Source: an uncultured Candidatus Saccharibacteria bacterium (GTDB lineage Bacteria; Patescibacteriota; Minisyncoccia; Phycocordibacterales; DATDWN01). Taken from it: a stretch of 64,000 nucleotides of DNA. The stretch lies in NCBI GenBank assembly GCA_964551495.1, contig CAZKCA010000002.1, positions 19,648 to 83,647 on the forward strand, written 5' to 3'. The notes below the pieces were generated by a model. That model ran no database searches, had not been told where the DNA came from, and saw only the letters and a program-made list of their open reading frames with translations. The translations under genes were made by a program, and so were the position numbers. Below are positions 1-64,000 of the stretch, one piece after another (the first letter of the stretch is position 1; every line of letters starts with the position of its first letter).

Positions 1-795
1 TAGTTTCCAAGCATCCACATTGGCTTGAGCAGCCATCATTCTATCTACTAGTTGTTGAGAACTCATTTCAAGAGAAAATATTCCAACAGGAGTTTTGTGG
101 TTGACTGAAGCTTGTCTGGCAATATCTAAAGCTAATGATGTTTTACCAACAGATGGCCTAGCAGCCAAAATAATTAGATCTGATTTTTGTAAACCTGAAA
201 GTTTTTTATCTATATCTACAAAACCAGTTGGTATTCCTCTCATTCCTTGTCCTTCTGTATGGATTCTATCCAACCTTTCCCAAGCTTCATTTAATTCATC
301 TTTAATAGGAACAAATTTATGAGTTGTGTCGTAGTTTGTAACTTCAAATATTTTTTTCTCGGCACCCTCCAAAAGATCTTCTAGTTCTTTACTTTCATCA
401 TAACCCATCTGACTTATATGATCAGAAGCTTCTATAAGTCTTCGCATCATGTATTTCTTTTGAACTATCTCTGCATAATAAGAAATGTTTGATGCAGAGG
501 GAACGGAATGAATAATTTCGGTTAGATATGTGTTTCCGCCTATTTGATCAATCCATCCTTTTTCGGTTAGTTTGCTAGAAACAGAAAGAAGATCTATTGG
601 TTGGTGTTTGGAAAATAGCTCCATCATAGAATCAAAAATTATTCTATGTTTTTCTGAATAAAAAGAATCTTTAGAAATAATGTCTATAATCTCGTATAGA
701 GATTCTGGTCTGAGCATTATAGATCCCAAAAGTGCCATTTCTGCTTCCAAGTTTTGGGGAGGTATTCTCATTGCTTTTGGTTTTATTTCTGCCAT
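1..795 (-). CDS. dnaB: replicative DNA helicase DnaB, N-terminal ~265 codons (gene runs off the window start)
   Basis: Reverse translation from ATG at 793-795 gives MAEIKPKAMRIPPQNLEAEMALLGS..., then GLQKSDLIILAARPSVGKTSLALDIA (DnaB Walker A) and FSLEMSSQQLVDRMM. No stop before position 1, so it is absent from the ORF track. Confidence 0.85.
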   Translation of the reverse strand, partial: MAEIKPKAMRIPPQNLEAEMALLGSIMLRPESLYEIIDIISKDSFYSEKHRIIFDSMMELFSKHQPIDLLSVSSKLTEKGWIDQIGGNTYLTEIIHSVPSASNISYYAEIVQKKYMMRRLIEASDHISQMGYDESKELEDLLEGAEKKIFEVTNYDTTHKFVPIKDELNEAWERLDRIHTEGQGMRGIPTGFVDIDKKLSGLQKSDLIILAARPSVGKTSLALDIARQASVNHKTPVGIFSLEMSSQQLVDRMMAAQANVDAWKL

Positions 796-872
796 AAGAA
801 GAATTCTAACATTTTAAAAAGGAGCTGGGCTACTTTACAATGTGTCTATACTGTTTGTAAGTTGGGGAAATC

Positions 873-2279
873 TTATTTTTTGGAGATTTTTGGGCCGTTT
901 TCAGTATCTTTTACAGAAAAACCTAGATTTTCTATCTTTTTTCTTATTTCATCAGATTTTTGCCAATCCTTTTCTGCTCGAGATTTTTCTCTTTCGTCGA
1001 TTAGTTTTTTGACTTCTTCTGGTATTTCTACAATTTCAATTGAATCAAGATTTAAACCAAACACTTTATCAAAATCTAAAATTAGGTGTTTTTTTTGGGA
1101 GTTGTCTAATGAATCATCTTTTATTATATCCCAAGTTAAGGCGAGTGCTTTTGGTGTATCTAAATCATTATTTATAAATTCTTTGAATTTTTCTTTGTAG
1201 GTTTCTGTTTGGTTACTGTCTGTTTCTGGACCAAATTCTAAAACTTTTTCTTTTAGTCTTTCCAGGGCATTTTTAGAAGCTTCTAATGATTGCCAGCTAA
1301 AAAGTAGTGGGGAAGAGTAGTGGGCTGTCAGTATTAAATATCTAAAAGAAAGAGGATCAAAACCTTTGTCTAAAATCGTTTGTAGTCTGATGAAATTTTC
1401 TTCAGATTTGGCCATCTTACCAGACTCCACATTTAAAAAAGCATTGTGTATCCAAAAATTAGCTAAAGGTTTTTCGTTTGCACAAGTTGATTGAGCTATT
1501 TCATTTGTGTGGTGCACTGGTATATGATCTATTCCTCCAGTGTGGACATCTATTGTTTCTCCCAAAATCTCTTTTATCATTGCTGAACATTCTATGTGCC
1601 AACCAGGAAAACCCATCTTGTCACTTCTTGGACTTTTCCATTCTTGAAGTCTGTGTTCTCCAGGTTTTGAAAATTTCCATAATGCAAAATCTTGTATATC
1701 TTCTTTTTCTCCTGTTGGTATAACTCTAGCGAATTCTTCCTCCATATTACTTCTGTCTATACCAAAAAGTTTTTGATATTCTGGAAATTTTGAAGTTTTG
1801 AAATATATTGCGTCATCTGTAATATAAGCGAAATCTTTATCCAGCAGTTTTTCGATCATATTTTTTTGAGATTCTATATGTTCAGTAGCTTTAGGAAAAA
1901 TTATTTTTTCTCTATGTATATTTAATCTATCTAAATCTTCAAAAAATTTTTCTGTATAAAACTTAGTTATCTCTTCTGCATCTTTTCCTTCTTTTTTGGC
2001 TTCTTTTTCTATTTTGTCTTCGCCAAAATCCGCATCTGAAGTTAGATGCCCAACATCAGTTATATTTATTACCTGTTTTACAGAAAAATCATTATACTCA
2101 AACATTCTACGTAGGGTGTCTGCAAAAATATAACTTCTCAGATTTCCTAAGTGTGCATAGTTGTAAACAGTTGGACCACAGTTATACATTAATACTTCTC
2201 CTTCTTTTATAGGTCTAAAAGTTTCTTTTTTGCCAGTAAGACTGTTTTGTAGTTTTATTTCCATTTTATTTACATCCAT
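873..2279 (-). CDS. cysS: cysteinyl-tRNA synthetase
   Basis: 468 aa with class I motifs [13 protein letters not shown] (HIGH-like) and KMAKSEEN (KMSKS) and overall CysRS architecture. Confidence 0.95.
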
Positions 2280-3184
2280 TTTTTGTTTTTAGCATATATG
2301 ATGGCTATGACAACAGATAATAACATTATTGTTATAGCCATCCAAAATCCATTTGGATTATTGGCAAAAGGAATATTTGACATACTCATTCCAAAAACTT
2401 GTCCAATAACAGTAAGAGGTAGGATTATAAATCCCATAATAGTTAACTGCTTCATTATTTCATTTTGTTTTGAAGACAAAAGAGAATCATTAGTTTCTCT
2501 TAGTTGTTGCAATATCTCCAGGTTGCTGATTATAGTGCTATGTATTTTTGAATATTCAAGATAAACAGATTCCATATCTTTAACAAATTCTTTACCCAAA
2601 AGATCTTTACCGTTTATTATTATTGACTCAAGGATTTCTTTGTGAAGATCTGTTGTTTTTTTGAAGTCCAAAAGAATTCTGGTTATCTCAGAAATTTTTA
2701 TAACCATTTCTTTTTCTTTGCCTTCAAATATTCTATTAGTGATTTGTTTAGTTGTATCTTCCATGTATAACAACTCATCAAAAATACCCTTGTATAGTGA
2801 TTTAAGCATTGAAACAAAAATGGAGTGACCATTTAGTTCTTCTTCTCTGTCTGTTATCTCTTTTACTTCTAGTTCTTTGGCAAATTTGTGTAGAGGATCT
2901 ATTGTATCGTATCTAGCCGTTATGAGAATATTTTTACCAAGAATAAAATCAATCTCTTGGTCGGGCATATTTTTTTTGTGAGTATGCTTAAACGCTGGGA
3001 AATGAATTATTGTATAAACATAACCATCCCTAAATTCTATTCGTGGTTTTGGGGTTGTAGAAGTTAGTTCTTTTGCAACCAGAGGGTGTACAGAGTATTC
3101 TTCCATTATCTGACTAATTTCTTCTGGTGTTGGATCGTTTAGATCAACCCAGGTCTCTTTTTTATAGGTGTATTTATTTATCAT
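2270..3184 (-). CDS. corA: CorA-family Mg2+/Co2+ transporter (signature reads GMS instead of GMN)
   Basis: 304 aa with a cytoplasmic N-domain and two C-terminal TM helices. Motif QVFGMSMSNIPF sits where CorA proteins carry YGMNF. Confidence 0.8.
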   Translation of the reverse strand: MINKYTYKKETWVDLNDPTPEEISQIMEEYSVHPLVAKELTSTTPKPRIEFRDGYVYTIIHFPAFKHTHKKNMPDQEIDFILGKNILITARYDTIDPLHKFAKELEVKEITDREEELNGHSIFVSMLKSLYKGIFDELLYMEDTTKQITNRIFEGKEKEMVIKISEITRILLDFKKTTDLHKEILESIIINGKDLLGKEFVKDMESVYLEYSKIHSTIISNLEILQQLRETNDSLLSSKQNEIMKQLTIMGFIILPLTVIGQVFGMSMSNIPFANNPNGFWMAITIMLLSVVIAIIYAKNKKWM

Positions 3185-3264
3185 ATAAGATAATTATATA
3201 AATCTTTATAAATAAACACAAAATTATTTGACCTCTTAAAAGTTATTTGCGATAATTTTTTCAG

Positions 3265-4491
3265 ATGGATAAATTAATTTCTAATAAAAAGCATTTAACA
3301 GTTGGACTCCTTATTATATTAGGAGTGTTTTTTTCTGGATTTTTTATAGGTAAAGCCAATCAGTCTGATAAAAGTAAAATACTAAATGTAACAAACAAGG
3401 ATCCGGAAGGTAATGTTTCTGTTGATTTTTCTCCATTTTGGAAAGCTTGGAATACTATAAATGAAAAATATATACCTACTTCTACTACAACTTCTGAAAT
3501 AGATGATCAAAAAAGACTTTATGGTGCTATAGCTGGTATGACAAAAGCATTGGGTGACCCGTATACTGTATTTTTCCCACCAGTTGAGTCAAAAAGTTTT
3601 GAAGAAGAAATAAGTGGAAACTTTGAAGGGGTTGGAATGGAAATTGGTATAAGAGATGGTGTTTTGACTGTTGTAGCGCCACTTAAAAACACTCCAGCCT
3701 ATAGAGCAGGTATCCTTTCTGGTGATAAAATAATACAAATCAACAACGTTTCCACAAATGATCTAAGTACAGAAGAAGCTGTCTCTATGATAAGAGGTAA
3801 AAGAGGAACAGAGGTTGAATTTACAATGCTAAGAGACGGAGAGGAAGAACCTATTAAAATAAAAGTTATAAGAGATGTTATAGATATTCCTACTATAGAT
3901 ACAGAAATAAAAGGTGATGTTTTTATAATCAGACTTTATAATTTTTCAGCTATTTCACAAAATCTTTTCAGGCAAGCACTACGAGAATTCGTAGAGTCTG
4001 GAAGGTATAAGTTGGTATTGGATTTGAGGGGAAATCCTGGTGGATATTTGGAGGCATCTATAGATATGGCTAGCTGGTTTTTACCACCAGGAAAAGTAGT
4101 GGTTAAAGAAGATTTTAAAGATATATCAAAAAACCAGTCTTTTAGAAGTAAAGGGTATAATATTTTTAATGATTCTTTGAAGATGGTCATTTTGATAGAT
4201 GGTGGTTCTGCTTCAGCTTCTGAAATATTAGCAGGTGCTTTAAATGAACATGGTGTAGCAAAACTTATAGGAACCAAATCTTTTGGAAAAGGATCTGTTC
4301 AAGAGTTGGTAAAAATAACAGACGATACTTCACTAAAAATTACAGTGGCTAGATGGCTTACTCCAAATGGTCATTCTATATCAGATGGAGGATTAACTCC
4401 TGATATAGAAGTTGCTCTAGATATCGAGGCTTTTAAAGAAGGGAAAGATAATCAATTGGAAAAAGCCTTAGAATACTTAAAAGAGTTCTAG
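3265..4491 (+). CDS. ctpA: carboxy-terminal processing protease (S41, PDZ domain)
   Basis: N-terminal TM, PDZ segment GILSGDKIIQIN, S41 catalytic region ILIDGGSASASEILAGAL, and a following Lys-containing region. Confidence 0.85.
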   Translation: MDKLISNKKHLTVGLLIILGVFFSGFFIGKANQSDKSKILNVTNKDPEGNVSVDFSPFWKAWNTINEKYIPTSTTTSEIDDQKRLYGAIAGMTKALGDPYTVFFPPVESKSFEEEISGNFEGVGMEIGIRDGVLTVVAPLKNTPAYRAGILSGDKIIQINNVSTNDLSTEEAVSMIRGKRGTEVEFTMLRDGEEEPIKIKVIRDVIDIPTIDTEIKGDVFIIRLYNFSAISQNLFRQALREFVESGRYKLVLDLRGNPGGYLEASIDMASWFLPPGKVVVKEDFKDISKNQSFRSKGYNIFNDSLKMVILIDGGSASASEILAGALNEHGVAKLIGTKSFGKGSVQELVKITDDTSLKITVARWLTPNGHSISDGGLTPDIEVALDIEAFKEGKDNQLEKALEYLKEF

Positions 4492-4588
4492 ATTTTGATT
4501 TAATCTTGTGATAGAGTGTTTTCACTAAATTTTATTAATTAATAAACAAAATAATCTTCTTTTATTTGCGAGATTATTTACAAATAGG

Positions 4589-5032
4589 ATGAAAGTCATA
4601 TTACTTAAAGATGTTGCTAAAATAGGAAAAAAGTTTGATATAAAAAATGTTGCTGATGGTTATGCTTTAAATTTTCTTATACCTAAGAAATTGGCTATAT
4701 TGGCTACAAAAGAAGCTGTTTCTAAAATAGAGGAATCCAAAAAACTCCAAACAGCAGAAAAAAATATCCAAGCAGAGCTTCTACTCAAGAACTTAGAGAC
4801 TTTGGCTTCATCTAACGTTGTTATTAAAAGTAAAGCTAATGAGAAAGGGCATCTTTTTGCAGGGGTAGATAAAAAAGAATTAATTGCAGAGATAAAAAAA
4901 CAAGTTAGGTTAGACATTCCAGAAGATTTAATTGAATTAGAAAAACCAATTAAAGAGGTAGGGGATCATAAAATAAAAATGTCATTTGAAAAAAAGAAAT
5001 TTGAGATGACTGTAAAAATAGAAAATATATAA
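4589..5032 (+). CDS. rplI: ribosomal protein L9
   Basis: [36 protein letters not shown] is the canonical L9 N-terminus; length 147 aa. Confidence 0.9.
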
Positions 5033-5033
5033 C

Positions 5034-5060
5034 AAAAAACTCCCAGAAAGGGAGTTTTTT
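5034..5060. terminator. intrinsic terminator hairpin between convergent rplI and rpmA
   Basis: AAAAAACTCCC-AGAAA-GGGAGTTTTTT, a stem-loop with A/T runs on both sides (bidirectional). Confidence 0.6.
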
Positions 5061-5061
5061 G

Positions 5062-5334
5062 TTATATTACATTAACTACTTTTTTTATTACTGTTTTATT
5101 ATTGAAGTGAGTTTTTCTTTTTGTTCCAAACTCTATTTTACCTTCTTTTAGAGCATAAAGAGTGTGGTCTTTACCCATACCAACATTTTTACCTGGTAAA
5201 ACATCTGTTCCTCTTTGTCTTACAATAATAGAACCAGCAAAAGCTTTATCACCTGATGTGACTTTTACACCCAAATACTTTGGATTTGAATCTCTACCGT
5301 TTTTACTTACACCGGCTGATTTTTTATGTGCCAT
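5062..5334 (-). CDS. rpmA: ribosomal protein L27
   Basis: [24 protein letters not shown]...[10 protein letters not shown] is the L27 signature. Confidence 0.9.
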
Positions 5335-5375
5335 ACTGTTTTAATTCTAAATTTTTGCTGATAAAATAATGTTGT

Positions 5376-5768
5376 ATGAGTATAAAAGAATTTGTGGAAA
5401 AAATCAAGCCTTTATACACCCTTTTTCTTATAATTGTAATAGCTAGTATTTTCTTTGCTCTAGGTAGGCTTTCAGCCCTAGAAGATAGAAAAACACCACT
5501 TAAGATAATAAATCAAGATATAGGCCAAAATAAGCCTTTAGAAGGGCAGAATACAGCAAATGTCATAGATTCTGTTGTTTTAGAGAGTCAAATTAGCAAT
5601 CAAAACTCTGGTGAAGTGGTAGCTTCTAAATCGGGTAGTAAATATCATTTTCCATGGTGTTCTGGTGCAAAGTCTATAAAACCAGAAAATCTTATAACTT
5701 TTGGTTCTATTGAAGAGGCCAGAAAGGCTGGCTACGAGCCAGCTAAGAATTGTAAGGGCTTGAAATAG
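5376..5768 (+). CDS. membrane-anchored protein with C-terminal Ada-like metal-binding domain (degenerate)
   Basis: N-terminal TM helix. C-terminal KYHFPWCSGAKSIKPENLITFGSIEEARKAGYEPAKNC resembles the Ada N-terminal Zn-binding domain pattern (F/Y-C-x-P-x-C ... EN ... EA..AG..PCK.C) with two Cys replaced. Confidence 0.4.
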   Translation: MSIKEFVEKIKPLYTLFLIIVIASIFFALGRLSALEDRKTPLKIINQDIGQNKPLEGQNTANVIDSVVLESQISNQNSGEVVASKSGSKYHFPWCSGAKSIKPENLITFGSIEEARKAGYEPAKNCKGLK

Positions 5769-5775
5769 AGTAATA

Positions 5776-5808
5776 GAAAAACCCGCGCCAAGGTGGGAGG
5801 CGCGGGTT
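5776..5808. terminator. GC-rich hairpin, terminator for the minus-strand gene 5822-6412
   Basis: CCCGCGCC-AAGGTGGGAG-GCGCGGG. On the minus strand it is followed by TTTTTCTATT. Confidence 0.5.
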
Positions 5809-5821
5809 GCGAAGAATCCTT

Positions 5822-6412
5822 TCATTCTTCAGTGTTGGTCTTGCATGGCAAGACCGGACAGATCCCGAAGGGGCGATCAGGGAACTTCTTGCAAAACCTT
5901 TTCAAGGTGGTCACAGTGATTCCTTTCTCGTCACTGTAGACTGTGAGGAATTCTCCTCGATGTTTTTGCGGACAAACAAGTCCGCTTTCGGCGTATCGAA
6001 TTCGTGGAGATTTCACTCCTCTGGATCTTTGGATTGCAAAGGATGCAGTTTCTGAAAACAGATACTGCATAACAGTTTGACATTTGAAAGAATGAAATTG
6101 TTCAGGAGTCCCTCTGAACTCAGGATGAATTTCAAATCCGAAAGGAAAACAAACTATTTCCTCTTCGGAAGAAGGGTCAACCTCGATTCCGTTGTCAACA
6201 TTTATGATGACGCCGAAATTTATCAGAAACAGGTCCAGCGCATCAGCAAAATGAAGCCTGGATGTCACAACTGGCTCTGCTTTGTCAAAGTAGGCCAGGG
6301 TATGGTTTCTCACAGAGATCGAATGGGGAACTCGTAGATTTTCCCCAAATAGATCAAGAATGCTTGTAATTCTTGTTGGCCATCCACCAACTAAGGCGAC
6401 AGCAGCTGACAT
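5822..6412 (-). CDS. hypothetical protein, GC-anomalous (about 47% GC versus about 30% in flanks)
   Basis: 196-aa uninterrupted ORF in a locally GC-rich block. It has its own upstream -35/-10-like sequences (TTGACA..17..GTAAAT, minus sense) and a downstream hairpin. No family recognised by eye. Confidence 0.5.
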   Translation of the reverse strand: MSAAVALVGGWPTRITSILDLFGENLRVPHSISVRNHTLAYFDKAEPVVTSRLHFADALDLFLINFGVIINVDNGIEVDPSSEEEIVCFPFGFEIHPEFRGTPEQFHSFKCQTVMQYLFSETASFAIQRSRGVKSPRIRYAESGLVCPQKHRGEFLTVYSDEKGITVTTLKRFCKKFPDRPFGICPVLPCKTNTEE

Positions 6413-6481
6413 TGTTGTTTCCTTTCTTTTTCCCTGCTATCAGGGAATTCTTATTAAAATTTACAATTTTTTGTCTGTATG

Positions 6482-6506
6482 TGTCAACACTTATCCACTG
6501 TTGACT
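6482..6506. promoter_or_regulatory. imperfect palindrome TGTCAACA-N9-TGTTGACT in the divergent region between the GC-rich gene and the ABC efflux operon
   Basis: 8-bp arms with 7/8 complementarity. It overlaps the TTGACA -35-like hexamer (minus sense) and lies 40 bp upstream of the ABC permease start. A MarR gene ends the operon downstream. Confidence 0.4.
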
Positions 6507-6542
6507 TGTTAACTATAAAAATGTAAACTTTTAGGAGTATTT

Positions 6543-7835
6543 ATGAAATCGGCAGAATTGACTAAAAAGAGAGAGAAAAGATTTGATAAATTTAAAACCT
6601 CCATATCTCTTGGTTTCTTTTTGGCTATAAGACAAATAAAAAGAAGTAGTATTGGAACTACTGCGCTTATTGTTTTTGTGATGACACTAACATTTCTAAA
6701 CCTTGTCGTTGTTTATGGTATTTTGGTTGGACTAATACAGGGTTCTGTTGATGTTTACAAAGAAAAATTTTATGGAGATGTAAATATTTCGTCTTTGCCC
6801 AGAAAAGAATACATAGAAAAAAGCCCTGAAATAATTGAAATAGTTAAAGGTTTGCCTTGGCTGGAATCATATTCTGCAAGATACACAAAAAGTGGAACAG
6901 TAGAAGGGACTTATAAAGAAAGAATAGACTATACAGAAAAAGCAAATATAGCAGGAGGAATATTGACTGGGATTGATCCAGAAAAAGAAGATGCCACAAC
7001 TGAAATATCAAAATTTGTTGTAGAAGGACGATATCTAACTCGAGAAGATTCTGACGGGGTTATTTTGGGAGCCAATACACTCAAAAAATATTTAGATATT
7101 GATGCACCAGAACTTCCTCTTTTGGAAAACGTAGAAGTTGGGGACAAAGTTAGGATTATTGTTGGTGATTATACAAAAGAAGTTACGGTTATTGGTGTCA
7201 TAAAAAGTAAAGCAGATTTCGATCAGAGAATTGTAATGCTTGATACTACACTTAGAAATCTTATAGGAAGAACAGATTATAACGTAAATGAAATAGCTAT
7301 CAGAACAAAACCTTTTACTGATCCTTATTTGGTAAAAAATGCATTGATGCAAAGTGGAGTAGGGGAAACAGCTTTGGTTCAAACTTTTGAGGAAGGTTTG
7401 CCAAAATTTTTGAAAGATATTCAAGCAACTTTTGGACTTTTGGGTAATGTAGTTGGATCTATTGGTTTAGTAGTCGCCTCCATTACAATATTTATTGTTA
7501 TTTATATAAACGCTATTACTCGCAGAAAGTTTATTGGTATTTTGAAAGGTATAGGTATAGATTCAATAGCAATAGAATTTTCCTACATACTACAATCTCT
7601 ATTTTATGCAGTCATGGGTATTCTTTTAGGAATGACTATTCTATACGGATTTTTGGTTCCTTATATAGACGCAAATCCTATAAACTTCCCATTTAGTGAT
7701 GGTATTTTGGTTGCAAATTTGGGAGAAACTTTGATTAGAGCCGGACTTTTGCTTATCGCAACAATATTTGCTGGATTTATACCTGCGCGATTGGTCGTAA
7801 AACAAAATACATTAGATGCTATTTTAGGAAGATAA
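6543..7835 (+). CDS. ABC transporter permease, FtsX/MacB-like
   Basis: 430 aa with N-terminal TM, a large extracytoplasmic domain and three C-terminal TMs (FtsX fold). Co-operonic with the ATPase and HlyD adaptor. Confidence 0.85.
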   Translation: MKSAELTKKREKRFDKFKTSISLGFFLAIRQIKRSSIGTTALIVFVMTLTFLNLVVVYGILVGLIQGSVDVYKEKFYGDVNISSLPRKEYIEKSPEIIEIVKGLPWLESYSARYTKSGTVEGTYKERIDYTEKANIAGGILTGIDPEKEDATTEISKFVVEGRYLTREDSDGVILGANTLKKYLDIDAPELPLLENVEVGDKVRIIVGDYTKEVTVIGVIKSKADFDQRIVMLDTTLRNLIGRTDYNVNEIAIRTKPFTDPYLVKNALMQSGVGETALVQTFEEGLPKFLKDIQATFGLLGNVVGSIGLVVASITIFIVIYINAITRRKFIGILKGIGIDSIAIEFSYILQSLFYAVMGILLGMTILYGFLVPYIDANPINFPFSDGILVANLGETLIRAGLLLIATIFAGFIPARLVVKQNTLDAILGR

Positions 7836-7840
7836 AATTT

Positions 7841-8530
7841 ATGGAAGAAATAATAAAAGTAAAAGGATTGGTTAAATCATATAAAAGCGGAGATTCAGAG
7901 CTGGTTGTTTTGAAAGATTTAGATTTGTCTGTTCCAAAAGGCCAATTTATCTCTATCACCGGTAAATCTGGTTCTGGTAAGTCAACTCTTCTTTATCAGT
8001 TGGGTCTTTTGGATCATCCAAATAAAGGTCTGATAATAATAGATGGTGTTGATATTAGTGATTTGGATGCAGAAGATAGGACAGATTTTAGACTTTCAGA
8101 ATTGGGCTATGTTTTCCAAGACTATGCCTTGATACCGGAATTAACTTCTATGGAAAATGTTATGCTACCTCTACTTATGCAAGGATTAACAATCAAAGAA
8201 GCCACAAAAAAAGCAAAAGACTCTTTAGAAAGAATTGGGCTTGGTGATAAAGTTAATAACTTACCAAGTCAGCTTTCTGGAGGACAACAACAGAGAGTTT
8301 CTATAGCTAGAGCCATAGCCCATGATCCAAAAATAATTTTTGCAGATGAACCTACTGCAAATTTGGATACTGAAACCTCAAAATCTGTCTTGGATGCTTT
8401 TTTGGATTTACATAAACAAGGACAAACTATAGTTATGGTAACTCACGAAAAAGAATATGCAGATTTAACAGATAGGGTTGTGTTGTTAAGTGATGGAAAA
8501 ATTATGTCAGATTTAATGAATAAAAAATAA
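7841..8530 (+). CDS. ABC transporter ATP-binding protein (MacB/LolD-like)
   Basis: Walker A GKSGSGKSTLL, signature LSGGQQQRVSIARA, Walker B IIFADEPTANLD. Confidence 0.9.
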   Translation: MEEIIKVKGLVKSYKSGDSELVVLKDLDLSVPKGQFISITGKSGSGKSTLLYQLGLLDHPNKGLIIIDGVDISDLDAEDRTDFRLSELGYVFQDYALIPELTSMENVMLPLLMQGLTIKEATKKAKDSLERIGLGDKVNNLPSQLSGGQQQRVSIARAIAHDPKIIFADEPTANLDTETSKSVLDAFLDLHKQGQTIVMVTHEKEYADLTDRVVLLSDGKIMSDLMNKK

Positions 8531-8532
8531 TT

Positions 8533-10071
8533 ATGAAAAAGACAATTAATTTTATAAAAACAAGATATATTTTAAGTAGTATTATAGGTTTAGTTATTAT
8601 TTTAATCGTTGTTTTTGCTGTAAAATCTGGTAATGGTAAATATGAAATATTTGAAGTAACTAGAGGTGATGTGGTCCAAAAAGTTGTTGTTTTAGGAAAA
8701 ACTAAATCTGCTCAAGTAGTAGATCTTGGATTTGAAGTATCTGGTAGAGTAAGTCAGGTAAATGTTTCTGTTGGTGATAAGGTTTTTGTTGGACAAAATC
8801 TGGTTTCACTCGATCAGGGGACCGCCTATGCTGAACTTCTTAAGGCACAAGCAAACCTAGCTTCAGAAGAAGCTAACCTGTCTGAGTTAAAAAATGGAGC
8901 AAGATCTGAAGAAATAAGTATCTCTGAAGCAGAAGTTTCCAAGGCTCAAATTGCTGTTGTTGATTCAAAAGACGAGGTTTCTTCTAAAACAAGAGAAGCT
9001 TATATAAAATCTGACGATGTTATATATAATACAGTCGATAGTTTTTTCTCAAATCCTAGAAGTCAAAACCCGCAAATAAACTTAACTTTGTCTGATCTTC
9101 AATTGAGAAATAACCTAAATAATACCAGACTTTTGATAGAACCTTTGATGCAAGATTGGCGAGACAGTTCTTTTGATGGTTCAAGAGAATCAGTCTCTTT
9201 GGCTAAAAAAAACTTAAACTACCTAAAAAACTTTCTTGATCTTATGGCTAATGCTGTTAATAGCCAATCTGCAAACTCATCTCTTTCGCAAACAACCATT
9301 GATTCATATAAAGCATCTATTTCTGCTGCTAGAACAACCCTTATAAATTCTCTAAGTGGCGTTACAACAGCTGAAGAAAAACTTAATACTTCTGAATCTA
9401 ATTTGGTAGTAGCAGAAAGAAATTTAACTTTGAAAAAAGTTGGTGCGACAGAGGAAACAATAAAATCTGGAGAGGCTAGGGTGTTACAAGCACAGGCATC
9501 TGTTCAAAGTGCACAGGCTTCTCTATCTAAACTATCACTTAGATCACCTTTAAATGGAGTTGTGACTGTAAAAAATATAAATCCTGGTGAAATTGTAACT
9601 CCTGGATCAGTTGCTGTGTCACTTATATCTGAAAGTGACTTAGAAATAGAGGCTAATGTTTCTGAGATAAGCATAGGCAAAGTTACAGTAGGAAATGAAG
9701 TTGATATAACTTTTGATGCTTTTCCTGGTAGAGTTTTCAAAGGAGCTGTTGTCTATATAGACCCAGCTGAAACAGTTGTTAACGGTGTTGTAAACTACAA
9801 AGTAACAATTCAGTTTAATGAAAATTATCCAGAAGTAAGGAGTGGTTTAACTGCTAATCTAGATATTAAAACATCTATTAAACCTTCTGTCTTAAAAATT
9901 CCTCAGTATGGAATTATAAACAAAGATGATGGCAAATACGTTTCTGTTAAAAAAGGTAATTCTTTTGAAGAAGTCAAAATAGAAACTGGCTTGGTTGGCC
10001 AAGATGGTTTTGTTGAAGTATTGAGTGGACTAGAAGAGGGACAGGAAATAAATTTGGTTATAAAACCATAA
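8533..10071 (+). CDS. HlyD/MacA-family periplasmic adaptor (membrane fusion protein) with long coiled-coil
   Basis: N-terminal TM, lipoyl-like VSGRVSQVNVSVGDKVFVGQNLVSLD, a long coiled-coil, and a beta-barrel segment VTPGS...EVDITFDAFPGRVFKG. Confidence 0.8.
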   Translation: MKKTINFIKTRYILSSIIGLVIILIVVFAVKSGNGKYEIFEVTRGDVVQKVVVLGKTKSAQVVDLGFEVSGRVSQVNVSVGDKVFVGQNLVSLDQGTAYAELLKAQANLASEEANLSELKNGARSEEISISEAEVSKAQIAVVDSKDEVSSKTREAYIKSDDVIYNTVDSFFSNPRSQNPQINLTLSDLQLRNNLNNTRLLIEPLMQDWRDSSFDGSRESVSLAKKNLNYLKNFLDLMANAVNSQSANSSLSQTTIDSYKASISAARTTLINSLSGVTTAEEKLNTSESNLVVAERNLTLKKVGATEETIKSGEARVLQAQASVQSAQASLSKLSLRSPLNGVVTVKNINPGEIVTPGSVAVSLISESDLEIEANVSEISIGKVTVGNEVDITFDAFPGRVFKGAVVYIDPAETVVNGVVNYKVTIQFNENYPEVRSGLTANLDIKTSIKPSVLKIPQYGIINKDDGKYVSVKKGNSFEEVKIETGLVGQDGFVEVLSGLEEGQEINLVIKP

Positions 10072-10096
10072 ATTTTTTGTCTCTATTTTTAAAATT

Positions 10097-10543
10097 ATGA
10101 AAAATTTAAGATTAAATCATCCTCATATTTTAAAAATACACAAGTTTATGTTTCTGGCCTCTAAGTCCATTGATAAAATACTGGATGAAATGTTAGATAT
10201 TGGATTTTCTCAATCTATGATACTTATGTATATACATTCTCATCCAAAAACTTCCCAAAGAGATATTTCATCTAGTAGAAATATAACTCCAGCAGCAGTC
10301 AGTCGCCATGTCGATATACTTATCCAAAAAGACTATATTAAGTTAAAAGAAAATGAGTTAAACAAAAGAGAACATATACTAGAAATTTCGCCCAGAGGAG
10401 AAGAGGTTTTGTTTCAAGTGATAGGTATCATAAATAGAGAGCTTGATACGATATGTCACGATTTAGAAAAAAAAGAAATTGAAGAAGTTGATAAAATTTT
10501 TTCTAAATTACTAAATTCTTTTGATGATAAAGACGTTTGTTAA
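10097..10543 (+). CDS. MarR-family transcriptional regulator
   Basis: Winged-helix region QSMILMYIHSHPKTSQRDISSSRNITPAAVSRHVDILIQKDYIK is typical of MarR. The true start may be the internal Met at about 10148. Confidence 0.75.
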   Translation: MKNLRLNHPHILKIHKFMFLASKSIDKILDEMLDIGFSQSMILMYIHSHPKTSQRDISSSRNITPAAVSRHVDILIQKDYIKLKENELNKREHILEISPRGEEVLFQVIGIINRELDTICHDLEKKEIEEVDKIFSKLLNSFDDKDVC

Positions 10544-10583
10544 CTATACAAAAAATTTTTTTCTTAATATAATATAACCAGTT

Positions 10584-11462
10584 ATGAACGAAAGTGAGAT
10601 TAAAGACTATACAATAATCCTATTTTACAACTACGTAAACATTTCAAATCCAGAAGAATTGAAAGAACAACAATTGAAAATTTGTAAGGATTTAGATCTA
10701 AAAGGTAGAGTAATTGTTGCAAATGAGGGAATTAACGCTACTTTAGAAGGAGAAACAACTAACATAAATAAATATTTAGAAAATCTTTTGGCAGATTCAA
10801 GATTTTCTAATACTCATATAAAAAAAAGCAAAGGTACAGGGGAAGCTTTTCCAAAACTTTCTGTAAAAGTTAGAAAAGAAATAGTTTCATTACATCTAGA
10901 GGAAGATATAAACCCAAAAGAAATTACAGGTAAAAGATTAAAACCAGAAGAGCTGAAACAATGGTATGAGTCTGGAAAAGAATTTTATGTTGTAGATATG
11001 AGAAATGATTACGAGTTTAAAGTTGGGAGATTTAAGGATTCTATCTATATGCCAGTTCAAAACTTTAGAGATATTCCAAAAGCCTTATCTTATATAGAAC
11101 ATTTAAAAGACAAAACTGTTGTTCCTGTTTGCACGGGTGGAGTCAGATGTGAAAAAGCATCTGGTCTTTTGGTTAGAGAAGGCTTTAAAGATGTCTACCA
11201 GTTGGACGGAGGTATTGTTACTTACATGGAAAAATATCCAGCATCTGAATTCTTAGGAACACTTTATGTTTTTGATAAAAGAATAACAATGGATTTTGAC
11301 CCAAAAGATAAGCATGTTGTCGTGGGTAAATGTGATATATGTCAAAAATCTTCGGAAAGGTATGTGAATTGCAAAAATAAAATGTGCAATAAACATTTCA
11401 TCTGTTGTCTTGACTGTAGCCCAGATGGAGAAAGTCCTTATTGTGAAAGTTGTAGGAAATAA
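10584..11462 (+). CDS. trhO: rhodanese-domain tRNA U34 hydroxylase TrhO (YceA/UPF0176 family)
   Basis: FYNYVNISNP...GRVIVANEGINATLEG, rhodanese active-site loop VCTGGVRCEKASG, and a Cys-rich C-terminal tail, as in E. coli YceA. Confidence 0.8.
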   Translation: MNESEIKDYTIILFYNYVNISNPEELKEQQLKICKDLDLKGRVIVANEGINATLEGETTNINKYLENLLADSRFSNTHIKKSKGTGEAFPKLSVKVRKEIVSLHLEEDINPKEITGKRLKPEELKQWYESGKEFYVVDMRNDYEFKVGRFKDSIYMPVQNFRDIPKALSYIEHLKDKTVVPVCTGGVRCEKASGLLVREGFKDVYQLDGGIVTYMEKYPASEFLGTLYVFDKRITMDFDPKDKHVVVGKCDICQKSSERYVNCKNKMCNKHFICCLDCSPDGESPYCESCRK

Positions 11463-11466
11463 AAAC

Positions 11467-12147
11467 ATGAAAAAACATCTAAAATTTTTTACACCTTTCA
11501 TATTGCAAAAAATTGGATATATAATTTTCTTTCTCTTCCACAAAATATTTGTAAAAATTGAGATCATAGGAAAAGAAAATTTGAAAGAATTGATCAGACC
11601 TGTAATTTTAGCTGCCAATCATACAAGTGAATTAGACCCAACGGCCATACCATTAGTATTGCCGTTGTTTTCTTATATTTCACCTATATATTTCGTGACA
11701 AACCCAACAGAAAAGTATAAAACTTTTGGTTGGAGAAGTTATATATATGGAGGAAAATTTTTTGAATGTTTAGGTGGCTATCCTGTTTATTCTGGAAATA
11801 GGGATTATGCAGTAGCACTAGAAGATCACGAACTTATCTTAAAATTAGGTAGAACAGTTTGTATTTTTCCAGAGGGGAAAAGAACACCTGATGGCAACTT
11901 AAGTCCTGCCAGGGGAGGTATTGGGTATTTGATTTATGCAACAAACGCCATGGTTATACCAATTTCTATAAATACTTTCTATAACATGACCTTTTGGGAT
12001 TATTTTACAAGAAAAAGAAAAGTTTATATTAAAATAGGAAAACCTATGATAAAATCAGATTTGTTTAACACAACCGAACCGTCTGTCGAAGACTTTCGCG
12101 GAGCAGCCCAAAAGGTCTTAGATAGGATAAGTGAGGGTATTAGGTAA
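11467..12147 (+). CDS. plsC: 1-acyl-sn-glycerol-3-phosphate acyltransferase
   Basis: HXXXXD motif ANHTSELD and FPEGKRTPDG motif. The start is taken at MKKHLKFF to avoid overlap with trhO. Confidence 0.8.
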   Translation: MKKHLKFFTPFILQKIGYIIFFLFHKIFVKIEIIGKENLKELIRPVILAANHTSELDPTAIPLVLPLFSYISPIYFVTNPTEKYKTFGWRSYIYGGKFFECLGGYPVYSGNRDYAVALEDHELILKLGRTVCIFPEGKRTPDGNLSPARGGIGYLIYATNAMVIPISINTFYNMTFWDYFTRKRKVYIKIGKPMIKSDLFNTTEPSVEDFRGAAQKVLDRISEGIR

Positions 12148-12172
12148 TTTAAATTAACATTTTGCATAGATT

Positions 12173-13072
12173 ATGTATTCAAAAAATCAAATAGAATTTT
12201 CTGTTTTTGTAGAGAATAATAAAAAATTAGAATTAGAGACAAATAGTATTTTTAGAAAAATTTTTAATTTATTTTTTATACCTATATTAAATAATTTACC
12301 AAGAAATTTTAAACACAAAATAAAAAAAACAAATAAAGCTGCTGCTGAGGTAATAAATAATGCAACAAACCACAATGCTTTAGAGGTTTTATACAGTAAA
12401 GGGGATATGTTTTCATCCGATAAAATTTTGAAAAAAATATTTCAATATGTATGGTTTAATCTTAATAACTCTAAGGCTGTTAGAAATAGATTAAAAATTG
12501 TCAGAGATGAATTACATAAACATCTAGAATCTATAGCAAGGCATGATCGAGAAATAAATATAATAAGTATAGCTTCTGGATCCTCTAGGGCTATAATAGA
12601 AACAGTTAATCAAAGTAGGTATCTAGATAACACTAAATTATCTATAACTTTTCTAGATAAAAACCCGGATGCTATAGAGTATAGTAAAAAACTAGCTGAA
12701 ACCATAAATCATGAATCTATAAAATTAGAATGGATAAATGATAGTGTTGGAAACTATTTAAGAAGCAATCCAAATAAAAAATATGACGTGGTAGAAATTG
12801 TTGGATTACTAGATTATTTTAACGATGAAAAAGTTATAGAAACTTTCAAAGGAATACACAATCTTTTACAAGAAGGGGGAGTAGTTATTACTGCTAATAT
12901 AAATTTCAATAGAGAACAAAAATTCATAACAAAGGTTATAGACTGGCCCATGATATACAGGAAAGTGGAAAATTTAGCAGGTTTGGTCAATTTAGCAGGT
13001 TTTGATTATAATAAAATAAAGGCTTTCTATGAGCCATTGAAAGTTCACGGGATAGTTGTGGCAAAAAAATAA
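12173..13072 (+). CDS. class I SAM-dependent methyltransferase
   Basis: Rossmann motif I-like IISIASGSSRAIIE and post-I acidic VVEIVGLLDYF. Specificity unknown. Confidence 0.55.
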   Translation: MYSKNQIEFSVFVENNKKLELETNSIFRKIFNLFFIPILNNLPRNFKHKIKKTNKAAAEVINNATNHNALEVLYSKGDMFSSDKILKKIFQYVWFNLNNSKAVRNRLKIVRDELHKHLESIARHDREINIISIASGSSRAIIETVNQSRYLDNTKLSITFLDKNPDAIEYSKKLAETINHESIKLEWINDSVGNYLRSNPNKKYDVVEIVGLLDYFNDEKVIETFKGIHNLLQEGGVVITANINFNREQKFITKVIDWPMIYRKVENLAGLVNLAGFDYNKIKAFYEPLKVHGIVVAKK

Positions 13073-14650
13073 ATGAATATTCAAACCACATTATTATTGA
13101 TAACAGCTTGCGTTAATTCTTTATTGAGTCTTTTTGTATTATTTGGCAAAAAAGACAAAATTAATATCATATATTCTCTCTTTGTTTTATTTGCGTCATT
13201 TTGGTCAATAGGATTAGGTTTTTTTATCTGGGAAACCGATCTAGAAAGATCTTTATATATAGCTAACTTTTATTACTTTGCTGCCGCAGGCATACCTCTA
13301 TTTTTCTTGTATTTTTCTATCTTTTTTTTGAGAAAAAATGAAAAATTAACATTTGGAAAATATTTACTATCATTACCTTTCTTAATAATAAGTTTTTTTA
13401 TTTTTTATGATAAAAATTTTCTAATAAAAGAAGTATTTTTTACTGAGTGGGGCAAAGATGTAATTATAAATTATAAAAATTATATTATTTATACTTTTTA
13501 TTTCGTCTTACCTGTTTTATTTTCTTATTATCAATTATTTAAAACATATAAATCTGTTTCATCACCAGAAGAGAAGGAACAACTAAAATTTATAATAGTC
13601 GGAACAACGATAGGTTTTATTTTCGGCATGATTTTTGATTTGTTCTTACCTCTTTTTGGTAATTATAAATATATTTTCATTGGACCTTTGTTTTCTTTAT
13701 TTATGGTTTTTTCTATTGCATATTCCATAACAAAACACCATCTTTTTGATATGAAAGTTGTTGCAACAGAAACTTTAATGTTTTTGTTATGGATATCTCT
13801 ATTGGTAAGAACTTTTGTATCAGCCTCTGCAGAAGAACAAATTATTAATGGTGTAACTTTTTTGGTAACTGTGGTAGTTGGAATTTTCCTAATAAAAAGT
13901 GTTATAAAAGAAGTTGCTTTGAGACAAAAAATTCAAAAAATTGATGAACAATTAAGATTAGCTAATCAAGGTCAAACAAATCTTATTCGTTTTATGAATC
14001 ACCAGGTTAAAGGACGTTTGGGTAATGTAAAAAACATTTTTGCAGAGCTTTTAACAAACGATTATGGTGTTATGCCAGAAGACTCAAAATTTCTTTTGAA
14101 GAAAGGATTGGAAGAAGCAAATCTTGGTGTTAATTATGTTCAGGGAATATTAAAAGGATCAAGTGCAGAAAATGGAACCTTAAATTATCAAATGAACGAA
14201 ATAGACTTAGGAGAATTGGTAGGTAAAGTATTTGAAGAACAAAAAACTTTTGCAGAAGAAAAAGGTTTAAAAATAAATTTAGATAAAAAAGAAGGTGAGT
14301 ATAGATTAATGGGGGATTCTACCCATCTTTCAGAAGCAGTAAAAAATTTGATAGATAATTCTATTCATTATACATTGGAAGGTAGTATAAACTTAGAATT
14401 AAGTTCAGACGAACATAAGGTTACATTTAAAATAAAGGATACTGGTATAGGTCTTTCTGATAGTGATAAATCTAAATTGTTTAAATCTGGTGGTAGAGGA
14501 GAGGACTCTCTGAAAATAAATGTAAACTCTACAGGATATGGATTGGCCTTTGTAAAAGGTGTAATAATTGCTCATAAAGGTAGAGTTTGGGCAGAGTCAG
14601 AAGGTAAAGGAAAAGGTTCAACTTTTGTGATAGAATTGCCAAAAAAATAA
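13073..14650 (+). CDS. sensor histidine kinase with polytopic N-terminal membrane domain (orphan, no adjacent response regulator)
   Basis: About 7 predicted TM helices, H-box FMNHQVKGRLGNV, and HATPase_c motifs IKDTGIGLSD and GYGLAFVKGVIIAHKGRVWAES. Confidence 0.8.
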   Translation: MNIQTTLLLITACVNSLLSLFVLFGKKDKINIIYSLFVLFASFWSIGLGFFIWETDLERSLYIANFYYFAAAGIPLFFLYFSIFFLRKNEKLTFGKYLLSLPFLIISFFIFYDKNFLIKEVFFTEWGKDVIINYKNYIIYTFYFVLPVLFSYYQLFKTYKSVSSPEEKEQLKFIIVGTTIGFIFGMIFDLFLPLFGNYKYIFIGPLFSLFMVFSIAYSITKHHLFDMKVVATETLMFLLWISLLVRTFVSASAEEQIINGVTFLVTVVVGIFLIKSVIKEVALRQKIQKIDEQLRLANQGQTNLIRFMNHQVKGRLGNVKNIFAELLTNDYGVMPEDSKFLLKKGLEEANLGVNYVQGILKGSSAENGTLNYQMNEIDLGELVGKVFEEQKTFAEEKGLKINLDKKEGEYRLMGDSTHLSEAVKNLIDNSIHYTLEGSINLELSSDEHKVTFKIKDTGIGLSDSDKSKLFKSGGRGEDSLKINVNSTGYGLAFVKGVIIAHKGRVWAESEGKGKGSTFVIELPKK

Positions 14651-14730
14651 TAATATTGATCTAAATAACTAAATATGTTATGCTTATGTACAGGCAGATA
14701 AATCTGTACTTCTAGTTCAAAGGAGAAAGA

Positions 14731-14916
14731 ATGGGAGACTATTCTGAATGCCCTCGTTGTGGTAACACCGAAAGTGGTGGTGTTTATCGATGTAATGATT
14801 GTGGTTGTATCTCTTGTAAAGAATGTGACTTGCCCGGGAGTCGCTGCCCAAGTTGCAAGAGTGACGACTATGATCTTATCGGGTACATCGATAGCGATGA
14901 AGACGATGATGATTGA
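14731..14916 (+). CDS. small Cys-rich zinc-ribbon protein with poly-acidic C-terminal tail, GC-anomalous
   Basis: 61 aa: MGDYSECPRCGNTESGGVYRCNDCGCISCKECDLPGSRCPSCKSDDYDLIGYIDSDEDDDD, with 9 Cys in CxxC-type spacing. Strong SD AAGGAG 6 nt upstream and a perfect palindromic terminator downstream. About 46% GC. Confidence 0.55.
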   Translation: MGDYSECPRCGNTESGGVYRCNDCGCISCKECDLPGSRCPSCKSDDYDLIGYIDSDEDDDD

Positions 14917-14923
14917 ACCCAAC

Positions 14924-14955
14924 AAAATGCGTTTGAATTAATTCAAACGCATTTT
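14924..14955. terminator. perfect 16-bp palindrome, bidirectional terminator
   Basis: AAAATGCGTTTGAATT/AATTCAAACGCATTTT lies between the convergent Zn-ribbon gene and the methyltransferase 14954-15442. Confidence 0.6.
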
Positions 14956-15442
14956 AAATTTCATATATAAATAAATACTTTCCTCTATCTTTATTTTTAC
15001 TTAAACCTCTTATATCTATAACCTCTTTTGGCTCCAGGTTACTAAATTTAAAATCGCAAGAAACCAATCGAGTTCCTTTTTTACATTGGTTTAGTATTTT
15101 AGGTAATAACTTATCTATCACATCTGCATATAAATACAAAAATATATGTGTAGCTTCACCAAAATTAGATTTAAATATATTCTCTCTTCTTATTTCTATA
15201 TTTCTATATTTATTGGTATTTATTTTTGCCAATAAATAAGGTATAAAACCTATTTCTATTCCAACACATTTGACCGTAGGATTAAATCTAGATACTTCAA
15301 TAAGTATTTGCCCATCTCCGCACCCTAAGTCGTAAATTATACTGTCATTTTTTGGGTTAAGACTTTTTATAATTTCTTTATTTATTCCTTTTGGTATAGA
15401 AATAAATGGAGCATCCGCCAACAAAAAAGACACAATGCTCAT
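14954..15442 (-). CDS. membrane-anchored class I SAM-dependent methyltransferase
   Basis: Motif I IYDLGCGDGQILIEV. Start placed at MSIVSFLLADAPF, because the longer ORF extension runs through an extremely AT-rich non-coding stretch. Confidence 0.55.
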   Translation of the reverse strand: MSIVSFLLADAPFISIPKGINKEIIKSLNPKNDSIIYDLGCGDGQILIEVSRFNPTVKCVGIEIGFIPYLLAKINTNKYRNIEIRRENIFKSNFGEATHIFLYLYADVIDKLLPKILNQCKKGTRLVSCDFKFSNLEPKEVIDIRGLSKNKDRGKYLFIYEI

Positions 15443-15565
15443 TATCAAAAATAATCCTATTAAAAATAATATGAATATTGATATTATTATAATTATTAAA
15501 TATAGCAACATCTTTTTAATAAATAATACTTTACTTAATATAATTAAACAATATATCATTGTTGT

Positions 15566-16246
15566 ATGGCACAGGAAAATGTTTGGGATAGGGAATATAG
15601 AGACTCTACTTTTTTGACTAAGAAAAATGAGCCCCAAGCTGATGTTGTGAGGTTTCTTAAATTTCTAAAAAAAGAAGGTTTAGTTTTAGAAAATTTAAAT
15701 ATTTTAGATCTTGGCTCTGGCACAGGCAGAAATAGTTTTTATTTTGCAGAATTAGGGAACAATGTATGGGGTTTAGAAATTTCAAAAACTGCCATAGACA
15801 TAGCTACACAGAATGCAAAAGAAGCGGGGTTAAATATAAAATATAAAAAACAAAGTATTGGAGAAAAATTCCCATTTGAAGATAATTTTTTTGACATTAT
15901 TTTAGATGTTACTTCTTCAAACTCATTAAATGAAAAAGAAAGAGAAATTTATTTAATTGAATCAAAAAGAGTGCTAAAAAATAATGGGTACTTTTTTGTT
16001 AAGGCTCTTTGTAAAGAAGGGGATAATAACGCAAAGTTTTTATTAAAAAACAATCCTGGGAAAGAAAAAGATACTTATATAATGCCTGAAACAGAGATAA
16101 TTGAGAGAGTTTGGTCAAAAGAAGATTTAGTGGAAACTTATGGAAAGTATTTCAAAATAATAAAAATCGATAAAAAAACAAGTTATACAAAGATAAATAA
16201 TCGCTCTTATAAAAGAAACTTCTGGATTGTTTATGTGAAAAATTGA
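15566..16246 (+). CDS. class I SAM-dependent methyltransferase
   Basis: Motif I ILDLGSGTGRNSFYFAELGNNVWGLEIS and motif II FDIILD. Co-directional with and immediately upstream of the Pro-rich sORF and the prolyl oligopeptidase gene. Confidence 0.7.
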   Translation: MAQENVWDREYRDSTFLTKKNEPQADVVRFLKFLKKEGLVLENLNILDLGSGTGRNSFYFAELGNNVWGLEISKTAIDIATQNAKEAGLNIKYKKQSIGEKFPFEDNFFDIILDVTSSNSLNEKEREIYLIESKRVLKNNGYFFVKALCKEGDNNAKFLLKNNPGKEKDTYIMPETEIIERVWSKEDLVETYGKYFKIIKIDKKTSYTKINNRSYKRNFWIVYVKN

Positions 16247-16305
16247 CATTATAATGTTAAGATGTATAATTGATGTAGGTGTAAATTCTTGAGAAAGGAG
16301 GCGGT

Positions 16306-16353
16306 ATGACCGACAAACCCCCTCATCTTCCGAGACCGCGACCTACAAAGTAG
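16306..16353 (+). CDS. 15-codon proline-rich sORF MTDKPPHLPRPRPTK (candidate leader/arrest peptide or oncocin-like peptide)
   Basis: ATG preceded by AAAGGAGG with 6-nt spacing; 60% GC in a 30% GC genome. A stop codon is followed 4 nt later by a GC hairpin and T-run. Confidence 0.4.
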   Translation: MTDKPPHLPRPRPTK

Positions 16354-16357
16354 GTTA

Positions 16358-16386
16358 AGGGGGGACAACATGTCCCCCTTTTCAAA
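16358..16386 (+). terminator. intrinsic terminator / candidate attenuator hairpin
   Basis: AGGGGGGAC-AACAT-GTCCCCCTTTT begins 4 nt after the sORF stop and ends 4 nt before the ATG of the prolyl oligopeptidase gene. Confidence 0.6.
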
Positions 16387-16389
16387 TAT

Positions 16390-18354
16390 ATGAAAAAAAT
16401 AAAAGACGAATATATTTTTATAGAAAATCTAGATAATCAAAAAACAAAAGTATTTATACAAAAATTGAAATCAGAGAGTAAAAAATACTTTAAAGAAAGT
16501 AAGCTAAAACAACAAATACGAAAAAGATTAATAGAGATTCAAAACATAAATCATTTTTCAGTTCCATTCATATCAGATAATGGAATGTTTTATGCTTTAA
16601 AAAATAAAAAAAATAAAGTCTATTCAGTTTTATATCTAGCCAATGGTTTATTCTCTCCATTTATAATAATAGATGGTAATAAGATTTATAAAAAAGGCTT
16701 AATCCTTAAGGAATGGATACCTAATAAAAAAGGAGATTTAATATTTTATAATGCGTCAAAATCTGACAATGATCAAGCGATATTTTTTGTATTTTATCTA
16801 AATACAAAAAAATCAGTGAGACAAGATATACCAAGTAATTTATACCCTGTTTTTCTTTGTTGGGACAATACAAAAGATGGGTTTTTTTACTCAAGATCAG
16901 ACGATAATGAATCTACAAGAAAAATATACCACCATAGACTAAATGATCATTATAAAAATGATGTTTTAATTTATAATAAAAATTTTAACCCTAAAGGATG
17001 GCCATCCATAAACATCTCAGAAGATGGAGAATATCAAATAATCAATATTTTTAATTTTTCTGACAAAGAAGGTGAGTATAATGATTTTTTTATAAGAAGA
17101 TCACTAGATGGTAGTATTAAACAAATAAAAGAAAGCAAAAAAACTATAAACTACTTTAAGTTTTATAAAAATTATGTTTATCGACTAACTAATAAAGATG
17201 CTGATAAATGGAAAATACAAAAAGCGAAAATTTCTGATTTATTAGTAAAATCAAAAATAAAGTGGATAGATGTAATAAAAGAAAAAAAACAAATTGTTGT
17301 ATCTTTTAAGATGGTAAATGATTTATTAATATTGAACAGATTTAATATCAAAGAATCAATAATTGAATTTTATGATTTGAAAGGTAAACTAATAAATACA
17401 GTTAATACAAATGGAATTATTGAATCAATTTCCTCAAAAGAAAACCACGATTACATATATTTAGATAGATCTTCTTTTGTGGAAAAAAATAATATTATAA
17501 AATTGTCTTTACAAAACAAAAAGATTGATTTCCTTTTTAATTCTAATTTCATATCAAATAAAAATGAATTTACTCAAAAAACAATTTATGTTAAATCTAG
17601 AGATTCTGTAAAAATTCCAGTTAATATTATCTACAAAAAAAACACCAAACTTAACTCAAAAAATCCTCTACTTTGTTATGGGTATGGAGGTTTTGGGGAA
17701 ATAGTAAAACCTTCTTTTAATAATTTAATTATACCTTTTATAGAAAAAGGAGGGATTTATGCTGAAATTGGAGTTAGAGGTGGAGGTGAATTTGGTACTA
17801 ATTGGCACAAAAATGGTAGTTTACTTAAAAAACTTAATTCTTTTAATGATTTTATTGATTCTTTAAAATATTTACATGGTAAAAAATATAGTAATCCAAA
17901 AAAAACAGTTATTTATGGATGGAGTAATGGAGGTTTATTAGTTTCAACCGTAGCAATTTCTAATCCAAATATAATTAAGGCTGCTGTAATAGGAGCTCCT
18001 CTAACAGATATGGTTAGATTTCATCTTTTTGGAGTTGGTAGATATTGGATAAGTGAATATGGAGACCCTAATAATATAAAATACTTAAATTATATACTAA
18101 AATATAGTCCTTATCATAATATTAAAAAAAATATAGTTTATCCTAGTATGTTATTTTTAGTAGGTGAAAGTGATGATAGAGTAAATCCTATGCACACCTA
18201 TAAATTTTCGTATAAATTAAAAAATAACAAATCTGACAAAAAATATATAGTAAGAATAGAAGAGAAGTCGGGTCACTCTATTTCAGCTATTTCAAATAAA
18301 GAAATTCAACAAAACACTGACATTTTATACTTTATTTTCAATGAGATATTTTAA
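16390..18354 (+). CDS. prolyl oligopeptidase family serine peptidase (S9A)
   Basis: 654 aa with an N-terminal propeller-like region and C-terminal alpha/beta hydrolase domain. Nucleophile motif GWSNGGLLV; DRVNPMHT region carrying the catalytic Asp, followed by the catalytic-His region SGHS. Confidence 0.85.
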   Translation: MKKIKDEYIFIENLDNQKTKVFIQKLKSESKKYFKESKLKQQIRKRLIEIQNINHFSVPFISDNGMFYALKNKKNKVYSVLYLANGLFSPFIIIDGNKIYKKGLILKEWIPNKKGDLIFYNASKSDNDQAIFFVFYLNTKKSVRQDIPSNLYPVFLCWDNTKDGFFYSRSDDNESTRKIYHHRLNDHYKNDVLIYNKNFNPKGWPSINISEDGEYQIINIFNFSDKEGEYNDFFIRRSLDGSIKQIKESKKTINYFKFYKNYVYRLTNKDADKWKIQKAKISDLLVKSKIKWIDVIKEKKQIVVSFKMVNDLLILNRFNIKESIIEFYDLKGKLINTVNTNGIIESISSKENHDYIYLDRSSFVEKNNIIKLSLQNKKIDFLFNSNFISNKNEFTQKTIYVKSRDSVKIPVNIIYKKNTKLNSKNPLLCYGYGGFGEIVKPSFNNLIIPFIEKGGIYAEIGVRGGGEFGTNWHKNGSLLKKLNSFNDFIDSLKYLHGKKYSNPKKTVIYGWSNGGLLVSTVAISNPNIIKAAVIGAPLTDMVRFHLFGVGRYWISEYGDPNNIKYLNYILKYSPYHNIKKNIVYPSMLFLVGESDDRVNPMHTYKFSYKLKNNKSDKKYIVRIEEKSGHSISAISNKEIQQNTDILYFIFNEIF

Positions 18355-18384
18355 TTAAGATCTATTTCTGTTAATATGTAATAT

Positions 18385-19362
18385 ATGTCAAAGAAAATAT
18401 TACTATCTGGTGTAAAACCAACAGGTAGACCTCATATAGGAAACTATTTTGGGGCAATGAGGCAATTTGTCAGTATGCAAGAAGAATACCAAGCTTTTTA
18501 CATGATCGCTGATTATCACGCCTTAAACTTTATCCAAAACAAAGAGGAAATGTCTCAAAATATTTTGGATTTAACTTTAGATTATCTTGCTTTAGGATTA
18601 GACCCTCAAAAATCAACCATATTTAAACAATCAGATGTTTCTGAACATGCCGAACTAGCTTGGATTTTTGATACTATCACTACAATACCTTACTTAGAAA
18701 GAGCTCATGCTTTTAAAGATGCAGAAGCAAAAGGTAAAGAAATATCTGTTGGTACATTTAATTATCCTATGCTTATGGCTGCGGATATCTTGTTGTATGA
18801 CACAGATATTGTTCCTGTTGGTCAAGATCAAAAACAACATGTTGAGTATGCAAGAGATACGGCTGAAAAATTTAATAGAATATTCGGAGATACTTTTAAA
18901 CTTCCAGAAGCAAAAATCCTAGATTCTGTAGCCATTATTCCCGGAACAGATGGTCAAAAGATGTCAAAAAGCTATGGGAACACTATAGGTCTTTTTGCGA
19001 CTAAAGAAGAAATAACAAAAGCAGTAATGTCTATCCCAACAGACTCTAAAGGTGTCGAGGAGCCTAAAAATCCAGAAGAAGATAATGTTTTCAAACTCCA
19101 CAAACTTTTTGCAAAAGATGATCAGTTAGCGGAAATAAGGGATAAATATGAAAAAGGGGGTATGGGGTACAAAGAATCAAAAGAAATCCTTATAGAAAAT
19201 ATTGATAAATTTATAGCTCCTTTTAGAGAAAAAAGAGACTACTTATCTCATGACAAAGACTATATCCTAGATATATTGAAAGAAGGTGGTAAAGTGGCTA
19301 AAGAAAAGGCAATGAGAAAAATGGATGATATAAAAGAGGCTATAGGAACCAAAATATACTAA
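18385..19362 (+). CDS. trpS: tryptophanyl-tRNA synthetase
   Basis: GVKPTGRPHIGNYFGA (HIGH) and KMSKSYGN (KMSKS); 325 aa. Confidence 0.95.
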   Translation: MSKKILLSGVKPTGRPHIGNYFGAMRQFVSMQEEYQAFYMIADYHALNFIQNKEEMSQNILDLTLDYLALGLDPQKSTIFKQSDVSEHAELAWIFDTITTIPYLERAHAFKDAEAKGKEISVGTFNYPMLMAADILLYDTDIVPVGQDQKQHVEYARDTAEKFNRIFGDTFKLPEAKILDSVAIIPGTDGQKMSKSYGNTIGLFATKEEITKAVMSIPTDSKGVEEPKNPEEDNVFKLHKLFAKDDQLAEIRDKYEKGGMGYKESKEILIENIDKFIAPFREKRDYLSHDKDYILDILKEGGKVAKEKAMRKMDDIKEAIGTKIY

Positions 19363-19420
19363 GTGCAAAACTTTATTTACAACTATTTTTAGAAGAGTAT
19401 CATAAAACTGGAGGTGTACA

Positions 19421-19633
19421 ATGAATCTTCAACAAGGGGACATTGTCGAAGCCAGGATTCCGACAAATAACCATTTTGCGGGAGATGGATACACTAAAGC
19501 AAAAGTCTTGGAGGTCATCTCTCAAGATGAAGTTTTGCTCAGAATCTCAGCTTTTGGCGACACAGTCATTGCTCCAGAGAACAAATGTCACTTTGTTCTC
19601 CATGGATACGCTTACAACAAGCGCCCTGCCTAA
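19421..19633 (+). CDS. hypothetical 70-aa protein, GC-anomalous self-contained gene
   Basis: MNLQQGDIVEARIPTNNHFAGDGYTKAKVLEVISQDEVLLRISAFGDTVIAPENKCHFVLHGYAYNKRPA. Upstream TTTACA..16..TATCAT, SD GGAGG with 7-nt spacing; downstream hairpin GCGCCCTGCCTAAGGGCGC plus T-run. About 47% GC. Confidence 0.5.
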   Translation: MNLQQGDIVEARIPTNNHFAGDGYTKAKVLEVISQDEVLLRISAFGDTVIAPENKCHFVLHGYAYNKRPA

Positions 19634-19691
19634 GGGCGCTTTTACACTGTAATTTTTATTATAAATTTGATAGTATGGGGTAGATAAACAT

Positions 19692-21086
19692 ATGAAAAGA
19701 ACCTATATAAAAGATTTAACAAATTTTGTTGGTCAAGAAGTTATTATAAAAGGCTGGGTAGATGTTCGTCGTGATCAAGGTAAACTTGTTTTTATGGATA
19801 TGAGAGATATGACAGGTAAAGTCCAGTGTGTTGTTTTACCTAACCACACAGAAGCCATGGAGTCTGTAAAAGATGTCAGAACTGAATGGGTTTTAGAGAT
19901 TAAAGGTCTTGTAAATAAAAGACCAGAAAAAAATATAAAAGAAGGAATATTAAATGGTGATATAGAATTAGAAATATTAGAAATTGTTGTCTTGAATAAA
20001 TCAGAAACAACTCCTTTTGATATAGGACAGGATACAAAAAATGTTTCAGAGGATGTGAGACTGAAATATAGATACTTAGATTTGCGTTCAGATAGAATGC
20101 AAAAAAATATAAGAAATAGACATAGGGTTATAAAACATATAAGAGACTTTTTAGACAGAGAAGGTTTTGTGGAAGTAGAAACACCCCTTTTAACAAAGTC
20201 TACTCCAGAAGGCTCTCGCGATTATGTGGTTCCCGCTAGACTTTATCCCGGAACTTTTTACGCATTACCTCAATCTCCTCAACAATACAAACAACTTCTT
20301 ATGACTTCTGGTATCGAAAAATATTTTCAAATAGCTCGTTGCATGAGAGATGAAGACACAAGAGGGGATAGACAACCAGAATTTACTCAACTGGATTTAG
20401 AGATGAGCTTTGTAGAGAGAGAAGATGTCATGGAAATAAACGAAAGATTGATGATAGATCTGGTATCTAAAATCTACCCAGAGAAAAAGATTCAACAAAT
20501 TCCTTTTCCTAGGCTTACTTACAAAGAAGCTATGGAAAAATATAACTCAGACAAGCCAGACCTAAGAGAAAACAAAGAAGATCCAAATCTTTTGGCTTTT
20601 TGTTGGATAATAGATTTTCCTTTCTTTGAAAAAACAGATGAGGGCGGTTGGACATTTACACACAACCCTTTTTCAAAGCCAAAAAATGAACACATGGATC
20701 TTTTGATGAACAAAGAAAAAATAGATCAAATTTTAACAACTCAATACGATTTAGCTTTAAATGGCTATGAAGTTGGAGGAGGGAGTATAAGAAACCACAT
20801 ACCAGAAGCACTGGAAAAAGTTTTTGAAGTAATGGGACACAAAATAGAAAACATAAAGAAAAATTTTGGACACATGATGGAGGCATTTTCTTTTGGAACA
20901 CCTCCTCATGGAGGAATAGCTTGGGGTCTAGATAGACTTATGATGCTTCTCCAGAATGAACCAAACATAAGAGAAGTTATAGCATTTTCTAAGACTGGAG
21001 AAGGAAAAGATTTAATGATGAATTCACCTTCAGAAATTAGTCAGGAGCAACTAAACGAGTTGAATATTTCCCTTAAAAAGAAATAA
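19692..21086 (+). CDS. aspS: aspartyl-tRNA synthetase, short form lacking the bacterial GAD insertion
   Basis: Class II motifs FYALPQSPQQYKQLLM, GGGSIRNH and PPHGGIAWGLDRLMML; 464 aa. Confidence 0.85.
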   Translation: MKRTYIKDLTNFVGQEVIIKGWVDVRRDQGKLVFMDMRDMTGKVQCVVLPNHTEAMESVKDVRTEWVLEIKGLVNKRPEKNIKEGILNGDIELEILEIVVLNKSETTPFDIGQDTKNVSEDVRLKYRYLDLRSDRMQKNIRNRHRVIKHIRDFLDREGFVEVETPLLTKSTPEGSRDYVVPARLYPGTFYALPQSPQQYKQLLMTSGIEKYFQIARCMRDEDTRGDRQPEFTQLDLEMSFVEREDVMEINERLMIDLVSKIYPEKKIQQIPFPRLTYKEAMEKYNSDKPDLRENKEDPNLLAFCWIIDFPFFEKTDEGGWTFTHNPFSKPKNEHMDLLMNKEKIDQILTTQYDLALNGYEVGGGSIRNHIPEALEKVFEVMGHKIENIKKNFGHMMEAFSFGTPPHGGIAWGLDRLMMLLQNEPNIREVIAFSKTGEGKDLMMNSPSEISQEQLNELNISLKKK

Positions 21087-21105
21087 AAATTGATATAATG
21101 ATTCT

Positions 21106-21837
21106 GTGAACGAAAACTCATACACAGTTAAAACAGAGATATTTGAAGGTCCACTGGACACTTTGCTTGGTCTTATAGAAAAAAGAAAATTATTTATAAA
21201 TGATATATCTTTAGCTCAGGTGGCTGATGATTTTATAGCTTATGTTAAAAACTTAGGTGATTTTCCTATGGCAGAATCAGCCAATTTTATATTGATAGCA
21301 TCTACTTTGGTTTTAATTAAATCTAAATCTTTATTGCCCAATCTTACTTTATCTCAAGAAGAAGAACAAAGTATAGATGATCTACAAGATAGATTGAAAG
21401 AACACCAAAAATATAAAAGATTAGGAGAAAGTCTTTTAAAGATTTTCAATAAAAAAAATTTATATATAAAATTACCACCTAAACAAACAAAAGTTTTGTT
21501 TGTTCCAGACGAAAGAATTAATTTAAAAAGATTGTATGAAGGTATAATGGGGGTTATATCTCAAATACCTAAAGTTGAAAATTTACCAAAAACCGTGGTT
21601 CAAAAAGTTATCAGTTTAGAAGAAATGATAGAAAATCTCACAGACAGAATAACAAAAAGTTTCAAAATGAGTTTTAAAGATTTCTCTGGAATAGGCAAAG
21701 AAGACAAAGTAAATGTTATAGTAAGTTTTCTGGCTATGTTAGAATTAGTAAAACAGGGAATTATACAAGTTAAACAAGATAGAGCTTTAGACGATATAGA
21801 AATAGAAACAAACAGTGTTAGTGTTCCAAGATATTAA
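21106..21837 (+). CDS. scpA: segregation and condensation protein A
   Basis: FEGPLDTLLGLIEKRKLFINDISLAQVADDFIAYV is the ScpA N-terminal signature. Confidence 0.85.
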   Translation: MNENSYTVKTEIFEGPLDTLLGLIEKRKLFINDISLAQVADDFIAYVKNLGDFPMAESANFILIASTLVLIKSKSLLPNLTLSQEEEQSIDDLQDRLKEHQKYKRLGESLLKIFNKKNLYIKLPPKQTKVLFVPDERINLKRLYEGIMGVISQIPKVENLPKTVVQKVISLEEMIENLTDRITKSFKMSFKDFSGIGKEDKVNVIVSFLAMLELVKQGIIQVKQDRALDDIEIETNSVSVPRY

Positions 21838-21838
21838 T

Positions 21839-22378
21839 ATGGATATAAATTTAATTTCAAAAAAAATAGAGGCCGTTCTTTTTTATCTATCAGAACCAGT
21901 AGATATTAAAAGATTATCTAAAATACTAGAAGTTTCTACAGAACAAATAGTTGAGGCGGTTAAAATACTAAATGATTTATACCAAGACAGAGGGATAAGT
22001 CTTATCATTCACGGTAATGAAATATCTTTAGTCACATCAAATAGCGTAACTGAAACAATAGATAAACTAATCCAAGATGAACAAAAAAGAGATATTGGCA
22101 AAGCGGGAATAGAAACCTTGGCTATAATAGCTTATAAAGGAACGGTTTCAAGAAGAGAGATTGAGTATATAAGAGGAGTAAATTGCCAATTTGCCCTAAG
22201 AAACCTACTAATAAGAGGACTTATAGATAAAAAACCATCTGAAACAGATGAAAGAATAATGCTTTATACTATAACTATGGATGCCTTGATGCATTTGGGT
22301 ATAAAAAATATAGAAGAATTACCAGAATATGATAAAGTAAAAAGAGAGATCGATATTTCACCAGAAATAGAAGAATAA
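21839..22378 (+). CDS. scpB: segregation and condensation protein B
   Basis: IEAVLFYLSEPVDIKRLSKILEVSTEQIVEAVKILNDLYQ and a second winged-helix region. Start taken at the internal Met. Confidence 0.85.
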   Translation: MDINLISKKIEAVLFYLSEPVDIKRLSKILEVSTEQIVEAVKILNDLYQDRGISLIIHGNEISLVTSNSVTETIDKLIQDEQKRDIGKAGIETLAIIAYKGTVSRREIEYIRGVNCQFALRNLLIRGLIDKKPSETDERIMLYTITMDALMHLGIKNIEELPEYDKVKREIDISPEIEE

Positions 22379-22387
22379 AAATAATTT

Positions 22388-23338
22388 ATGGATACAGAAA
22401 ATAAAGAAAAATTACCCTTGTGGTTACTAATTTTAAATGCCTTTTTAATAATGGCCATAATTTGGTTGTTTTTCCTTATATACGGAAATATAAAAAGTTC
22501 TAAAGTTGTAGAAGCACAACAAACTGAAGAAATTGTAACTTCTCAGTTTTTTGAAAATATTGAAATAGAAGCAAAGTCTGCATACATTTTAGATATAAAA
22601 GAAAATAAAATTTTATACACAAAAAATGAAAATGCTCAATTACCTCTAGCTTCTATTACAAAATTGATGACTGCTATAGTTGCTCTAGAGTTGGTACCAA
22701 ATAATTCTAAAGTAACAATTAGGCCTGAATTTCTCTATGAATACGGGGATGAAGGGCTATTACCTGAAGAAAATTGGCAGTTAAAGGATCTTTTAGATTT
22801 TTCTTTGATTACCTCCTCAAATGATGGATCTCGTGCCATAGCTTCTGTTGTAGGATCAACTTTAGCTCAAACAGACGACTATAATTTGGGAAGGATAGAG
22901 TTTATAGAAAAAATGAACCAGAAAGCTAAAGATTTAGGTCTTGCCAATATGTATTTTGTAAATGAATCTGGGCTTGATATAAGTTCTTATCAAGCTGGAG
23001 CATATGGAACCTCAAAAGAAGTGGCTACACTTTTAAGTTACATAATAAAAAATAGACCAGAAATAGTAGAACTTACAAAATATAGCCAAAAAACAATAAA
23101 TTCAGAAACTGTTCGTCATAATGTTAGCAACACAAACAATCAAGTAGGGGAAATACCAAATTTAATACTTTCCAAAACTGGATATACAAATTTAGCTGGA
23201 GGAAACCTGGCTATAGTATTTGATGTTGAAATAGGCAGACCAGTTGCTATAGTTGTTTTAGGCTCCAGTTTAGATGGTAGGTTTAAAGATGTTTACAAAT
23301 TAAAAGAAGCTACATTTGATTACATTAGATCTCTATAA
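22388..23338 (+). CDS. D-alanyl-D-alanine carboxypeptidase (S11, PBP5/6-like)
   Basis: N-terminal TM; SxxK ASITKLMT, SxN SSNDGS, KTG SKTGYT. Confidence 0.8.
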   Translation: MDTENKEKLPLWLLILNAFLIMAIIWLFFLIYGNIKSSKVVEAQQTEEIVTSQFFENIEIEAKSAYILDIKENKILYTKNENAQLPLASITKLMTAIVALELVPNNSKVTIRPEFLYEYGDEGLLPEENWQLKDLLDFSLITSSNDGSRAIASVVGSTLAQTDDYNLGRIEFIEKMNQKAKDLGLANMYFVNESGLDISSYQAGAYGTSKEVATLLSYIIKNRPEIVELTKYSQKTINSETVRHNVSNTNNQVGEIPNLILSKTGYTNLAGGNLAIVFDVEIGRPVAIVVLGSSLDGRFKDVYKLKEATFDYIRSL

Positions 23339-23341
23339 ATT

Positions 23342-25189
23342 ATGTGTGGAATATCTGGAATAATTGATAAATCTGTATTAAATAAAGATTCTGTTATAAA
23401 AAAAATGACAGAAAGTATTCATCATAGAGGACCAGATCAAGATGGATTTTTTGTTGATGATTTGGTTGGTCTTGGAATGAGAAGACTTTCTATTATAGAT
23501 CTTTCTACAGGCAAGCAACCTATTTTTTCAGAGGATGGAGAAATATGTATATTTTTTAATGGTGAAATATATAACTACAAAGAATTAAGAGAAGATCTGG
23601 TCAAAGAGGGTGTTTTGTTTAGTACAAAAACAGACACCGAAGTCATTCTTCAAATGTACAGACTGTATGGAGAGTCATCATTAACAAAACTTAGAGGAAT
23701 GTTTGCTTTTTGCATATATAACACAAAAAATAAAACATTGTTTTTAGCTAGAGATTTTTTTGGTATTAAACCTTTGTATTATTTAAAAGAAGAAAACACA
23801 ATAAGAGCGTTCTCCTCAGAAATAAAAAGTTTTTTAGAAATAGATAATTTTAAAGTGGAAATAAATGAAAATGCTGTATATAACTATTTATCTTTTCAAT
23901 ATAATCCGCTAAATGAAACTTTTTTCAAAAACGTATACAAATTGCCTCCCGCTCACTTTATGCATATAAATCTAGAAACAGGTGAAAGTCAAATAAAAAA
24001 ATATTGGTCATTTGAATTTGAGCAAAATAATAAATTAGAAAAAGAAGAAACCAAAAAGAAAATTTTAGAAACAATTGAAGATTCTGTGGCCCACCATATG
24101 ATAGCAGATGTGGCAGTAGGGTCGTTTTTATCTGGTGGGATAGATAGTAGTATCATAGCTACACTAATGCAAAAAATAAGTGGAACTAAAAAAATAAAAA
24201 CTTTTACTGTTGGATTTAGTTCTCTTTCTGAAGGAAATGAAGCCAAAGAAACATCAAGTTTTTTGGAAACAGATCATAGGGAAATTATTATAGGTCCAGA
24301 AGAATACTTTAATATTTTACCAAAAGCAGTATGGCACTTTGACGAGCCTGTTGCTGATCCATCGGCTATTGGTTTGTATTTTGTGGCAAGAGAAGCAAGA
24401 AAACATGTTACAGTTGTATTATCTGGGGAAGGATCAGATGAATTTTTTGGGGGTTACAATATTTATTTAGAACCTTTTGCCAGAAAAAAAGCATCTTGGA
24501 TACCAAAAAAAATATTAGATTTTGTTATATCTTTACCTTTTGAATTTTTTGGTAAAAATTATTTAAAAAGAGCCTCTAAAAATTTGTCTGACTGGTATAT
24601 AGGAAATGCCTCTGTATTTACAAAAGAAGAAATAGCTAAGCTTTGGAAAGGAGATGCAGGAGAACATCATTCTATTCTTCCTCTGTATAGTCATACAGCT
24701 GGACTGAGCCAATCTACACAAATGCAATACATAGATATAAATACCTGGCTAATAGGGGATATACTAGCTAAAGCTGATAAGATGACAATGGCTAATTCTT
24801 TAGAATTAAGGGTCCCATTTTTAGATAAAGAAGTTGCTCTACTAGCTAGAACTTTACCGGACAATTTTAAATGGCATAGGGGTGTAACTAAGTATTTACT
24901 GAGAGAAGCTTTCAAAAAAATCATTCCAGAAAATACAAGAAATAGAAGAAAGTTAGGTTTTCCTACACCGGTCCAAAATTGGTTTACTAAAGATAAAGAC
25001 GAATTATATAATACAATTCTGGAAAATGATTTTATCAAGAAAAAAATGAATATTTCTTATATAAAAGAAATTATAGAAGAACATACAAATCAAAAGAAAA
25101 ATAATTCTAGAAAAATTTATTTACTACTTATCTTGGCCTTGTGGTACGATATTTTTGTTCAAAAAAAGAAGATTTATCAACATATTTAA
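23342..25189 (+). CDS. asnB: asparagine synthase (glutamine-hydrolysing)
   Basis: MCGISGII N-terminal nucleophile Cys and PP-loop SGGIDSS; 615 aa. Confidence 0.9.
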   Translation: MCGISGIIDKSVLNKDSVIKKMTESIHHRGPDQDGFFVDDLVGLGMRRLSIIDLSTGKQPIFSEDGEICIFFNGEIYNYKELREDLVKEGVLFSTKTDTEVILQMYRLYGESSLTKLRGMFAFCIYNTKNKTLFLARDFFGIKPLYYLKEENTIRAFSSEIKSFLEIDNFKVEINENAVYNYLSFQYNPLNETFFKNVYKLPPAHFMHINLETGESQIKKYWSFEFEQNNKLEKEETKKKILETIEDSVAHHMIADVAVGSFLSGGIDSSIIATLMQKISGTKKIKTFTVGFSSLSEGNEAKETSSFLETDHREIIIGPEEYFNILPKAVWHFDEPVADPSAIGLYFVAREARKHVTVVLSGEGSDEFFGGYNIYLEPFARKKASWIPKKILDFVISLPFEFFGKNYLKRASKNLSDWYIGNASVFTKEEIAKLWKGDAGEHHSILPLYSHTAGLSQSTQMQYIDINTWLIGDILAKADKMTMANSLELRVPFLDKEVALLARTLPDNFKWHRGVTKYLLREAFKKIIPENTRNRRKLGFPTPVQNWFTKDKDELYNTILENDFIKKKMNISYIKEIIEEHTNQKKNNSRKIYLLLILALWYDIFVQKKKIYQHI

Positions 25190-25221
25190 GTATAGATAAT
25201 ATTTTGCTATAATAGTATTCA

Positions 25222-26277
25222 ATGATAGATATACTGAAAATAGTAATACCTTCTGTTTTAACATTTTTTCTGGGTATATTTATTACTCCTTTTTTCACTA
25301 ATATATTCTATAAATATAAAATGTGGAAGAAAAATCCACGTACTGAAACAGGAGATATAACCTCTGAAGATTTTAATAGAATTCATAACACAAAAGGAGA
25401 ACTTTCTACACCCCGAATTGGCGGTGTTATTATTTGGATTTCAGTCCTACTAACAGTAGCAATCATATACTTAACTTCAGTTATATTTCCAACAGACCTA
25501 ACTTTAAAATTAAACTTTTTTAGTAGAAGCCAAACACTGATTCCTTTGTCCACACTTATCTTGGCGGCATGTATCGGATTGTTTGATGATATGATGCATA
25601 TTTTAGGGAAAGGAGCTTTTGCAAAAGACAATATAATATATAGAAAATTTAAAATTATACTAGTAACAATAATTGGTCTAGCTATATCTTTGTGGTTTTA
25701 TTTTAAACTAGATATGTCAACGGTCCATATTCCTTTCTGGGGAGAGTTCGATATATATTTATGGTTTATACCTTTCTTTATAATAGTTATGCTGGCTGTT
25801 TTTTCAACTTCTGTAATAGACGGAATGGACGGCCTTTCTGGAGGTGTATTGGTTACAATATTTACATCATATTCAATAATTGCTTTTGTAAACAACCAAA
25901 TAGATATTGCTGCATTTTGCGCTGTTTTGGCTGGGGGCATTTTAGCATTTCTTTGGTTTAATATACCACCTGCTAGATTTTATATGGGAGAAACTGGAAT
26001 GTTAGCCTTAACAACTACTTTAGCTGTTATAGCATTTCTAACTAATTCTGTAATACTGCTTATTATTATAGCTTTTCCTCTGGTTGCAACATCTGCTTCC
26101 GTTATAATTCAAATAATATCTTACAAGTTTTTTAATAAACATCGAGTCTTCAGAGTGGCACCACTTCATCACCATTTTGAAGCTATAGGATGGACTAGAG
26201 AAAAAGTAGTAATGAGATATTGGATTATTTCAGTTGTGTCAGCAATAACGGGAACAATCTTGGTTTTAATAAGCTAG
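25222..26277 (+). CDS. mraY: phospho-N-acetylmuramoyl-pentapeptide transferase
   Basis: Polytopic membrane protein with DDMMHILGKG, IDGMDGL and HHHFEAIGW motifs of MraY. Confidence 0.9.
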   Translation: MIDILKIVIPSVLTFFLGIFITPFFTNIFYKYKMWKKNPRTETGDITSEDFNRIHNTKGELSTPRIGGVIIWISVLLTVAIIYLTSVIFPTDLTLKLNFFSRSQTLIPLSTLILAACIGLFDDMMHILGKGAFAKDNIIYRKFKIILVTIIGLAISLWFYFKLDMSTVHIPFWGEFDIYLWFIPFFIIVMLAVFSTSVIDGMDGLSGGVLVTIFTSYSIIAFVNNQIDIAAFCAVLAGGILAFLWFNIPPARFYMGETGMLALTTTLAVIAFLTNSVILLIIIAFPLVATSASVIIQIISYKFFNKHRVFRVAPLHHHFEAIGWTREKVVMRYWIISVVSAITGTILVLIS

Positions 26278-26283
26278 ATTTTA

Positions 26284-27384
26284 ATGAAAAAAATAAAAGT
26301 TGATATTCCTTTTTTAATATCGGTAATTATTCTTGTACTAGGTGGATTTTTGATATTCTCCTCAGCCTCCTTAGGACTACTTTCAAAACACGGGATAAAG
26401 TATGCCAATGTAGCCTTTAATCAGACTATATTTGGCTTATTTTTGGGCTCTATTGCTTGTTTCGCCACCTCTCATATAAATTATACTTTTTGGAAAAAAC
26501 ATGCTTTTTACATATTTTTGGCTGGTATAATAGCTACTTTACTTGTTTTTATACCAGGCATAGGTGTAGAACATGGTGGAGCCAAAAGATGGATATACTT
26601 AGGTTTTGTATCTTTTCAACCATCAGAATTACTAAAAATAGCTTTTATTATTTATCTTTCTGCTTGGCTTTCAAGTGTTAAAAACAAAATAGAAACTATC
26701 TCATATGGATTCGTTCCTGTATTCATAATGCTTTGCTTGGTTGGTTTAATTTTACTTTCACAACCAGATACCGACACTTTTATAGTCATATGCGCAGCAG
26801 CTCTATCAATATTTTTAATTGGGGGAGGAAAATGGAGACATATTATTATATTTGGAATTATAGGTATAATCGGTCTTGCAACTATTGCTTATTTTAGACC
26901 ATATATAAAAACAAGAATAGAAACTTTTATAAACCCAGGATCAAATATTCAAACTAGTGGTTATCAAATAGAACAGTCTCTTATAGCCATAGGTTCGGGA
27001 GGTATGTTTGGAAGAGGTTTCGGACAAAGTATACAAAAATTTAATTTCTTACCAGAACCAATAGGAGATTCTATATTTGCAGTGGCCGGAGAAGAGTTCG
27101 GTTTTATAGGATCCAGTTTAATCATACTTTTATTTATTTTCTTTACCTTAAGGGGACTTAAAATATCTATAAATGCACCTGATAGCTTTAGTAGACTTCT
27201 AACTGCTGGAATTGTTATAATGATAATGACTCAAGCATTTATAAATATAAGTTCGATGGTTGGAATACTACCTGTTTCTGGTATTCCTTTGCCTTTTATT
27301 AGCCATGGAGGAACAGCTTTATTTTTTGCTTTAGCTCAAGTCGGTATTATTCTTAATATTTCTAAATACGCAAAAAAGAAATGA
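26284..27384 (+). CDS. ftsW: SEDS-family peptidoglycan glycosyltransferase FtsW/RodA
   Basis: 366 aa, about 10 TM helices, between mraY and murG. Conserved PISHGGTALF C-terminal motif. Confidence 0.85.
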   Translation: MKKIKVDIPFLISVIILVLGGFLIFSSASLGLLSKHGIKYANVAFNQTIFGLFLGSIACFATSHINYTFWKKHAFYIFLAGIIATLLVFIPGIGVEHGGAKRWIYLGFVSFQPSELLKIAFIIYLSAWLSSVKNKIETISYGFVPVFIMLCLVGLILLSQPDTDTFIVICAAALSIFLIGGGKWRHIIIFGIIGIIGLATIAYFRPYIKTRIETFINPGSNIQTSGYQIEQSLIAIGSGGMFGRGFGQSIQKFNFLPEPIGDSIFAVAGEEFGFIGSSLIILLFIFFTLRGLKISINAPDSFSRLLTAGIVIMIMTQAFINISSMVGILPVSGIPLPFISHGGTALFFALAQVGIILNISKYAKKK

Positions 27385-28508
27385 AAATATTGCTCACAGG
27401 AGGAGGATCAGGTGGACACTTTTATCCGATTATAGCCATAGCCCAAGAAATACACTCTTTAGTAAAAGAAAATAAATTGGTTAAACCCGAAATTTATTTT
27501 ATGTCTACAGATCCTTACAACGAAGGATTACTTTATGAAAATGACATAATATTTAAAAAGGTTACTTCTGGAAAAATAAGAAGATATTTTTCTTTGATGA
27601 ATTTTTTTGACCTATTCAAAATATTTTGGGGAAGTCTTAAAGCCCTGTGGCTTGTTTTTAGAATCTATCCTGATGTGGTTTTTGGAAAAGGTGGATTTGC
27701 CAGTTTTCCGGCGTTATTTTCTGCTTGGATATTAGGTATACCAATTGTTATCCATGAGTCAGATATAGTTCCAGGTAAAGTAAATGCATGGGTTGGAAAA
27801 TTTGCAAAAAGAATAGCTGTCTCGTATCCAGAATCTGTTGATTATTTCCCAAAAAACAAAACTGCTTATACGGGCAATCCAATAAGAAAAGAAATTATGG
27901 AACCCCAAAATACTGGCTCACATGAATTCTTACAACTAAACGAAACAATACCTACAATACTAGTCTTAGGAGGCTCCCAAGGTGCCCAAAAAATAAATGA
28001 TCTAATAATAGATGCTCTTCCATATTTGGTAAAAAATTATCAAGTTATACATCAAACAGGTAAAAACAACATAAAAATAATTAAAGAAACTGCAGATGTT
28101 GTGCTTTTAAACAACCCAAACAAAGACAGATACAGACCTTATGATTACTTAGACTTGTTAACCATTAGAATGGCCGCTGGGGCTTCAGATATAATCGTAT
28201 CTAGGGCTGGATCTACTATATTTGAAATAGCTAGTTGGGCCAAACCGAGTATATTGATACCTATCACTAAATCAAATGGAGATCACCAGAGAAAAAATGC
28301 ATACTCTTATGCTAGAGCCGGTGGATGTGTTGTTATAGAAGAAAAAAACCTAACATCAAATATACTTCTAGCTGAAATAAATAGAATTTTACAAAACCCA
28401 AATGAAAAAGACAAAATGATAGAGTCGGCCAAGAAATTTTCTAGAAGAGATGCTGCTAAACTAATAGCTAAAGAAATACTATCAATTGGATTAAAGCACG
28501 AAGAATAA
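27381..28508 (+). CDS. murG: UDP-GlcNAc:lipid I N-acetylglucosaminyltransferase MurG
   Basis: MKILLTGGGSGGHFYPIIAIA G-loop and C-terminal GT-B domain. Confidence 0.9.
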   Translation: MKILLTGGGSGGHFYPIIAIAQEIHSLVKENKLVKPEIYFMSTDPYNEGLLYENDIIFKKVTSGKIRRYFSLMNFFDLFKIFWGSLKALWLVFRIYPDVVFGKGGFASFPALFSAWILGIPIVIHESDIVPGKVNAWVGKFAKRIAVSYPESVDYFPKNKTAYTGNPIRKEIMEPQNTGSHEFLQLNETIPTILVLGGSQGAQKINDLIIDALPYLVKNYQVIHQTGKNNIKIIKETADVVLLNNPNKDRYRPYDYLDLLTIRMAAGASDIIVSRAGSTIFEIASWAKPSILIPITKSNGDHQRKNAYSYARAGGCVVIEEKNLTSNILLAEINRILQNPNEKDKMIESAKKFSRRDAAKLIAKEILSIGLKHEE

Positions 28509-28510
28509 CC

Positions 28511-29968
28511 ATGTCCGAAAAAAATAAAATTGTAACAAGATTTGCCCCTTCACCAACTGGATTTATGCACGTTGGCGGTGTTAGAACTGCATTATATGCA
28601 TGGCTTTTAGCTAAAAAAAATAATGGTCATTTTATATTAAGAATAGAAGATACTGATAAAGAAAGGGAAGTACCTGGGTCTATAGAACACATAAAAGAGT
28701 CTTTGCGATGGTTAAAACTTGATTGGGACAAAGGACCAGATAAAGAAGATCAAATTTCTTATATTCAATCAGAAAGATTGGATTTATACAAAAAATATGC
28801 CGAACAATTAATAGAAAAAGGGCTGGCTTTTGCGGATCCATATTCTCCAGAAGAGTTGGATAATTTAAGAAAAAAAGCAGAAGAAAATAAACTACCTTTT
28901 TTGTATAGAAATCATAGACCAGAAAATCCTCCAAAATGGGATGGCTCACAACCTTTAAGATTTAAAATATCGGACATAGAAAAAACTGAATGGAAAGATT
29001 TGGTATGGGGTGAACTATCTGCTGGACCTGATGCTTTGGATGATTTTATTATTATAAAAAGTGATGGCTATCCTACTTATAATTTTGCTCATATAGTCGA
29101 TGATATAGAAATGGGTGTCACACATGTTGTTAGAGGCCAAGAATTCATCTCTTCCGTCCCAAAGTTTTTAGCACTTTATAAGGCTTTAGATATTGACCCT
29201 CCTTACTTTGTAACAACTCCACCAATCATGGCGGCAGATGGAAAAAAGAAATTAGGCAAAAGAGATGGAGCAAAAGATATACTTGAATATAAAAAAGAAG
29301 GTTATTTACCAGAGGCCATGATAAACTTTCTTGCTCTTTTGGGTTGGAATCCAGGAGATGACAGAGAAATATTCTCAATAGAAGAATTGATACAAACATT
29401 CAGTGTAGATGGGATACAAAGATCTGGAGCACGATGGAACGATCAAAAATTAAATTGGATAAACAAAGAGTTTTTGAAAAAACTTCCACAAGAAGAGATC
29501 CAAAAAGAAATTCAAGATAAATTATTGGAAAATAATAAAACCAAAAATTTTGAACTAGTAAAAGATAAGGAATTCATTTCAAAAATTTCCTCAATAATTT
29601 TTGACCGAATAGATAAATGGTCAGATATAAATAACCTGATTGAAGAAGGGGAGTTACAGTATTTCTTTGATAAACCAAGCTATAGTATTGATAAACTCAT
29701 ATGGAAGGAGTCTAACAAAGAGGACACTAAAAAATATTTACTAAAAATTTCTGAGCTTTTGAATAATTCAAATAATTTTTCTAATATAGAAGATATAAAA
29801 AATATCATATTTGATTATGCCACAGAACAGGGTAGGGGATCTGTTTTATGGCCTTTAAGATTTGCTTTATCAGGAAAAGAAAAAAGTCCAGATCCATTTA
29901 CTTTGATATATATATTAGGAAAAGAAGAATCCTTAGATAGAGTAGCTAAAGCTATAGAAAGTTTGTAA
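28511..29968 (+). CDS. gltX: glutamyl-tRNA synthetase
   Basis: RFAPSPTGFMHVGGVRTALY (HIGH region) with class I GluRS architecture. Confidence 0.9.
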   Translation: MSEKNKIVTRFAPSPTGFMHVGGVRTALYAWLLAKKNNGHFILRIEDTDKEREVPGSIEHIKESLRWLKLDWDKGPDKEDQISYIQSERLDLYKKYAEQLIEKGLAFADPYSPEELDNLRKKAEENKLPFLYRNHRPENPPKWDGSQPLRFKISDIEKTEWKDLVWGELSAGPDALDDFIIIKSDGYPTYNFAHIVDDIEMGVTHVVRGQEFISSVPKFLALYKALDIDPPYFVTTPPIMAADGKKKLGKRDGAKDILEYKKEGYLPEAMINFLALLGWNPGDDREIFSIEELIQTFSVDGIQRSGARWNDQKLNWINKEFLKKLPQEEIQKEIQDKLLENNKTKNFELVKDKEFISKISSIIFDRIDKWSDINNLIEEGELQYFFDKPSYSIDKLIWKESNKEDTKKYLLKISELLNNSNNFSNIEDIKNIIFDYATEQGRGSVLWPLRFALSGKEKSPDPFTLIYILGKEESLDRVAKAIESL

Positions 29969-31233
29969 TGAATAAATATGTACTTACATTTATAATTTTA
30001 ATAATATTTTTTGGATTCAGGTATTCTTTTGCTGATACTGTTTCTGAATTACAAAATAAAATAGAAGATAGATCAAAACAAATACAAGAAATAGAAGAGG
30101 AAATAAAACAATACACCGAGGAGGTAAATAGAATAAATAAACAATCTAAAACACTATCTAACGCAATAAAAAGTTTAGATACTACTCAAAAGAAAATAAG
30201 TGCTGATTTAAACTTAACCACTCAAAAAATAAACCGAGCAGAATTAACCATAGAACAACTTAACAACGAAATATATAATACTGGAATCAAACTATCTAAA
30301 AATAGAGAAATTGTAGCTAATACAATAAGAACAATAAACCAAGCTGATGAACTAAGTTTAATTTCGCTTGTTTTTTCAGGAAAAAGCATAACTGAAGTTT
30401 GGGAAGATTTAGATTCAATTAAAAAACTTCAATATGAAGTAAGAAACCAATCTAACGAGTTAACCATGATAAAAAAAGAAATGGAAGACAAAAATTTAAG
30501 TTTGGTTAATCAAAAAAGAGAACTGACAAATTATCAAGGTGATCTTGTTGGCCAAAGACAAGTAATTGAGGAGAATAAAAAAGAAAAAAGTAACTTATTG
30601 AATCAGACAAAAAATCAGGAACAAGCATACCGAACACTAATTGAAGAAAAAGAAAGAGAAAAGGATCAATTTGAAAAAGAATTATTTGAATATGAGTCTC
30701 AATTAAAGATATTTATAGACCCAACAGGATACCCTAGTCCAAGAAATGGAATTTTATCTTGGCCGTTAGACAATGTCTACATAACTCAATCTTTTGGTAG
30801 AACAGTTGCTGCTCAAAGACTTTATGTTTCTGGATCACACAACGGAGTAGATTTTAGAGCTAGTATTGGAACAAAGGTTAAATCTGTTTTAGATGGAGTA
30901 GTAGTTGGCACAGGAAATACAGATGCTTATCGCGGATGCTACTCTTTCGGTAAATGGGTAATGGTAAAACATCCTAATGGTCTTTCTACTATATATGCAC
31001 ACCTCTCTGTTATATCAGTATCTCCTGGGGTAGAAGTTAGAACTGGAGATACAATAGGTTTTACTGGTAATACAGGATACTCTACTGGCCCACACCTACA
31101 CCTAGGACTTTATGCTACCCAAGGAGTAAGAATTGAAAAACATGCAACCAGTAGGGGATGTAAGGAGGCAACAATGCCACTGGCAGATATAAAAGCATAC
31201 TTAGATCCTCTACCTTATTTACCTGCACTATAA
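29968..31233 (+). CDS. M23 (LytM) peptidase with N-terminal coiled-coil (EnvC-like)
   Basis: Signal/TM, a long coiled-coil, and C-terminal LytM motifs HNGVDF and GYSTGPHLHLGLY. Confidence 0.8.
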   Translation: MNKYVLTFIILIIFFGFRYSFADTVSELQNKIEDRSKQIQEIEEEIKQYTEEVNRINKQSKTLSNAIKSLDTTQKKISADLNLTTQKINRAELTIEQLNNEIYNTGIKLSKNREIVANTIRTINQADELSLISLVFSGKSITEVWEDLDSIKKLQYEVRNQSNELTMIKKEMEDKNLSLVNQKRELTNYQGDLVGQRQVIEENKKEKSNLLNQTKNQEQAYRTLIEEKEREKDQFEKELFEYESQLKIFIDPTGYPSPRNGILSWPLDNVYITQSFGRTVAAQRLYVSGSHNGVDFRASIGTKVKSVLDGVVVGTGNTDAYRGCYSFGKWVMVKHPNGLSTIYAHLSVISVSPGVEVRTGDTIGFTGNTGYSTGPHLHLGLYATQGVRIEKHATSRGCKEATMPLADIKAYLDPLPYLPAL

Positions 31234-31268
31234 AACCCTCCCTACTTTTTCAAGTGGGAGGGTTTTGT
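31234..31268 (+). terminator. intrinsic terminator after the M23 peptidase gene
   Basis: CCCTCCC-TACTTTTTCAAGT-GGGAGGG followed by TTTTGTTCTTT. Confidence 0.55.
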
Positions 31269-31359
31269 TCTTTATCATCTTTTAATGCTACGTAGTATAA
31301 AGCAAGAACCGTTATAAAAAGACAAAATAGAGCTGTTAACACTAAGGCCATATCAGGAT

Positions 31360-31803
31360 TCATTTTCTCACCTTCAATAAAAAGTCGAGAGCGTCCATTA
31401 CGGCCTTGAATTTTTCAAGTGAACAAGACCTTACAAAATCACCCTGTTCTATATTTTCAAAAAAAGATAAAACTTTACTTATAGAATACAGATGATTATC
31501 ATAAAAACCTTCTTTGTTCCTAATGTTCATATTCTTATGAATACTTTTTAGTTTTTTATGATAGATTTTAATTAGTCTAACAAGACATTTATATTCTTCT
31601 CCTCCGTGGATAAAATAAGGTTTATTGCCTATAATAAAATCCACCTCTGCTTCATTTCTAATAAACAAGATTAGAAGCTTTATCTTTTTTAGATCTTCCT
31701 TAGATTCTGTTATCTTTTTCAGCGGATCATAATTAGAATCTCTAATCATTACTAACATTAAAAGACAGAGAACTAAAACAAAGAAAACCACAATGAAGAA
31801 CAT
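31360..31803 (-). CDS. hypothetical membrane-anchored protein
   Basis: 147-aa ORF with an N-terminal hydrophobic helix and AT-rich native codon usage. Confidence 0.45.
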   Translation of the reverse strand: MFFIVVFFVLVLCLLMLVMIRDSNYDPLKKITESKEDLKKIKLLILFIRNEAEVDFIIGNKPYFIHGGEEYKCLVRLIKIYHKKLKSIHKNMNIRNKEGFYDNHLYSISKVLSFFENIEQGDFVRSCSLEKFKAVMDALDFLLKVRK

Positions 31804-31924
31804 CTCAAACCCTCCTAAGCGAAAGATTATAATAAAAAAGCAATTAAGTCAATTTCATTATTTTATCTTTTTTAATAAAAATTGTTATAATATAAACATA
31901 TTTAATTAGTTAAAAAATAAAAAT

Positions 31925-32179
31925 ATGAAAAGAAATGTTGGTTCTTTAGATAGAGCAATTAGAATAGTTTTGGGACTACTTTTTATATGGTGGAGCACAA
32001 GCCTTTCAGGACTTCTCTCTGGGCTAACGCTTATTATAGGAACTATATTGTTTATTACAGGAGTAGTAGGAAGATGTTTGATGTATAAACTACTAAAAAT
32101 GAAAACTAATAAATGTGAACACTGCGGTAAAGGAGAATGTGACTGCAATAATATCCAAACTAATACAAACAACCAATAA
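31925..32179 (+). CDS. DUF2892-like small membrane protein with Cys-rich tail
   Basis: MKRNVGSLDRAIRIVLGLLFIWW matches the NVGxxDRxxR N-terminus of the YgaP-like DUF2892 family. C-terminal CEHCGKGECDC. Confidence 0.55.
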   Translation: MKRNVGSLDRAIRIVLGLLFIWWSTSLSGLLSGLTLIIGTILFITGVVGRCLMYKLLKMKTNKCEHCGKGECDCNNIQTNTNNQ

Positions 32180-32202
32180 TAAAATAAGTAAGATGCCCAA
32201 TA

Positions 32203-32241
32203 AAAAATAAACACAGCATATTTTTGCTGTGTTTATTTTTT
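32203..32241 (+). terminator. perfect palindromic terminator
   Basis: AAAAATAAACACAGCA-TATTTT-TGCTGTGTTTATTTTTT. Confidence 0.6.
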
Positions 32242-32763
32242 GATACCTAAAATAAAGGGTAGGGGACTTCCCTATTGGGAATAGAAAATTAGTCACTAAA
32301 TCTTTTTATGAGATAAAAGATATTTGACGTATTAGGGGAATAGATAAATATACACGATAAACTAATAATCATAATAAAAATAAACAAATTACATTGAACA
32401 AATTGTTTAAAAGATCAATAAATTATTTTAATAGATTTAAAGAACTTTCTCTCTTATATAGAGTGACCAAAGATATATTGTGCGACGTATAATGTATTTA
32501 TTCCCCTCTGTAAATAAAGACCTTAAATGCAAACTTGAAAATAAAAAATAAATGGAAAAACTCCCTACCCTGTGGTAGTATGGTCCTCGGAGGAATGGAG
32601 AAATGCAGAACAACTACTTTGATCCCCTGGAATTTGAAAAAGGCGGCCGACTTATATCAAATTAATGATTGTTATAATTATTATTTCAATAATACCCCTA
32701 ATGATCTTCGTACAATCTTCTATGAAGTCACTTAGGCAAGACCAGAACAAAGTAAGTTGGATA

Positions 32764-33027
32764 ATGGAAACTAAATTAGAACAAATTGGGCCCTACCACT
32801 ACGTAGGATATGCCAAAGAAAACGGAAAAGAAGGTATCCGAGTTGTTACAATCAACTTAGTAGATTGTCCTAAAGAGTTTAAGTTTCGATTTCCTAAAAA
32901 AGGAGATTTTGTCCGTGTTGAACTTTACAAACAAGAAGAAATAGCAGAGACAAAATCTGGAGACCTTATACTCACCCTTCCTAAAGATTTTATAAAAATG
33001 GGAATACTAGATCCTCAATGTAAATGA
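32764..33027 (+). CDS. hypothetical 87-aa protein (weak AbrB/MazE-like swapped-hairpin motif near C-terminus); longer ORF from 32665 possible
   Basis: METKLEQIGPYHYVGYAKENGKEGIRVVTINLVD...SGDLILTLPKDFIKMGILDPQCK. The motif G-x-hydrophobic-I/L-P-K-x-hydrophobic-x-x-x-G-I resembles AbrB-N. This is low-confidence pattern recognition only. Confidence 0.3.
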   Translation: METKLEQIGPYHYVGYAKENGKEGIRVVTINLVDCPKEFKFRFPKKGDFVRVELYKQEEIAETKSGDLILTLPKDFIKMGILDPQCK

Positions 33028-33037
33028 CACCAAACTC

Positions 33038-33060
33038 AAAGCCCCTAATCGGGGCTTTTC
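33038..33060 (+). terminator. intrinsic terminator
   Basis: AAAGCCCC-TAAT-CGGGGCTTTTCTTT. Confidence 0.6.
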
Positions 33061-33101
33061 TTTATTCAAAAAATGTGATAATTTTTTGTTTGGAGGCGCC
33101 G

Positions 33102-33200
33102 GTGACATTAAAAGAATTGGCGATCGGTTGTCTGACTGGTCTTGCTGTTTTTTCAATAATGACAGCGGCTAGCATAATGTTTTTTCTGAAATGGAGGTGA
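33102..33200 (+). CDS. tiny hydrophobic peptide ORF (32 codons, GTG start)
   Basis: GGAGG 5 nt upstream of GTG. Translates to (M/V)TLKELAIGCLTGLAVFSIMTAASIMFFLKWR, a single predicted TM helix. An extended -10-like TGTGATAAT sits 20 nt upstream of the SD. Confidence 0.4.
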   Translation: MTLKELAIGCLTGLAVFSIMTAASIMFFLKWR

Positions 33201-33205
33201 CAGGC

Positions 33206-33274
33206 ATGTTTTCCAACGAACAAACCGTTTATGCACTCATTGTCCTTGCCTGGGCAATAACATTTCTTTTCTAA
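33206..33274 (+). CDS. tiny hydrophobic peptide ORF (22 codons)
   Basis: ATG 8 nt after GGAGG, which overlaps the stop of the preceding sORF. Translates to MFSNEQTVYALIVLAWAITFLF. An intrinsic terminator follows immediately. Confidence 0.4.
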   Translation: MFSNEQTVYALIVLAWAITFLF

Positions 33275-33284
33275 CCCACAACAA

Positions 33285-33304
33285 AAGCCCCTTTCGGGGC
33301 TTTT
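33285..33304 (+). terminator. intrinsic terminator
   Basis: AAAAGCCCC-TTTC-GGGGCTTTT. Confidence 0.6.
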
Positions 33305-33314
33305 ATCGTGAATA

Positions 33315-33755
33315 TTATTTATTCATAGCAAGAGCGGACTCATATTTACCCCAACAAGCTTTGGATGAAATCCAAGGCTGAGTTCCCTGCTTTTCATACA
33401 ATTTTCTTGCATAAGCAGTGTTACCTTCTATGGAATAAATATTATAATTCTCTTTTTCTGCTGTCTCTAAGTGGTAATACTCGTTTATTTGCATTACACC
33501 CACGTCAGCATTATTTACTTTTCCTCTATGAACTTCTCCTTTGGAGTCTAGATGTCTAAATGTTGATTCACATTTAGCAATCTCAATCATAATCGGAATA
33601 TCTGAGAAGTACTGTCTAATATACTGTTCAGTACTCATTAATTTTTCAACGTCCTTCTTTGAAACTTCTCTCACTAACTGAGGCTTTTGTTCTGGTATTT
33701 CGGTTACAGTAACTGGACTGTTAATACCTGATATACTTCCCAAAGCCATAAACAA
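33315..33755 (-). CDS. lysozyme-like / lytic-transglycosylase-like peptidoglycan hydrolase (secreted; N-terminus probably extends a few codons upstream)
   Basis: IAKCESTFRHLD...NNADVGVMQINEYYH...GTQPWISSKACW matches the CES...D.G.MQIN...PW...C pattern of lysozyme-like/SLT-like domains. The in-frame upstream sequence encodes a hydrophobic LILQFTVVSLF segment resembling a signal peptide, but no canonical start was found. Confidence 0.55.
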   Translation of the reverse strand: MFMALGSISGINSPVTVTEIPEQKPQLVREVSKKDVEKLMSTEQYIRQYFSDIPIMIEIAKCESTFRHLDSKGEVHRGKVNNADVGVMQINEYYHLETAEKENYNIYSIEGNTAYARKLYEKQGTQPWISSKACWGKYESALAMNK

Positions 33756-33966
33756 ACTAACTACTGTAAATTGTAAAATAAGACTTCTGTTAAGTTATAA
33801 TTCTGAAATTTACTCGGAGAAATGAAAACTCAGTAAATTACTGAGTATGTATATATTATAGCACCTTATGATTTATTTGTCAAAGCAAAACACACAAATT
33901 GGACCTTGAAAAGGGTTATAAAACCTATATTTTAAGCCATTTATTATCTTTTTTTATATAAACAAT

Positions 33967-33990
33967 AAAACTTGCTTTTTAGCAAGTTTT
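33967..33990. terminator. hairpin terminator downstream of the giant surface-protein gene
   Basis: AAAACTTGCT-TTTT-AGCAAGTTTT. Confidence 0.55.
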
Positions 33991-34017
33991 ATAAGTTATG
34001 CACTAATTCCCTACCCT

Positions 34018-37000
34018 TTAGAACTCCCTGTATATCAAAGGCTTGAGAGAAAATACAGCTGTGACAGTTTTAGGTGAATTTATTGTCAAAACACAGTTTC
34101 CAGTACCAGAACAATCCCCTTGCCAACCAACAAATCTCCAAGCGGAAGAATCTGGATAAGGAGTTAAGGTAACAACAGTACCAGAAGCATAATTTCTAGA
34201 ACAATTTGATCCACAGTCTATCAATGTATCAACACTTTTAACAGTTCCACCATAAGTTTTGAAAACTTCCAAGTTATGAGTTGTATTAGGAGTAATAGTT
34301 ACAGAGTCACTATCCCCTCCTTCAGTATTTGAACAGGTTAAAGTATAAGTTGTATTGTTTATTATTCCATTTATATCCTCACTACCTCCCAATACAGATT
34401 TTGATCCACTCCAACCACCAGATGCTGTACAACTAGTTGGATTTCCCGTTGTAGACCAAGAAATAGTTGTGGATAGAGGAGCATTACCTGTTGTTGGATT
34501 ACCACTTATTGTTACAGTAGGAACTGTTCCTTGTTTTTGCCAAGTCAATCCATACCCAGCCCCACCTCCATTTTCATACATTTCATAAACAAGAGTTCTC
34601 TGGCCAGCAGATAATACAACAGGAGAACCTGAGGTGCTTCTTATTGCATGGTCAGACCAATCATTTACCAAATATCCACTATCTGGAACACCATCGTTGT
34701 TATCATCAAAATATGCACGAGAACCATCATCTGACGCCGTAGTAAATACATATGTTCCAGCTGTAAAATTGAATCTTCCTTTCCATCTTACAGAATAAGT
34801 ATCTGTCAAAGTTCCTGGACCAGCAGATCCCCAGTCAACATTCGGCAGAGGTGAAGCTGTATTTGGTACAGGAGAAGCTAGGACAGGTCCAGTTATTGGA
34901 TTTATAGCAGCTAAAGTATTAAATGCAGTTCCTGTATAAGCACAACCATACATTTGATTTGTCCCTACTGTGGCAGGGTTACAAGAACCACCTGAGGCAG
35001 CTCCGACAGTAACTGAAGCATACCTTGTTACAGATGCTGGAGAAGCGTCAGCTCTATCACACCTTATACCAAAAGTATAATTTGAGCTTGGAGATACATC
35101 TGTATAACCACCACTTACACTCTTTGATCCGCTCCAACCAAACCCAGTTCCATTATACGCATAACAAGAAGTTGGGTTTCCCGTTGTAGACCATGTCAAT
35201 CTTGAACTATTTCCGGTTGTTATAGAAGAAGGTGTTGCTGTAAATGTTAATCCTATAGTAGGAGAAGATATAACAGGTACGGATACGGAAGTCGCACAAC
35301 CAGCATCTTTTCTTATTTCTATAGTATAAGTTCCTGTTCCAGAAAGAGGATAAACGTTTATTTGATTTGGTCCTCTATAAGTTGTAGGAACATTAAAACC
35401 ACTAGGACTATAAGTTATAGAGGCATTGTCTATTTCTGATTGTGTCCCGAAATTACCATAAATTATAAGGTAGCCGTTCATGTAAACTTCTGGAGTGTAC
35501 ACACCTGTACTAGCATTATAACCGTTATATCCGCTGACACTAAAGTTACAAGCATTAGGATTTACTTTGACAGCAACAGAATCCACAACATCAGCAGTCC
35601 CAGATTTACTACAAATTATATTGTAAGTATAAGTTCCAGCGGTTAAACTAGATCTTAATTCAGAACCACTAGGTACTGATTTGGATCCAGACCAATAACC
35701 AGAAGCTGTACAACTAGATGGACTCCCAGTTGTAGACCAACTAAGTGTTGTTGAGTTTGTAGGTAGGGTCATATTTGTTCTAGAAGCAGAAAGGTCCACA
35801 GTTATAGGAGAAGTTGCCCCAACTGTTACTGTGGCATTTGCAGAAACAGGAGAAAGACCTGCTTTGCTACATGTAATACTGTATGTATATGTCCCTGCGC
35901 TAGGAATAGAAACACCCTGACTTCCGCCGGATGTAGACCTAGACCCAGTCCATGCTCCACTAGCTGTACAACTATCTGGAGCACCTGTTGTTGTCCAAGT
36001 AAGTGTAGAAGAGTTTGAAGGCCATGTCATAGATGTTGGGCTAGCAGACAAAGTCACTCCTATAGAAGCTGGAGCAGATAGATTTACTGTAAGAGTAGCC
36101 AGCGTTCCTCCAGCTGTTGTATCTCCTCTTCTTTGCAAATAAAATACAGTTCCATTGGAAACATTGGACACAGCAACACTTCTACTACCTGAAAGATGCT
36201 GAGCCTCTAGTGTTCCAGAAGTACTTCCCCTTCTTACATCGTGATCACAATTTACATCAGAATATATAGTTGTAGCACCAGTTGCATTTGAAGTAACTAT
36301 TGGATTTGGGTTAGCATAAAAATTTGTAACAGAACAAGTTGGCTGAGTAACAACAACAGTGGCTTCTTTGTAATAATCCGCAACACCAGTCTTTGTACAA
36401 GTTATTCCATATGTATAAGTTCCAACAGTCAGACTAGATCTTACCTCTGAACCACCCGCTGTACTTTTTGCCCCACTCCAAGCTCCACTAGCTGTACAAC
36501 TTTCAGGATTTCCTGTTGTAGACCAAGTAAGTGTTGTAGAGTTTGTGGGTAGTGTCATAGATGTTGGAGTAGCTGAAAAATCTACAGTAATAGGTTCTGG
36601 TGGGACAGGACCAACTCTTGTAGCCATTGTCACTGGTCCAACGTCTCCATCGTTTGCCAAAGACATACCAATAGAAACAATAACTGTTCCAGCAGGGGCT
36701 CTTAGAACTCTTTTTAATGAGCTAATTGATGGATATCCATGTAACCTACAACTCCCTATATAAGGATCCTCCCAGCCTTTATATCCTGCGGTGTTATTAT
36801 TCCCAATATCAACAAGACTTGCATATTCTTGATAATAACAAGGTTTTTCTGGTGAATCATCTATATATGGACTAGCACTACCCATACCTCCAGAAGTAGG
36901 CCTTCCGGATCTTGTTCCCCATGTCCAACCAACAGCATATCTTCCTGTTTGATATGGAGCTCCTGGGTTTGCCGGGTCATTTCCTGGACCATTTGTACAA

Positions 37001-37239
37001 GTTATACTTGTAGATCCTATAGAATTAAAATTTATAGTTCCATCTGGATTCACTGGGGCGTATAAAATAGACAAAGTACAAGCCTTGTCGTCTGAACCAT
37101 ATCCTATAGCAGTTAGCCCACTACCCTCGGGAACAGTCATAAGTGCTCCAGAGTCATAATAATTTTCGGCATTGACTGATGATAGCCCCGCAAAAAATAA
37201 AATTGATGCTAATAAACAAATTTTTAATAATCTTTTCAT
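34018..37239 (-). CDS. giant secreted surface protein: signal peptide, five Ig-like Cys-pair repeats, PA14 domain, C-terminal InlB-B-repeat-like domain
   Basis: 1073 aa. Signal MKRLLKICLLASILFFAGLSSVNA. About 85-aa repeats of the form TLTWSTTGNPxSCTASGxWSGSKSxxGGSE...GTYTYxIxCSK, four in tandem and a fifth after PA14. PA14-like YSVRWKGRFNFTAGTYVFTTASDDGSRAYFDDN...YEMYENGGGAGYGLTWQ. Terminal GTVVTLTPYPDSSAWRFVGWQGDCSGTGNCVLTINSPKTVTAVF. Confidence 0.8.
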   Translation of the reverse strand: MKRLLKICLLASILFFAGLSSVNAENYYDSGALMTVPEGSGLTAIGYGSDDKACTLSILYAPVNPDGTINFNSIGSTSITCTNGPGNDPANPGAPYQTGRYAVGWTWGTRSGRPTSGGMGSASPYIDDSPEKPCYYQEYASLVDIGNNNTAGYKGWEDPYIGSCRLHGYPSISSLKRVLRAPAGTVIVSIGMSLANDGDVGPVTMATRVGPVPPEPITVDFSATPTSMTLPTNSTTLTWSTTGNPESCTASGAWSGAKSTAGGSEVRSSLTVGTYTYGITCTKTGVADYYKEATVVVTQPTCSVTNFYANPNPIVTSNATGATTIYSDVNCDHDVRRGSTSGTLEAQHLSGSRSVAVSNVSNGTVFYLQRRGDTTAGGTLATLTVNLSAPASIGVTLSASPTSMTWPSNSSTLTWTTTGAPDSCTASGAWTGSRSTSGGSQGVSIPSAGTYTYSITCSKAGLSPVSANATVTVGATSPITVDLSASRTNMTLPTNSTTLSWSTTGSPSSCTASGYWSGSKSVPSGSELRSSLTAGTYTYNIICSKSGTADVVDSVAVKVNPNACNFSVSGYNGYNASTGVYTPEVYMNGYLIIYGNFGTQSEIDNASITYSPSGFNVPTTYRGPNQINVYPLSGTGTYTIEIRKDAGCATSVSVPVISSPTIGLTFTATPSSITTGNSSRLTWSTTGNPTSCYAYNGTGFGWSGSKSVSGGYTDVSPSSNYTFGIRCDRADASPASVTRYASVTVGAASGGSCNPATVGTNQMYGCAYTGTAFNTLAAINPITGPVLASPVPNTASPLPNVDWGSAGPGTLTDTYSVRWKGRFNFTAGTYVFTTASDDGSRAYFDDNNDGVPDSGYLVNDWSDHAIRSTSGSPVVLSAGQRTLVYEMYENGGGAGYGLTWQKQGTVPTVTISGNPTTGNAPLSTTISWSTTGNPTSCTASGGWSGSKSVLGGSEDINGIINNTTYTLTCSNTEGGDSDSVTITPNTTHNLEVFKTYGGTVKSVDTLIDCGSNCSRNYASGTVVTLTPYPDSSAWRFVGWQGDCSGTGNCVLTINSPKTVTAVFSLKPLIYREF

Positions 37240-37240
37240 G

Positions 37241-37783
37241 TTATTTTATTGTTAAGGATATTGTTACATAAGAAAGACCTCCGTCTATAGAAGAAACAGT
37301 GATAGAAAAACGATCGTTTTCTTTTGAAGCAGATAGGAAATCATACTTTGATTCATTGACTTCTTCTAAGAGATAATCTTCTCTAGAAAAAAAATCTTTA
37401 AAAGAACCTACTATTTGATTTCTGGATAAAATAGAATAATAGACATAATTTACAAAAGTCACTTCTCTCTCTGTCCCAGCAAAATTTGTTACTGCCTTGC
37501 TCAGCTCTATATCTACTGGGTTTGTTTCTACAGGCAAACCAAGTAGATACCCAGTAGGAGCTTTGTCTTTTTCTTCAAATAATACAGTTTCTTGTTCTGC
37601 CTTTAGTCGAGCATTTTCTTCTGCCATTTCTGGGTCAGAAACATAAACCTGCTCTCCTCCTACTACTGGCTTATTGTTAAAGTAGTATTTAACAAAGAAA
37701 AACCCTCCTACCAACACAACTAAAAGAACTAATAAAATTATTAAATTACTTTTTTTAAAAGTATTATTTGTAGTTTCGTCCAT
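37241..37783 (-). CDS. hypothetical membrane-anchored protein, co-operonic with the giant surface protein
   Basis: 180 aa with N-terminal TM LIILLVLLVVLVGGFFFV and an extracytoplasmic domain. It ends 1 nt before the start of the surface-protein gene. Confidence 0.5.
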   Translation of the reverse strand: MDETTNNTFKKSNLIILLVLLVVLVGGFFFVKYYFNNKPVVGGEQVYVSDPEMAEENARLKAEQETVLFEEKDKAPTGYLLGLPVETNPVDIELSKAVTNFAGTEREVTFVNYVYYSILSRNQIVGSFKDFFSREDYLLEEVNESKYDFLSASKENDRFSITVSSIDGGLSYVTISLTIK

Positions 37784-37886
37784 AATAAAATTATATATTG
37801 TTTCTAGCTAGTTAGCCAATTATAGCTATGTAAAACTGTGTAAAACTGAAGACCACAAAAATACAAAAAGTAAACCTGTGGAAAAC

Positions 37887-37915
37887 TTGACTTTTTTTAA
37901 AAAATAGTCTATGGT
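37887..37915 (+). promoter_or_regulatory. sigma70-like promoter for the beta-barrel-like gene
   Basis: TTGACT, a 17-nt spacer, then TATGGT; about 50 nt upstream of a GGAGG SD. Confidence 0.45.
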
Positions 37916-37964
37916 GGAGTCAGACAGCCTTGCTGTTCTATCTTTTAGATTCGGAGGCTTCGAG

Positions 37965-38612
37965 GTGAAAAAGTTTGTCTCGCTCTTTGCAATCCTTTTG
38001 GCGATCGTACTCGCGACCGCCTCCATGAACGCTCAAGAAAACCGCAAGGTTGCCTTTTATGCTATCGGTGCTGGTAGCATCGATAGTGGATCTTCTTCCA
38101 GCAACATCAGCGGACTTGGCACCCAAGTGGGTGCTGGTGTCGACATCAATCCTGAGGGCTTTGGCCTTGGACTACGGTTTACCAACGGCTCCCCTGTGGA
38201 CCAAAGCTTCAGTCGAGGCTTTGATAACCTTCCTCCGTGGTATACGGGGCAAGTTCCTCAAGCCAACTATAGGACCGAAAACAGAAGCCGAGTCTTCTCA
38301 GCAATGTTCCAGAAAGGGTTCGGCAACCAAAAAGCCAAACTTATTCTGGGTGCTGGACCAGGAGTTCTGCTAACCCGTTCAAACATCACGGAAAGTTACA
38401 CCGGTGTACCGGCAAACTTTCCTTTTGGAGACACTTCCACAAGAAGTTTCTCTAACAAGCAGAACACTTTTGTCGGCACCTTCGGCGCCACAATTGTCGT
38501 CCGAGGAGGAAAAAACTTCGACTTTCGGTTCGGGGTTCAATATCTCCGAGGATTTACCGGAGAAAAACAGTCTTTCATTATGCCCGTTGGCGGTGCCGGC
38601 GTTGGCTTCTAG
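37965..38612 (+). CDS. outer-membrane-protein-type beta-barrel-like protein (OMP_b-brl-like), GC-anomalous
   Basis: GTG start 7 nt after GGAGG. Signal peptide VKKFVSLFAILLAIVLATASMNAQ. Alternating hydrophobic beta-strand patterns (KVAFYAIGAGSI, FGLGLRFTN, KLILGAGPGVLLT, TFVGTFGATIVVRG, FDFRFGVQYLRGF) and a C-terminal GAGVGF ending in Phe. About 50% GC. Confidence 0.5.
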   Translation: MKKFVSLFAILLAIVLATASMNAQENRKVAFYAIGAGSIDSGSSSSNISGLGTQVGAGVDINPEGFGLGLRFTNGSPVDQSFSRGFDNLPPWYTGQVPQANYRTENRSRVFSAMFQKGFGNQKAKLILGAGPGVLLTRSNITESYTGVPANFPFGDTSTRSFSNKQNTFVGTFGATIVVRGGKNFDFRFGVQYLRGFTGEKQSFIMPVGGAGVGF

Positions 38613-38617
38613 TTCTT

Positions 38618-38733
38618 CCCGCCCCTTGGGGCGGACAAAGAAATCCCATAATTTGGGCTTCCACGTGGAAGCTCCAGATTATGGGATTTTTCTATTACAC
38701 TAAGTGTCAAGGGGCATCCTTGACATATTTTTT
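38618..38733. terminator. three consecutive stem-loops ending in a T-rich terminator
   Basis: Hairpin 1: CCGCCCC-TTGG-GGCGG. Hairpin 2: a long AAATCCCATAAT...ATTATGGGATTT stem enclosing the perfect palindrome GCTTCCACGTGGAAGC. Hairpin 3: TGTCAAGG-GGCAT-CCTTGACA followed by TATTTTTT. The cluster lies between convergent genes. Confidence 0.5.
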
Positions 38734-39211
38734 ACAAAAACAAAAGAATAGCCAAAGGAACCAAAGTTAACCAGAACATATAATCATTTGAGAAAATGTT
38801 ATCCACACTACTTCCAAAGTTGTAAAAAGAATCTAGTGACACAACAGAATAGCTAAAGACTAATACCAAGACAACTAAAGCAAGTGAGTAAGCTATGATT
38901 TTCAGATATTTTGACCCGCCATATCCAACAGAAGAAACATACCTGCCAATTATTATATCTAGTGGTATTAGGAATATTAGAAATAAGACCACTTTATTTA
39001 TAAGCAAAGCTACACCCCCATCCATAAACAAAAGTTTATCTGTAAAAGGAAAACTACTAAAAAGATAAAGTGCTGGATAGAAAGAAAGAATAAGAGAAAT
39101 CATTCTGTTCTTTCCAAAGTAAAGAGCGTAAGAAAAAAATATAATGAATAAAACTAATAAAGCGATTATATCAGTTGAAACAAAAGAACCATTTAAAAGA
39201 TTTGAGAACAT
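38732..39211 (-). CDS. hypothetical polytopic membrane protein
   Basis: 159 aa with 4-5 predicted TM helices. No recognisable family. Confidence 0.45.
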   Translation of the reverse strand: MFSNLLNGSFVSTDIIALLVLFIIFFSYALYFGKNRMISLILSFYPALYLFSSFPFTDKLLFMDGGVALLINKVVLFLIFLIPLDIIIGRYVSSVGYGGSKYLKIIAYSLALVVLVLVFSYSVVSLDSFYNFGSSVDNIFSNDYMFWLTLVPLAILLFL

Positions 39212-39252
39212 ATAAATATATTATACAGACAAAACAAAAAGAAAAAAGGAGG

Positions 39253-40335
39253 TTATACCCCCTCTTTTCTTAACTCCTCTACTATTTTCTTTGCACTTTT
39301 GGAAAGTTTGTTTGGAAGAACAATCTTTATATTTACCAATATGTCCCCTCGTCTGTTTTTGTCATAAGGTACACCTTTATTTTTTATCTTCAAGATTTCT
39401 CCGTGAGAAATACCCTCTGGAATTTTTAGAGAAATATCACCATCTAGTGTTTTGATACTATACTCTGCACCAAGCAAAGCATCTGAAAGTTTTACACCCA
39501 AATCCATCACAAGATTTTCTCCAACTTTCTTGAAAGTAGAATGTTTTTTGACATAAATCTTTATATACAAGTCCCCTGGTTGTCCATGAGATATTGCCTC
39601 TCCTGCACCAGAAAGACGGATCATCTCTCCATTTTCTATACCAGCTGGAATATGGACTTTAATTTCACTTTCTTTTTTGTTTATACCTGCACCTTTACAT
39701 ACAGAACACTTAGTCTTTGGAACCTTCCCAGATCCTCCACAAGTAGAACAAGTGACAATATTTTCAAAACTACCAAAGAAAGATTGTTTTACTTCACGTA
39801 TGCTTCCATTTCCATTACAAGTAGTACAAGTAACCATCTCAGAACCTTTTTCTGCTCCTGTACCAGAACAATGACCACATTCAGAAGCTTTGTTTAGAAG
39901 AATTTTTCTTTCAACTCCAAAAATAGATTCTTCAAAAGAAACTTCTAGGTCAATAGAAATATCTCTTCCTCTTTTTACTTTCTGTCTTCTTCCGCCACCA
40001 AACACATCTCCGAATATGTCTCCTAGATCAAACTCAAAGCCTCCCGCACTTCCCTGATTGAACCCAGAAAAGTCAAAACCTCCAAATCCACCGAAGCCTT
40101 GGCCAGCCCCTGGACCTCCTCCGCCAGCAAAAGTCCTACCATAAGCATCGTATTCTGCTCTTTTCTTATCATCAGACAGGACAGAATAAGCCTCATTTAC
40201 TTCTTTGAATTTAGCATCATCTCCATCTTTTTTATCCGGATGATACTTATGAGCCAAAGTTCTGAAGGCTTTTTTTATTTCATCTTTGGAAGCCTTTTTT
40301 GGGACTCCCAATACTTCATAGTAATCTTTTGACAT
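39253..40335 (-). CDS. dnaJ: chaperone DnaJ
   Basis: J-domain with HPD (KYHPDKK), a Gly/Phe-rich region, and four CxxCxGxG zinc-finger repeats ([32 protein letters not shown]). Confidence 0.9.
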
Positions 40336-40414
40336 ATTTTTATTATAGTTTTTTTGGTTGATTAGTATACTTGACTAGAGCCAATTTTCTGGTAATGTTT
40401 GGTCTGGAGGAAAA

Positions 40415-40663
40415 ATGTTCACAATCATTTTGGATAGAAATAGAACCATTGAATTTGGTGAATTTGAATCTATAGAAAAGGCACAGGAACTTTTAAAAGA
40501 TAAGGGGTGGGAACAAATCAATCTTAATAACTTTATTGTAAGAACACGATATCGTTCTTATTCTGCTCAGATCATAAGAGCAAACGAAAGGAAACCTCAC
40601 ACAGACTTGCCAACCAGATCAAACTATAGTTCAAATCCCCACGACAGTGAAATGATAATTTGA
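40415..40663 (+). CDS. hypothetical 82-aa protein encoded divergently between dnaJ and dnaK
   Basis: Own promoter-like TTGACT..17..TAATGT, SD GGAGG, and an imperfect hairpin plus T-run downstream. No family recognised. Confidence 0.4.
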   Translation: MFTIILDRNRTIEFGEFESIEKAQELLKDKGWEQINLNNFIVRTRYRSYSAQIIRANERKPHTDLPTRSNYSSNPHDSEMII

Positions 40664-40768
40664 ATCTAGGATTTCCTACAAAAGCCACGGTAACCACCGC
40701 TGGCTTTTTCTTTTATCCAACTTCCAACTTTAGATCAAAATAATTCTAACAAAAAAATAATTGAGTTT

Positions 40769-40896
40769 AAATGAAATCTCGTTGAGGCACTGTATTTTTG
40801 GAGACTTCGCAAGCGCGACGGCGCGAGACCGAGCAAAATTTCAGCAGAAATTTATGCGTGCTCCAAAAATACAGTGCCGAGAAAGAGATTTCATTT
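40769..40896 (+). repeat. nested-palindromic repeat element, family 1, copy A (3' of dnaK)
   Basis: Outer IR AAATGAAATCTC/GAGATTTCATTT and inner IR TTTTGGAG/CTCCAAAA. Core is ACTTCGCAAGCGCGACGGCGCGAGACCGAGCAAAATTTCAGCAGAAATTTATGCGTG. Near-identical to copy C and to copy B in reverse orientation. Confidence 0.85.
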
Positions 40897-40915
40897 ATCA
40901 AAAATTTAGTAATCC

Positions 40916-42829
40916 TTACTTCTGATCTTCATTCTTTTTTTCTTCAAACTCCGCATCCCTTACATTCCCCTCTTTATTCTCTTCTGCTTTATTCTCAGAA
41001 GAATTCTCTTGAGTTTGCTTGTTTAGGATTTCACCGATTTTTGATATTTCAGATGAAAGTGTTTCTGTGGCTTTCTTTATAGTTTCCAAATCTTCACCTT
41101 CTTTAGCTTTCTTCAAATCCGCTACTTTTGTTTCTATAGAAGTTTTTAGATCTGCTGGTACTTTATCTCCTGCATCTTTCAAAGACTTCTCAGATGTGTA
41201 TATAAGCTGTTCAGCCAAGTTTTTGACCTCTGCCAAGTCTTTCTTCTTTTTATCTTCTGTAGCATGAGCTTCTGCATCTTTTTGCATTTTCTCAATATCT
41301 TCTTTAGACAAACCAGAACGAGCCTCTATCCTGATGGATTGTTCTTTTCCTGTCGCTTTATCTTTTGCTTTAACAGAAAGAATTCCATTTGCATCTACAT
41401 CAAAAGTAACTTCAACTTGTGGCATACCACGAGGAGCTGGCGGAATACCGTCTAGGATAAATCTTCCAAGAGATTTGTTATCACTTGCCATTGCTCTTTC
41501 ACCTTGGACTATATGAATCTCTACAGAAGTTTGATTATCTGCTGCAGTAGAGAACACTTGAGATTTAGAAGCTGGGATTGTTGTATTTCTTTCAATAAGA
41601 TGTGTTGCAACTCCTCCCATTGTTTCTATACCAAGAGAAAGTGGAATAACATCCAAAAGCAAAACATCTTTGACGTCCCCTGACATAATACCCCCTTGAA
41701 TAGCAGCGCCTAGAGCAACAACTTCATCTGGGTTAATAGACTTGTTTGGTTCTTTTCCAAAATATTCTTTAACTCTTTCTACCATTTTTGGCATTCTTGT
41801 TTGTCCTCCAACCAGTATAACTTCATTTATATCACCCACAGAGAAGCCAGAAGCCTCCATAGCTCTCTTTGTGATAGACATAGCCCTATCTATGAATTCT
41901 TCTGTAAGTTCCTCTAATTTAGCCCTTGTAAGCTTTATAAGAAGGTGTTTTGGTCCAGAAGCGTCAGATGTAATGAAAGGAATATTTACCTCTGTCTCAA
42001 CTGCAGAAGAAAGCTCAATCTTTGCCTTCTCAGCTGCTTCATCTAACCTTTGCAAAGCCAAGTTATCAGATCTTAAATCAATTCCATTTTCTTTTTTAAA
42101 TTCATCAGCAAGGTAGTTTATTATTTTCTGATCAATATCTTTTCCTCCCAAGTGACTGTCTCCATCTGTAGATTTTACTTTGATATCTCCACCAACTTCG
42201 TCCACATCAACCTCCAAAACAGAAACATCAAAAGTTCCACCTCCAAAGTCAAAAACGACTATCTTTTCATCTTTTCTGTTTTTATCAAATCCATACGCAA
42301 GAGCCGCTGCAGTAGGTTCGTTTATAATTCTTTTTACATCTAGGCCAGCGATGGCTCCGGCGTCTTTTGTGGCTTGTCTTTGAGAGTCGTTAAAGTATGC
42401 GGGTACTGTAATAATCGCTTCTGTAACTTTTTCACCGATTTTAGCTTCAACATCTGCTTTGATTTTAGAAATAATCATGGCAGAAATTTCTTCCGGAGTA
42501 TATTCCTTATCATTCATTTTTACTTTTACTCCACCATTTGAAGCTTTTATCATTTCGTAAGGCACAATACCTTTATCTTTTTGGACTGGAGCATCTTCAA
42601 ATTGATGTCCGATAAATCTTTTTATTCCAAAAATTGTGTTTTTTGGATTTGTTACTGCTTGCCTTTTAGCCAAAAGGCCTACAAGTCTTTCTCCTGTTTT
42701 TGATACAGCAACAATAGAAGGGGTAGTTCTAGCGCCTTCTGCATTTTCCAATATTTTTGGCTGTCCAACTTCCATAACTGCCACAGCCGAGTTTGTTGTT
42801 CCAAGATCAATTCCAATTATTTTAGACAT
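40916..42829 (-). CDS. dnaK: chaperone DnaK (Hsp70)
   Basis: [22 protein letters not shown] and [11 protein letters not shown] motifs; 637 aa. Confidence 0.95.
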
Positions 42830-42852
42830 AGTTTTTAGATTAAGTTAGGAAT

Positions 42853-42979
42853 CAATAAATCCTTGCCTTGCCATACCTTTTGTGGAGCACGCATAAATTT
42901 CTGCTGAAATTTTGCTCGGTCTCGTGCCGTCGCACTTGCGAAGTCTCCACAAAAGGTACGACTTCGACGTGATTTATTG
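42853..42979 (-). repeat. nested-palindromic repeat element, family 1, copy B (inverted, 24 bp upstream of the dnaK start codon)
   Basis: Its reverse complement matches copy A's core with 2 substitutions. Own outer IR CAATAAATC/GATTTATTG. Confidence 0.85.
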
Positions 42980-43005
42980 ATAACAAATTTTTAAGATCGA
43001 ATAAT

Positions 43006-43142
43006 TTAAGTAGATAAATTAAATAATTCAAAACATTCGCAGGTTTTTGGCTGAAATAAAAGCGAGAAGCGCCAGCCGGAGACACTGTCTGAGCGTAGCG
43101 AGTTTGGCGAGAGGCCAGCTTTGAGTGCTTTATTTCACAAAA
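43006..43142. repeat. nested-palindromic element, family 2, copy a
   Basis: Terminal IR AATTCAAAACATTCGCAGGTTTTTG / CAAAAACCGAGGACGTTTTGAATT. Inner IR TGAAATAAAAGC/GCTTTATTTCA. GC-rich core. Confidence 0.7.
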
Positions 43143-43169
43143 ACCGAGGACGTTTTGAATTGTTTACAT

Positions 43170-43490
43170 TTAGCTGATCTTATAGGATGGAGCGCGAGGT
43201 TTTGAACCTAAGAAAGATAGAATATTAAAATCAAAATATGGAGAAAGTATTTTATGATCTTTTTCTTTTTCTACCTCAAACTCAAAATTATCTTTAAGTG
43301 TCTCAAGACACAAAACTTCTTTATTTTCCAAACTTTCATCTAAGTAAACCACATTTAAAAGTCTAGCTTTTACTCTCCCGGATTCTTGGTACACACAAAA
43401 AGAGGCCCTGACAAGTCTTCCATCCTTGTCCCTCAAAACTTTTTCTATTAGATTGCCTCTAGGAGTTGTTATTTTCATAATAGTTAACAA
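43170..43490 (-). CDS. hypothetical protein
   Basis: 106-aa ORF with native codon usage. No family recognised. Confidence 0.4.
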   Translation of the reverse strand: MLTIMKITTPRGNLIEKVLRDKDGRLVRASFCVYQESGRVKARLLNVVYLDESLENKEVLCLETLKDNFEFEVEKEKDHKILSPYFDFNILSFLGSKPRAPSYKIS

Positions 43491-43570
43491 GTAAATTATA
43501 CCAAAGACTTCCCTATTGTGTAGTTGATTATAATATCAAAATGTGATATAATTAATAATGGAGGTCCGAA

Positions 43571-43876
43571 ATGGCTCTGAAAAAGAGATTGAAAGATATT
43601 GAGGCTTTACTTGCAATTTTAACACAAGGTTGGAGTGATCAAAAAATATTCCAAGAATCTATACCTCAATATTCAGCTCTTGATGATACTCACGAGTACA
43701 CATTAAACTACGGGTGGGCAGGTATTATTAACAACTTAGCAAAGTTACTAGGTTTTGAACCTTATATCAAAAAAGCTCATGAACCAACCATCACTTCAAG
43801 CAAATTAGATTCTCTAATAAGTGAAGCAGAATGTTTTATTGATTTTTTTGAGGAGAATACCAAAAGCGGCCAATAG
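43571..43876 (+). CDS. hypothetical protein
   Basis: 101-aa ORF with SD GGAGG 7 nt upstream and a hairpin downstream. Confidence 0.45.
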   Translation: MALKKRLKDIEALLAILTQGWSDQKIFQESIPQYSALDDTHEYTLNYGWAGIINNLAKLLGFEPYIKKAHEPTITSSKLDSLISEAECFIDFFEENTKSGQ

Positions 43877-43885
43877 GTCGCTTTT

Positions 43886-44527
43886 CTATTTCTTAAACTC
43901 CCCTACTTTTACCTTTGGAGGACGAATTATTTTATCATTTAGTTTGTAACCAAGACTTAAGACTTCCACTACCTTATGGTCGTCTTCTTTTTTATCTACT
44001 TCTACATTTTCTATGGCTTCGTCTCTATTTGGATCAAAAATCTCTCCTATTGGATTTATTTGAGATACTCCATGATTTACTAAAACATTTAAAAGTTGTG
44101 AGTGAATATACTCTACTCCCACACGCCAGTTTTTATCTACTTTTTCCCAAGCTTCTTTATTTTTAAAGGCAGACTCAAAAGAGTCTAATACTGGAATAAG
44201 TTCATTTACAATATCTTCTTTAGCAAATTTTATAAAATTATCTCGTTCTGAAGCGTCTTGTTTTCTAGCATTTATAAAGTCAGCTTTGTCTCTTTGCCAA
44301 TTGTTCAAAAGGTCAGCTTTTTCTTTTTCAAGCTCTTTTATGCGCTTTTTAAGCTTTGCCAGTTTTGCATTTGCATCAACAGAAGTAACTTCTGTGTTTT
44401 CTTCAAACACAACATCATCAGAGTCAATTTCTGTTTCTTCTATCTCATCTTGAGATATCTCTTCTTCTTTTTTTAGATCGTCGTTCATAGAAAGAATACT
44501 ACCAAAAGTTACTAAATTTTCAAACAA
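43886..44527 (-). CDS. grpE: nucleotide exchange factor GrpE
   Basis: Coiled-coil KLKKRIKELEKEKADLLNNWQRDKADFINARKQ followed by the GrpE beta-domain GEIFDPNRDEAI. Start codon uncertain: TTG at 44525-27 or ATG at about 44486-88. Confidence 0.85.
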   Translation of the reverse strand: MFENLVTFGSILSMNDDLKKEEEISQDEIEETEIDSDDVVFEENTEVTSVDANAKLAKLKKRIKELEKEKADLLNNWQRDKADFINARKQDASERDNFIKFAKEDIVNELIPVLDSFESAFKNKEAWEKVDKNWRVGVEYIHSQLLNVLVNHGVSQINPIGEIFDPNRDEAIENVEVDKKEDDHKVVEVLSLGYKLNDKIIRPPKVKVGEFKK

Positions 44528-44650
44528 TTAAATCTTATTGAGGTATGGTATTTTTGGAGACTTCGCAAGCGCGACGGCGCGAGACCGAGCAAAATTTCAG
44601 CAGAAATTTATGCGTGCTCCAAAAATACTATACTGAAAAAGAGATTTAAT
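44528..44650 (+). repeat. nested-palindromic repeat element, family 1, copy C (abuts the grpE 5' end)
   Basis: Core identical to copy A. Outer IR TTAAATCT/AGATTTAA. Confidence 0.85.
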
Positions 44651-44667
44651 GATAAATATAAACCAAA

Positions 44668-44692
44668 AATCTCCCGAAGGAGATTTTTTAAT
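44668..44692. terminator. bidirectional hairpin terminator
   Basis: AAAAATCTCC-CGAA-GGAGATTTTTT. Confidence 0.6.
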
Positions 44693-44728
44693 TAACGTTT
44701 TGACCACTGTGGAGCCTTATTGCCGAAG
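44693..44728 (-). pseudogene. duplicated, recoded 3'-terminal fragment of rpsI (encodes FGNKAPQWSKR-stop)
   Basis: Reverse-strand reading TTC GGC AAT AAG GCT CCA CAG TGG TCA AAA CGT TAA reproduces the last residues of S9 (KAPQWSKR) with different codons for SKR and the stop. It lies 81 bp downstream of the real rpsI stop and shares the 14-nt string CCACTGTGGAGCCT with the gene end. Confidence 0.5.
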
Positions 44729-44809
44729 CACTGAAGCAAAGCTTAGTACTCGACTGCGGAAGACTAACGTAATTTGAAATAATTACAGACTACCGAATAG
44801 ACAGTAAAA

Positions 44810-45208
44810 CTATCTCTTACTCCACTGTGGAGCCTTTCTTGCCTTCTTTAGACCGAATTTTCTTCTCTCTTTCATTCTTCCATCTCTCTTTAGAAAACCT
44901 TCTCCTTTTAGAGTTTTTCTAAAATCTGCATTAAATTTAACGATGGCTCTTGCTATACCGTGTCTTAGTGCCTCTGATTGTGAGTGAATACCCCCACCTA
45001 CTATTTTGGCTGTTATTTTAAATCTTTCATCTACTTTTGTAAGAGGCATTTTAGAGATAAGTTCCATCTCACTTGTAGGAAAATAGTCTTTTATATCTTT
45101 ATCATTTACTGAAATGGTTGTTTTTGAAGAAGGAGAAATTCTAACTCTGGCAACAGATGTCTTTCTTCTTCCAACGGCTCCTGTATATTTTGTATTTTTA
45201 TCTTCCAT
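44810..45208 (-). CDS. rpsI: ribosomal protein S9
   Basis: GGGIHSQSEALRHGIARAI...KAPQWSKR C-terminus. Confidence 0.9.
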   Translation of the reverse strand: MEDKNTKYTGAVGRRKTSVARVRISPSSKTTISVNDKDIKDYFPTSEMELISKMPLTKVDERFKITAKIVGGGIHSQSEALRHGIARAIVKFNADFRKTLKGEGFLKRDGRMKERRKFGLKKARKAPQWSKR

Positions 45209-45213
45209 AATAT

Positions 45214-45558
45214 TTATTCTGAAATCTTAAGGTTAAGGATCATTTTTGATCTTAGTTTGTTTTTAGGAAGCATCCCCCAAACAGCATTTTTAAAAATTTC
45301 ACTATATCCTTTCTTTTCTACAACCTGCTTCATTGTTGGTTGTTTCAACCCTCCTGGATATCCTGAGTATCTACTATATTTTTTTTGATCCATTTTCTTT
45401 TCGTCTATCAAAGCTTTTGAAGTGTTTTTTATTTCAACTGTGACATTAGGAATAGCATTCCTTTTAAAATCAGGATTATTTTTACCCATTAGATAAACCG
45501 CTGCTTGTGTAGCGATTCTTCCAACTCTTTTGTTTTCTGCATCTAATACGTATTTCAT
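45214..45558 (-). CDS. rplM: ribosomal protein L13
   Basis: RIATQAAVYLMGKNNPDF...GMLPKNKL are L13 signatures. Confidence 0.9.
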   Translation of the reverse strand: MKYVLDAENKRVGRIATQAAVYLMGKNNPDFKRNAIPNVTVEIKNTSKALIDEKKMDQKKYSRYSGYPGGLKQPTMKQVVEKKGYSEIFKNAVWGMLPKNKLRSKMILNLKISE

Positions 45559-45563
45559 ATCTT

Positions 45564-45911
45564 TTATACAAATTCTATTACTGCCATTTTACTTCCATCT
45601 GAAAGTCTCTGAGGAAGTTTAGTGATTCTAGTATAACCACCAACCCTTTCTGCATATTTAGGAGATATTTCTTTTATTATCTTTTTTGCACCTGCAGGAC
45701 CAATTTTGGCTGCCAAAAGTCTCATTGAAGTTAGATTATTTTTTCTTCCTTGAGTAACCATTTTTTCTACATAAGGTCTTAGTTCACGAGCCTTTGCATC
45801 TGTTGTCTTTATTTTGTTGTTTGTAACCAACGCCAAAGCTAAAGACTTTAGAAGTGCATTTCTAACTTTTCTTACTCTACCAAATTTTCTGTTTGCATTG
45901 TGGTGCCTCAT
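45564..45911 (-). CDS. rplQ: ribosomal protein L17
   Basis: MRHHNANRKFGRVRKVRNALLKSLALALV is the L17 N-terminus. Confidence 0.9.
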   Translation of the reverse strand: MRHHNANRKFGRVRKVRNALLKSLALALVTNNKIKTTDAKARELRPYVEKMVTQGRKNNLTSMRLLAAKIGPAGAKKIIKEISPKYAERVGGYTRITKLPQRLSDGSKMAVIEFV

Positions 45912-45920
45912 CTCTCTTTT

Positions 45921-46880
45921 TTATTTCAGTGTTATATTGAAAGCTTCTAGAACTGACTTGATTTCTGTAAGTCCTTTTGCTCCAAGACCTTCTATTTCTA
46001 GAATGTCTTTTTCTCTTTTTCTAGCCAATCCTCCTATTGTTCTTATATTGGCGTTAGAAAGAGCATTCAATGTTCTTGAAGAAAGATCTAGACTCTCAAT
46101 TCTTGTCTTCAAAACATCGTCGTCTACACTATCATTTTTTTCAGAAAAGTCCAAATCTTTTGATTCACTTGATGAAAGAATAACATCCTCCTCCTTAAAA
46201 CCTACAATCGCTTTAAGTTGATTTATCATTATTTCTATAGATCTTTCCAAAGCCTCTCTAGGAGTGATTGTTCCATCAGTTTCTATGAAAATTTTCAACC
46301 TATTGAAATCTGTTCTATCACCAACACGCATATTTTCAACTTCATAACTAACTCTTCTAACAGGAGTAAATATAGCATCCAAAGCTATACTTCCTATATC
46401 AACTCTGTTTTTTTGCAAAACATCCTTTGGAACAAAACCAAGTCCTGTTTCAGCTGTAATTTCCATATCTAATTCAGCATTTTTATCTGTAAGATTTGCG
46501 ATAACCAATTCAGGATTAAGTATTTCAACCCCTCCAGGTACTTTTATGTCTCCAGCTGTTACCTCTTTTACTCCTTTAACTTTTAGAGTTAATTTTTGAG
46601 ACTCATCTCCAACAAGTCTTATTCTTACTTTCTTCAAATTTAGAAGAATAGTTATGGCGTCTTCTTTAACACCAGATATTGTAGAAAACTCATGCTCTAC
46701 TCCTGAAATTTTAACAGAAGTTATAGCAGAACCCGGCAACGAAGAAAGAATTATTCTTCTAAGAGAATTACCTAAAGTGTTTCCGTAGCCAGGATAAAGA
46801 CCATCTATTTCATAGTGGCCACTGAAATTATCTTCTGATATTATTTGTGGTTTTGATGGTAATACTATTGAGTCAGACAT
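45921..46880 (-). CDS. rpoA: DNA-directed RNA polymerase alpha subunit
   Basis: GYGNTLGNSLRRIILSSLPGSAIT (alpha NTD) and the C-terminal domain LDLSSRTLNALSNANIRTIGGL. Confidence 0.9.
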   Translation of the reverse strand: MSDSIVLPSKPQIISEDNFSGHYEIDGLYPGYGNTLGNSLRRIILSSLPGSAITSVKISGVEHEFSTISGVKEDAITILLNLKKVRIRLVGDESQKLTLKVKGVKEVTAGDIKVPGGVEILNPELVIANLTDKNAELDMEITAETGLGFVPKDVLQKNRVDIGSIALDAIFTPVRRVSYEVENMRVGDRTDFNRLKIFIETDGTITPREALERSIEIMINQLKAIVGFKEEDVILSSSESKDLDFSEKNDSVDDDVLKTRIESLDLSSRTLNALSNANIRTIGGLARKREKDILEIEGLGAKGLTEIKSVLEAFNITLK

Positions 46881-46945
46881 AAATTTATTATTTTATTTAA
46901 ATTTAACTTGTAAATTATACACTATTTATCCAATAAAATCAATGA

Positions 46946-47548
46946 TTATCTACTATAAAACTCAATAACAGCATTTAAATCAAACATTACATCAGAACCA
47001 GCGAGCTGTGGACTACCTACTATCTCAGCAGTTTTCTTGTTTATATCAAATTTTATCCAAGAAGGAGTAGATACATTTTTTATAGTTTCATCTACTTTAG
47101 CAAAAAGAGGTTTGTTTATAGAAGCAGGTCTTATAGATATAACGTCTCCTGTTTTTATTTTTCTTGAAGGAATAGTTGTTCTTTTGTTGTTAACCATAAT
47201 ATGACCATGAGAAACCATTTGTCTAGCCCCTAGTCTTGTAGAAGAAAGACCTATCCTAGCAATAACATTATCTAATCTAGATTCAAGTATCCCAAAAAGA
47301 ATTTGTGCTGGATGATTACTTTTTTTAGACAAAGCCTCTTTAACATAGTTACGGAACTGTTTTTCTGAAACTGCATATGTAAATCTAGCTTTTTGTTTTT
47401 CATTAAGCTGAAGACCAAACTCAGATTTTGGCTTAGTCATTCTAACTTTTTTTCTTTCGCTTCTAAGCACGTACTTTTGTGTTTGAGTTTTCTCAAATAC
47501 AGGTGCTCCTAATCTTCTTGCTATTTTATATTTTGGACCTATTTTCAT
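46946..47548 (-). CDS. rpsD: ribosomal protein S4
   Basis: S4 domain RLDNVIARIGLSSTRLGARQMVSHGHIMVNNKRTTIPS. Confidence 0.9.
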   Translation of the reverse strand: MKIGPKYKIARRLGAPVFEKTQTQKYVLRSERKKVRMTKPKSEFGLQLNEKQKARFTYAVSEKQFRNYVKEALSKKSNHPAQILFGILESRLDNVIARIGLSSTRLGARQMVSHGHIMVNNKRTTIPSRKIKTGDVISIRPASINKPLFAKVDETIKNVSTPSWIKFDINKKTAEIVGSPQLAGSDVMFDLNAVIEFYSR

Positions 47549-47559
47549 AAATTATAAAA

Positions 47560-47994
47560 TTATACTCTTCTTGGTTTTTTAGGTTTTGGACCGTTATGAG
47601 GAACCGCTGTCATATCTTTTATAGAAGTTAGATTAACTCCTTTAGATATAAAACCTCTAATTCCTGATTCTCTCCCAGATCCTACTCCTTTTACAAAGAC
47701 AGCTACTTCCTTCATACCCATAGCAGAAGCCTTTGTTCCGATAATTTCCCCAACTTTGGCTGCAGCAAAAGGAGTTCCTTTTTTAGCACCTTTAAATCCT
47801 ATTGAACCAGATGAAGAAGTAGCTAAAACATTACCTTTATTGTCAGTTAAAACAATCTTAGTATTGTTATAAGTAGACTGAACAAAAAGAAGACCAGTAT
47901 CCGCCTTTCTTTTAGACACAGCAACAACTGAAGAAGGTTTTAATACCTCTCCTTCGCTTGTTCCTCCTGTAGTTACGATTCTTTTCTTTCCCAT
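47560..47994 (-). CDS. rpsK: ribosomal protein S11
   Basis: TTGGTSEGEVLKPSSVVAV... and the C-terminal PHNGPKPKKPRRV. Confidence 0.9.
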   Translation of the reverse strand: MGKKRIVTTGGTSEGEVLKPSSVVAVSKRKADTGLLFVQSTYNNTKIVLTDNKGNVLATSSSGSIGFKGAKKGTPFAAAKVGEIIGTKASAMGMKEVAVFVKGVGSGRESGIRGFISKGVNLTSIKDMTAVPHNGPKPKKPRRV

Positions 47995-48002
47995 ATTATT
48001 TA

Positions 48003-48383
48003 TTATTTCTTATCAGCCGCCTTTCTTCCAGTTCCCATAGTCTTTCTAACATTACCTCTACGAGTACGAGAATTTGTTTTTGTTCTTTGTCCTCTAGAAG
48101 GCAAACCTCTTTGGTGCCTAGAACCTCTATATGAACTAATATCTTTTAATCTTTTTATATTACCAGCCACCTCTCTTTTCAAATCACCTTCAATCTTGTG
48201 ATTTTCAACAATTTTCCTAATAGCATTTTCTTCGTCTATAGTCAGGTCTTTTGATTTCTTATCAAAAGGAACTTTAGCTTCTTTTAGTATTTTTTGAGCC
48301 AAAGGACGACCTATACCATAAAGGATAGTTAGGCCAATTTCAATTCTTTTTTCTTCTGGTATTGTTATTCCTAGTATACGCAT
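48003..48383 (-). CDS. rpsM: ribosomal protein S13 (start at internal Met; the longer ORF extension overlaps rpmJ)
   Basis: MRILGITIPEEKRIEIGLTILYGIGRPLAQKIL is the canonical S13 start. Confidence 0.9.
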   Translation of the reverse strand: MRILGITIPEEKRIEIGLTILYGIGRPLAQKILKEAKVPFDKKSKDLTIDEENAIRKIVENHKIEGDLKREVAGNIKRLKDISSYRGSRHQRGLPSRGQRTKTNSRTRRGNVRKTMGTGRKAADKK

Positions 48384-48387
48384 AATT

Positions 48388-48504
48388 TTAACCTTGTCTC
48401 TGTTTGTGTCTTGCGTTAGCTTTACATACAACATAAACATAGCCCTTTCTTCGGACTACCTGACACTTTGGACAAATTTTTTTAACTGAAGATTTTACTT
48501 TCAT
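48388..48504 (-). CDS. rpmJ: ribosomal protein L36
   Basis: Reverse-strand translation gives [38 protein letters not shown], 38 aa with the L36 zinc ribbon. Not in the ORF track because it is too short. Confidence 0.85.
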
Positions 48505-48505
48505 T

Positions 48506-48727
48506 TTATACTCTTTTAACTATTCTACCCTTTCCTCCGTAAGGATCTATTTCCACTATAACCTTATCCCCAACAAGGACACGGATTCTATGCAAGCGCA
48601 TTTTACCTGAAAGATAGGTCAACATCTCTTCGCCATTATCATCACGCTTCACCTTGAAAAATGTGTTCGGCAAAGCCTCAGTAACAACCCCAGATATTGA
48701 AATATCTTTTTTATTCTGTTCTTGCAT
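48506..48727 (-). CDS. infA: translation initiation factor IF-1
   Basis: [51 protein letters not shown] is the S1-like IF-1 fold. Confidence 0.9.
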
Positions 48728-48791
48728 TACAATTTAATCAATGGGTTACATACTAGCAGAATAGAGCCTAGTTAGTCAAGTCTTTATTTGG

Positions 48792-50198
48792 CTAAATCTC
48801 TAGGGTATTTACAAGTTTGACCTTTTCTTCATTTTTAGGTACAGACATAAACCAAAAAGGTTTGATCTCTATAGTGGCTTCTTTTATGGCTGGATACCTT
48901 GATATAGCCTCCTTTACATCATTTTTTGATAAACCTGTTATTTCCGATACTAGAGAATTCTGGTCAAAAAGCCAGACTAATTGAGGTTGTCCTTCTAATT
49001 TAAAGCTTAAATTGCCTGTATTTTGTATATCAGAGATATTTCCTGTAAATGAAAAGTTGAGCTCATCCAAGTTAGAAATTTTAATATTCTGATCAGCAAT
49101 ATTTGGAGAAGTTGCCTCAATAATTTCTCTTGTAAGAGTAACTCTATCAAAAATAAATGCTGTTGCTGTGGCTTTTTTATTAATTATAGCTTTATCTCCT
49201 GATCCGCCCACTTGAGTCGGCGAAGAAAAAGAATAATTTACACTGTTTTTATACATCACAAAATTAGCAGGTATTTGACCTTCTATTTCAGAAGAAAGTA
49301 GATTTTTTAGTTCTTCTTCTAATTCTTTACTTGCTGTTCCAAGATTCTCTTCAGATACAACCCTCCTCTCTCCAACAAAACCACCTGTCATATCAGTTTT
49401 TGAGCGAGCATATACTTGCTCATATTTAGCAGTACCTTTAAAGCCAGGAACAGTAAAATCTTTAAGTCCTATGTTATATCTGTCCCCAGTCTGGTCAGCT
49501 TCTACTTGAGTATCAATACTTCCGGGAACTGTTTTACCATCTTTTACTGTTCTGGCGGGAACTGTTATTGCATTTGGGATCCTATAAACTAGACCTTCTG
49601 GTGTTTCAAATCTTGTAGTAGCAATGAGTCTTTGCGATTCGGCTGTGTTATTAAAAACAGTTATTGTTCCTTTAGCCTTAACACTGACATTTTCTGAACC
49701 AGAAGCGGAAACCTCTTTAGAGACCTCTTTAGAAACACTTACTATTTGAAAACCCAAAGTTGTTCCTACAGCATCCTTTCGTGCTGTAAAAGATGAATCC
49801 AAAGCCACAACCTGACTATGAGGAGTTATTGTTATAACAGCTTGTTTAAATAATGCTGAAATAGCAAATCCTATAATTAGGATAGCAACAATAACAGCAA
49901 CATACAGTATTTTTTTGCTTGGTTTTTTTACTTCATCTTCATATTCATAATGATAGGTGTTTTCTTTTGTTTCTGATTGTTTAGAAGGCTTAACAGGTGT
50001 GTTTACATCAACATCTTTTTTTATTGAAACTGGCCTAGAAAACTCCTGCTCATCATAATCATCTTTTGTGCTAACCCTAGAAACATCATTTGATATAGAA
50101 GATCTTCTAGATCTATTTGGTAACTCTATGTTTCGTATAGATCTTTTTGATGGCAAAACATCTTGAACTAGATTTTTTTTATTTGATTCGTTTTTCAT
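48792..50198 (-). CDS. hypothetical bitopic membrane protein (about 105-aa basic cytoplasmic N-terminus, one TM, about 340-aa extracytoplasmic domain)
   Basis: 468 aa with TM ILYVAVIVAILIIGFAISALF. Immediately downstream of the FtsA/PilM-like gene; possibly a PilN/O- or FtsQ-like partner, but no motif support. Confidence 0.4.
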   Translation of the reverse strand: MKNESNKKNLVQDVLPSKRSIRNIELPNRSRRSSISNDVSRVSTKDDYDEQEFSRPVSIKKDVDVNTPVKPSKQSETKENTYHYEYEDEVKKPSKKILYVAVIVAILIIGFAISALFKQAVITITPHSQVVALDSSFTARKDAVGTTLGFQIVSVSKEVSKEVSASGSENVSVKAKGTITVFNNTAESQRLIATTRFETPEGLVYRIPNAITVPARTVKDGKTVPGSIDTQVEADQTGDRYNIGLKDFTVPGFKGTAKYEQVYARSKTDMTGGFVGERRVVSEENLGTASKELEEELKNLLSSEIEGQIPANFVMYKNSVNYSFSSPTQVGGSGDKAIINKKATATAFIFDRVTLTREIIEATSPNIADQNIKISNLDELNFSFTGNISDIQNTGNLSFKLEGQPQLVWLFDQNSLVSEITGLSKNDVKEAISRYPAIKEATIEIKPFWFMSVPKNEEKVKLVNTLEI

Positions 50199-50244
50199 AT
50201 TTCTTATGAAATTTTAACTCATTATTTGCCAATTGAAAAGAAAA

Positions 50245-51465
50245 CTACCTGTGAATAGTGTACTTATGGAACAAAGACAGTATAGCAATAAATTCACTAT
50301 GTTTGGCATCTGATTTAAAACTGACTAATCTATTTAATAAATCCTTAGATAAACCTATCTTGTTTAAATTTTTTCTAAAACTTGCGGTACTATCACTTTT
50401 CGATAAATTAAAAAAATCCATATATATAGGAGCAACATCTTCTTCCGAAGTTATATATAGAGTTGTGGGCAAAAGCATTTCTGGTGATAATTTCATAAGT
50501 GAATCTTCTAAATATATGGCCCATTCTTTTTCTACATCAGAAAATATATCAACCATTCTTTCTGTCATATTGGTATCGGTTTTCTTTTTATTAAACATAT
50601 GCATAAAAGATTCTGCTATTTCAAAAGAAACACCAAAAACCTTGGCTATCTGTTTTATAATAAAATTTCTACCAATAGGAAAAGAAGATGTTGATACTAT
50701 TGTTCCATTTCTAACTAAAGCAAAACAAGTCATCTCTGAAGTTATATCCATTAAAATATAATTGATTGTTTTTGGATAAAGAAAACCTAAAACATTAAAT
50801 GAAACAAAAGGAAAAGTGTGTATATAAATATCATTATCGTCCAAATGTGTATGGGTTTTTATTATTTTTCTGACACTAGAAACCATCTGATCTAGAACGA
50901 GACTCATGTAAACACTTAATTCTAGATTTTTGGTTTTTTTGCCTATACTTTTTTCTACAAAATACCCGTTTACTTTTGTCCTAGTTATAGCTTTTTCTAC
51001 ATAAGAGTTATCTCCTTTATGGAAAAAATCATCAGATTCTGAAACTTCTTTTATAAAAACTTCTGATTCTTTTTCCAAAACACTTTTCAAAAAATTTTCA
51101 GTAATCAAAAATTCTTTTTCTTGGTTTATCTTTATTTCTTTTGTTTTAGATAAAAACCAAGGAGAAGAAAAAGAAACCAATACATTGTCTACTCTTTTGT
51201 TGTGTTTCTTTTTGTTAAAATACTGACTTGTAAAAGTTTTCTTGATTGACTCTACAACAACCCTGTTCAACATTTTTTCAAAATGGGAAATTATTGTTTC
51301 TATATCAGAATCTAAACCAATTGAAATAGGAAAAACAGTGTTGGTTAAAATATAAGGAGAGCTGTTACCTTTGTAAATAGCAGAAGCAACAGAAATGCTT
51401 CCATTACCTATATCTATAAGTAGGGATATTTCATCTTTTTTACTAAAAAGACTTTTAAGAAACAT
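50245..51465 (-). CDS. actin-fold ATPase of the FtsA/PilM family
   Basis: N-terminal phosphate-1 motif LLIDIGNGSISVASAI, matching the DIG motif of FtsA/PilM/MreB. 406 aa with no TM. Confidence 0.45.
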   Translation of the reverse strand: MFLKSLFSKKDEISLLIDIGNGSISVASAIYKGNSSPYILTNTVFPISIGLDSDIETIISHFEKMLNRVVVESIKKTFTSQYFNKKKHNKRVDNVLVSFSSPWFLSKTKEIKINQEKEFLITENFLKSVLEKESEVFIKEVSESDDFFHKGDNSYVEKAITRTKVNGYFVEKSIGKKTKNLELSVYMSLVLDQMVSSVRKIIKTHTHLDDNDIYIHTFPFVSFNVLGFLYPKTINYILMDITSEMTCFALVRNGTIVSTSSFPIGRNFIIKQIAKVFGVSFEIAESFMHMFNKKKTDTNMTERMVDIFSDVEKEWAIYLEDSLMKLSPEMLLPTTLYITSEEDVAPIYMDFFNLSKSDSTASFRKNLNKIGLSKDLLNRLVSFKSDAKHSEFIAILSLFHKYTIHR

Positions 51466-51469
51466 GACT

Positions 51470-53314
51470 TTATTGTAACACAGCTTTAATTCTTCTTACT
51501 CCTGTGGAAATCCCCTCCTCTTTGGAAATTTTAAATTTTCCCAAAACGCCCGTATTTTCTACATGTGGACCACCACAAAATTCTTTTGAATAAGCAGTAT
51601 CTATAGAATCTCCTATGAAATAAACGCTGACTTCATCTCCATAAGTATCATTGAAAAAATGTAGTGCTCCAGTTTTTTCAGCATCTTCTTTTTTCATAAC
51701 AACTCTATTTACGGGCAGATTTTCTTTTATTTTCTGATTTACAATTTCCTCTACTTTTTGTTTTTGTTCATCTGTCATTTTTTCAGGATGAGAAAAATCA
51801 AAACGAAGTCTTTCGGCTGTTATGTTGCTTCCTTTTTGTGAGACATGGTCACCCAAAACATCCCTAAGAGCTTGGTGGAGCAAATGTGTAGCTGTGTGGT
51901 ATTTTGTTTCCATTTCTCCGTGTCCACCCAGTCCCCCTTTGAATTTTTGTTCTGCCCCAGCACGAGAAAGCTCTTGATGCTTTTTGAATAAATCGTTAAA
52001 TTCGTTTTCTGCAATCAATATATTTTTCTTGAGTGCAATTTCTTTAGTTAATTCAGGAGGAAAACCATAGGTTTGATAAAGATCAAAAACAACTTCTCCT
52101 GGCAAAAATTTATTTTTTTCTAAATGTTCAGCTAAATCATAATGCTCACCATTTAAACTGTTTTTATTCTCTACAATAAAATCTACTGCCTTATTAAACT
52201 GAAGCAAACCTTTATTAAGAGTTTTATCAAACTTTTCTGATTCTTTATTTATTACATCAACAATCTCTTCTCTTTTTTCTTTTATATTTTGATAAACATT
52301 CCCATACACAGAAACAATAGAATCTACAATTTTTTCTATTTCTATTTTTTCTAATTTCCTATCTTTTGTATTAAATACAGCTCTTCTTATAAGTCTTCGC
52401 AAGATATACCCTTGATCTGTGTTACTTGGCAAAACTCCATCTGAAATCATAAATACCGAAGCTCTCATGTGATCAGAAATAATTCTCTGAGATTTTAAAT
52501 TATCTGATATCTCTTTTGTAGTTTCCATTATCGGCTCAAACAAATCTGTATCGAAAATATTATCTCTACCTTGCATCACAGCAACAACTCTTTCAAAACC
52601 AGAACCAGTATCTACATTTTTATTTTCCAATTTTCCAATAACCTTTCCGTCTTTTTTGACATACTCCATAAAAACATCATTCCAGATCTCAACAACTCTT
52701 TGTTCATCATCTGCTTTTAGGTACTCTTCCAAAGTCATACCCTCTGTAAGTTTTCCTGTAAGATCATAAAACATTTCTGTATCTGGACCACAAGGACCAT
52801 TGTCTCCCGGAGACCACCAGTTTTTATCTGCTGGCCTAAAATAAATTCTTTCTCCTTCTATATTATTTTTTTCAAAAATTTCTTTCCAGATTTTGTAAGA
52901 CTCTTCATCTCTTGGAGCATTTTCATCCCCTTCAAAGCAAGTAACATAAAGCCTTCTAGGATCAAGCTCTAGACCTTCTTCTTTTGAAGTTAGAAACTCA
53001 AAACTCCATTCTATGGCCTCTTTTTTGAAATAATCCCCCAAAGACCAGTTTCCCATCATCTCAAAGAAAGTAGCGTGAGTATTGTCTCCTATTTCGTCTA
53101 TATCCCCCGTCCTAACACACTTTTGAATATTAGCCAGACGAGTTCCTTTTGGATGTTTTTCACCTAAAAGATATGGGGCTAGAGGTTGCATACCGGCAGT
53201 AGTAAAAAGGACAGAAGGATCATTTTCTGGTACAAGTGAATATGAAGGAATTATGGCATGTCCTCTATTTTCGAAAAATTTTAAAAACCGCTTTCGTATT
53301 TCTTCAGATTTCAT
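51470..53314 (-). CDS. alaS: alanyl-tRNA synthetase, short form (catalytic + editing domains, no C-Ala domain)
   Basis: FTTAGMQPLAPY...FEMMGNWSLGDYFK class II core; editing-domain HxxxH HTATHLLHQALRDVLGDHVSQKGS and CGGPH. Only 614 aa. Confidence 0.9.
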   Translation of the reverse strand: MKSEEIRKRFLKFFENRGHAIIPSYSLVPENDPSVLFTTAGMQPLAPYLLGEKHPKGTRLANIQKCVRTGDIDEIGDNTHATFFEMMGNWSLGDYFKKEAIEWSFEFLTSKEEGLELDPRRLYVTCFEGDENAPRDEESYKIWKEIFEKNNIEGERIYFRPADKNWWSPGDNGPCGPDTEMFYDLTGKLTEGMTLEEYLKADDEQRVVEIWNDVFMEYVKKDGKVIGKLENKNVDTGSGFERVVAVMQGRDNIFDTDLFEPIMETTKEISDNLKSQRIISDHMRASVFMISDGVLPSNTDQGYILRRLIRRAVFNTKDRKLEKIEIEKIVDSIVSVYGNVYQNIKEKREEIVDVINKESEKFDKTLNKGLLQFNKAVDFIVENKNSLNGEHYDLAEHLEKNKFLPGEVVFDLYQTYGFPPELTKEIALKKNILIAENEFNDLFKKHQELSRAGAEQKFKGGLGGHGEMETKYHTATHLLHQALRDVLGDHVSQKGSNITAERLRFDFSHPEKMTDEQKQKVEEIVNQKIKENLPVNRVVMKKEDAEKTGALHFFNDTYGDEVSVYFIGDSIDTAYSKEFCGGPHVENTGVLGKFKISKEEGISTGVRRIKAVLQ

Positions 53315-53369
53315 ATATAGATTATATTTACATAAAATAAGCCTTTTTGGAAGATTATCGTGTACAAAA

Positions 53370-53491
53370 AAACAAACTCGTTGAGTTGATATGATTTTGG
53401 AGACTTCGCAGTCGGGTAGACGAGACCGAGCGATTTTTCAGCAGAAAAATACGCGTGCTCCAAAATTATATCAATGAAAAAGAGTTTGTTT
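53370..53491 (+). repeat. nested-palindromic repeat element, family 1, copy D (between alaS 5' end and the EamA gene)
   Basis: Outer IR AAACAAACTCGTTGAGTTGATATGA / TATATCAATGAAAAAGAGTTTGTTT; inner TTTTGGAG/CTCCAAAA. Conserved core segment ...GAGACCGAGCGATTTTTCAGCAGAAAAATACGCGTG. Confidence 0.8.
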
Positions 53492-53498
53492 AAAAATT

Positions 53499-53921
53499 TT
53501 ATTTCAAAATAGTCAAAAAGGCTCCAGTTGCAATCATAGCAACTCCGACTATTTTATAAACAGTAAACCCTTCTGACAAAAATAGTCCAGCCAAAATTGC
53601 TACAAAAACAATACTTAACCTATCTATAGCAGAAACAGTTGTTGCATCCCCATTTTTTAGAGCAAAAAAATAGAAAAGCCAAGATAAAGCTCCTGCAACT
53701 CCAGAAAAAACAATAAACAAAAACTCTCTTGACCCAAAAAAGTCTGTAGAAAAACCATTAAATTTTTTAAGTGAAAAAGAAACCAATATTAGAAACAAAG
53801 CCATTACAACAGAACGAATTGTTGTCGCCAAAGTTGAATCAATATCTTTTAATCCTATTTTTCCAAAAATAGCAACAAGAGAAGCAAAAACAGCTGATAA
53901 AATTGCAAATAATATCCACAT
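53499..53921 (-). CDS. EamA-domain (DMT superfamily) small transporter, single 4-TM repeat
   Basis: 140 aa, 4 TM helices. Conserved FGKIGLK and ALKNGDATTVSAIDRLS of EamA. Confidence 0.6.
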   Translation of the reverse strand: MWILFAILSAVFASLVAIFGKIGLKDIDSTLATTIRSVVMALFLILVSFSLKKFNGFSTDFFGSREFLFIVFSGVAGALSWLFYFFALKNGDATTVSAIDRLSIVFVAILAGLFLSEGFTVYKIVGVAMIATGAFLTILK

Positions 53922-53926
53922 AAGTT

Positions 53927-54532
53927 TTAAATATATTTTTTAAGTATTTGAAAATCTTTTAATAAACTTTCTTTGTTCTTACCATTATACAGTGCTACAG
54001 CTGGATGATACAAAGGAACAATAGAAACTTTTCCATAACCCCACTGACCTACGAACTCTTTTCCATGAGCTTCTGTTATTGAATATTTCTCTTTTATTCC
54101 AAACTTTTCTATTATATAAACCATAGAAAATCTACCTAGAGTAGCTATTACTTTTGGTTGTATTATGTCTATCTGTCTATCTAAAAAAGAGGAATAGAGT
54201 CTTATTTCTTGGGGGGACGGATCTCTATTTTCTGGGGGTCTGTCTTTAACAACATTTGTTATATAAACATCTTCCCTTTTCAAATTTATAGAAGATAGCA
54301 TTTCATCTAAAAATTTTCCTGACCTTCCACAAAAAGGTCTTGCTGTTTCAGCTTCATTTTTTCCCGGAGCCTCGCCTATAAACATTACACTTGCAAAATG
54401 ACTTCCTTCTCCTACTACAGGAAAATATTTATTTTTTATCCTATATTCATACAAAGGAGATTCTTTAAAAGAAAGAAGTTCATCTCTAATTTCTTTCATC
54501 TTTTCAAATCTTTCTTCCTTTGAAAGTGACAT
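53927..54532 (-). CDS. uracil-DNA glycosylase, family 4
   Basis: MFIGEAPG (GEAPG motif), FCGRSG, and C-terminal PLYHPAVALYN, which is HPSPLN-like. Confidence 0.8.
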   Translation of the reverse strand: MSLSKEERFEKMKEIRDELLSFKESPLYEYRIKNKYFPVVGEGSHFASVMFIGEAPGKNEAETARPFCGRSGKFLDEMLSSINLKREDVYITNVVKDRPPENRDPSPQEIRLYSSFLDRQIDIIQPKVIATLGRFSMVYIIEKFGIKEKYSITEAHGKEFVGQWGYGKVSIVPLYHPAVALYNGKNKESLLKDFQILKKYI

Positions 54533-54533
54533 T

Positions 54534-55151
54534 TTATTTTTTGTTTCTATTTACCCACCAATTACTCTTTTGACTTTTCTTGTCATACCACCAATCATTT
54601 GAATCTGTCTTCATTATTTCCTTGGCTATTGTTTTAGCGGTATCTGTTTTTAATCTTTTTATTGCAGAATCAATCCAAGTTAACGCTCTTGTATTACCAG
54701 TATCAATTTCTTCTTTCAAAGAAAGTATCCACTCCAAGTTATCTGCATCTTTTACAAGAATTGATTCTGGACTTTTTCTTTCTTCATACTCTTCAATTAA
54801 ATTATAAAATGTTTCTCCAAAAGGCACAGAGGCGGCAATATCTTTATGGGCTTCGTGTTCTTTTCTTTCTACATATTTTTGATGAACATAATTTAAGTCA
54901 GATATTCTTGTTTCTGAAATATCATGAAGAAGTGCCATCTGCAACACCTTAGAAATATCCACTTTACCATCCATAAGCGCTAGAACGTAAGCAATAAAAC
55001 ATGCTCTATTTACATGTTCTGCAACAGTCTGATCTCCTGTGCCCAAAAAATGAAAACCGCTTCTTGGTGTTTTAGCCAAAATTCCTACTTCAAAAAGGAA
55101 ATTCGTTATTTTCTTTATGTCCCCCTTTCCTTTTTTCATATTTTTTTTCAT
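54534..55151 (-). CDS. HD-domain phosphohydrolase (YfbR-like 5'-deoxynucleotidase family)
   Basis: H...HD...D arrangement: VAEHVNRACFIAYV, LLHDISETRISDL, KDADNLEW. Confidence 0.7.
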   Translation of the reverse strand: MKKNMKKGKGDIKKITNFLFEVGILAKTPRSGFHFLGTGDQTVAEHVNRACFIAYVLALMDGKVDISKVLQMALLHDISETRISDLNYVHQKYVERKEHEAHKDIAASVPFGETFYNLIEEYEERKSPESILVKDADNLEWILSLKEEIDTGNTRALTWIDSAIKRLKTDTAKTIAKEIMKTDSNDWWYDKKSQKSNWWVNRNKK

Positions 55152-55155
55152 ATTT

Positions 55156-56001
55156 TTATAACAAACTTATCTCCATTAAAACTTTGTTTATTTTTTCTTT
55201 CGGAACACCTATATCTTCCAATAGTTCTGTATTTTCTTCTATTGTTTTACACAACACAATACCTTTATCTAATAGTTCTTTTTTCTCTCTTCCATCCAAA
55301 GTTCCTAAGCAGGTTAAAGGATGAAGTTTTGCCTTGACTATCATATCCCGCAAATTTCCTTCTGGTGGATAATTCCAACCAATAAGTTTAAGTCCTCCTT
55401 GGCAGGAGCCGTATTCAATAGCTGTGGTAGTAAATTTTGTATTTGTGACAATCCAACCTTCATCCAATTTTCTTTCTCTTCCACCATAGTTAAAACTGAC
55501 ACTATTTAAATCATCAAAACGAGCTTTTACATACAAAGCCACTTTTAAATCTGATTTTACGCCAAGTTGATTGTGGAACTTTGCCTCCACCATTATTAGT
55601 TTTTCTTCATTCCAAGCAACAACATCTATCTCATGTTCAACACAATGACCTTTAACAGTCTGACCTGTTAAAGTCTCATACCCCATTCTATTAAAAATCT
55701 CCGCAACAAATTTCTCAAACGGAAAACCTGAGGGTCCAAGTTCCATTATGGCCCTTTTCAAAGAATACTTTAAAGCAACTGGTTGATCTTTTTTATACAA
55801 AAGCTCAAAAGCATGATTATAAATATCATGAGTAGTCATTCCATCTTTTATATAGTATGAAGTCTGAGAAACAATATCTAAAACCTCTTCTTCTGTTGCT
55901 CCAGATTTTCTTAAAGAATCTTCTAATTTTGAATTATCAAATAGTTCTTTTGTTCCATCTGCCTTTAATATGTATTTTGGTTCTGTATTCATAAAAACCA
56001 T
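55156..56001 (-). CDS. ATP-cone domain fused to Mrr-type PD-(D/E)xK restriction-endonuclease-like domain
   Basis: N-terminal KYILKADGTKELFDNSKLEDSLRKSGATEEEV matches the ATP-cone pattern of NrdR/RNR. Central HEIDVVAWNEEKLIMVEAKFH has D...E-x-K spacing, as in the Mrr catalytic domain. Confidence 0.5.
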   Translation of the reverse strand: MVFMNTEPKYILKADGTKELFDNSKLEDSLRKSGATEEEVLDIVSQTSYYIKDGMTTHDIYNHAFELLYKKDQPVALKYSLKRAIMELGPSGFPFEKFVAEIFNRMGYETLTGQTVKGHCVEHEIDVVAWNEEKLIMVEAKFHNQLGVKSDLKVALYVKARFDDLNSVSFNYGGRERKLDEGWIVTNTKFTTTAIEYGSCQGGLKLIGWNYPPEGNLRDMIVKAKLHPLTCLGTLDGREKKELLDKGIVLCKTIEENTELLEDIGVPKEKINKVLMEISLL

Positions 56002-56029
56002 TATCTCATAAAGGTATTGCTATTTCCAA

Positions 56030-57238
56030 TTAAATTATAGTTTCCATTATTCCTCCTCCGAGACATTTTTCTCCTTGGTAGAATACAGCGGACTGACCTT
56101 TTGCTACTCCATTTTGGGGTTTTTCAAAAGAGATTTTATAACCTAATTCTAACTTTTCTACCTTACAATTTTGTTTTTCTTGTCTGTATCTTATCCTAAC
56201 CTGACAATTTAAAGGAAATTCTGGCTCTACCCCATCTATAAAATGAATATCTTTTATAAAAATCTCTTTTGTATTGAAAACTAAATCTAGCTGATTTTCT
56301 TTGTCTGCTACAGTTATAGTATTTTTTTCTAGGTCTTTTGACACAACAAAAAAACTTGGGTCATTTGGAGTCTTTTTGGTAATAGTAAATCCATGTCTTT
56401 GACCTATGGTATAAAACAGTGCCCCATCGTGAATCCCAACAACCTCTCCTTTGGAATTTAAAACATCTCCTTTTTTAGTTTCAATGAAGTGTTCAAGAAA
56501 ATCTTTCATATCTACTTTTCCAATAAAACAAAGTCCTTGGCTATCTTTTTTTGTGGCCGTAGGAAGACTAAACTTCTCTGCCAGTTTTCTAACTTCTGGT
56601 TTTGTTAAGTGTCCTACAGGGAAAAGTGTTTTTGAAAGCTGTTCTTGGTTTAAAGTGTAAAGAAAATAACTTTGATCTTTATTTTTATCATTTGATTCAT
56701 GAAGTTCAAACCTATAGTTTGATAAATCTTGTTGAGACAAGAGGTTTCTGAAACATTGCGAGCGCGACGGCGCGAACACGAGGAATTTTTCAGCAGAAAA
56801 ATATCCGTTTTCAGAAACCTCTTGAGGAGAAAGAGATTTATCAAATACCAAATTCTGAGCATAGTGTCCTGTGGCTATAAAATCAGCCCCCATCTCTTTG
56901 GCTTTATCTAGAAAAACTCCAAATTTTACATACTTATTACAAAAAACATCTGGATTTGGAGTCCTACCGGCTTTGTATTCAGAAATCATATAGTCAACTA
57001 CTTCTTTTTTATATTCCTTCTCACAATCAATAGTTAAAAATGGGACATCCAAAATGGCACAAACTCTCATAGCACTTCTCCTTTCTTCTTTCCAGTCACA
57101 AGGTAAAAACTCTGGATGCCAAACTTTTAGAAAAACCCCCATGACGTCAAAACCGGCTTCTTTAAGCAAAGCCAAAGAGACAGAAGAGTCCACTCCGCCT
57201 GATAGACCAACAAAAACCTTTGGCTTTCTATTTTCCAT
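56030..57238 (-). CDS. mnmA: tRNA 2-thiouridine(34) synthase MnmA, carrying a 40-aa in-frame insertion
   Basis: PP-loop VGLSGGVDSSV, catalytic-Cys regions, KDQSYFLYTL and the C-terminal GQSAVFYQGEKCLGGGII. Between GHYAQ and KDQSYFL there are about 58 aa where E. coli MnmA has about 20. Confidence 0.9.
   Translation of the reverse strand: MENRKPKVFVGLSGGVDSSVSLALLKEAGFDVMGVFLKVWHPEFLPCDWKEERRSAMRVCAILDVPFLTIDCEKEYKKEVVDYMISEYKAGRTPNPDVFCNKYVKFGVFLDKAKEMGADFIATGHYAQNLVFDKSLSPQEVSENGYFSAEKFLVFAPSRSQCFRNLLSQQDLSNYRFELHESNDKNKDQSYFLYTLNQEQLSKTLFPVGHLTKPEVRKLAEKFSLPTATKKDSQGLCFIGKVDMKDFLEHFIETKKGDVLNSKGEVVGIHDGALFYTIGQRHGFTITKKTPNDPSFFVVSKDLEKNTITVADKENQLDLVFNTKEIFIKDIHFIDGVEPEFPLNCQVRIRYRQEKQNCKVEKLELGYKISFEKPQNGVAKGQSAVFYQGEKCLGGGIMETII
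56722..56843 (+). repeat. nested-palindromic repeat element, family 1, copy E, inserted in frame inside mnmA
   Basis: Outer IR GATAAATC/GATTTATC and inner IR AGGTTTCTGAAA/TTTCAGAAACCT. Core GCGAGCGCGACGGCGCGAACACGAGGAATTTTTCAGCAGAAAAATA. The element is about 120 bp and translates (minus strand) to DKSLSPQEVSENGYFSAEKFLVFAPSRSQCFRNLLSQQDLS within MnmA. Confidence 0.8.
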
Positions 57239-57295
57239 TGCTGTATTTATAACACAAATCCATTACAAAACACATCCTAATCAAAAACATACACG

Positions 57296-57449
57296 AGAAA
57301 ACCATTCGCAGACTTTTGTTTAAGATAACAACAATTTTTTCTAGCCGTGAGCACTAACCCCTATGAAATAAGGGGCGACCGAAGGGAGTTTGCGGTAAGG
57401 CAGAAAAAATTGTGCTTTATCTTACAAAAGACGAGGACGGTTTTGGAGG
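57296..57449. repeat. nested-palindromic element, family 2, copy b (between mnmA 5' end and mltG)
   Basis: Terminal IR AAAACCATTCGCAGACTTTTG / CAAAAGACGAGGACGGTTTT, related to the termini of copy 2a. Inner IR TAAGATAA/TTATCTTA and hairpin CCCCT-ATGAAATA-AGGGG. Confidence 0.6.
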
Positions 57450-57464
57450 TATGTTTTTGATTTT

Positions 57465-58460
57465 TTAACTACTCAAATAAAGTTCTTTATTTCTCTTATG
57501 CTCATCAAAAGTTTTAGCGTAATACATAATACCATCATGACCTGTTAGAAAATATAAATAATTTGTTTTCTCTGGATTTAAAGCGGCCATTATAGAATCT
57601 AATCCAGGATTTGAGATAGGTGTAGGAGGAAGACCTTTGTATTTGTATGTATTATAAGGAGAATCTATTTGTAGATCATCCAAGGTTAAATCAAAAGTTG
57701 TTTTACCATTTACATAAATAAAAGCAGTATCAACCTGAAGTGGCATATTTATAGAAATTCTTTTCCATAAAATACCTGCAATGAGAGGTCTATCTTTTGG
57801 TTTGGCCTCACCTTCCAAAATCGAAGCCATTATTATTATCTCCTCTAAAGTTTTATCGCTATTTTTAAATTCATCTATTTTTGAAATTTTCAATTCAAAG
57901 TTTCTTTTCATTATTTCAACCAAATCTTTCTCTCTTATTGTTGGAGAAACAAAATAAGTATCAGGGAAAAGATATCCTTCATATTTTTTAGCAATATCTA
58001 AAAAATTATCCCTATCAAATCTTACTAAATTTTTCTCAAGATAATCAGCCATTTGATAAACATTCCAACCTTCAGGTATTGTTACCCTAACATCATCCAA
58101 TTCAAAAACACCGTTTATAAAACGCTCAGCCAAAAAGATGGCTCCTTGTTTTCTACTTATAAAATAATCCCCCGCTTTTATTTTATTTTCGCCTCCTCTT
58201 AAAATAGTATACGTTCTAAATATAAATTTAGATCTTATTAATCCATCTTCATACATCTGATTTGTTATTTGTTGCAAAGAATCCCCTGAATTAATAGTGA
58301 TTATTTGTTGTGTCTGAAAATTTGGACTACTTATAAAAATCCCGGAAAAAATATAAACAGACAAAAAAACCACACCAACTAAAATTGATTGAATCATTAT
58401 TTCCTTTTTGTTTTCCTTACAAAAGGAATGTATGTATTTCATTTTATCTTTTAAAAACAT
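57465..58460 (-). CDS. mltG: endolytic murein transglycosylase MltG (YceG family)
   Basis: N-terminal TM; C-terminal YLYFLTGHDGIMYYAKTFDEHKRN, matching the YceG family end motif. Confidence 0.8.
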   Translation of the reverse strand: MFLKDKMKYIHSFCKENKKEIMIQSILVGVVFLSVYIFSGIFISSPNFQTQQIITINSGDSLQQITNQMYEDGLIRSKFIFRTYTILRGGENKIKAGDYFISRKQGAIFLAERFINGVFELDDVRVTIPEGWNVYQMADYLEKNLVRFDRDNFLDIAKKYEGYLFPDTYFVSPTIREKDLVEIMKRNFELKISKIDEFKNSDKTLEEIIIMASILEGEAKPKDRPLIAGILWKRISINMPLQVDTAFIYVNGKTTFDLTLDDLQIDSPYNTYKYKGLPPTPISNPGLDSIMAALNPEKTNYLYFLTGHDGIMYYAKTFDEHKRNKELYLSS

Positions 58461-58472
58461 TGTTTTTATTTT

Positions 58473-59738
58473 TTACATAGGTAAATTAGAAGGGGCTTCA
58501 GATTTCTTTGAAGAAATCCTAGACAATGTTGGTGTTTGAGCAACATTACCAGGTATATGAAATATACTAGCCAATTCTTCTGTATTCAAAACAAAGAATT
58601 TTCTCCTGTGTTCATTCCAAAAATATCCTCTAGCTTTATAAGCATCCAGAAGAATTGATTTTTCTAAATCAATATCTGCTTTTGGCCTGTCTTTCCAAGG
58701 AAACCACTTTCTTTTTGGGGCTGGAATATTTGTTGGTTTAAACCCGTTTAAGTTAGAAGAATTGAAATGAGTAATACCCCCAACAACACCCCCAACATTA
58801 TCCATACTGAAAATATCCTTTGGAGCTGTGTAAACAACCCTAATACCAGTGTCAAAACCTACTTTAGAAATACTTCTCTCCAAAGCTTTTATTGTTTCAG
58901 TTTCTCCATCTGTTAAAAATCTTCCTGTACCTGGAACTGTTTTGCCTGTTTCTTTGTCTTTTTCACCTTTAGCTTTTTCTTGAATTTTTTTGATGGCCTC
59001 TTCAGCAGCTTTTTTCCATCTAAGATCAACCATCTTTACTTCTCCAGTTTCTTTATTTTTCTCTTTATCCTCTGCTTTATGAGCTCTAACGATTATTTGA
59101 ACCCATGCTTGATGACCCTGACCCAAAGAACCCATAAATTCTAAAAGAGGTGTTAATGGATCTATTTTATATTCTTCTTTTGGATCCTTATCTAAACCAT
59201 AATCAACATAGGTTTTTATAGGGTAAGCATCTTCTTTGGTAAGCTCGAACTCACAGGCCCACAATCCAGTTTTTTCTGGATCATAACTAACAGGTAAAGT
59301 GTAGTCTGGCACTTCATATATTTCTATACCTGGATATTGTGAATAAAGTCTTGATTCTATTAAATTTTTATAACCTTTTTTGGTATAAACAAAAAAGTGC
59401 ACAGCTCCACCAATGGAAACAATTTCCAAAGAAAAATGTGCTCTAACTGACCCCTGCCAATACTTTTGATACCAATTTGCCTCTCCAAAAGTCTGGTATA
59501 GACTTTCTAAAAAGAATTCCATGGCTTTGGGAGATTTAAAAACATCTTTAGGTATTTTTATTTCCAACAAAATATAACTTTGTTTAGCCAAAAACTGAGA
59601 TCTTCTATATGTTATCCAGAGATCCCAAACTAGATAAAAGAAAAACACTGGCAGCCAAAAGAATGAGGTAAAATAAAGAATTCTTAAAACTGTTTGAACG
59701 GTTTCTAAATTTAAAATATTTGAATAAATTTCAAACAT
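58473..59738 (-). CDS. hypothetical membrane-anchored protein
   Basis: 421 aa with N-terminal TM VLRILYFTSFFWLPVFFFYLVW and a charged coiled-coil-like central region. No family recognised. Confidence 0.45.
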   Translation of the reverse strand: MFEIYSNILNLETVQTVLRILYFTSFFWLPVFFFYLVWDLWITYRRSQFLAKQSYILLEIKIPKDVFKSPKAMEFFLESLYQTFGEANWYQKYWQGSVRAHFSLEIVSIGGAVHFFVYTKKGYKNLIESRLYSQYPGIEIYEVPDYTLPVSYDPEKTGLWACEFELTKEDAYPIKTYVDYGLDKDPKEEYKIDPLTPLLEFMGSLGQGHQAWVQIIVRAHKAEDKEKNKETGEVKMVDLRWKKAAEEAIKKIQEKAKGEKDKETGKTVPGTGRFLTDGETETIKALERSISKVGFDTGIRVVYTAPKDIFSMDNVGGVVGGITHFNSSNLNGFKPTNIPAPKRKWFPWKDRPKADIDLEKSILLDAYKARGYFWNEHRRKFFVLNTEELASIFHIPGNVAQTPTLSRISSKKSEAPSNLPM

Positions 59739-59773
59739 ATGTGTTTATATAATTATACAAAATAATAAACAAA

Positions 59774-59795
59774 AAACCACCCGAAGGTGGTCTTT
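59774..59795. terminator. hairpin terminator
   Basis: AAAACCACC-CGAA-GGTGGTCTTTTGTTT. Confidence 0.55.
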
Positions 59796-59798
59796 TGT

Positions 59799-60917
59799 TT
59801 AAACTAGAGTATATTTACCGTCTTTTAATTTTTTAAATACTTTTGAATTTTGAAGATTGACCATAATAGTATTCTCTTTAACATATCTCTCTTTCAAAAC
59901 TTTTTCGACAATTTCTTCTTTTGTTAAAGGTCCATTTTTCTTTAATATATCCTTTATAACATCTTTAACAACACCAGACATATAGCCCCACTCTGCAAGA
60001 GCGTAAAGACCTCTTCCCACCAAAACAAAACGAGGGTCTTTAATCAACTCATTGTGGGTAGTAGCAACATGAGCTTTTTTCTTAAATATTTCAGTAATTA
60101 ATTTAGCAACTTCTTTAAAGTGTATAGGGGAACCATGTCTTCTTATCACTAGGTAAGAATAATCTCTCATTCCCTTAGCATTGATATTTGGAGAAGTCGA
60201 TTTACCCCATTCACCAAGAGGATTTTTACCTATAAGTTTTGACAAAGCCAACCATCTTTTAGCAACTTCTTCTGTTTTGTATTTTTCAGAAACATCTTTT
60301 AGGTGTTCTAAAAACTTCTCTATCATATCTGATTCAAGCATTATCTCGTCATCAGACAAAGTTGAATAAAGAGTTTTTATTGCCTCATGAATTTTTTTTG
60401 AAAGATCCTTATCTACATGCCATCTATGTTTGAATTCTGCATCTTCTTTTTCTTTGAAGAAAGCGTCTCCTACAACAAAAAGAAAATGAACATGATTTTG
60501 AGTAGATTTGTTTTTTGATATATAACTCAAAAGATCTTCTTCAGAAATTACAACACCCAAATCATGAATTAAATTTTTTAATTCTTCAAATACAGATTTC
60601 TCCTTTTCGTATTCTTTTGACTTTCTAATGTTGGTTATAGAATAATTTTCTATTTGTCTTATTCTTTCTCTGGTAATTTTGTATTTTTTACCAATAGACT
60701 CTAAGGTCATTCTTTTTGGATCACTGCCCAAACCAAAACGACCGATTATAACATCTCTTGACCTAGGAGAAAGCACAGAAAGAAGTCTTTTGGTTACTTG
60801 CTCTGGTTTAAAATTTATAGGTAATTTTTCACTCATAATTTTAATTTTTTTAATTAAGTTGCTTTTGAAGGACAACGAATGTTTACTATTTTTATCATTA
60901 TTATCAAATATAGTCAA
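59799..60917 (-). CDS. DNA-binding protein with N-terminal sigma-70 region-4-like HTH and C-terminal HARE-HTH-like domain
   Basis: VIIGRFGLGSDPKRMTLESIGKKYKITRERIRQIENYSI resembles sigma70 region 4. C-terminal FVLVGRGLYALAEWGY resembles HARE-HTH (RNAP delta-like). True start possibly at the internal MSEKLPI. Confidence 0.45.
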   Translation of the reverse strand: MTIFDNNDKNSKHSLSFKSNLIKKIKIMSEKLPINFKPEQVTKRLLSVLSPRSRDVIIGRFGLGSDPKRMTLESIGKKYKITRERIRQIENYSITNIRKSKEYEKEKSVFEELKNLIHDLGVVISEEDLLSYISKNKSTQNHVHFLFVVGDAFFKEKEDAEFKHRWHVDKDLSKKIHEAIKTLYSTLSDDEIMLESDMIEKFLEHLKDVSEKYKTEEVAKRWLALSKLIGKNPLGEWGKSTSPNINAKGMRDYSYLVIRRHGSPIHFKEVAKLITEIFKKKAHVATTHNELIKDPRFVLVGRGLYALAEWGYMSGVVKDVIKDILKKNGPLTKEEIVEKVLKERYVKENTIMVNLQNSKVFKKLKDGKYTLV

Positions 60918-60926
60918 GTGGAAAAA

Positions 60927-63335
60927 TTAGACCACAACAAAATTGATTAATTTGTCTGGAATATGAACTATTTTAATGATTTTCTTGCCATCTAGCCATT
61001 TTGAAACCTCTGTTATACTCTTGACCAAATCTTCCAATTTAGCTTGCTCCATACCCTTTTCTGTCTCAAAAGTAGTCCTTACTTTACCATTAACTTGAAC
61101 AACTAAAGAGACAACTGAAACCTCCATTTTCTTTTTATCTGCAACTGGCCACTTTTCAAAAATTATAGATTTTTTATTACCTAATTTACCCCATAATTCC
61201 TCGGCCAAATGAGGAACAAAAGGAGAAAGGATTCTCAAAAACATTTCAAAATCTTTTTTAGATATGAATTTATGTTTTTCTAAATCATTAATAAATATCA
61301 TCATAGAAGATATTGCTGTATTAAATGACATTGACTCTATATCTTTTGAAACTTTATCTATAGTTTGATGCAATAATGTTTCTATTTCTTTTGGTGTTTT
61401 AGATTTAAAATCATATGTTTGTCCTATCTTGTAAACCCTTTCAATAAACCTTCTAACACCTATTATATTTTCATCAGCCCAAGAAATAGACTGATCAAAA
61501 GGCCCCATAAACATCTGATAAAGCCTTAGAGTGTCTGCACCATAAGTTTTTACTATGGTATCTGGATTTATAACATTACCCTTTGACTTGGACATCTTTT
61601 CCCCACCTTCAGCCAAAATCATTCCATGGGCAGTTCTCTTTTTGTAAGGTTCTTTTGTTGGAACAAGTTTCAAATCATATAAAAATTTGTGCCAAAATCT
61701 TGAATACAATAAGTGAAGGGTTGTGTGTTCCATTCCCCCGTTATACCAATCAACAGGAGTAAAGTATTTCAACGCTTTTGGATCGGCAAACTTTTTGGAA
61801 TTCATTGGATCTGCATATCTCAAATAATACCAAGAAGAACCGGCCCATTGTGGCATAGTGTCTGTTTCTCTTTTTGCTTTTCCTCCGCACTTTGGACATT
61901 TTACATTGACCCATTTGTCTATATTTGCCAAAGGAGATTCGCCTGTATCTGTTGGTTCATATTTATCTACTTTTGGAAGTTTTACTGGCAAATCTTTTTC
62001 TGCGACAGGCACGGTCCCACATTTATCACAGTGAATAAGAGGAATAGGTTCTCCCCAATATCTCTGCCTTGAAAAAACCCAATCACGAAGCTTAAACTTT
62101 GTAACCCACTTACCTCCTACAAATTTTGTAATGTCTTTTTTAACTTCTAGAGAATCTCTTCCGTTAAATTTTTCTGAATTAATCAATTTTCCTTGATCTG
62201 TATAAGCAGAATCCTTAACTCCGCCTTCAGAATTTATAACTTCCTTTATGGACAAATTATATTTTCTAGCAAATTCAAAATCTCTCTGGTCATGAGCAGG
62301 CACAGCCATAACAACTCCTGTTCCATAGTGGGCCAAAACATAGTCAGCAACCCATATAGGAATCTCCTCTCCATTTGCTGGATTTATAGCTTTTATTCCT
62401 TTCATTTCTACACCTGTTTTTTCTTTTCCTTCTGCTGTTCTTTCTATATCATCTTTTTTCTTGGCGTCTGAAACATACCTTGAAACTTCTTCAAAATTTT
62501 CTACTTTGTCTTTCAACTTTTCTACAAGCTCGTGCTCAGGAGAAAGGACTACATAGGTAGCACCAAAAATAGTATCTGGCCTTGTTGTAAAAACTTTAAT
62601 TTTTTCTTTGCTGTCTTTCATTTGAAAATCTATCTCTGCTCCTTCAGATTTTCCTATCCAATTTCTCTGACCAATTTTTATTCTTTCCAAATAATCAACA
62701 TCATCCAAGTCTTTGTCTAATCTCTCTGCATATTTTGTAATAGCAAGCATCCATTGTTCTTTTTCTCTTTTTTCCACTGGAGTACCGCACCTTTCGCAAC
62801 AACCATTTATAACTTCCTCATTTGCTAAACCTATCTTATCTTTTGGACACCAATTTATGGTCATTTTCTTTTTGTAAGCCAAACCTTTTTTATACATCTG
62901 CAAGAAAATCCATTGTGTCCATTTGTAATATTTTGGATCTGTAGTATTTATCTCCCTATCCCAATCAAAAGAAAAACCAATTGACTTTAATTGTCTTCTA
63001 AAATTATCTGTATTTCTTTTTGTTACAACTTCCGGAGGAGTACTTGTTTTTATGGCATAGTTTTCTGTAGGCAAACCAAAAGCATCCCAACCAATAGGAT
63101 ACAAAACATTAAACCCTTCCATCCTTCTCTTTCTAGAAATAATGTCCATAGCGGTGTTGCTTCTAACATGCCCGACATGTAGTCCTTCTCCAGATGGATA
63201 TGGAAATTCTATTAGAGAATAGAATTTTTTCTTTTTGGAATCTAATTTGGTTTTAAAAGTTTTGTTTTTGTCCCAAAATTTCTGCCATTTAGACTCTATT
63301 TTCGAGTGATCGTATTGATTCATACATGCAATCAT
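60927..63335 (-). CDS. leuS: leucyl-tRNA synthetase
   Basis: PYPSGEGLHVGHVRSNT (HIGH) and KMSKSKGN (KMSKS); 802 aa with CP1 editing domain. Confidence 0.95.
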   Translation of the reverse strand: MIACMNQYDHSKIESKWQKFWDKNKTFKTKLDSKKKKFYSLIEFPYPSGEGLHVGHVRSNTAMDIISRKRRMEGFNVLYPIGWDAFGLPTENYAIKTSTPPEVVTKRNTDNFRRQLKSIGFSFDWDREINTTDPKYYKWTQWIFLQMYKKGLAYKKKMTINWCPKDKIGLANEEVINGCCERCGTPVEKREKEQWMLAITKYAERLDKDLDDVDYLERIKIGQRNWIGKSEGAEIDFQMKDSKEKIKVFTTRPDTIFGATYVVLSPEHELVEKLKDKVENFEEVSRYVSDAKKKDDIERTAEGKEKTGVEMKGIKAINPANGEEIPIWVADYVLAHYGTGVVMAVPAHDQRDFEFARKYNLSIKEVINSEGGVKDSAYTDQGKLINSEKFNGRDSLEVKKDITKFVGGKWVTKFKLRDWVFSRQRYWGEPIPLIHCDKCGTVPVAEKDLPVKLPKVDKYEPTDTGESPLANIDKWVNVKCPKCGGKAKRETDTMPQWAGSSWYYLRYADPMNSKKFADPKALKYFTPVDWYNGGMEHTTLHLLYSRFWHKFLYDLKLVPTKEPYKKRTAHGMILAEGGEKMSKSKGNVINPDTIVKTYGADTLRLYQMFMGPFDQSISWADENIIGVRRFIERVYKIGQTYDFKSKTPKEIETLLHQTIDKVSKDIESMSFNTAISSMMIFINDLEKHKFISKKDFEMFLRILSPFVPHLAEELWGKLGNKKSIIFEKWPVADKKKMEVSVVSLVVQVNGKVRTTFETEKGMEQAKLEDLVKSITEVSKWLDGKKIIKIVHIPDKLINFVVV

Positions 63336-63339
63336 ACTA

Positions 63340-63372
63340 AAAAACCGCCCTTTTGGAAAGGCGGCTTTTTAG
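63340..63372. terminator. hairpin terminator between the upstream membrane-protein gene and leuS
   Basis: AAAACCGCCCTTTTGGAAAGGCGGCTTTTT. Confidence 0.55.
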
Positions 63373-63375
63373 TAT

Positions 63376-64000
63376 TTATCTTACGCTTGGTTTATATATT
63401 TGTTCATTTATAACATAAGTAAAACATGATCTACCTTCTTTATATGACCAATCTGAAGGAGTTGTGTAATTGTATTTTGGATCTATATAAGACCTACTGT
63501 ATGGATTGTTTTTTCCAGAATCAAAATTAAAATCAGCACAAATCTCAAATGAATTTGGAGATGCTACACTGTATTCGTAAGGTTTTTTACTATCAGGTTG
63601 ATTTAAATCAAAGTAACCATCCTGACCAGCAACTTCTGACAAATTTTGTGGCAGATTTCCATTTATCTGCCAAAATGATACAACTGAAGATTGTAATTGT
63701 TGAATATCATTTATTTTTTCTTGATCATAATTTTTTAACCTTTGACTTCTAGGTGAGCCGATAATTACAAAACCCAATACGATAGATAAAAGAATTATAA
63801 GTGAAGCGGACAAAAGCCAGACTTTCTTTGACCTTGAAGTCAGTATATTTCTTGCATCTGAAATATAATAACCAAAAACCAAAATTGAAATAGCAAAAAC
63901 AGAAAAGAATTTAAGTAAAAATCCTGTAGTTAAATCTCTACCGTCTAGAAAATAGTAAAGCACTGTAACTAAACTTCCAGCCACAACTAGACCTGATACA
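63376..64000 (-). CDS. hypothetical membrane protein (ORF continues past the window end)
   Basis: The ORF is open to the window edge. Two TM helices, then a Tyr/Asn/Ser-rich extracytoplasmic domain. Confidence 0.4.
   Translation of the reverse strand, partial: VSGLVVAGSLVTVLYYFLDGRDLTTGFLLKFFSVFAISILVFGYYISDARNILTSRSKKVWLLSASLIILLSIVLGFVIIGSPRSQRLKNYDQEKINDIQQLQSSVVSFWQINGNLPQNLSEVAGQDGYFDLNQPDSKKPYEYSVASPNSFEICADFNFDSGKNNPYSRSYIDPKYNYTTPSDWSYKEGRSCFTYVINEQIYKPSVR

Follow-up and report, generated by a model that had tools for sequence, protein, structure and literature searches.

The window analysed here, a 64-kb stretch of DNA from a Patescibacteria MAG, contains five copies of a repeat (A–E; Table 1), each 122–128 nt long and with a mean column identity of 77% when aligned. 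A sequence-only reading had placed the five copies, and its positions were borne out both by alignment and by a covariance model trained on 114 copies, which recovered exactly A–E (72–90 bits, E values of 1e-19 to 1e-24) and no sixth copy in the 64-kb window. A 26-nt core pattern matched four of the copies, against 0 matches expected from shuffles. The copies are packed into 25% of the window (chance P ~ 0.016, assuming uniform placement), and copy B runs opposite to the other four. Canonical terminators adjoin copies A and C, and the cluster lies near a GC-skew switch. Copy B is adjoined by a second long-hairpin element with 28-nt arms and a 91-nt branched centre, which is unrelated to the repeat family and falls outside it, yet has a similar general build.

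Table 1. Positions in the window of the repeat copies, the parts of copy A, and neighbouring or overlapping features.
Feature	Position	Strand	Context
Copy A	40769..40896	+	Between dnaK stop codon and conserved intrinsic terminator; antisense to dnaK; 90 bits
Copy A outer stem	40769-40780/40885-40896	+	Internal loop GUUGA/GAGAAA
Copy A P1	40786-40805/40858-40878	+	
Copy A P2	40807-40832	+	
Copy A P3	40833-40857	+	
ORF over copy A	40798-41082	+	Element-derived
dnaK	40916..42829	-	Copies A and B on either side, mutually inverted
ORF over copy B	42852-43085	-	Element-derived
Copy B	42853..42979	-	24 nt upstream of dnaK start codon, dnaK-sense; 88.3 bits
Second long-hairpin element	43020..43166	.	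Adjoins copy B
Copy C	44528..44650	+	Between terminator after rpsI (S9) and grpE; 88.6 bits
Copy D	53370..53491	+	Between EamA-like gene and alaS start; divergent P2 hairpin; 72.5 bits
mnmA (tRNA 2-thiouridine synthase)	56030..57238	-	Host gene of copy E; 402 aa
Copy E	56722..56843	+	Inside mnmA, antisense to mnmA; 88 bits

Copies A and C, previously described as identical over about 75 bp, are identical over a longer stretch of 81 nt (40792–40872 and 44548–44628) and 90% identical across 125 nt. A single local segmental duplication is ruled out, since homology stops at the element borders. Copy B had been said to differ at two positions; in the centre these amount to one compensatory pair (GCGC/GCGC to GUGC/GCAC), and one extra stem base comes in addition. 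The core described for all five copies does not fully apply to copy D, which lacks the GCGCGACGGCGCGA motif and has the P2 hairpin UCG-GGUAGA-CGA. The two ORFs attributed to the elements are both present, and the one over copy A also overlaps the 3′ end of dnaK on the opposite strand.

Fold and covariation

In other genomes the unit is ~90–195 nt long (median, ~117 nt). It folds into a long stem, P1, which is hypervariable yet paired and is topped by a conserved three-way junction, with J12 being U, P2 being UGC-[GA]-GCGC-loop-GCGC-[GA]-GCA and containing a tandem G·A motif, J23 being CGA, and P3 ending in a C-AGCA-G loop. The two arms of a copy pair with each other but bear no relation to the arms of other copies, so that conservation is central. 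The centre also forms a GC-rich island (~50% GC versus 32% for the genome) and is open in five of six reading frames. Folding of each window copy far exceeds that of its own shuffles (z = −6 to −9).

Across the alignment, 87.1% of pair cells hold standard pairs, compared to 67.5% in shuffles and 34–54% in slid controls, and double changes were found in 833 cells versus 267 in shuffles. Covariation extends to all five helices, with double changes in 29 of 36 pairs and a covariation score of 0.488 (0.145 for shuffles and ≤0.16 for slid controls). At one locus, L126, P3 has been wholly swapped to GC pairs while the loop is retained, and compensatory substitutions are also seen at the same locus in different genomes (two between window copy E and L120, one between window copy A and L122). 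These data show that the fold is kept by compensatory change; the selection on structure that had been suggested from five copies is far more strongly supported by covariation once 114 are aligned.

Mismatches in the stems are unevenly distributed between the strands. On the element strand, G·T outnumbers A·C by 81 to 19, and A·G/G·A outnumbers C·T/T·C by 103 to 8; this imbalance is present in every gene-context class regardless of the direction of the host gene. A dereplicated, stricter count gave 32 versus 14 (P = 0.011), with 20 versus 6 in a sign test. Because the mismatches are specific to the element strand, it appears to be a single strand, as RNA or single-stranded DNA, that folds. A cruciform engages both strands equally, which argues against a symmetrical one; between the two forms proposed earlier, DNA cruciform or RNA, the symmetrical cruciform is therefore disfavoured and one folded single strand favoured.

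Distribution and turnover among relatives

The repeats are not confined to the window. A pattern search yielded at least 118 loci, ~115 of them with paired arms, so that at least 115 further copies exist in other genomes and the five in the window are not the only ones, an outcome that the sequence-only reading had said would refute it. Applied to 729 kb of pattern loci, the covariance model produced 117 matches, including ~18 copies missed by the pattern, with copy density reaching 6 per 5 kb. Among the matches listed, nearly all are Patescibacteria/Paceibacteria genomes, and members of the family occur in roughly 100 or more Patescibacteria genomes or species. No copies were found in the phage and plasmid collections searched, and Rfam returned 0 matches at gathering thresholds and only weak microRNA-hairpin look-alikes at E < 10. 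Most copies occupy short intergenic gaps (~80% are intergenic), and for about half the only evident transcription is on the opposite strand. Their orientation relative to GC skew is modestly biased (65 versus 39), and no conserved gene neighbourhood was found around them.

Occupancy of the window sites differs among close relatives, the comparison of occupied and vacant sites that had been proposed earlier. Site A is occupied in L122 and not in L123; where relatives are comparable, no family copy is present at site B (L122 and L123), site C (L123) or site D (L120 and L121). At the position of copy D, the relatives carry a terminator hairpin upstream of alaS. Site E holds an intact copy in L120, one that is short by exactly 90 nt in L119, and a remnant in L121. 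Within genomes, the centres are homogeneous, as seen for copies A and C over their 81 identical nucleotides and for L126a/b and L040/42/69. Copies are evidently gained, lost, partly deleted and homogenized between close relatives.

Copies within genes

Overlooked in the sequence-only reading, copy E lies in frame within the mnmA ORF, to which it adds 41 codons (56720–56842) that are read as DKSLSPQEVSENGYFSAEKFLVFAPSRSQCFRNLLSQQDLS. The window MnmA has 402 aa versus ~360 aa in insert-free relatives. The AlphaFold model of this protein has an overall pLDDT of 83 and falls below 50 at residues 139–169, a coil between strands 127–133 and 175–181, and the insert is accordingly predicted to form a disordered loop in an otherwise confident model, at a place tolerated by the fold.

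Altogether, 24 of ~122 copies (~20%) are in frame within long, through-reading ORFs of 11 gene families: TsaD, PheT, MnmA, MiaA, ArgS, Dus, UvrD, GlmM-like, RseP, ComEC and 3-methyladenine glycosylase. With the host gene open across the element, the insert would be read through, giving ~30–45 extra residues, probably in a tolerant loop. These in-gene copies use at least four frames on both strands, and the peptides LGSATARARGIFQQKNIR and GYFSAEKFLVLAPSRSQ recur in the host proteins. In TsaD and PheT, same-site copies occur across deep divergence. They persist where the flanking coding DNA is only ~65% identical, with centres at 0.86–0.93, values to be read with the caveat that the search pattern itself fixed 19 of ~65 centre positions; copies retrieved via protein homology are much more diverged (43–56 bits).

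Explanations and known systems

We found no hallmark of known transposition chemistry. Termini are copy-specific, and conserved terminal inverted repeats are absent. A fixed-length target-site duplication, which had been named as a feature to look for, did not emerge either, the best flanking direct repeats barely exceeding a shuffled-flank control. No transposase, integrase or reverse transcriptase was detected in the Pfam-scanned window ORFs (20, chiefly larger ones) or beside the L068, L018 and L086 clusters. MITEs are characterized by terminal inverted repeats conserved between copies, a duplicated target site (TA in the case of Correia) and a parent IS; here no conserved termini, target-site duplication or parent IS were found in the window and cluster surroundings. 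MITEs such as Correia/NEMIS of Neisseria are nevertheless similar in being short and non-autonomous, in differing in presence from strain to strain and in forming hairpin RNAs upon co-transcription. Of the earlier label 'RPE/MITE-like', the strict MITE half consequently falls, while the RPE half is upheld by in-frame copies in housekeeping genes (copy E and ~20% elsewhere); the interpretation as a whole is supported.

Part of what is known of RPEs reportedly goes back to the studies of Ogata et al. in 2000 and 2002. The present family is similar to RPEs (RPE-1 to RPE-10; facts in part from PMC10969869) in consisting of ~100–150-bp palindromic repeats that occur many times in each small AT-rich genome, in having both intergenic copies and in-frame copies inside unrelated housekeeping genes, in leaving the host protein intact with the insert at a tolerant place (here by prediction), and in having no known transposase or clear mechanism. 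The likeness is one of behaviour. The family differs in its host phylum, Patescibacteria, in its conserved centre, a three-way junction with copy-specific arms, in its occurrence in roughly 100 or more species, including same-site copies in TsaD and PheT, and in its strand-specific stem mismatches. It resembles the known RPE kind, and no published description of it was found.

On balance, we consider it probable that this is a non-autonomous, selfish, RPE-like palindromic repeat family of Patescibacteria, mainly of Paceibacteria/Parcubacteria lineages. Selection would act on the fold of one element strand, as RNA or a single-stranded DNA intermediate, and a putative trans-acting factor would recognize the folded strand during copying or conversion of copies, making that strand necessary for the persistence of the element. 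The element may persist because it is nearly harmless, with the hairpin probably preserving insert length and frame even upon flipping. Several points count against a selfish family: no transposition hallmark was found in the material covered, the phage and plasmid records searched contain no copies, gene conversion without transposition could be the source of the within-genome homogeneity, the strand asymmetry is present also in copies antisense to host genes, and the same-site conservation within genes looks, from sequence comparison, more like purifying selection for function than like junk.

In a second, distinctly less probable explanation, the repeat would be a host-functional structured RNA module (protein-binding, processing or catalytic) that has spread across the genome and is under selection wherever a copy resides, with the three-way junction and its tandem G·A being active and the stem presenting it. 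Consistent with this are the junction, tandem G·A and loop conserved over many genomes, the covariation of all helices, the tolerance of G·U and G·A mismatches on the element strand only, the GC-rich centre in a 32% GC genome, the compensatory changes at orthologous loci, and the TsaD and PheT copies kept at the same sites across deep divergence with centres more conserved than the flanking coding DNA. Selection of a functional RNA on the element strand, however the host gene is oriented, would imply transcription of that strand independently of the gene. Against this explanation, about half of the copies are oriented opposite to the only transcription in evidence, and no promoter excess was seen at window copies A–C, the only region scanned. 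The copies also have no conserved gene neighbourhood and are dispensable, with no family copy at sites A–D in comparable close relatives (L123 in the case of A) and with site E carrying a deletion in L119 and a decayed copy in L121, and their centres show the concerted within-genome evolution typical of repeats. Moreover, self-cleavage of such an RNA would come at a cost where it lies in the sense strand of TsaD mRNA. Rfam structured RNAs and three-way-junction ribozymes such as the hammerhead are similar in their conserved junction and loop residues, a tandem G·A extending a helix, covariation of all helices, and multiple copies without fixed gene context, but Rfam gave no match and the junction sequences here (U and CGA) are not those of the hammerhead. 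We regard it as a tentative idea that the junction represents a new class of functional Patescibacteria RNA, catalytic or protein-recruiting, which would sit on a sequence-free double-stranded stalk and colonize intergenic DNA and even the coding regions of essential tRNA-related enzymes.

It is unlikely that the repeats act as DNA-level sites, whether cruciforms or protein-binding palindromes, for chromosome organization, replication or recombination. Long, near-perfect palindromes do exist, copies cluster locally (in the window, near the GC-skew switch), their orientation is modestly biased relative to GC skew, and a related element has opposite orientations at one site in two genomes. However, that bias is weak, the strand-specific mismatches differ from the symmetry of a cruciform, copies are dispensable between relatives and, with stem sequences unconserved, a protein would find no duplex sequence to read except in the centre.

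Still less plausible is a transcription terminator or mRNA-end stabilizer that has spread as a repeat. The prevalence of copies in short intergenic gaps, the location of copy A in the dnaK 3′ region and that of copy D at the relatives' terminator-hairpin position fit such a role, but T-runs (≥6 T in the next 10 nt) follow only 10–12% of hairpins on either strand versus a 7% background, which is no enrichment. Copies A and C already have canonical terminators beside them, B is just upstream of the dnaK start, C lies between a terminator and grpE, and ~20% of copies are within ORFs. A protein-coding module conserved through its peptide, as the recurrent LGSATARARGIFQQKNIR and GYFSAEKFLVLAPSRSQ might indicate, is scarcely credible given that ~80% of copies lie between genes, that those within genes are read in at least four frames on both strands, that the insert is disordered by prediction and that conservation is at the nucleotide level with base-pair covariation.

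Under the selfish, RPE-like explanation, 'selfish DNA inside proteins', until now a Rickettsia speciality, would also operate in reduced bacteria of another, unrelated lineage. Patescibacteria genomes are very small; the family fills their intergenic gaps, would lengthen the essential enzymes TsaD, PheT, MnmA, MiaA and ArgS, and would account for protein length variation, odd disordered inserts and spurious ORF calls. Its free stalk, conserved branched centre and strand-specific wobble offer a system in which to probe dependence on a single-stranded intermediate or RNA, and the covariance model can be used to mask or map elements in the thousands of available genomes.

Other repeats share individual traits. 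REPs are 20–40 bp long, have a GTAG/CGTC head and lie outside genes. REP/REPIN systems with RAYT are similar in being extragenic palindromes with single-strand folding that evolve as within-genome populations, and an HUH enzyme acting on single-stranded DNA hairpins would confer strand specificity; the present elements differ in their length (~120 nt), branched centre, lack of a conserved head and often intragenic position, and no RAYT was seen in window ORFs and cluster surroundings. The sponge mitochondrial RHEs, as far as the part of the source consulted describes them (PMC2800124), are likewise small hairpin repeats invading compact AT-rich genomes, in unrelated hosts and with no conserved branched centre reported in that part. 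For Correia elements, in-place inversion and RNase III cleavage have been reported (PMC10969869), and the inversion has a parallel here in a related (sister) hairpin element that is inverted in situ between L122 and L123.

Copies in the window and their common fold

The sequence-only reading described five palindromic hairpin copies, A to E, in the window, and this observation of a five-copy repeat family is confirmed: all five lie where they were read and are alignable over ~125 nt, four of five match the core pattern (expected in shuffles, 0), and a covariance model run over the 64 kb returned exactly these five and no others. Every copy has a far more stable predicted fold than its own shuffles (z = -6 to -9). 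One architecture is common to all five: a three-way junction at the apex is borne on a near-perfect inner stem of 16–20 bp, which has its own sequence in each copy, and below this come an internal loop (GUUGAG opposite GAGAAA) and an outer stem. The reading is supported and extended overall, with three corrections: within the junction, which carries hairpins P2 and P3 above the long stem P1, the P2 hairpin differs in copy D and has a compensated pair in copy B, and copy E is not intergenic. Copies A and C share an identical run of 81 nt and reach 90% identity over 125 nt. A single local segmental duplication, with these as the only copies, had been named as the alternative; it is ruled out because the copies cease to resemble one another beyond the element borders, and more copies occur elsewhere.

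Coordinates of the copies and neighbouring features (window positions unless a locus from another genome, L-number, is named)
Feature	Position	Strand	Setting	Relatives
Copy A	40769-40896	+	between dnaK stop and conserved terminator	filled in L122; no family copy in L123
Copy B	42853-42979	-	24 nt upstream of dnaK start	no family copy in L122, L123
Copy C	44528-44650	+	between terminator and grpE	no family copy in L123
Copy D	53370-53491	+	upstream of alaS	no family copy in L120, L121
Copy E	56722-56843	+	inside mnmA (56030-57238, minus strand), in frame, 41 extra residues	filled in L120; L119 without exactly 90 nt; remodelled remnant in L121
Copy cluster	40769-56843		5 copies in 16 kb
Copy cluster	L068 1500-6650		6 copies in 5 kb
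Copy cluster	L018 5560-6880		3 copies in 1.3 kb
Copy cluster	L086 940-4770		3 copies in 4 kb
Family 2 hairpin	L122 ~700-860; L123 ~9795-9955		upstream of dnaK
Third hairpin type	L123 ~9615-9790
Unrelated long-hairpin element	43020-43166		adjoining copy B; z-score -5.1; 28-nt arms, 79% complementarity; 91-nt branched centre
Stretch of ~170 nt	44660-44830		rpsI (S9) stop to copy C	missing in L123
Canonical terminator	44688-44665	-	within the ~170-nt stretch
EamA-like membrane protein gene	53499-53921		upstream of alaS	cytidylate kinase in L120/L121
GC skew sign change	30000-34000		cumulative maximum

Distribution of the family and strand-specific stem mismatches

A pattern with 19 specified bases, run in one scan of species-representative genomes, matched at least 118 loci, and among the matches listed all but ~3 chance ones are Patescibacteria MAGs, with host labels including Nomura-, Taylor-, Yonath-, Zambryski- and Moranbacteria, Paceibacterota and Minisyncoccia, as well as bins called Saccharibacteria by their pipeline. 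The consensus centre, that is, the conserved three-way junction, reads GAC-U-UGC GA GCGC GACG GCGC GA GCA-CGA-GGAAUUUUUC AGCA GAAAAAU A UCC-GUGC; its apparent conservation is inflated because the pattern by which copies were ascertained fixes 19 centre positions, and copies retrieved via protein homology are clearly more diverged. The flanking arms have no sequence in common between genomes, yet are complementary within each copy, and in minimum free energy folds the centre is enclosed by a median of ~31 bp (maximum 59 bp). R1, a covariance model built from 114 copies, gave 117 hits over 729 kb of pattern-matched loci, ~18 of them outside the pattern and with variant P3 loops and junctions; related copies in the set are not independent of one another. 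Rfam returned generic hairpin look-alikes at most, at gathering and permissive thresholds, and there were 0 matches in IMG/VR, INPHARED (GenBank phages) and PLSDB.

We scored a structure of our own specification on the 114 copies. Standard pairs made up 87.1% of pair cells (67.5% when shuffled, 34–54% in slid controls), 833 cells had changed on both sides (267 when shuffled), compensatory changes were found in 29 of 36 pairs, and all five helices covaried (outer P1, inner P1, and P2a, P2b and P3). With every helix covarying, the earlier proposal of selection on secondary structure holds up, and the alignment indicates that the structure is under selection. In one genome (L126) the AU-rich P3 has been wholly swapped for GC pairs with the C-AGCA-G loop kept. 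Single loci compared between close relatives show compensation as well. Between copy E and L120 (MnmA 88% identical) a P1 G-C pair becomes A-U and P2 changes from GCGC/GCGC to GCUC/GAGC; between copy A and L122, GCGC/GCGC becomes GUGC/GCAC. In P2, G-C pairs enclose a tandem G·A motif; the motif recurs in outer internal loops as GCGAG/CGAGC or GUUGAG/CGAGAAA.

Stem mismatches, counted by aligning each 5' arm to the reverse complement of its own 3' arm under a strand-symmetric score, are asymmetric: 81 G·T against 19 A·C, and 103 A·G/G·A against 8 C·T/T·C. With centre-adjacent bases left out and similar arms dereplicated, G·T still exceeded A·C (32 versus 14, P = 0.011; by copy, 20 versus 6, P = 0.009). 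The G·T excess is present in every gene-context class (sense, antisense, mixed and in-ORF); two small orthologous groups held too few mismatches to compare strands. Mutation bias is ruled out as the cause: elements favour the C-rich strand (65 versus 39) and roughly half run antisense to genes (between co-directional genes, 34 antisense versus 19 sense), so that it predicts A·C, yet G·T predominates in all classes. This strand-specific excess makes a symmetrical cruciform unlikely and, within the original 'DNA cruciform or RNA' proposal, favours a folded single strand; what counts seems to be how the strand of the element itself folds, whether as RNA or as single-stranded DNA.

Turnover of sites and copies inside genes

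A comparison of occupied and empty sites was suggested in the sequence-only reading; among relatives (for L122 and L123, DnaK 94% and 91%, respectively) there are sites with and without a family copy, and sites A to E differ in occupancy. The 90 nt missing from L119 at site E lie between two TTGAG repeats, with the outer hairpin remaining. Insertion into pre-existing hairpins is ruled out: L123 has no empty hairpin at either site A or site C, and the short hairpin of L119 is better accounted for by a 90-nt deletion between the TTGAG repeats. Within one genome the centre and ~10–12 bp of inner stem are nearly identical and the outer stem is copy-specific (near-identical centres: window A/C, L040/L042/L069 and L126a/b). 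This homogeneity would be accounted for by partial gene conversion starting from the conserved centre, or equally by mobility of an inner unit.

Site B in L122 and L123 is taken by a hairpin element of another kind (family 2), which has opposite orientations in these two genomes although its flank is collinear; it has the inner stem TGTATTTTTGGA of window copies A and C around another centre, of ~95 nt. These differing hairpins, together with that at 43020-43166, indicate that several families built on one plan exist in these genomes.

Of ~122 copies, 24 are in-gene copies, each spanned without a break by a long ORF; four frames over both strands are used, and by direct reading five of the six frames are open across the consensus centre. 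The two commonest readings are LGSATARARGIFQQKNIR in the sense orientation and GYFSAEKFLVLAPSRSQ in the antisense one, the latter being the case in the window. TsaD carries a copy at the same site in seven genomes (sense) and PheT in six (same site, antisense); in the pattern set MnmA, MiaA, ArgS, Dus, UvrD, a GlmM-like mutase, RseP, ComEC and a 3-methyladenine glycosylase have one locus each, with various sites and orientations. Of these 11 different host genes (in-ORF copies, loci L014-L109), six act on tRNA (TsaD, PheT, MnmA, MiaA, ArgS and Dus), a share that, as a rough estimate, may reflect tiny-genome gene content or loop tolerance. A word-indexed search for host proteins with element-encoded peptides gave seven candidates, and an exhaustive search only unrelated repetitive proteins.

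The same MnmA loop holds a family copy in antisense in the window, L120 and L126 and in sense in L125, and L126 mnmA has a second in-frame copy elsewhere (protein P0071, two family copies). Many other Paceibacteria MnmA proteins have other ~40-residue inserts, of several kinds, in this loop, which lies between ATGHYA and FELHES..KDQSYF (window residues 128–175 in the MnmA alignment A2); one protein, P0111, has four inserts. The AlphaFold model of window MnmA is confident overall (pLDDT 83, pTM 0.82), with the exception of the insert, residues 139–169, which is predicted at low confidence as coil between two strands.

Nature of the element and its genomic setting

No conserved termini were found, target-site duplications gave no signal above a shuffled-flank control, T-runs were not enriched after the hairpin, which argues against a terminator role, promoter-like sites were not in excess in window copies A–C, and no neighbour gene was fixed across the loci compared. 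The element therefore falls outside strict definitions of MITEs, REP/REPINs and intrinsic terminators, and the 'MITE' part of the original label is dropped in its strict sense. No transposase, integrase or reverse transcriptase was found among the window ORFs scanned, and Pfam scans of window genes and of genes adjoining the clusters in L068, L018 and L086 for a mobilising enzyme returned housekeeping functions only.

The 'RPE-like' part of the label stands: judged by the summary in the review PMC10969869, the family behaves in the way that defines Rickettsia palindromic elements. CPR bacteria are not mentioned there, and the literature covered, which included few subscription papers, held no account of elements of this type in CPR, Patescibacteria or Parcubacteria. 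We rank as most likely, and consider on balance probable, a Patescibacteria-specific family of RPE-like, non-autonomous selfish repeats that depend for their persistence on how one strand folds. The main rival, in which the three-way junction would itself be a functional RNA, we regard as rather improbable.

The window is AT-rich (GC, 32.5%) and carries housekeeping genes (dnaK, dnaJ, grpE, ribosomal proteins, rpoA, alaS, cysS, gltX and mnmA). The nearest proteins come from Paceibacterota/Patescibacteria MAGs, and a metagenome scan for closer relatives with a dnaK 32-mer returned only the already-known contig. The differing gene upstream of alaS shows that local gene order has changed beside copy D. 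The stretch between rpsI and copy C also repeats the CCACAGTGG motif from the rpsI end. The region of the GC skew switch, on which gene orientation converges (plus-strand genes to 31233, minus-strand genes from 34018), resembles a replication terminus, and the five copies all lie on one side of it, 9–25 kb away.

Follow-up and report, generated by a model that had tools for sequence, protein, structure and literature searches.

The mnmA gene of the window, as we call the whole 64-kb stretch of DNA analysed here, carries an in-frame copy of a palindromic repeat. Very probably this repeat entered the gene as an insertion and is tolerated as a peptide loop, in the manner of the Rickettsia palindromic elements (RPEs). 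The gene, which encodes a tRNA 2-thiouridine(34) synthase, occupies positions 56030 to 57238 of the minus strand as an intact ORF of 402 aa, the only long ORF across the insert site in the ORF list of the window. In a PDB search, solved MnmA structures were aligned to residues 2-128 and 183-399 of the product; the unaligned gap holds 54 residues in the query, 40 more than the 14 of the solved proteins. The segment from TGHY to KDQSYF is 60 aa long here and 19 aa long in 40 of 120 close homologues, an excess of 41. The insert comprises 41 stop-free codons (residues 133-173, DKSLSPQEVSENGYFSAEKFLVFAPSRSQCFRNLLSQQDLS; positions 56720 to 56842, minus strand). The first-pass annotation had placed a frame-keeping insert without a stop codon inside the mnmA ORF, and this is borne out by the ORF list and by the excess residues relative to the PDB entries and homologues. 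The size that it gave, 120 bp and 40 residues, has to be corrected to 123 nt and 41 aa, because the peptide quoted there counts 41 residues. Its remark that the spacing without the insert is that of ordinary MnmA holds, 19 residues for GHY...KDQSYF being the baseline of insert-free homologues.

Five copies of the repeat were found within the 64 kb, four intergenic ones (A to D) and the one in mnmA (E). Copy A (40769 to 40896, plus strand; 148.7 bits) lies directly 3' of a minus-strand gene of 637 aa that ends at 40916, and copy B (42851 to 42981, minus strand; 126.7 bits) lies directly 5' of the same gene, which starts at 42829. Copy C is located at 44527 to 44651 (plus strand; 144 bits), and copy D, at 53370 to 53492 (plus strand; 124.3 bits), adjoins the stop codon of the upstream ORF. 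The outer arms of the copies in the window have a common sequence only in part. Copy E is a member of this family, far beyond chance: a covariance model built solely from the four intergenic copies matched positions 56721-56843 with 100.8 bits (E about 3e-21). A hairpin further upstream of mnmA (57279-57462) showed neither blastn similarity nor a covariance-model match to the family, and no tRNAs were found in the window.

The whole palindromic hairpin of copy E spans positions 56718 to 56845; it is on the plus strand in the orientation of the model and thus antisense to mnmA. It folds at -54.5 kcal/mol, with a z of -6.6 against shuffled sequences. The left arm of the outer stem, TTTGATAAATCT (56718 to 56729, plus strand), pairs with the right arm, AGATTTATCAAA (56834 to 56845, plus strand), and this stem is still present in the allele of a relative, L001. 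Stem 2 pairs perfectly between CAAGAGGTTTCTGAAA (56738 to 56753, plus strand) and TTTCAGAAACCTCTTG (56809 to 56824, plus strand) and contains one compensatory pair relative to a second relative, L002. Two small hairpins make up the core. The first, P2, reads GCGC-GACG-GCGC (56762 to 56773, plus strand) and covaries between copies, being GTGC/GCAC in copy B and GCTC/GAGC in L002; the second, P3, reads GGAATTTTTC-AGCA-GAAAAATATCC (56782 to 56806, plus strand) and is the most conserved part of the family. Neither a terminator nor a promoter was found in copy E. A reading of the three-way junction as a hammerhead was rejected because the conserved hammerhead core motifs, searched by eye, are missing on both strands.

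The same architecture recurs across metagenomes: an element of about 125 nt with a three-way junction, closed by a long covarying stem and bearing two small hairpins, the core displaying a conserved CAGCAG-type loop. The groundwater assemblies Hain-H41/H43 (ERZ12926xx) are among those in which the family occurs. Over 76 copies, 95.1% of cells are paired, the corresponding figures being 62% for shuffles and 39-53% for slid controls, and double changes occur at 43 of the 46 pairs. No match to Rfam 15 was obtained anywhere in the window at the gathering threshold, and the sensitive mode gave chance-level hits only, such as a miRNA-precursor model with 25 bits against a threshold of 89. No published description of the repeat was found in the literature; the family is undescribed and belongs to Paceibacteria (CPR).

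Of the 87 metagenomic copies, twelve are embedded in frame within other conserved genes, which agrees with the RPE-like behaviour proposed in the first-pass annotation. The host genes encode an Aminotran_5 cysteine desulfurase, TsaD, PheT, UvrD, a RecG-like helicase, PMT_2, a metallo-beta-lactamase-fold protein and others. All the in-gene copies found keep the frame and are free of stops, and they use three different frames of the element; in cysteine desulfurase, copies occur in both orientations (L058 versus L042 and L070). Two causes had been suggested for this frame keeping, a length constraint on mobility or selection for frame-preserving copies. Hairpin lengths fall into all three classes modulo 3 (13/23/25), so selection is favoured and a length constraint is not. 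Copies outside genes are pre-adapted to reading frames, with 1.51 of six frames stop-free in non-embedded copies versus 0.70 in shuffles. Long open frames flank the element on either side in 8 copy-and-strand combinations (7 copies), and none of these revealed a disrupted gene. In half of these combinations (4/8) the upstream frame ends within a few bases of the element edge, as after a stop codon. For four combinations the flanking ORFs were translated. Judged by reading these translations, two lie between separate genes (rpmE and prfA; RNase H and a ComEC-like gene), a third is upstream of the gene for a DnaQ-like exonuclease, and the remaining one (L018) is apparently non-coding.

The host protein has the complete domain layout of MnmA, that is, an N-terminal PP-loop (HUP) domain, a central PRC-barrel and a C-terminal beta-barrel, corresponding to the tRNA_Me_trans N, M and C domains of Pfam (PF03054, 1.8e-72; PF20259, 9e-20; PF20258, 3e-22). 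Matches to MnmA in the PDB reach E values of about 1e-91. The translation contains the PP-loop SGGVDSS at residues 13-19, Cys100 in NPDVFCNK and Cys237 in QGLCFIG, the latter two of which we take to be the catalytic cysteines equivalent to E. coli Cys102 and Cys199; the PP-loop and both cysteine motifs are invariant in the alignment. Outside the insert, omega is 0.055-0.087 against L001, L002 and L003 at dS of 0.5 to 1.1. These data support the view that mnmA is a working gene under purifying selection, with a putative role in the thiolation of tRNA U34. The AF2 model of the protein matches 2hma, 2der and 2deu with TM scores of 0.89-0.91 (Foldseek). Its pLDDT falls below 50 at residues 139-165, flanked by strands at 128-133 and 175-180; the insert is thus predicted to be a loop, modelled with low confidence, on a beta-hairpin tip, leaving the rest of the fold unaffected. 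A surface loop was what the first-pass annotation expected from an MnmA structure, and the modelled position agrees with this. MnmA proteins of E. coli, S. pneumoniae and others (2der, 2det, 2deu, 2hma, 9hlv) have the same three-domain fold but lack the 40-41 extra residues that the window protein bears at this tip of the catalytic domain.

Comparison with relatives showed that L002, with 88% amino acid identity, retains the insert, and that the L001 allele lacks exactly 90 nt (30 codons) of it. When the four DNA sequences (window, L001, L002, L003) are compared, the missing stretch corresponds to positions 56732 to 56821 (plus strand); since TTGAG direct repeats inside the element (56732-56736 and 56822-56826) flank the deletion, its limits can equally be read as 56737-56826. 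The remnant in L001 still folds as a hairpin (z -5.2). The order of the dS tree is (window,(L002,L001)), and the state of L001 is therefore a secondary loss. Most Paceibacteria MnmA proteins are without the segment and show the 19-aa baseline, and L001 is without the central 30 aa; thus the segment is not an ancestral domain, as the proposed comparison of orthologues was meant to reveal.

Insertions recur at this site in mnmA, a hot spot at which roughly one in two of the 120 nearest MnmA homologues contains additional residues. These segments belong to unrelated sequence families and have many lengths; where the DNA was inspected, they are mostly hairpins. The mnmA of L005 holds the same repeat family in the orientation opposite to that of the window copy. 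By tblastn on raw DNA, all 13 of 13 mnmA loci are in frame and 7 of the 13 have inserts, which are 5 to 40 aa long; were the frame irrelevant, the chance of all the inserts being in frame would be about 5e-4.

The account that we consider highly probable as a whole is as follows. One copy of the repeat would have landed at the codons for the beta-hairpin tip of the N-terminal PP-loop domain, where it may have been tolerated owing to a length of 3n and the lack of a stop codon in that frame; these properties would let it survive in mnmA, since ribosomes could read through it. Translation would yield a 41-residue, probably disordered surface loop, and the peptide is presumably made. The insertion would be neutral or nearly so, and would predate the split of the window lineage from L002. 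A later event, the in-frame loss of 90 nt, would have trimmed the L001 allele; the deletion runs between direct repeats of 5 nt at the base of stem 2, a pattern that is classically left when replication slips across a hairpin.

The pattern of nucleotide change bears on the neutrality of the insert. Synonymous divergence (pS) is 0.147 in the insert versus 0.535 in the rest of mnmA (Fisher p = 1.5e-4), a difference of about 3.6-fold, and of the nine differences between the insert and its L002 counterpart four form two compensatory pairs. Both observations are unexpected for a purely neutral passenger peptide and point to constraint at the nucleic-acid level or to conversion from arm to arm. The hairpin might accordingly be retained for a role as RNA or ssDNA (a binding site, a translation pause, mRNA stability or processing), with the peptide as a by-product. 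This explanation, which is compatible with the main account, appears unlikely, although it draws on several results: the reduced synonymous divergence, the two compensatory pairs, formed in place, that distinguish the window from L002, and the strong covariation across the family. G-U pairs on the model strand also outnumber A-C mismatches (109 versus 30), which hints at selection on the RNA of one strand, in an alignment that was itself fitted to the model. Against it, in-gene copies face both ways (mnmA of the window versus L005; cysteine desulfurase of L058 versus L042 and L070), so the transcript of the host gene does not always contain the same strand of the element. Moreover, L001 has lost the core with the constraint on mnmA unchanged, the element contains no terminator or promoter, and no Rfam family was matched. 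Gene conversion between the arms, or repair templated by the hairpin, also yields compensatory change; the right arm of L003, for instance, resembles a fold-back copy of its left arm.

Removal of the element after transcription or translation, as an intron-, rRNA-spacer- or intein-like intervening sequence that leaves no loop in MnmA, is very improbable. The rRNA genes of CPR bacteria are known to harbour intervening sequences, and the element is indeed highly structured, but its 123 nt are far below the size of self-splicing introns or inteins, and no ribozyme or intron family of Rfam was matched. Both orientations occur in genes, and every insert at the site and every in-gene copy is in frame and stop-free; keeping the frame would be needless if the segment left the RNA, and therefore counts against this explanation. 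Still less credence is given to the idea that MnmA of this lineage has long possessed the 41 residues as a loop or mini-domain of its own, their likeness to the intergenic repeats being coincidental. That about half of the nearest homologues have extra residues at the site could be read in its favour, but these extras are of unrelated families and many lengths, mostly hairpins at the DNA level, and insert-free relatives are common. In addition, a model made from intergenic copies alone matched the segment with 100.8 bits, and it is the nucleotides rather than the peptide that are conserved, with omega of 0.33 inside and 0.075 outside the insert. The old-loop explanation is refuted by the homologue lengths, the covariance-model score and omega. 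Equally hard to credit is a pseudogene or an artefact of metagenome assembly, for which the source organism, uncultured to judge by its nearest relatives, and the coverage of 64 kb might speak, given the low omega at substantial dS, the presence of the motifs, an identical MnmA protein in a second, ENA-derived record (P0121), the insert in an independent Logan assembly (L002) and stems that are probably shorter than typical assembly k-mers; the second mnmA that the first-pass annotation had envisaged alongside a pseudogene was not seen within the 64-kb window.

As to how the copies move, conserved terminal inverted repeats are lacking: the arms are complementary within a copy and unrelated in sequence between genomes. 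No flanking direct repeat was present in 39 of 61 copies, and those of the others showed no preferred length; there is no consistent target-site duplication. No transposase lies between paired copies, where the genes encode a glycosyltransferase and RuvB. The site of copy D in L002 and L003 holds a short GC-rich hairpin of another kind, and the ends of the element are therefore not definable from a filled/empty comparison there. The core pattern is not present on viral contigs, and a phage origin was rejected. Transposition in some form, or templated copying, is the probable means by which the family has spread.

RPEs are in-frame palindromic units in genes (Ogata et al. 2000, as cited in the MITE review PMC10969869), and by the account in that review nearly half of the 44 copies in R. 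conorii lie in ORFs. For other prokaryotes, the 2024 review merely supposes like events (PMC10969869). Like RPEs, the family described here consists of palindromic units, about 100-150 nt long, that are repeated in a small genome; it has copies both in intergenic regions and within unrelated housekeeping genes, and its in-gene copies are in frame, stop-free and at fold-tolerant positions. It differs in the phylum of its hosts (Paceibacteria/CPR), in its three-way-junction core with a CAGCAG-type loop and in the use of three element frames. The reuse of one site in both orientations, as in mnmA and cysteine desulfurase, and arms that are hypervariable yet complementary were not seen reported for RPEs. 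Our comparison supports calling the family RPE-like in behaviour, and we do not file it as an RPE family member. The absence of Rfam matches is silent on kinship in sequence, because Rfam has no family for RPEs.

Bacterial MITEs (Correia/CREE, ERIC/IRU, RUP, Nezha) resemble the family in being small, non-autonomous and present in many copies per genome, in having inverted arms that together form a long hairpin, and in occurring now and then as in-frame intragenic copies (PMC10969869). Unlike in MITEs, the terminal arms here vary between genomes and the conserved part is the central core rather than the ends, with no consistent target-site duplication and no parent insertion sequence or transposase found. 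REP/BIME sequences are likewise imperfect palindromes in transcribed intergenic spacers, often just past stop codons, and their neighbouring copies alternate in orientation, as do adjacent copies at four metagenomic loci of the present family (L036, L065, L069 and L085). In contrast to REP, the family is three to four times longer, has a branched core and is found in genes; REP has RAYT transposases, whereas an unsystematic look noticed no RAYT-like gene beside the copies.

Tentatively, and with clearly less than even confidence, one may regard the family as a new hairpin-based type of element of Paceibacteria (CPR) rather than a conventional MITE, with a conserved junction core, freely varying pairing arms and a tendency to arrive repeatedly, facing either way, where the genes of core enzymes (MnmA, cysteine desulfurase) encode a given loop. 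If so, arrival at the same spot could mean homing to small existing palindromes or flipping in place, and the element would regularly supply minimal proteomes with new surface loops, and might be functional as RNA or ssDNA even within genes. The colonisation of housekeeping genes by in-frame palindromes is best known from Rickettsia, and here it is met in very different reduced-genome bacteria, with the MnmA hot spot, both orientations and compensatory evolution of the hairpin in place as added features. The family offers a second, widely sampled system in which to study how selfish hairpins enter proteins without killing them, and bears on the question whether hairpins drive many of the lineage-specific insertions in CPR proteins. 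Such inserts also affect annotation, as they lengthen proteins and split domain matches.

The gene mnmA (56030..57238, minus strand, 402 aa) is the sole long ORF across positions 56722-56843, where the first-pass annotation had placed an in-frame palindromic element (copy E). Its product matched all three MnmA Pfam domains (PF03054 at 1.8e-72, together with PF20259 and PF20258), and the solved MnmA structures matched it with an E value of about 1e-91. HMMER aligned residues 2-128 and 183-399 with solved MnmA, leaving 54 query residues between the two blocks versus 14, an excess of 40; the stretch from TGHY to KDQSYF is 60 aa in the window MnmA versus 19 aa in 40 of the 120 best homologues, an excess of 41. 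The inserted peptide, DKSLSPQEVSENGYFSAEKFLVFAPSRSQCFRNLLSQQDLS, consists of 41 residues encoded by 123 nt (56720-56842). It is in frame and stop-free, as the annotation had stated; the size given there, 120 bp and 40 residues, was slightly too small. The PP-loop SGGVDSS and the cysteine motifs NPDVFCNK and GLCFIG, invariant in the MnmA family alignment, are all present, and outside the insert omega (Nei-Gojobori) was 0.075, 0.055 and 0.087 against the relatives L002, L001 and L003, respectively, with dS of 0.9 to 1.1. No second mnmA was found within the 64-kb window. Judged from its sequence, the host gene is alive, and the suggestion of a pseudogene backed by a second intact mnmA gained no support within the window.

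Four further copies, found by repeat search and direct reading of the window, lie between ORFs: A (40769-40896, plus strand), B (42851-42981, minus), C (44527-44651, plus) and D (53370-53492, plus), the last abutting a stop codon; A and B bracket a 637-aa gene (40916..42829). A covariance model was trained on these four copies only, leaving the test of copy E independent. It matched 56721-56843 at 100.8 bits (E value about 3e-21), which identifies the mnmA insert as a copy of the element. The whole hairpin of copy E (56718-56845) folded at -54.5 kcal/mol (z = -6.6), which no shuffle out of 200 equalled. On the plus strand, its outer stem (56718-56729 with 56834-56845) is followed by an asymmetric internal loop and stem 2 (56738-56753 with 56809-56824), which leads to a three-way junction with the hairpins P2 (56762-56773) and P3 (56782-56806).

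The 73-nt cores of A (40796-40868) and C (44552-44624) are 100% identical and that of B is 95% identical, whereas their stem-2 boxes vary at a number of paired positions; D and E, which lie a further 9-12 kb along, have cores of only 63-74% identity. This pattern suggests a local process restricted to the core, either conversion or recent copying. At the counterparts of the copy D region (53315-53498) in two relatives (L002 3662-3754 and L003 14444-14535), a short GC-rich hairpin and a T-run, resembling a terminator, come straight after the same gene's stop, and the first 12 nt or so past that stop (AAAC.A.CTCTTTT) are common to all three.

Metagenome-assembled genomes of Paceibacterota/Parcubacteria encode the nearest proteins to the window MnmA. 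L002 (88% aa identity) shares the insert, identically placed. The MnmA of L001 is 84% identical over its full length, and its insert region reads GATAAATCTCTTTCTCCTCAA/CAAGATTTATCA: exactly 90 nt (30 codons) are missing, equivalent to window positions 56732-56821 and comprising stem 2 and the core; the outer stem and internal loop are retained. As dS is 0.52 between L002 and L001, 0.94 between the window and L002 and 1.00 between the window and L001, the tree is (window,(L002,L001)); the L001 state is most simply read as a secondary, in-frame loss. The missing block is edged by 5-nt direct repeats (TTGAG at 56732-56736 and 56822-56826), and the loss has the form that, from established knowledge of palindrome instability, would be expected of replication slippage across a hairpin. 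In L003 and L004 (77%), the left arm is kept, and its own fold-back copy, nearly perfect, replaces the remainder. More distant MnmA proteins are mostly at the 19-aa baseline, so that the segment is indeed absent from most related proteins, as an insertion would have it.

About half of 120 homologues have extra residues (+5 to +43 aa) at exactly the insert position, belonging to several peptide families unrelated to one another. Most of those examined as DNA are hairpins, with fold z-scores of -5.2 for the L001 remnant, -4.8 for L008, -4.5 for L015 and -3.4 for L004; the signal was weak in L006 (-1.6) and L005 (-1.3), the L013 insert (+0.7) is a tandem repeat and not a hairpin, and uninserted mnmA genes scored about 0. 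In L005 (65% aa identity), the insert has decayed arms, yet it matched the covariance model at 46 bits; it belongs to the family of copy E and occupies the same mnmA site, but is reversed with respect to the gene. A tblastn search of raw DNA yielded 13 mnmA loci, each of which stays in a single frame throughout; seven of these have inserts of 5 to 40 aa. The chance of this, if frame were irrelevant, is about 5e-4, which argues that the inserts are read by ribosomes. Three homologues (P0111, P0071 and P0083) have more inserts at other positions, namely behind helix 1, within the C-terminal barrel and close to the C-terminus; P0111 (472 aa) has four in total.

An AlphaFold2 model of the window MnmA (mean pLDDT 83, pTM 0.82) superposed on 2hma, 2der and 2deu with target-normalised TM-scores of 0.89-0.91. 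Residues 139-165, with pLDDT below 50, fall between strands 128-133 and 175-180, so the insert is predicted to sit, disordered, at a beta-hairpin tip of the catalytic domain, in keeping with the surface loop that had been expected.

A 29-nt degenerate core pattern matched more than 120 metagenome contigs, and the covariance model found 87 copies on the 80 loci listed. Twelve of the 87 are embedded, the open frame continuing for 40 codons or more to either side. Three lie in a class-V aminotransferase/cysteine desulfurase at sites at most about 5 residues apart, L058 being opposite in orientation to L042 and L070 at an identical or almost identical site. Others are in TsaD (L080 and L021, same site), a UvrD-type helicase (L038 and L025, same site), PheT, a RecG-like helicase and a PMT_2 glycosyltransferase, and those of L051 and L083 are in short open frames. 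A thirteenth (L093), near the N-terminus of a metallo-beta-lactamase-fold protein, just misses the 40-codon criterion. Cysteine desulfurase is the sulfur donor of MnmA, and tRNA modification is also the role of TsaD; this recurrence may be no more than a consequence of genomes rich in housekeeping genes.

The typical peptides are ...SATARARGIFQQKNIRA... in element frame +0, ...ASATGASTRNFSAEKYPC... in frame +2 and ...HGYFSAEKFLVLAPS... in frame -2, the one used in the window mnmA. Non-genic copies have 1.51 stop-free frames among six versus 0.70 in shuffles; therefore the family lends itself unusually well to being read. The lengths of the hairpins are spread over all three classes modulo 3 (13/23/25), so there is no built-in 3n rule. 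Of the two explanations offered earlier, a length constraint is the less favoured, and the in-gene preservation of frame looks, from the sequences, like a selection filter. Eight copy-and-strand combinations (7 copies) have long open frames on both flanks; in four of them the upstream frame ends within a few bases of the element edge, as with a copy just past a stop. Flanking ORFs were translated for four combinations, and reading the translations revealed no gene-breaking copy among them: three are between separate genes (rpmE|prfA, RNase H|ComEC-like) or precede the gene of a DnaQ-like exonuclease, whereas L018 is non-coding in appearance.

Across 76 copies, 95.1% of cells are in standard pairs versus 62% in column shuffles and 39-53% with partners slid one to three columns, and 43 of 46 pairs have changes on both sides; these figures lean towards structure, because the copies were aligned to the model itself and the search pattern had already dictated part of P3. 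More telling is the comparison of the window with L002 inside mnmA. Of the 123 nt of the insert, nine differ, and two compensatory pairs (G>A with C>T in stem 2; G>T with C>A in P2) account for four of these; synonymous divergence is 0.147 in the insert versus 0.535 in the rest of mnmA (Fisher p = 1.5e-4). Both observations fit selection on the hairpin as a nucleic acid. They also fit arms that correct each other by hairpin-templated repair or conversion, with which the L003 fold-back is consistent. The excess of G-U pairs on the model strand (109, versus 30 A-C mismatches) hints at constraint at the RNA level, although in-gene copies occur in both orientations. An intron or intein is very unlikely, the element being too small and too consistently in frame.

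The units of Rickettsia palindromic elements (RPEs) are about 150 bp; of the 44 copies in R. conorii, close to half lie within ORFs, fused in frame in ways that protein folds can accommodate, and a similar process in other prokaryotes was called no more than conceivable (PMC10969869, a 2024 review). The in-frame copies in mnmA and other genes match this account, upholding the likeness to RPEs drawn in the first-pass annotation. By analogy of behaviour, the element works like an RPE, and it is likened to RPEs without being placed in their families. In our full-text literature search, nothing relevant tied the Candidate Phyla Radiation (CPR), Patescibacteria or Parcubacteria to palindromic elements, RPEs or MITEs; these terms occurred together in a few cases, incidentally. 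Whereas MITEs are defined by conserved ends and target duplications, the family copies compared have neither terminal repeats conserved between genomes nor a fixed-length target duplication. The element matched no Rfam family and contains no terminator or promoter, viral contigs have no copies, and no transposase gene adjoins paired copies. The family is new, of a kind already known; what goes beyond routine is a hot spot used repeatedly, the occurrence of both orientations at a single site and in-place compensatory evolution.

Some copies are paired a few bases apart in opposite orientation (L036 13308-13554, L065 4806-5041, L069 1433-1687 and L085 1328-1545). They resemble REP pairs in BIMEs. 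Long variants (160-200 nt), with the P2 arm enlarged by 60-80 nt, lie just upstream of mnmA in L003 (9692-9891) and L007 (9786-9963) and elsewhere in L007 (14923-15102) and L012 (4328-4484). At this position in the window, between mnmA and a YceG-like gene, there is a different long hairpin with a branched centre (57279-57462; -64.8 kcal/mol, z -7.9; arms 57279-57342 and 57402-57462, 78% complementary). It had no covariance-model match to the family and, by blastn, nothing similar in the relatives' loci; a weak match was seen at 43125-43156. Diverged direct repeats at 34377-36594 (97-219 nt, 60-74% identity, spacings 258, 528 and 1281 nt) resemble domains repeated along a single large gene. 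A bAvd gene, encoding a diversity-generating retroelement accessory protein, is located in L003 (1247-1588) about 8 kb from mnmA.
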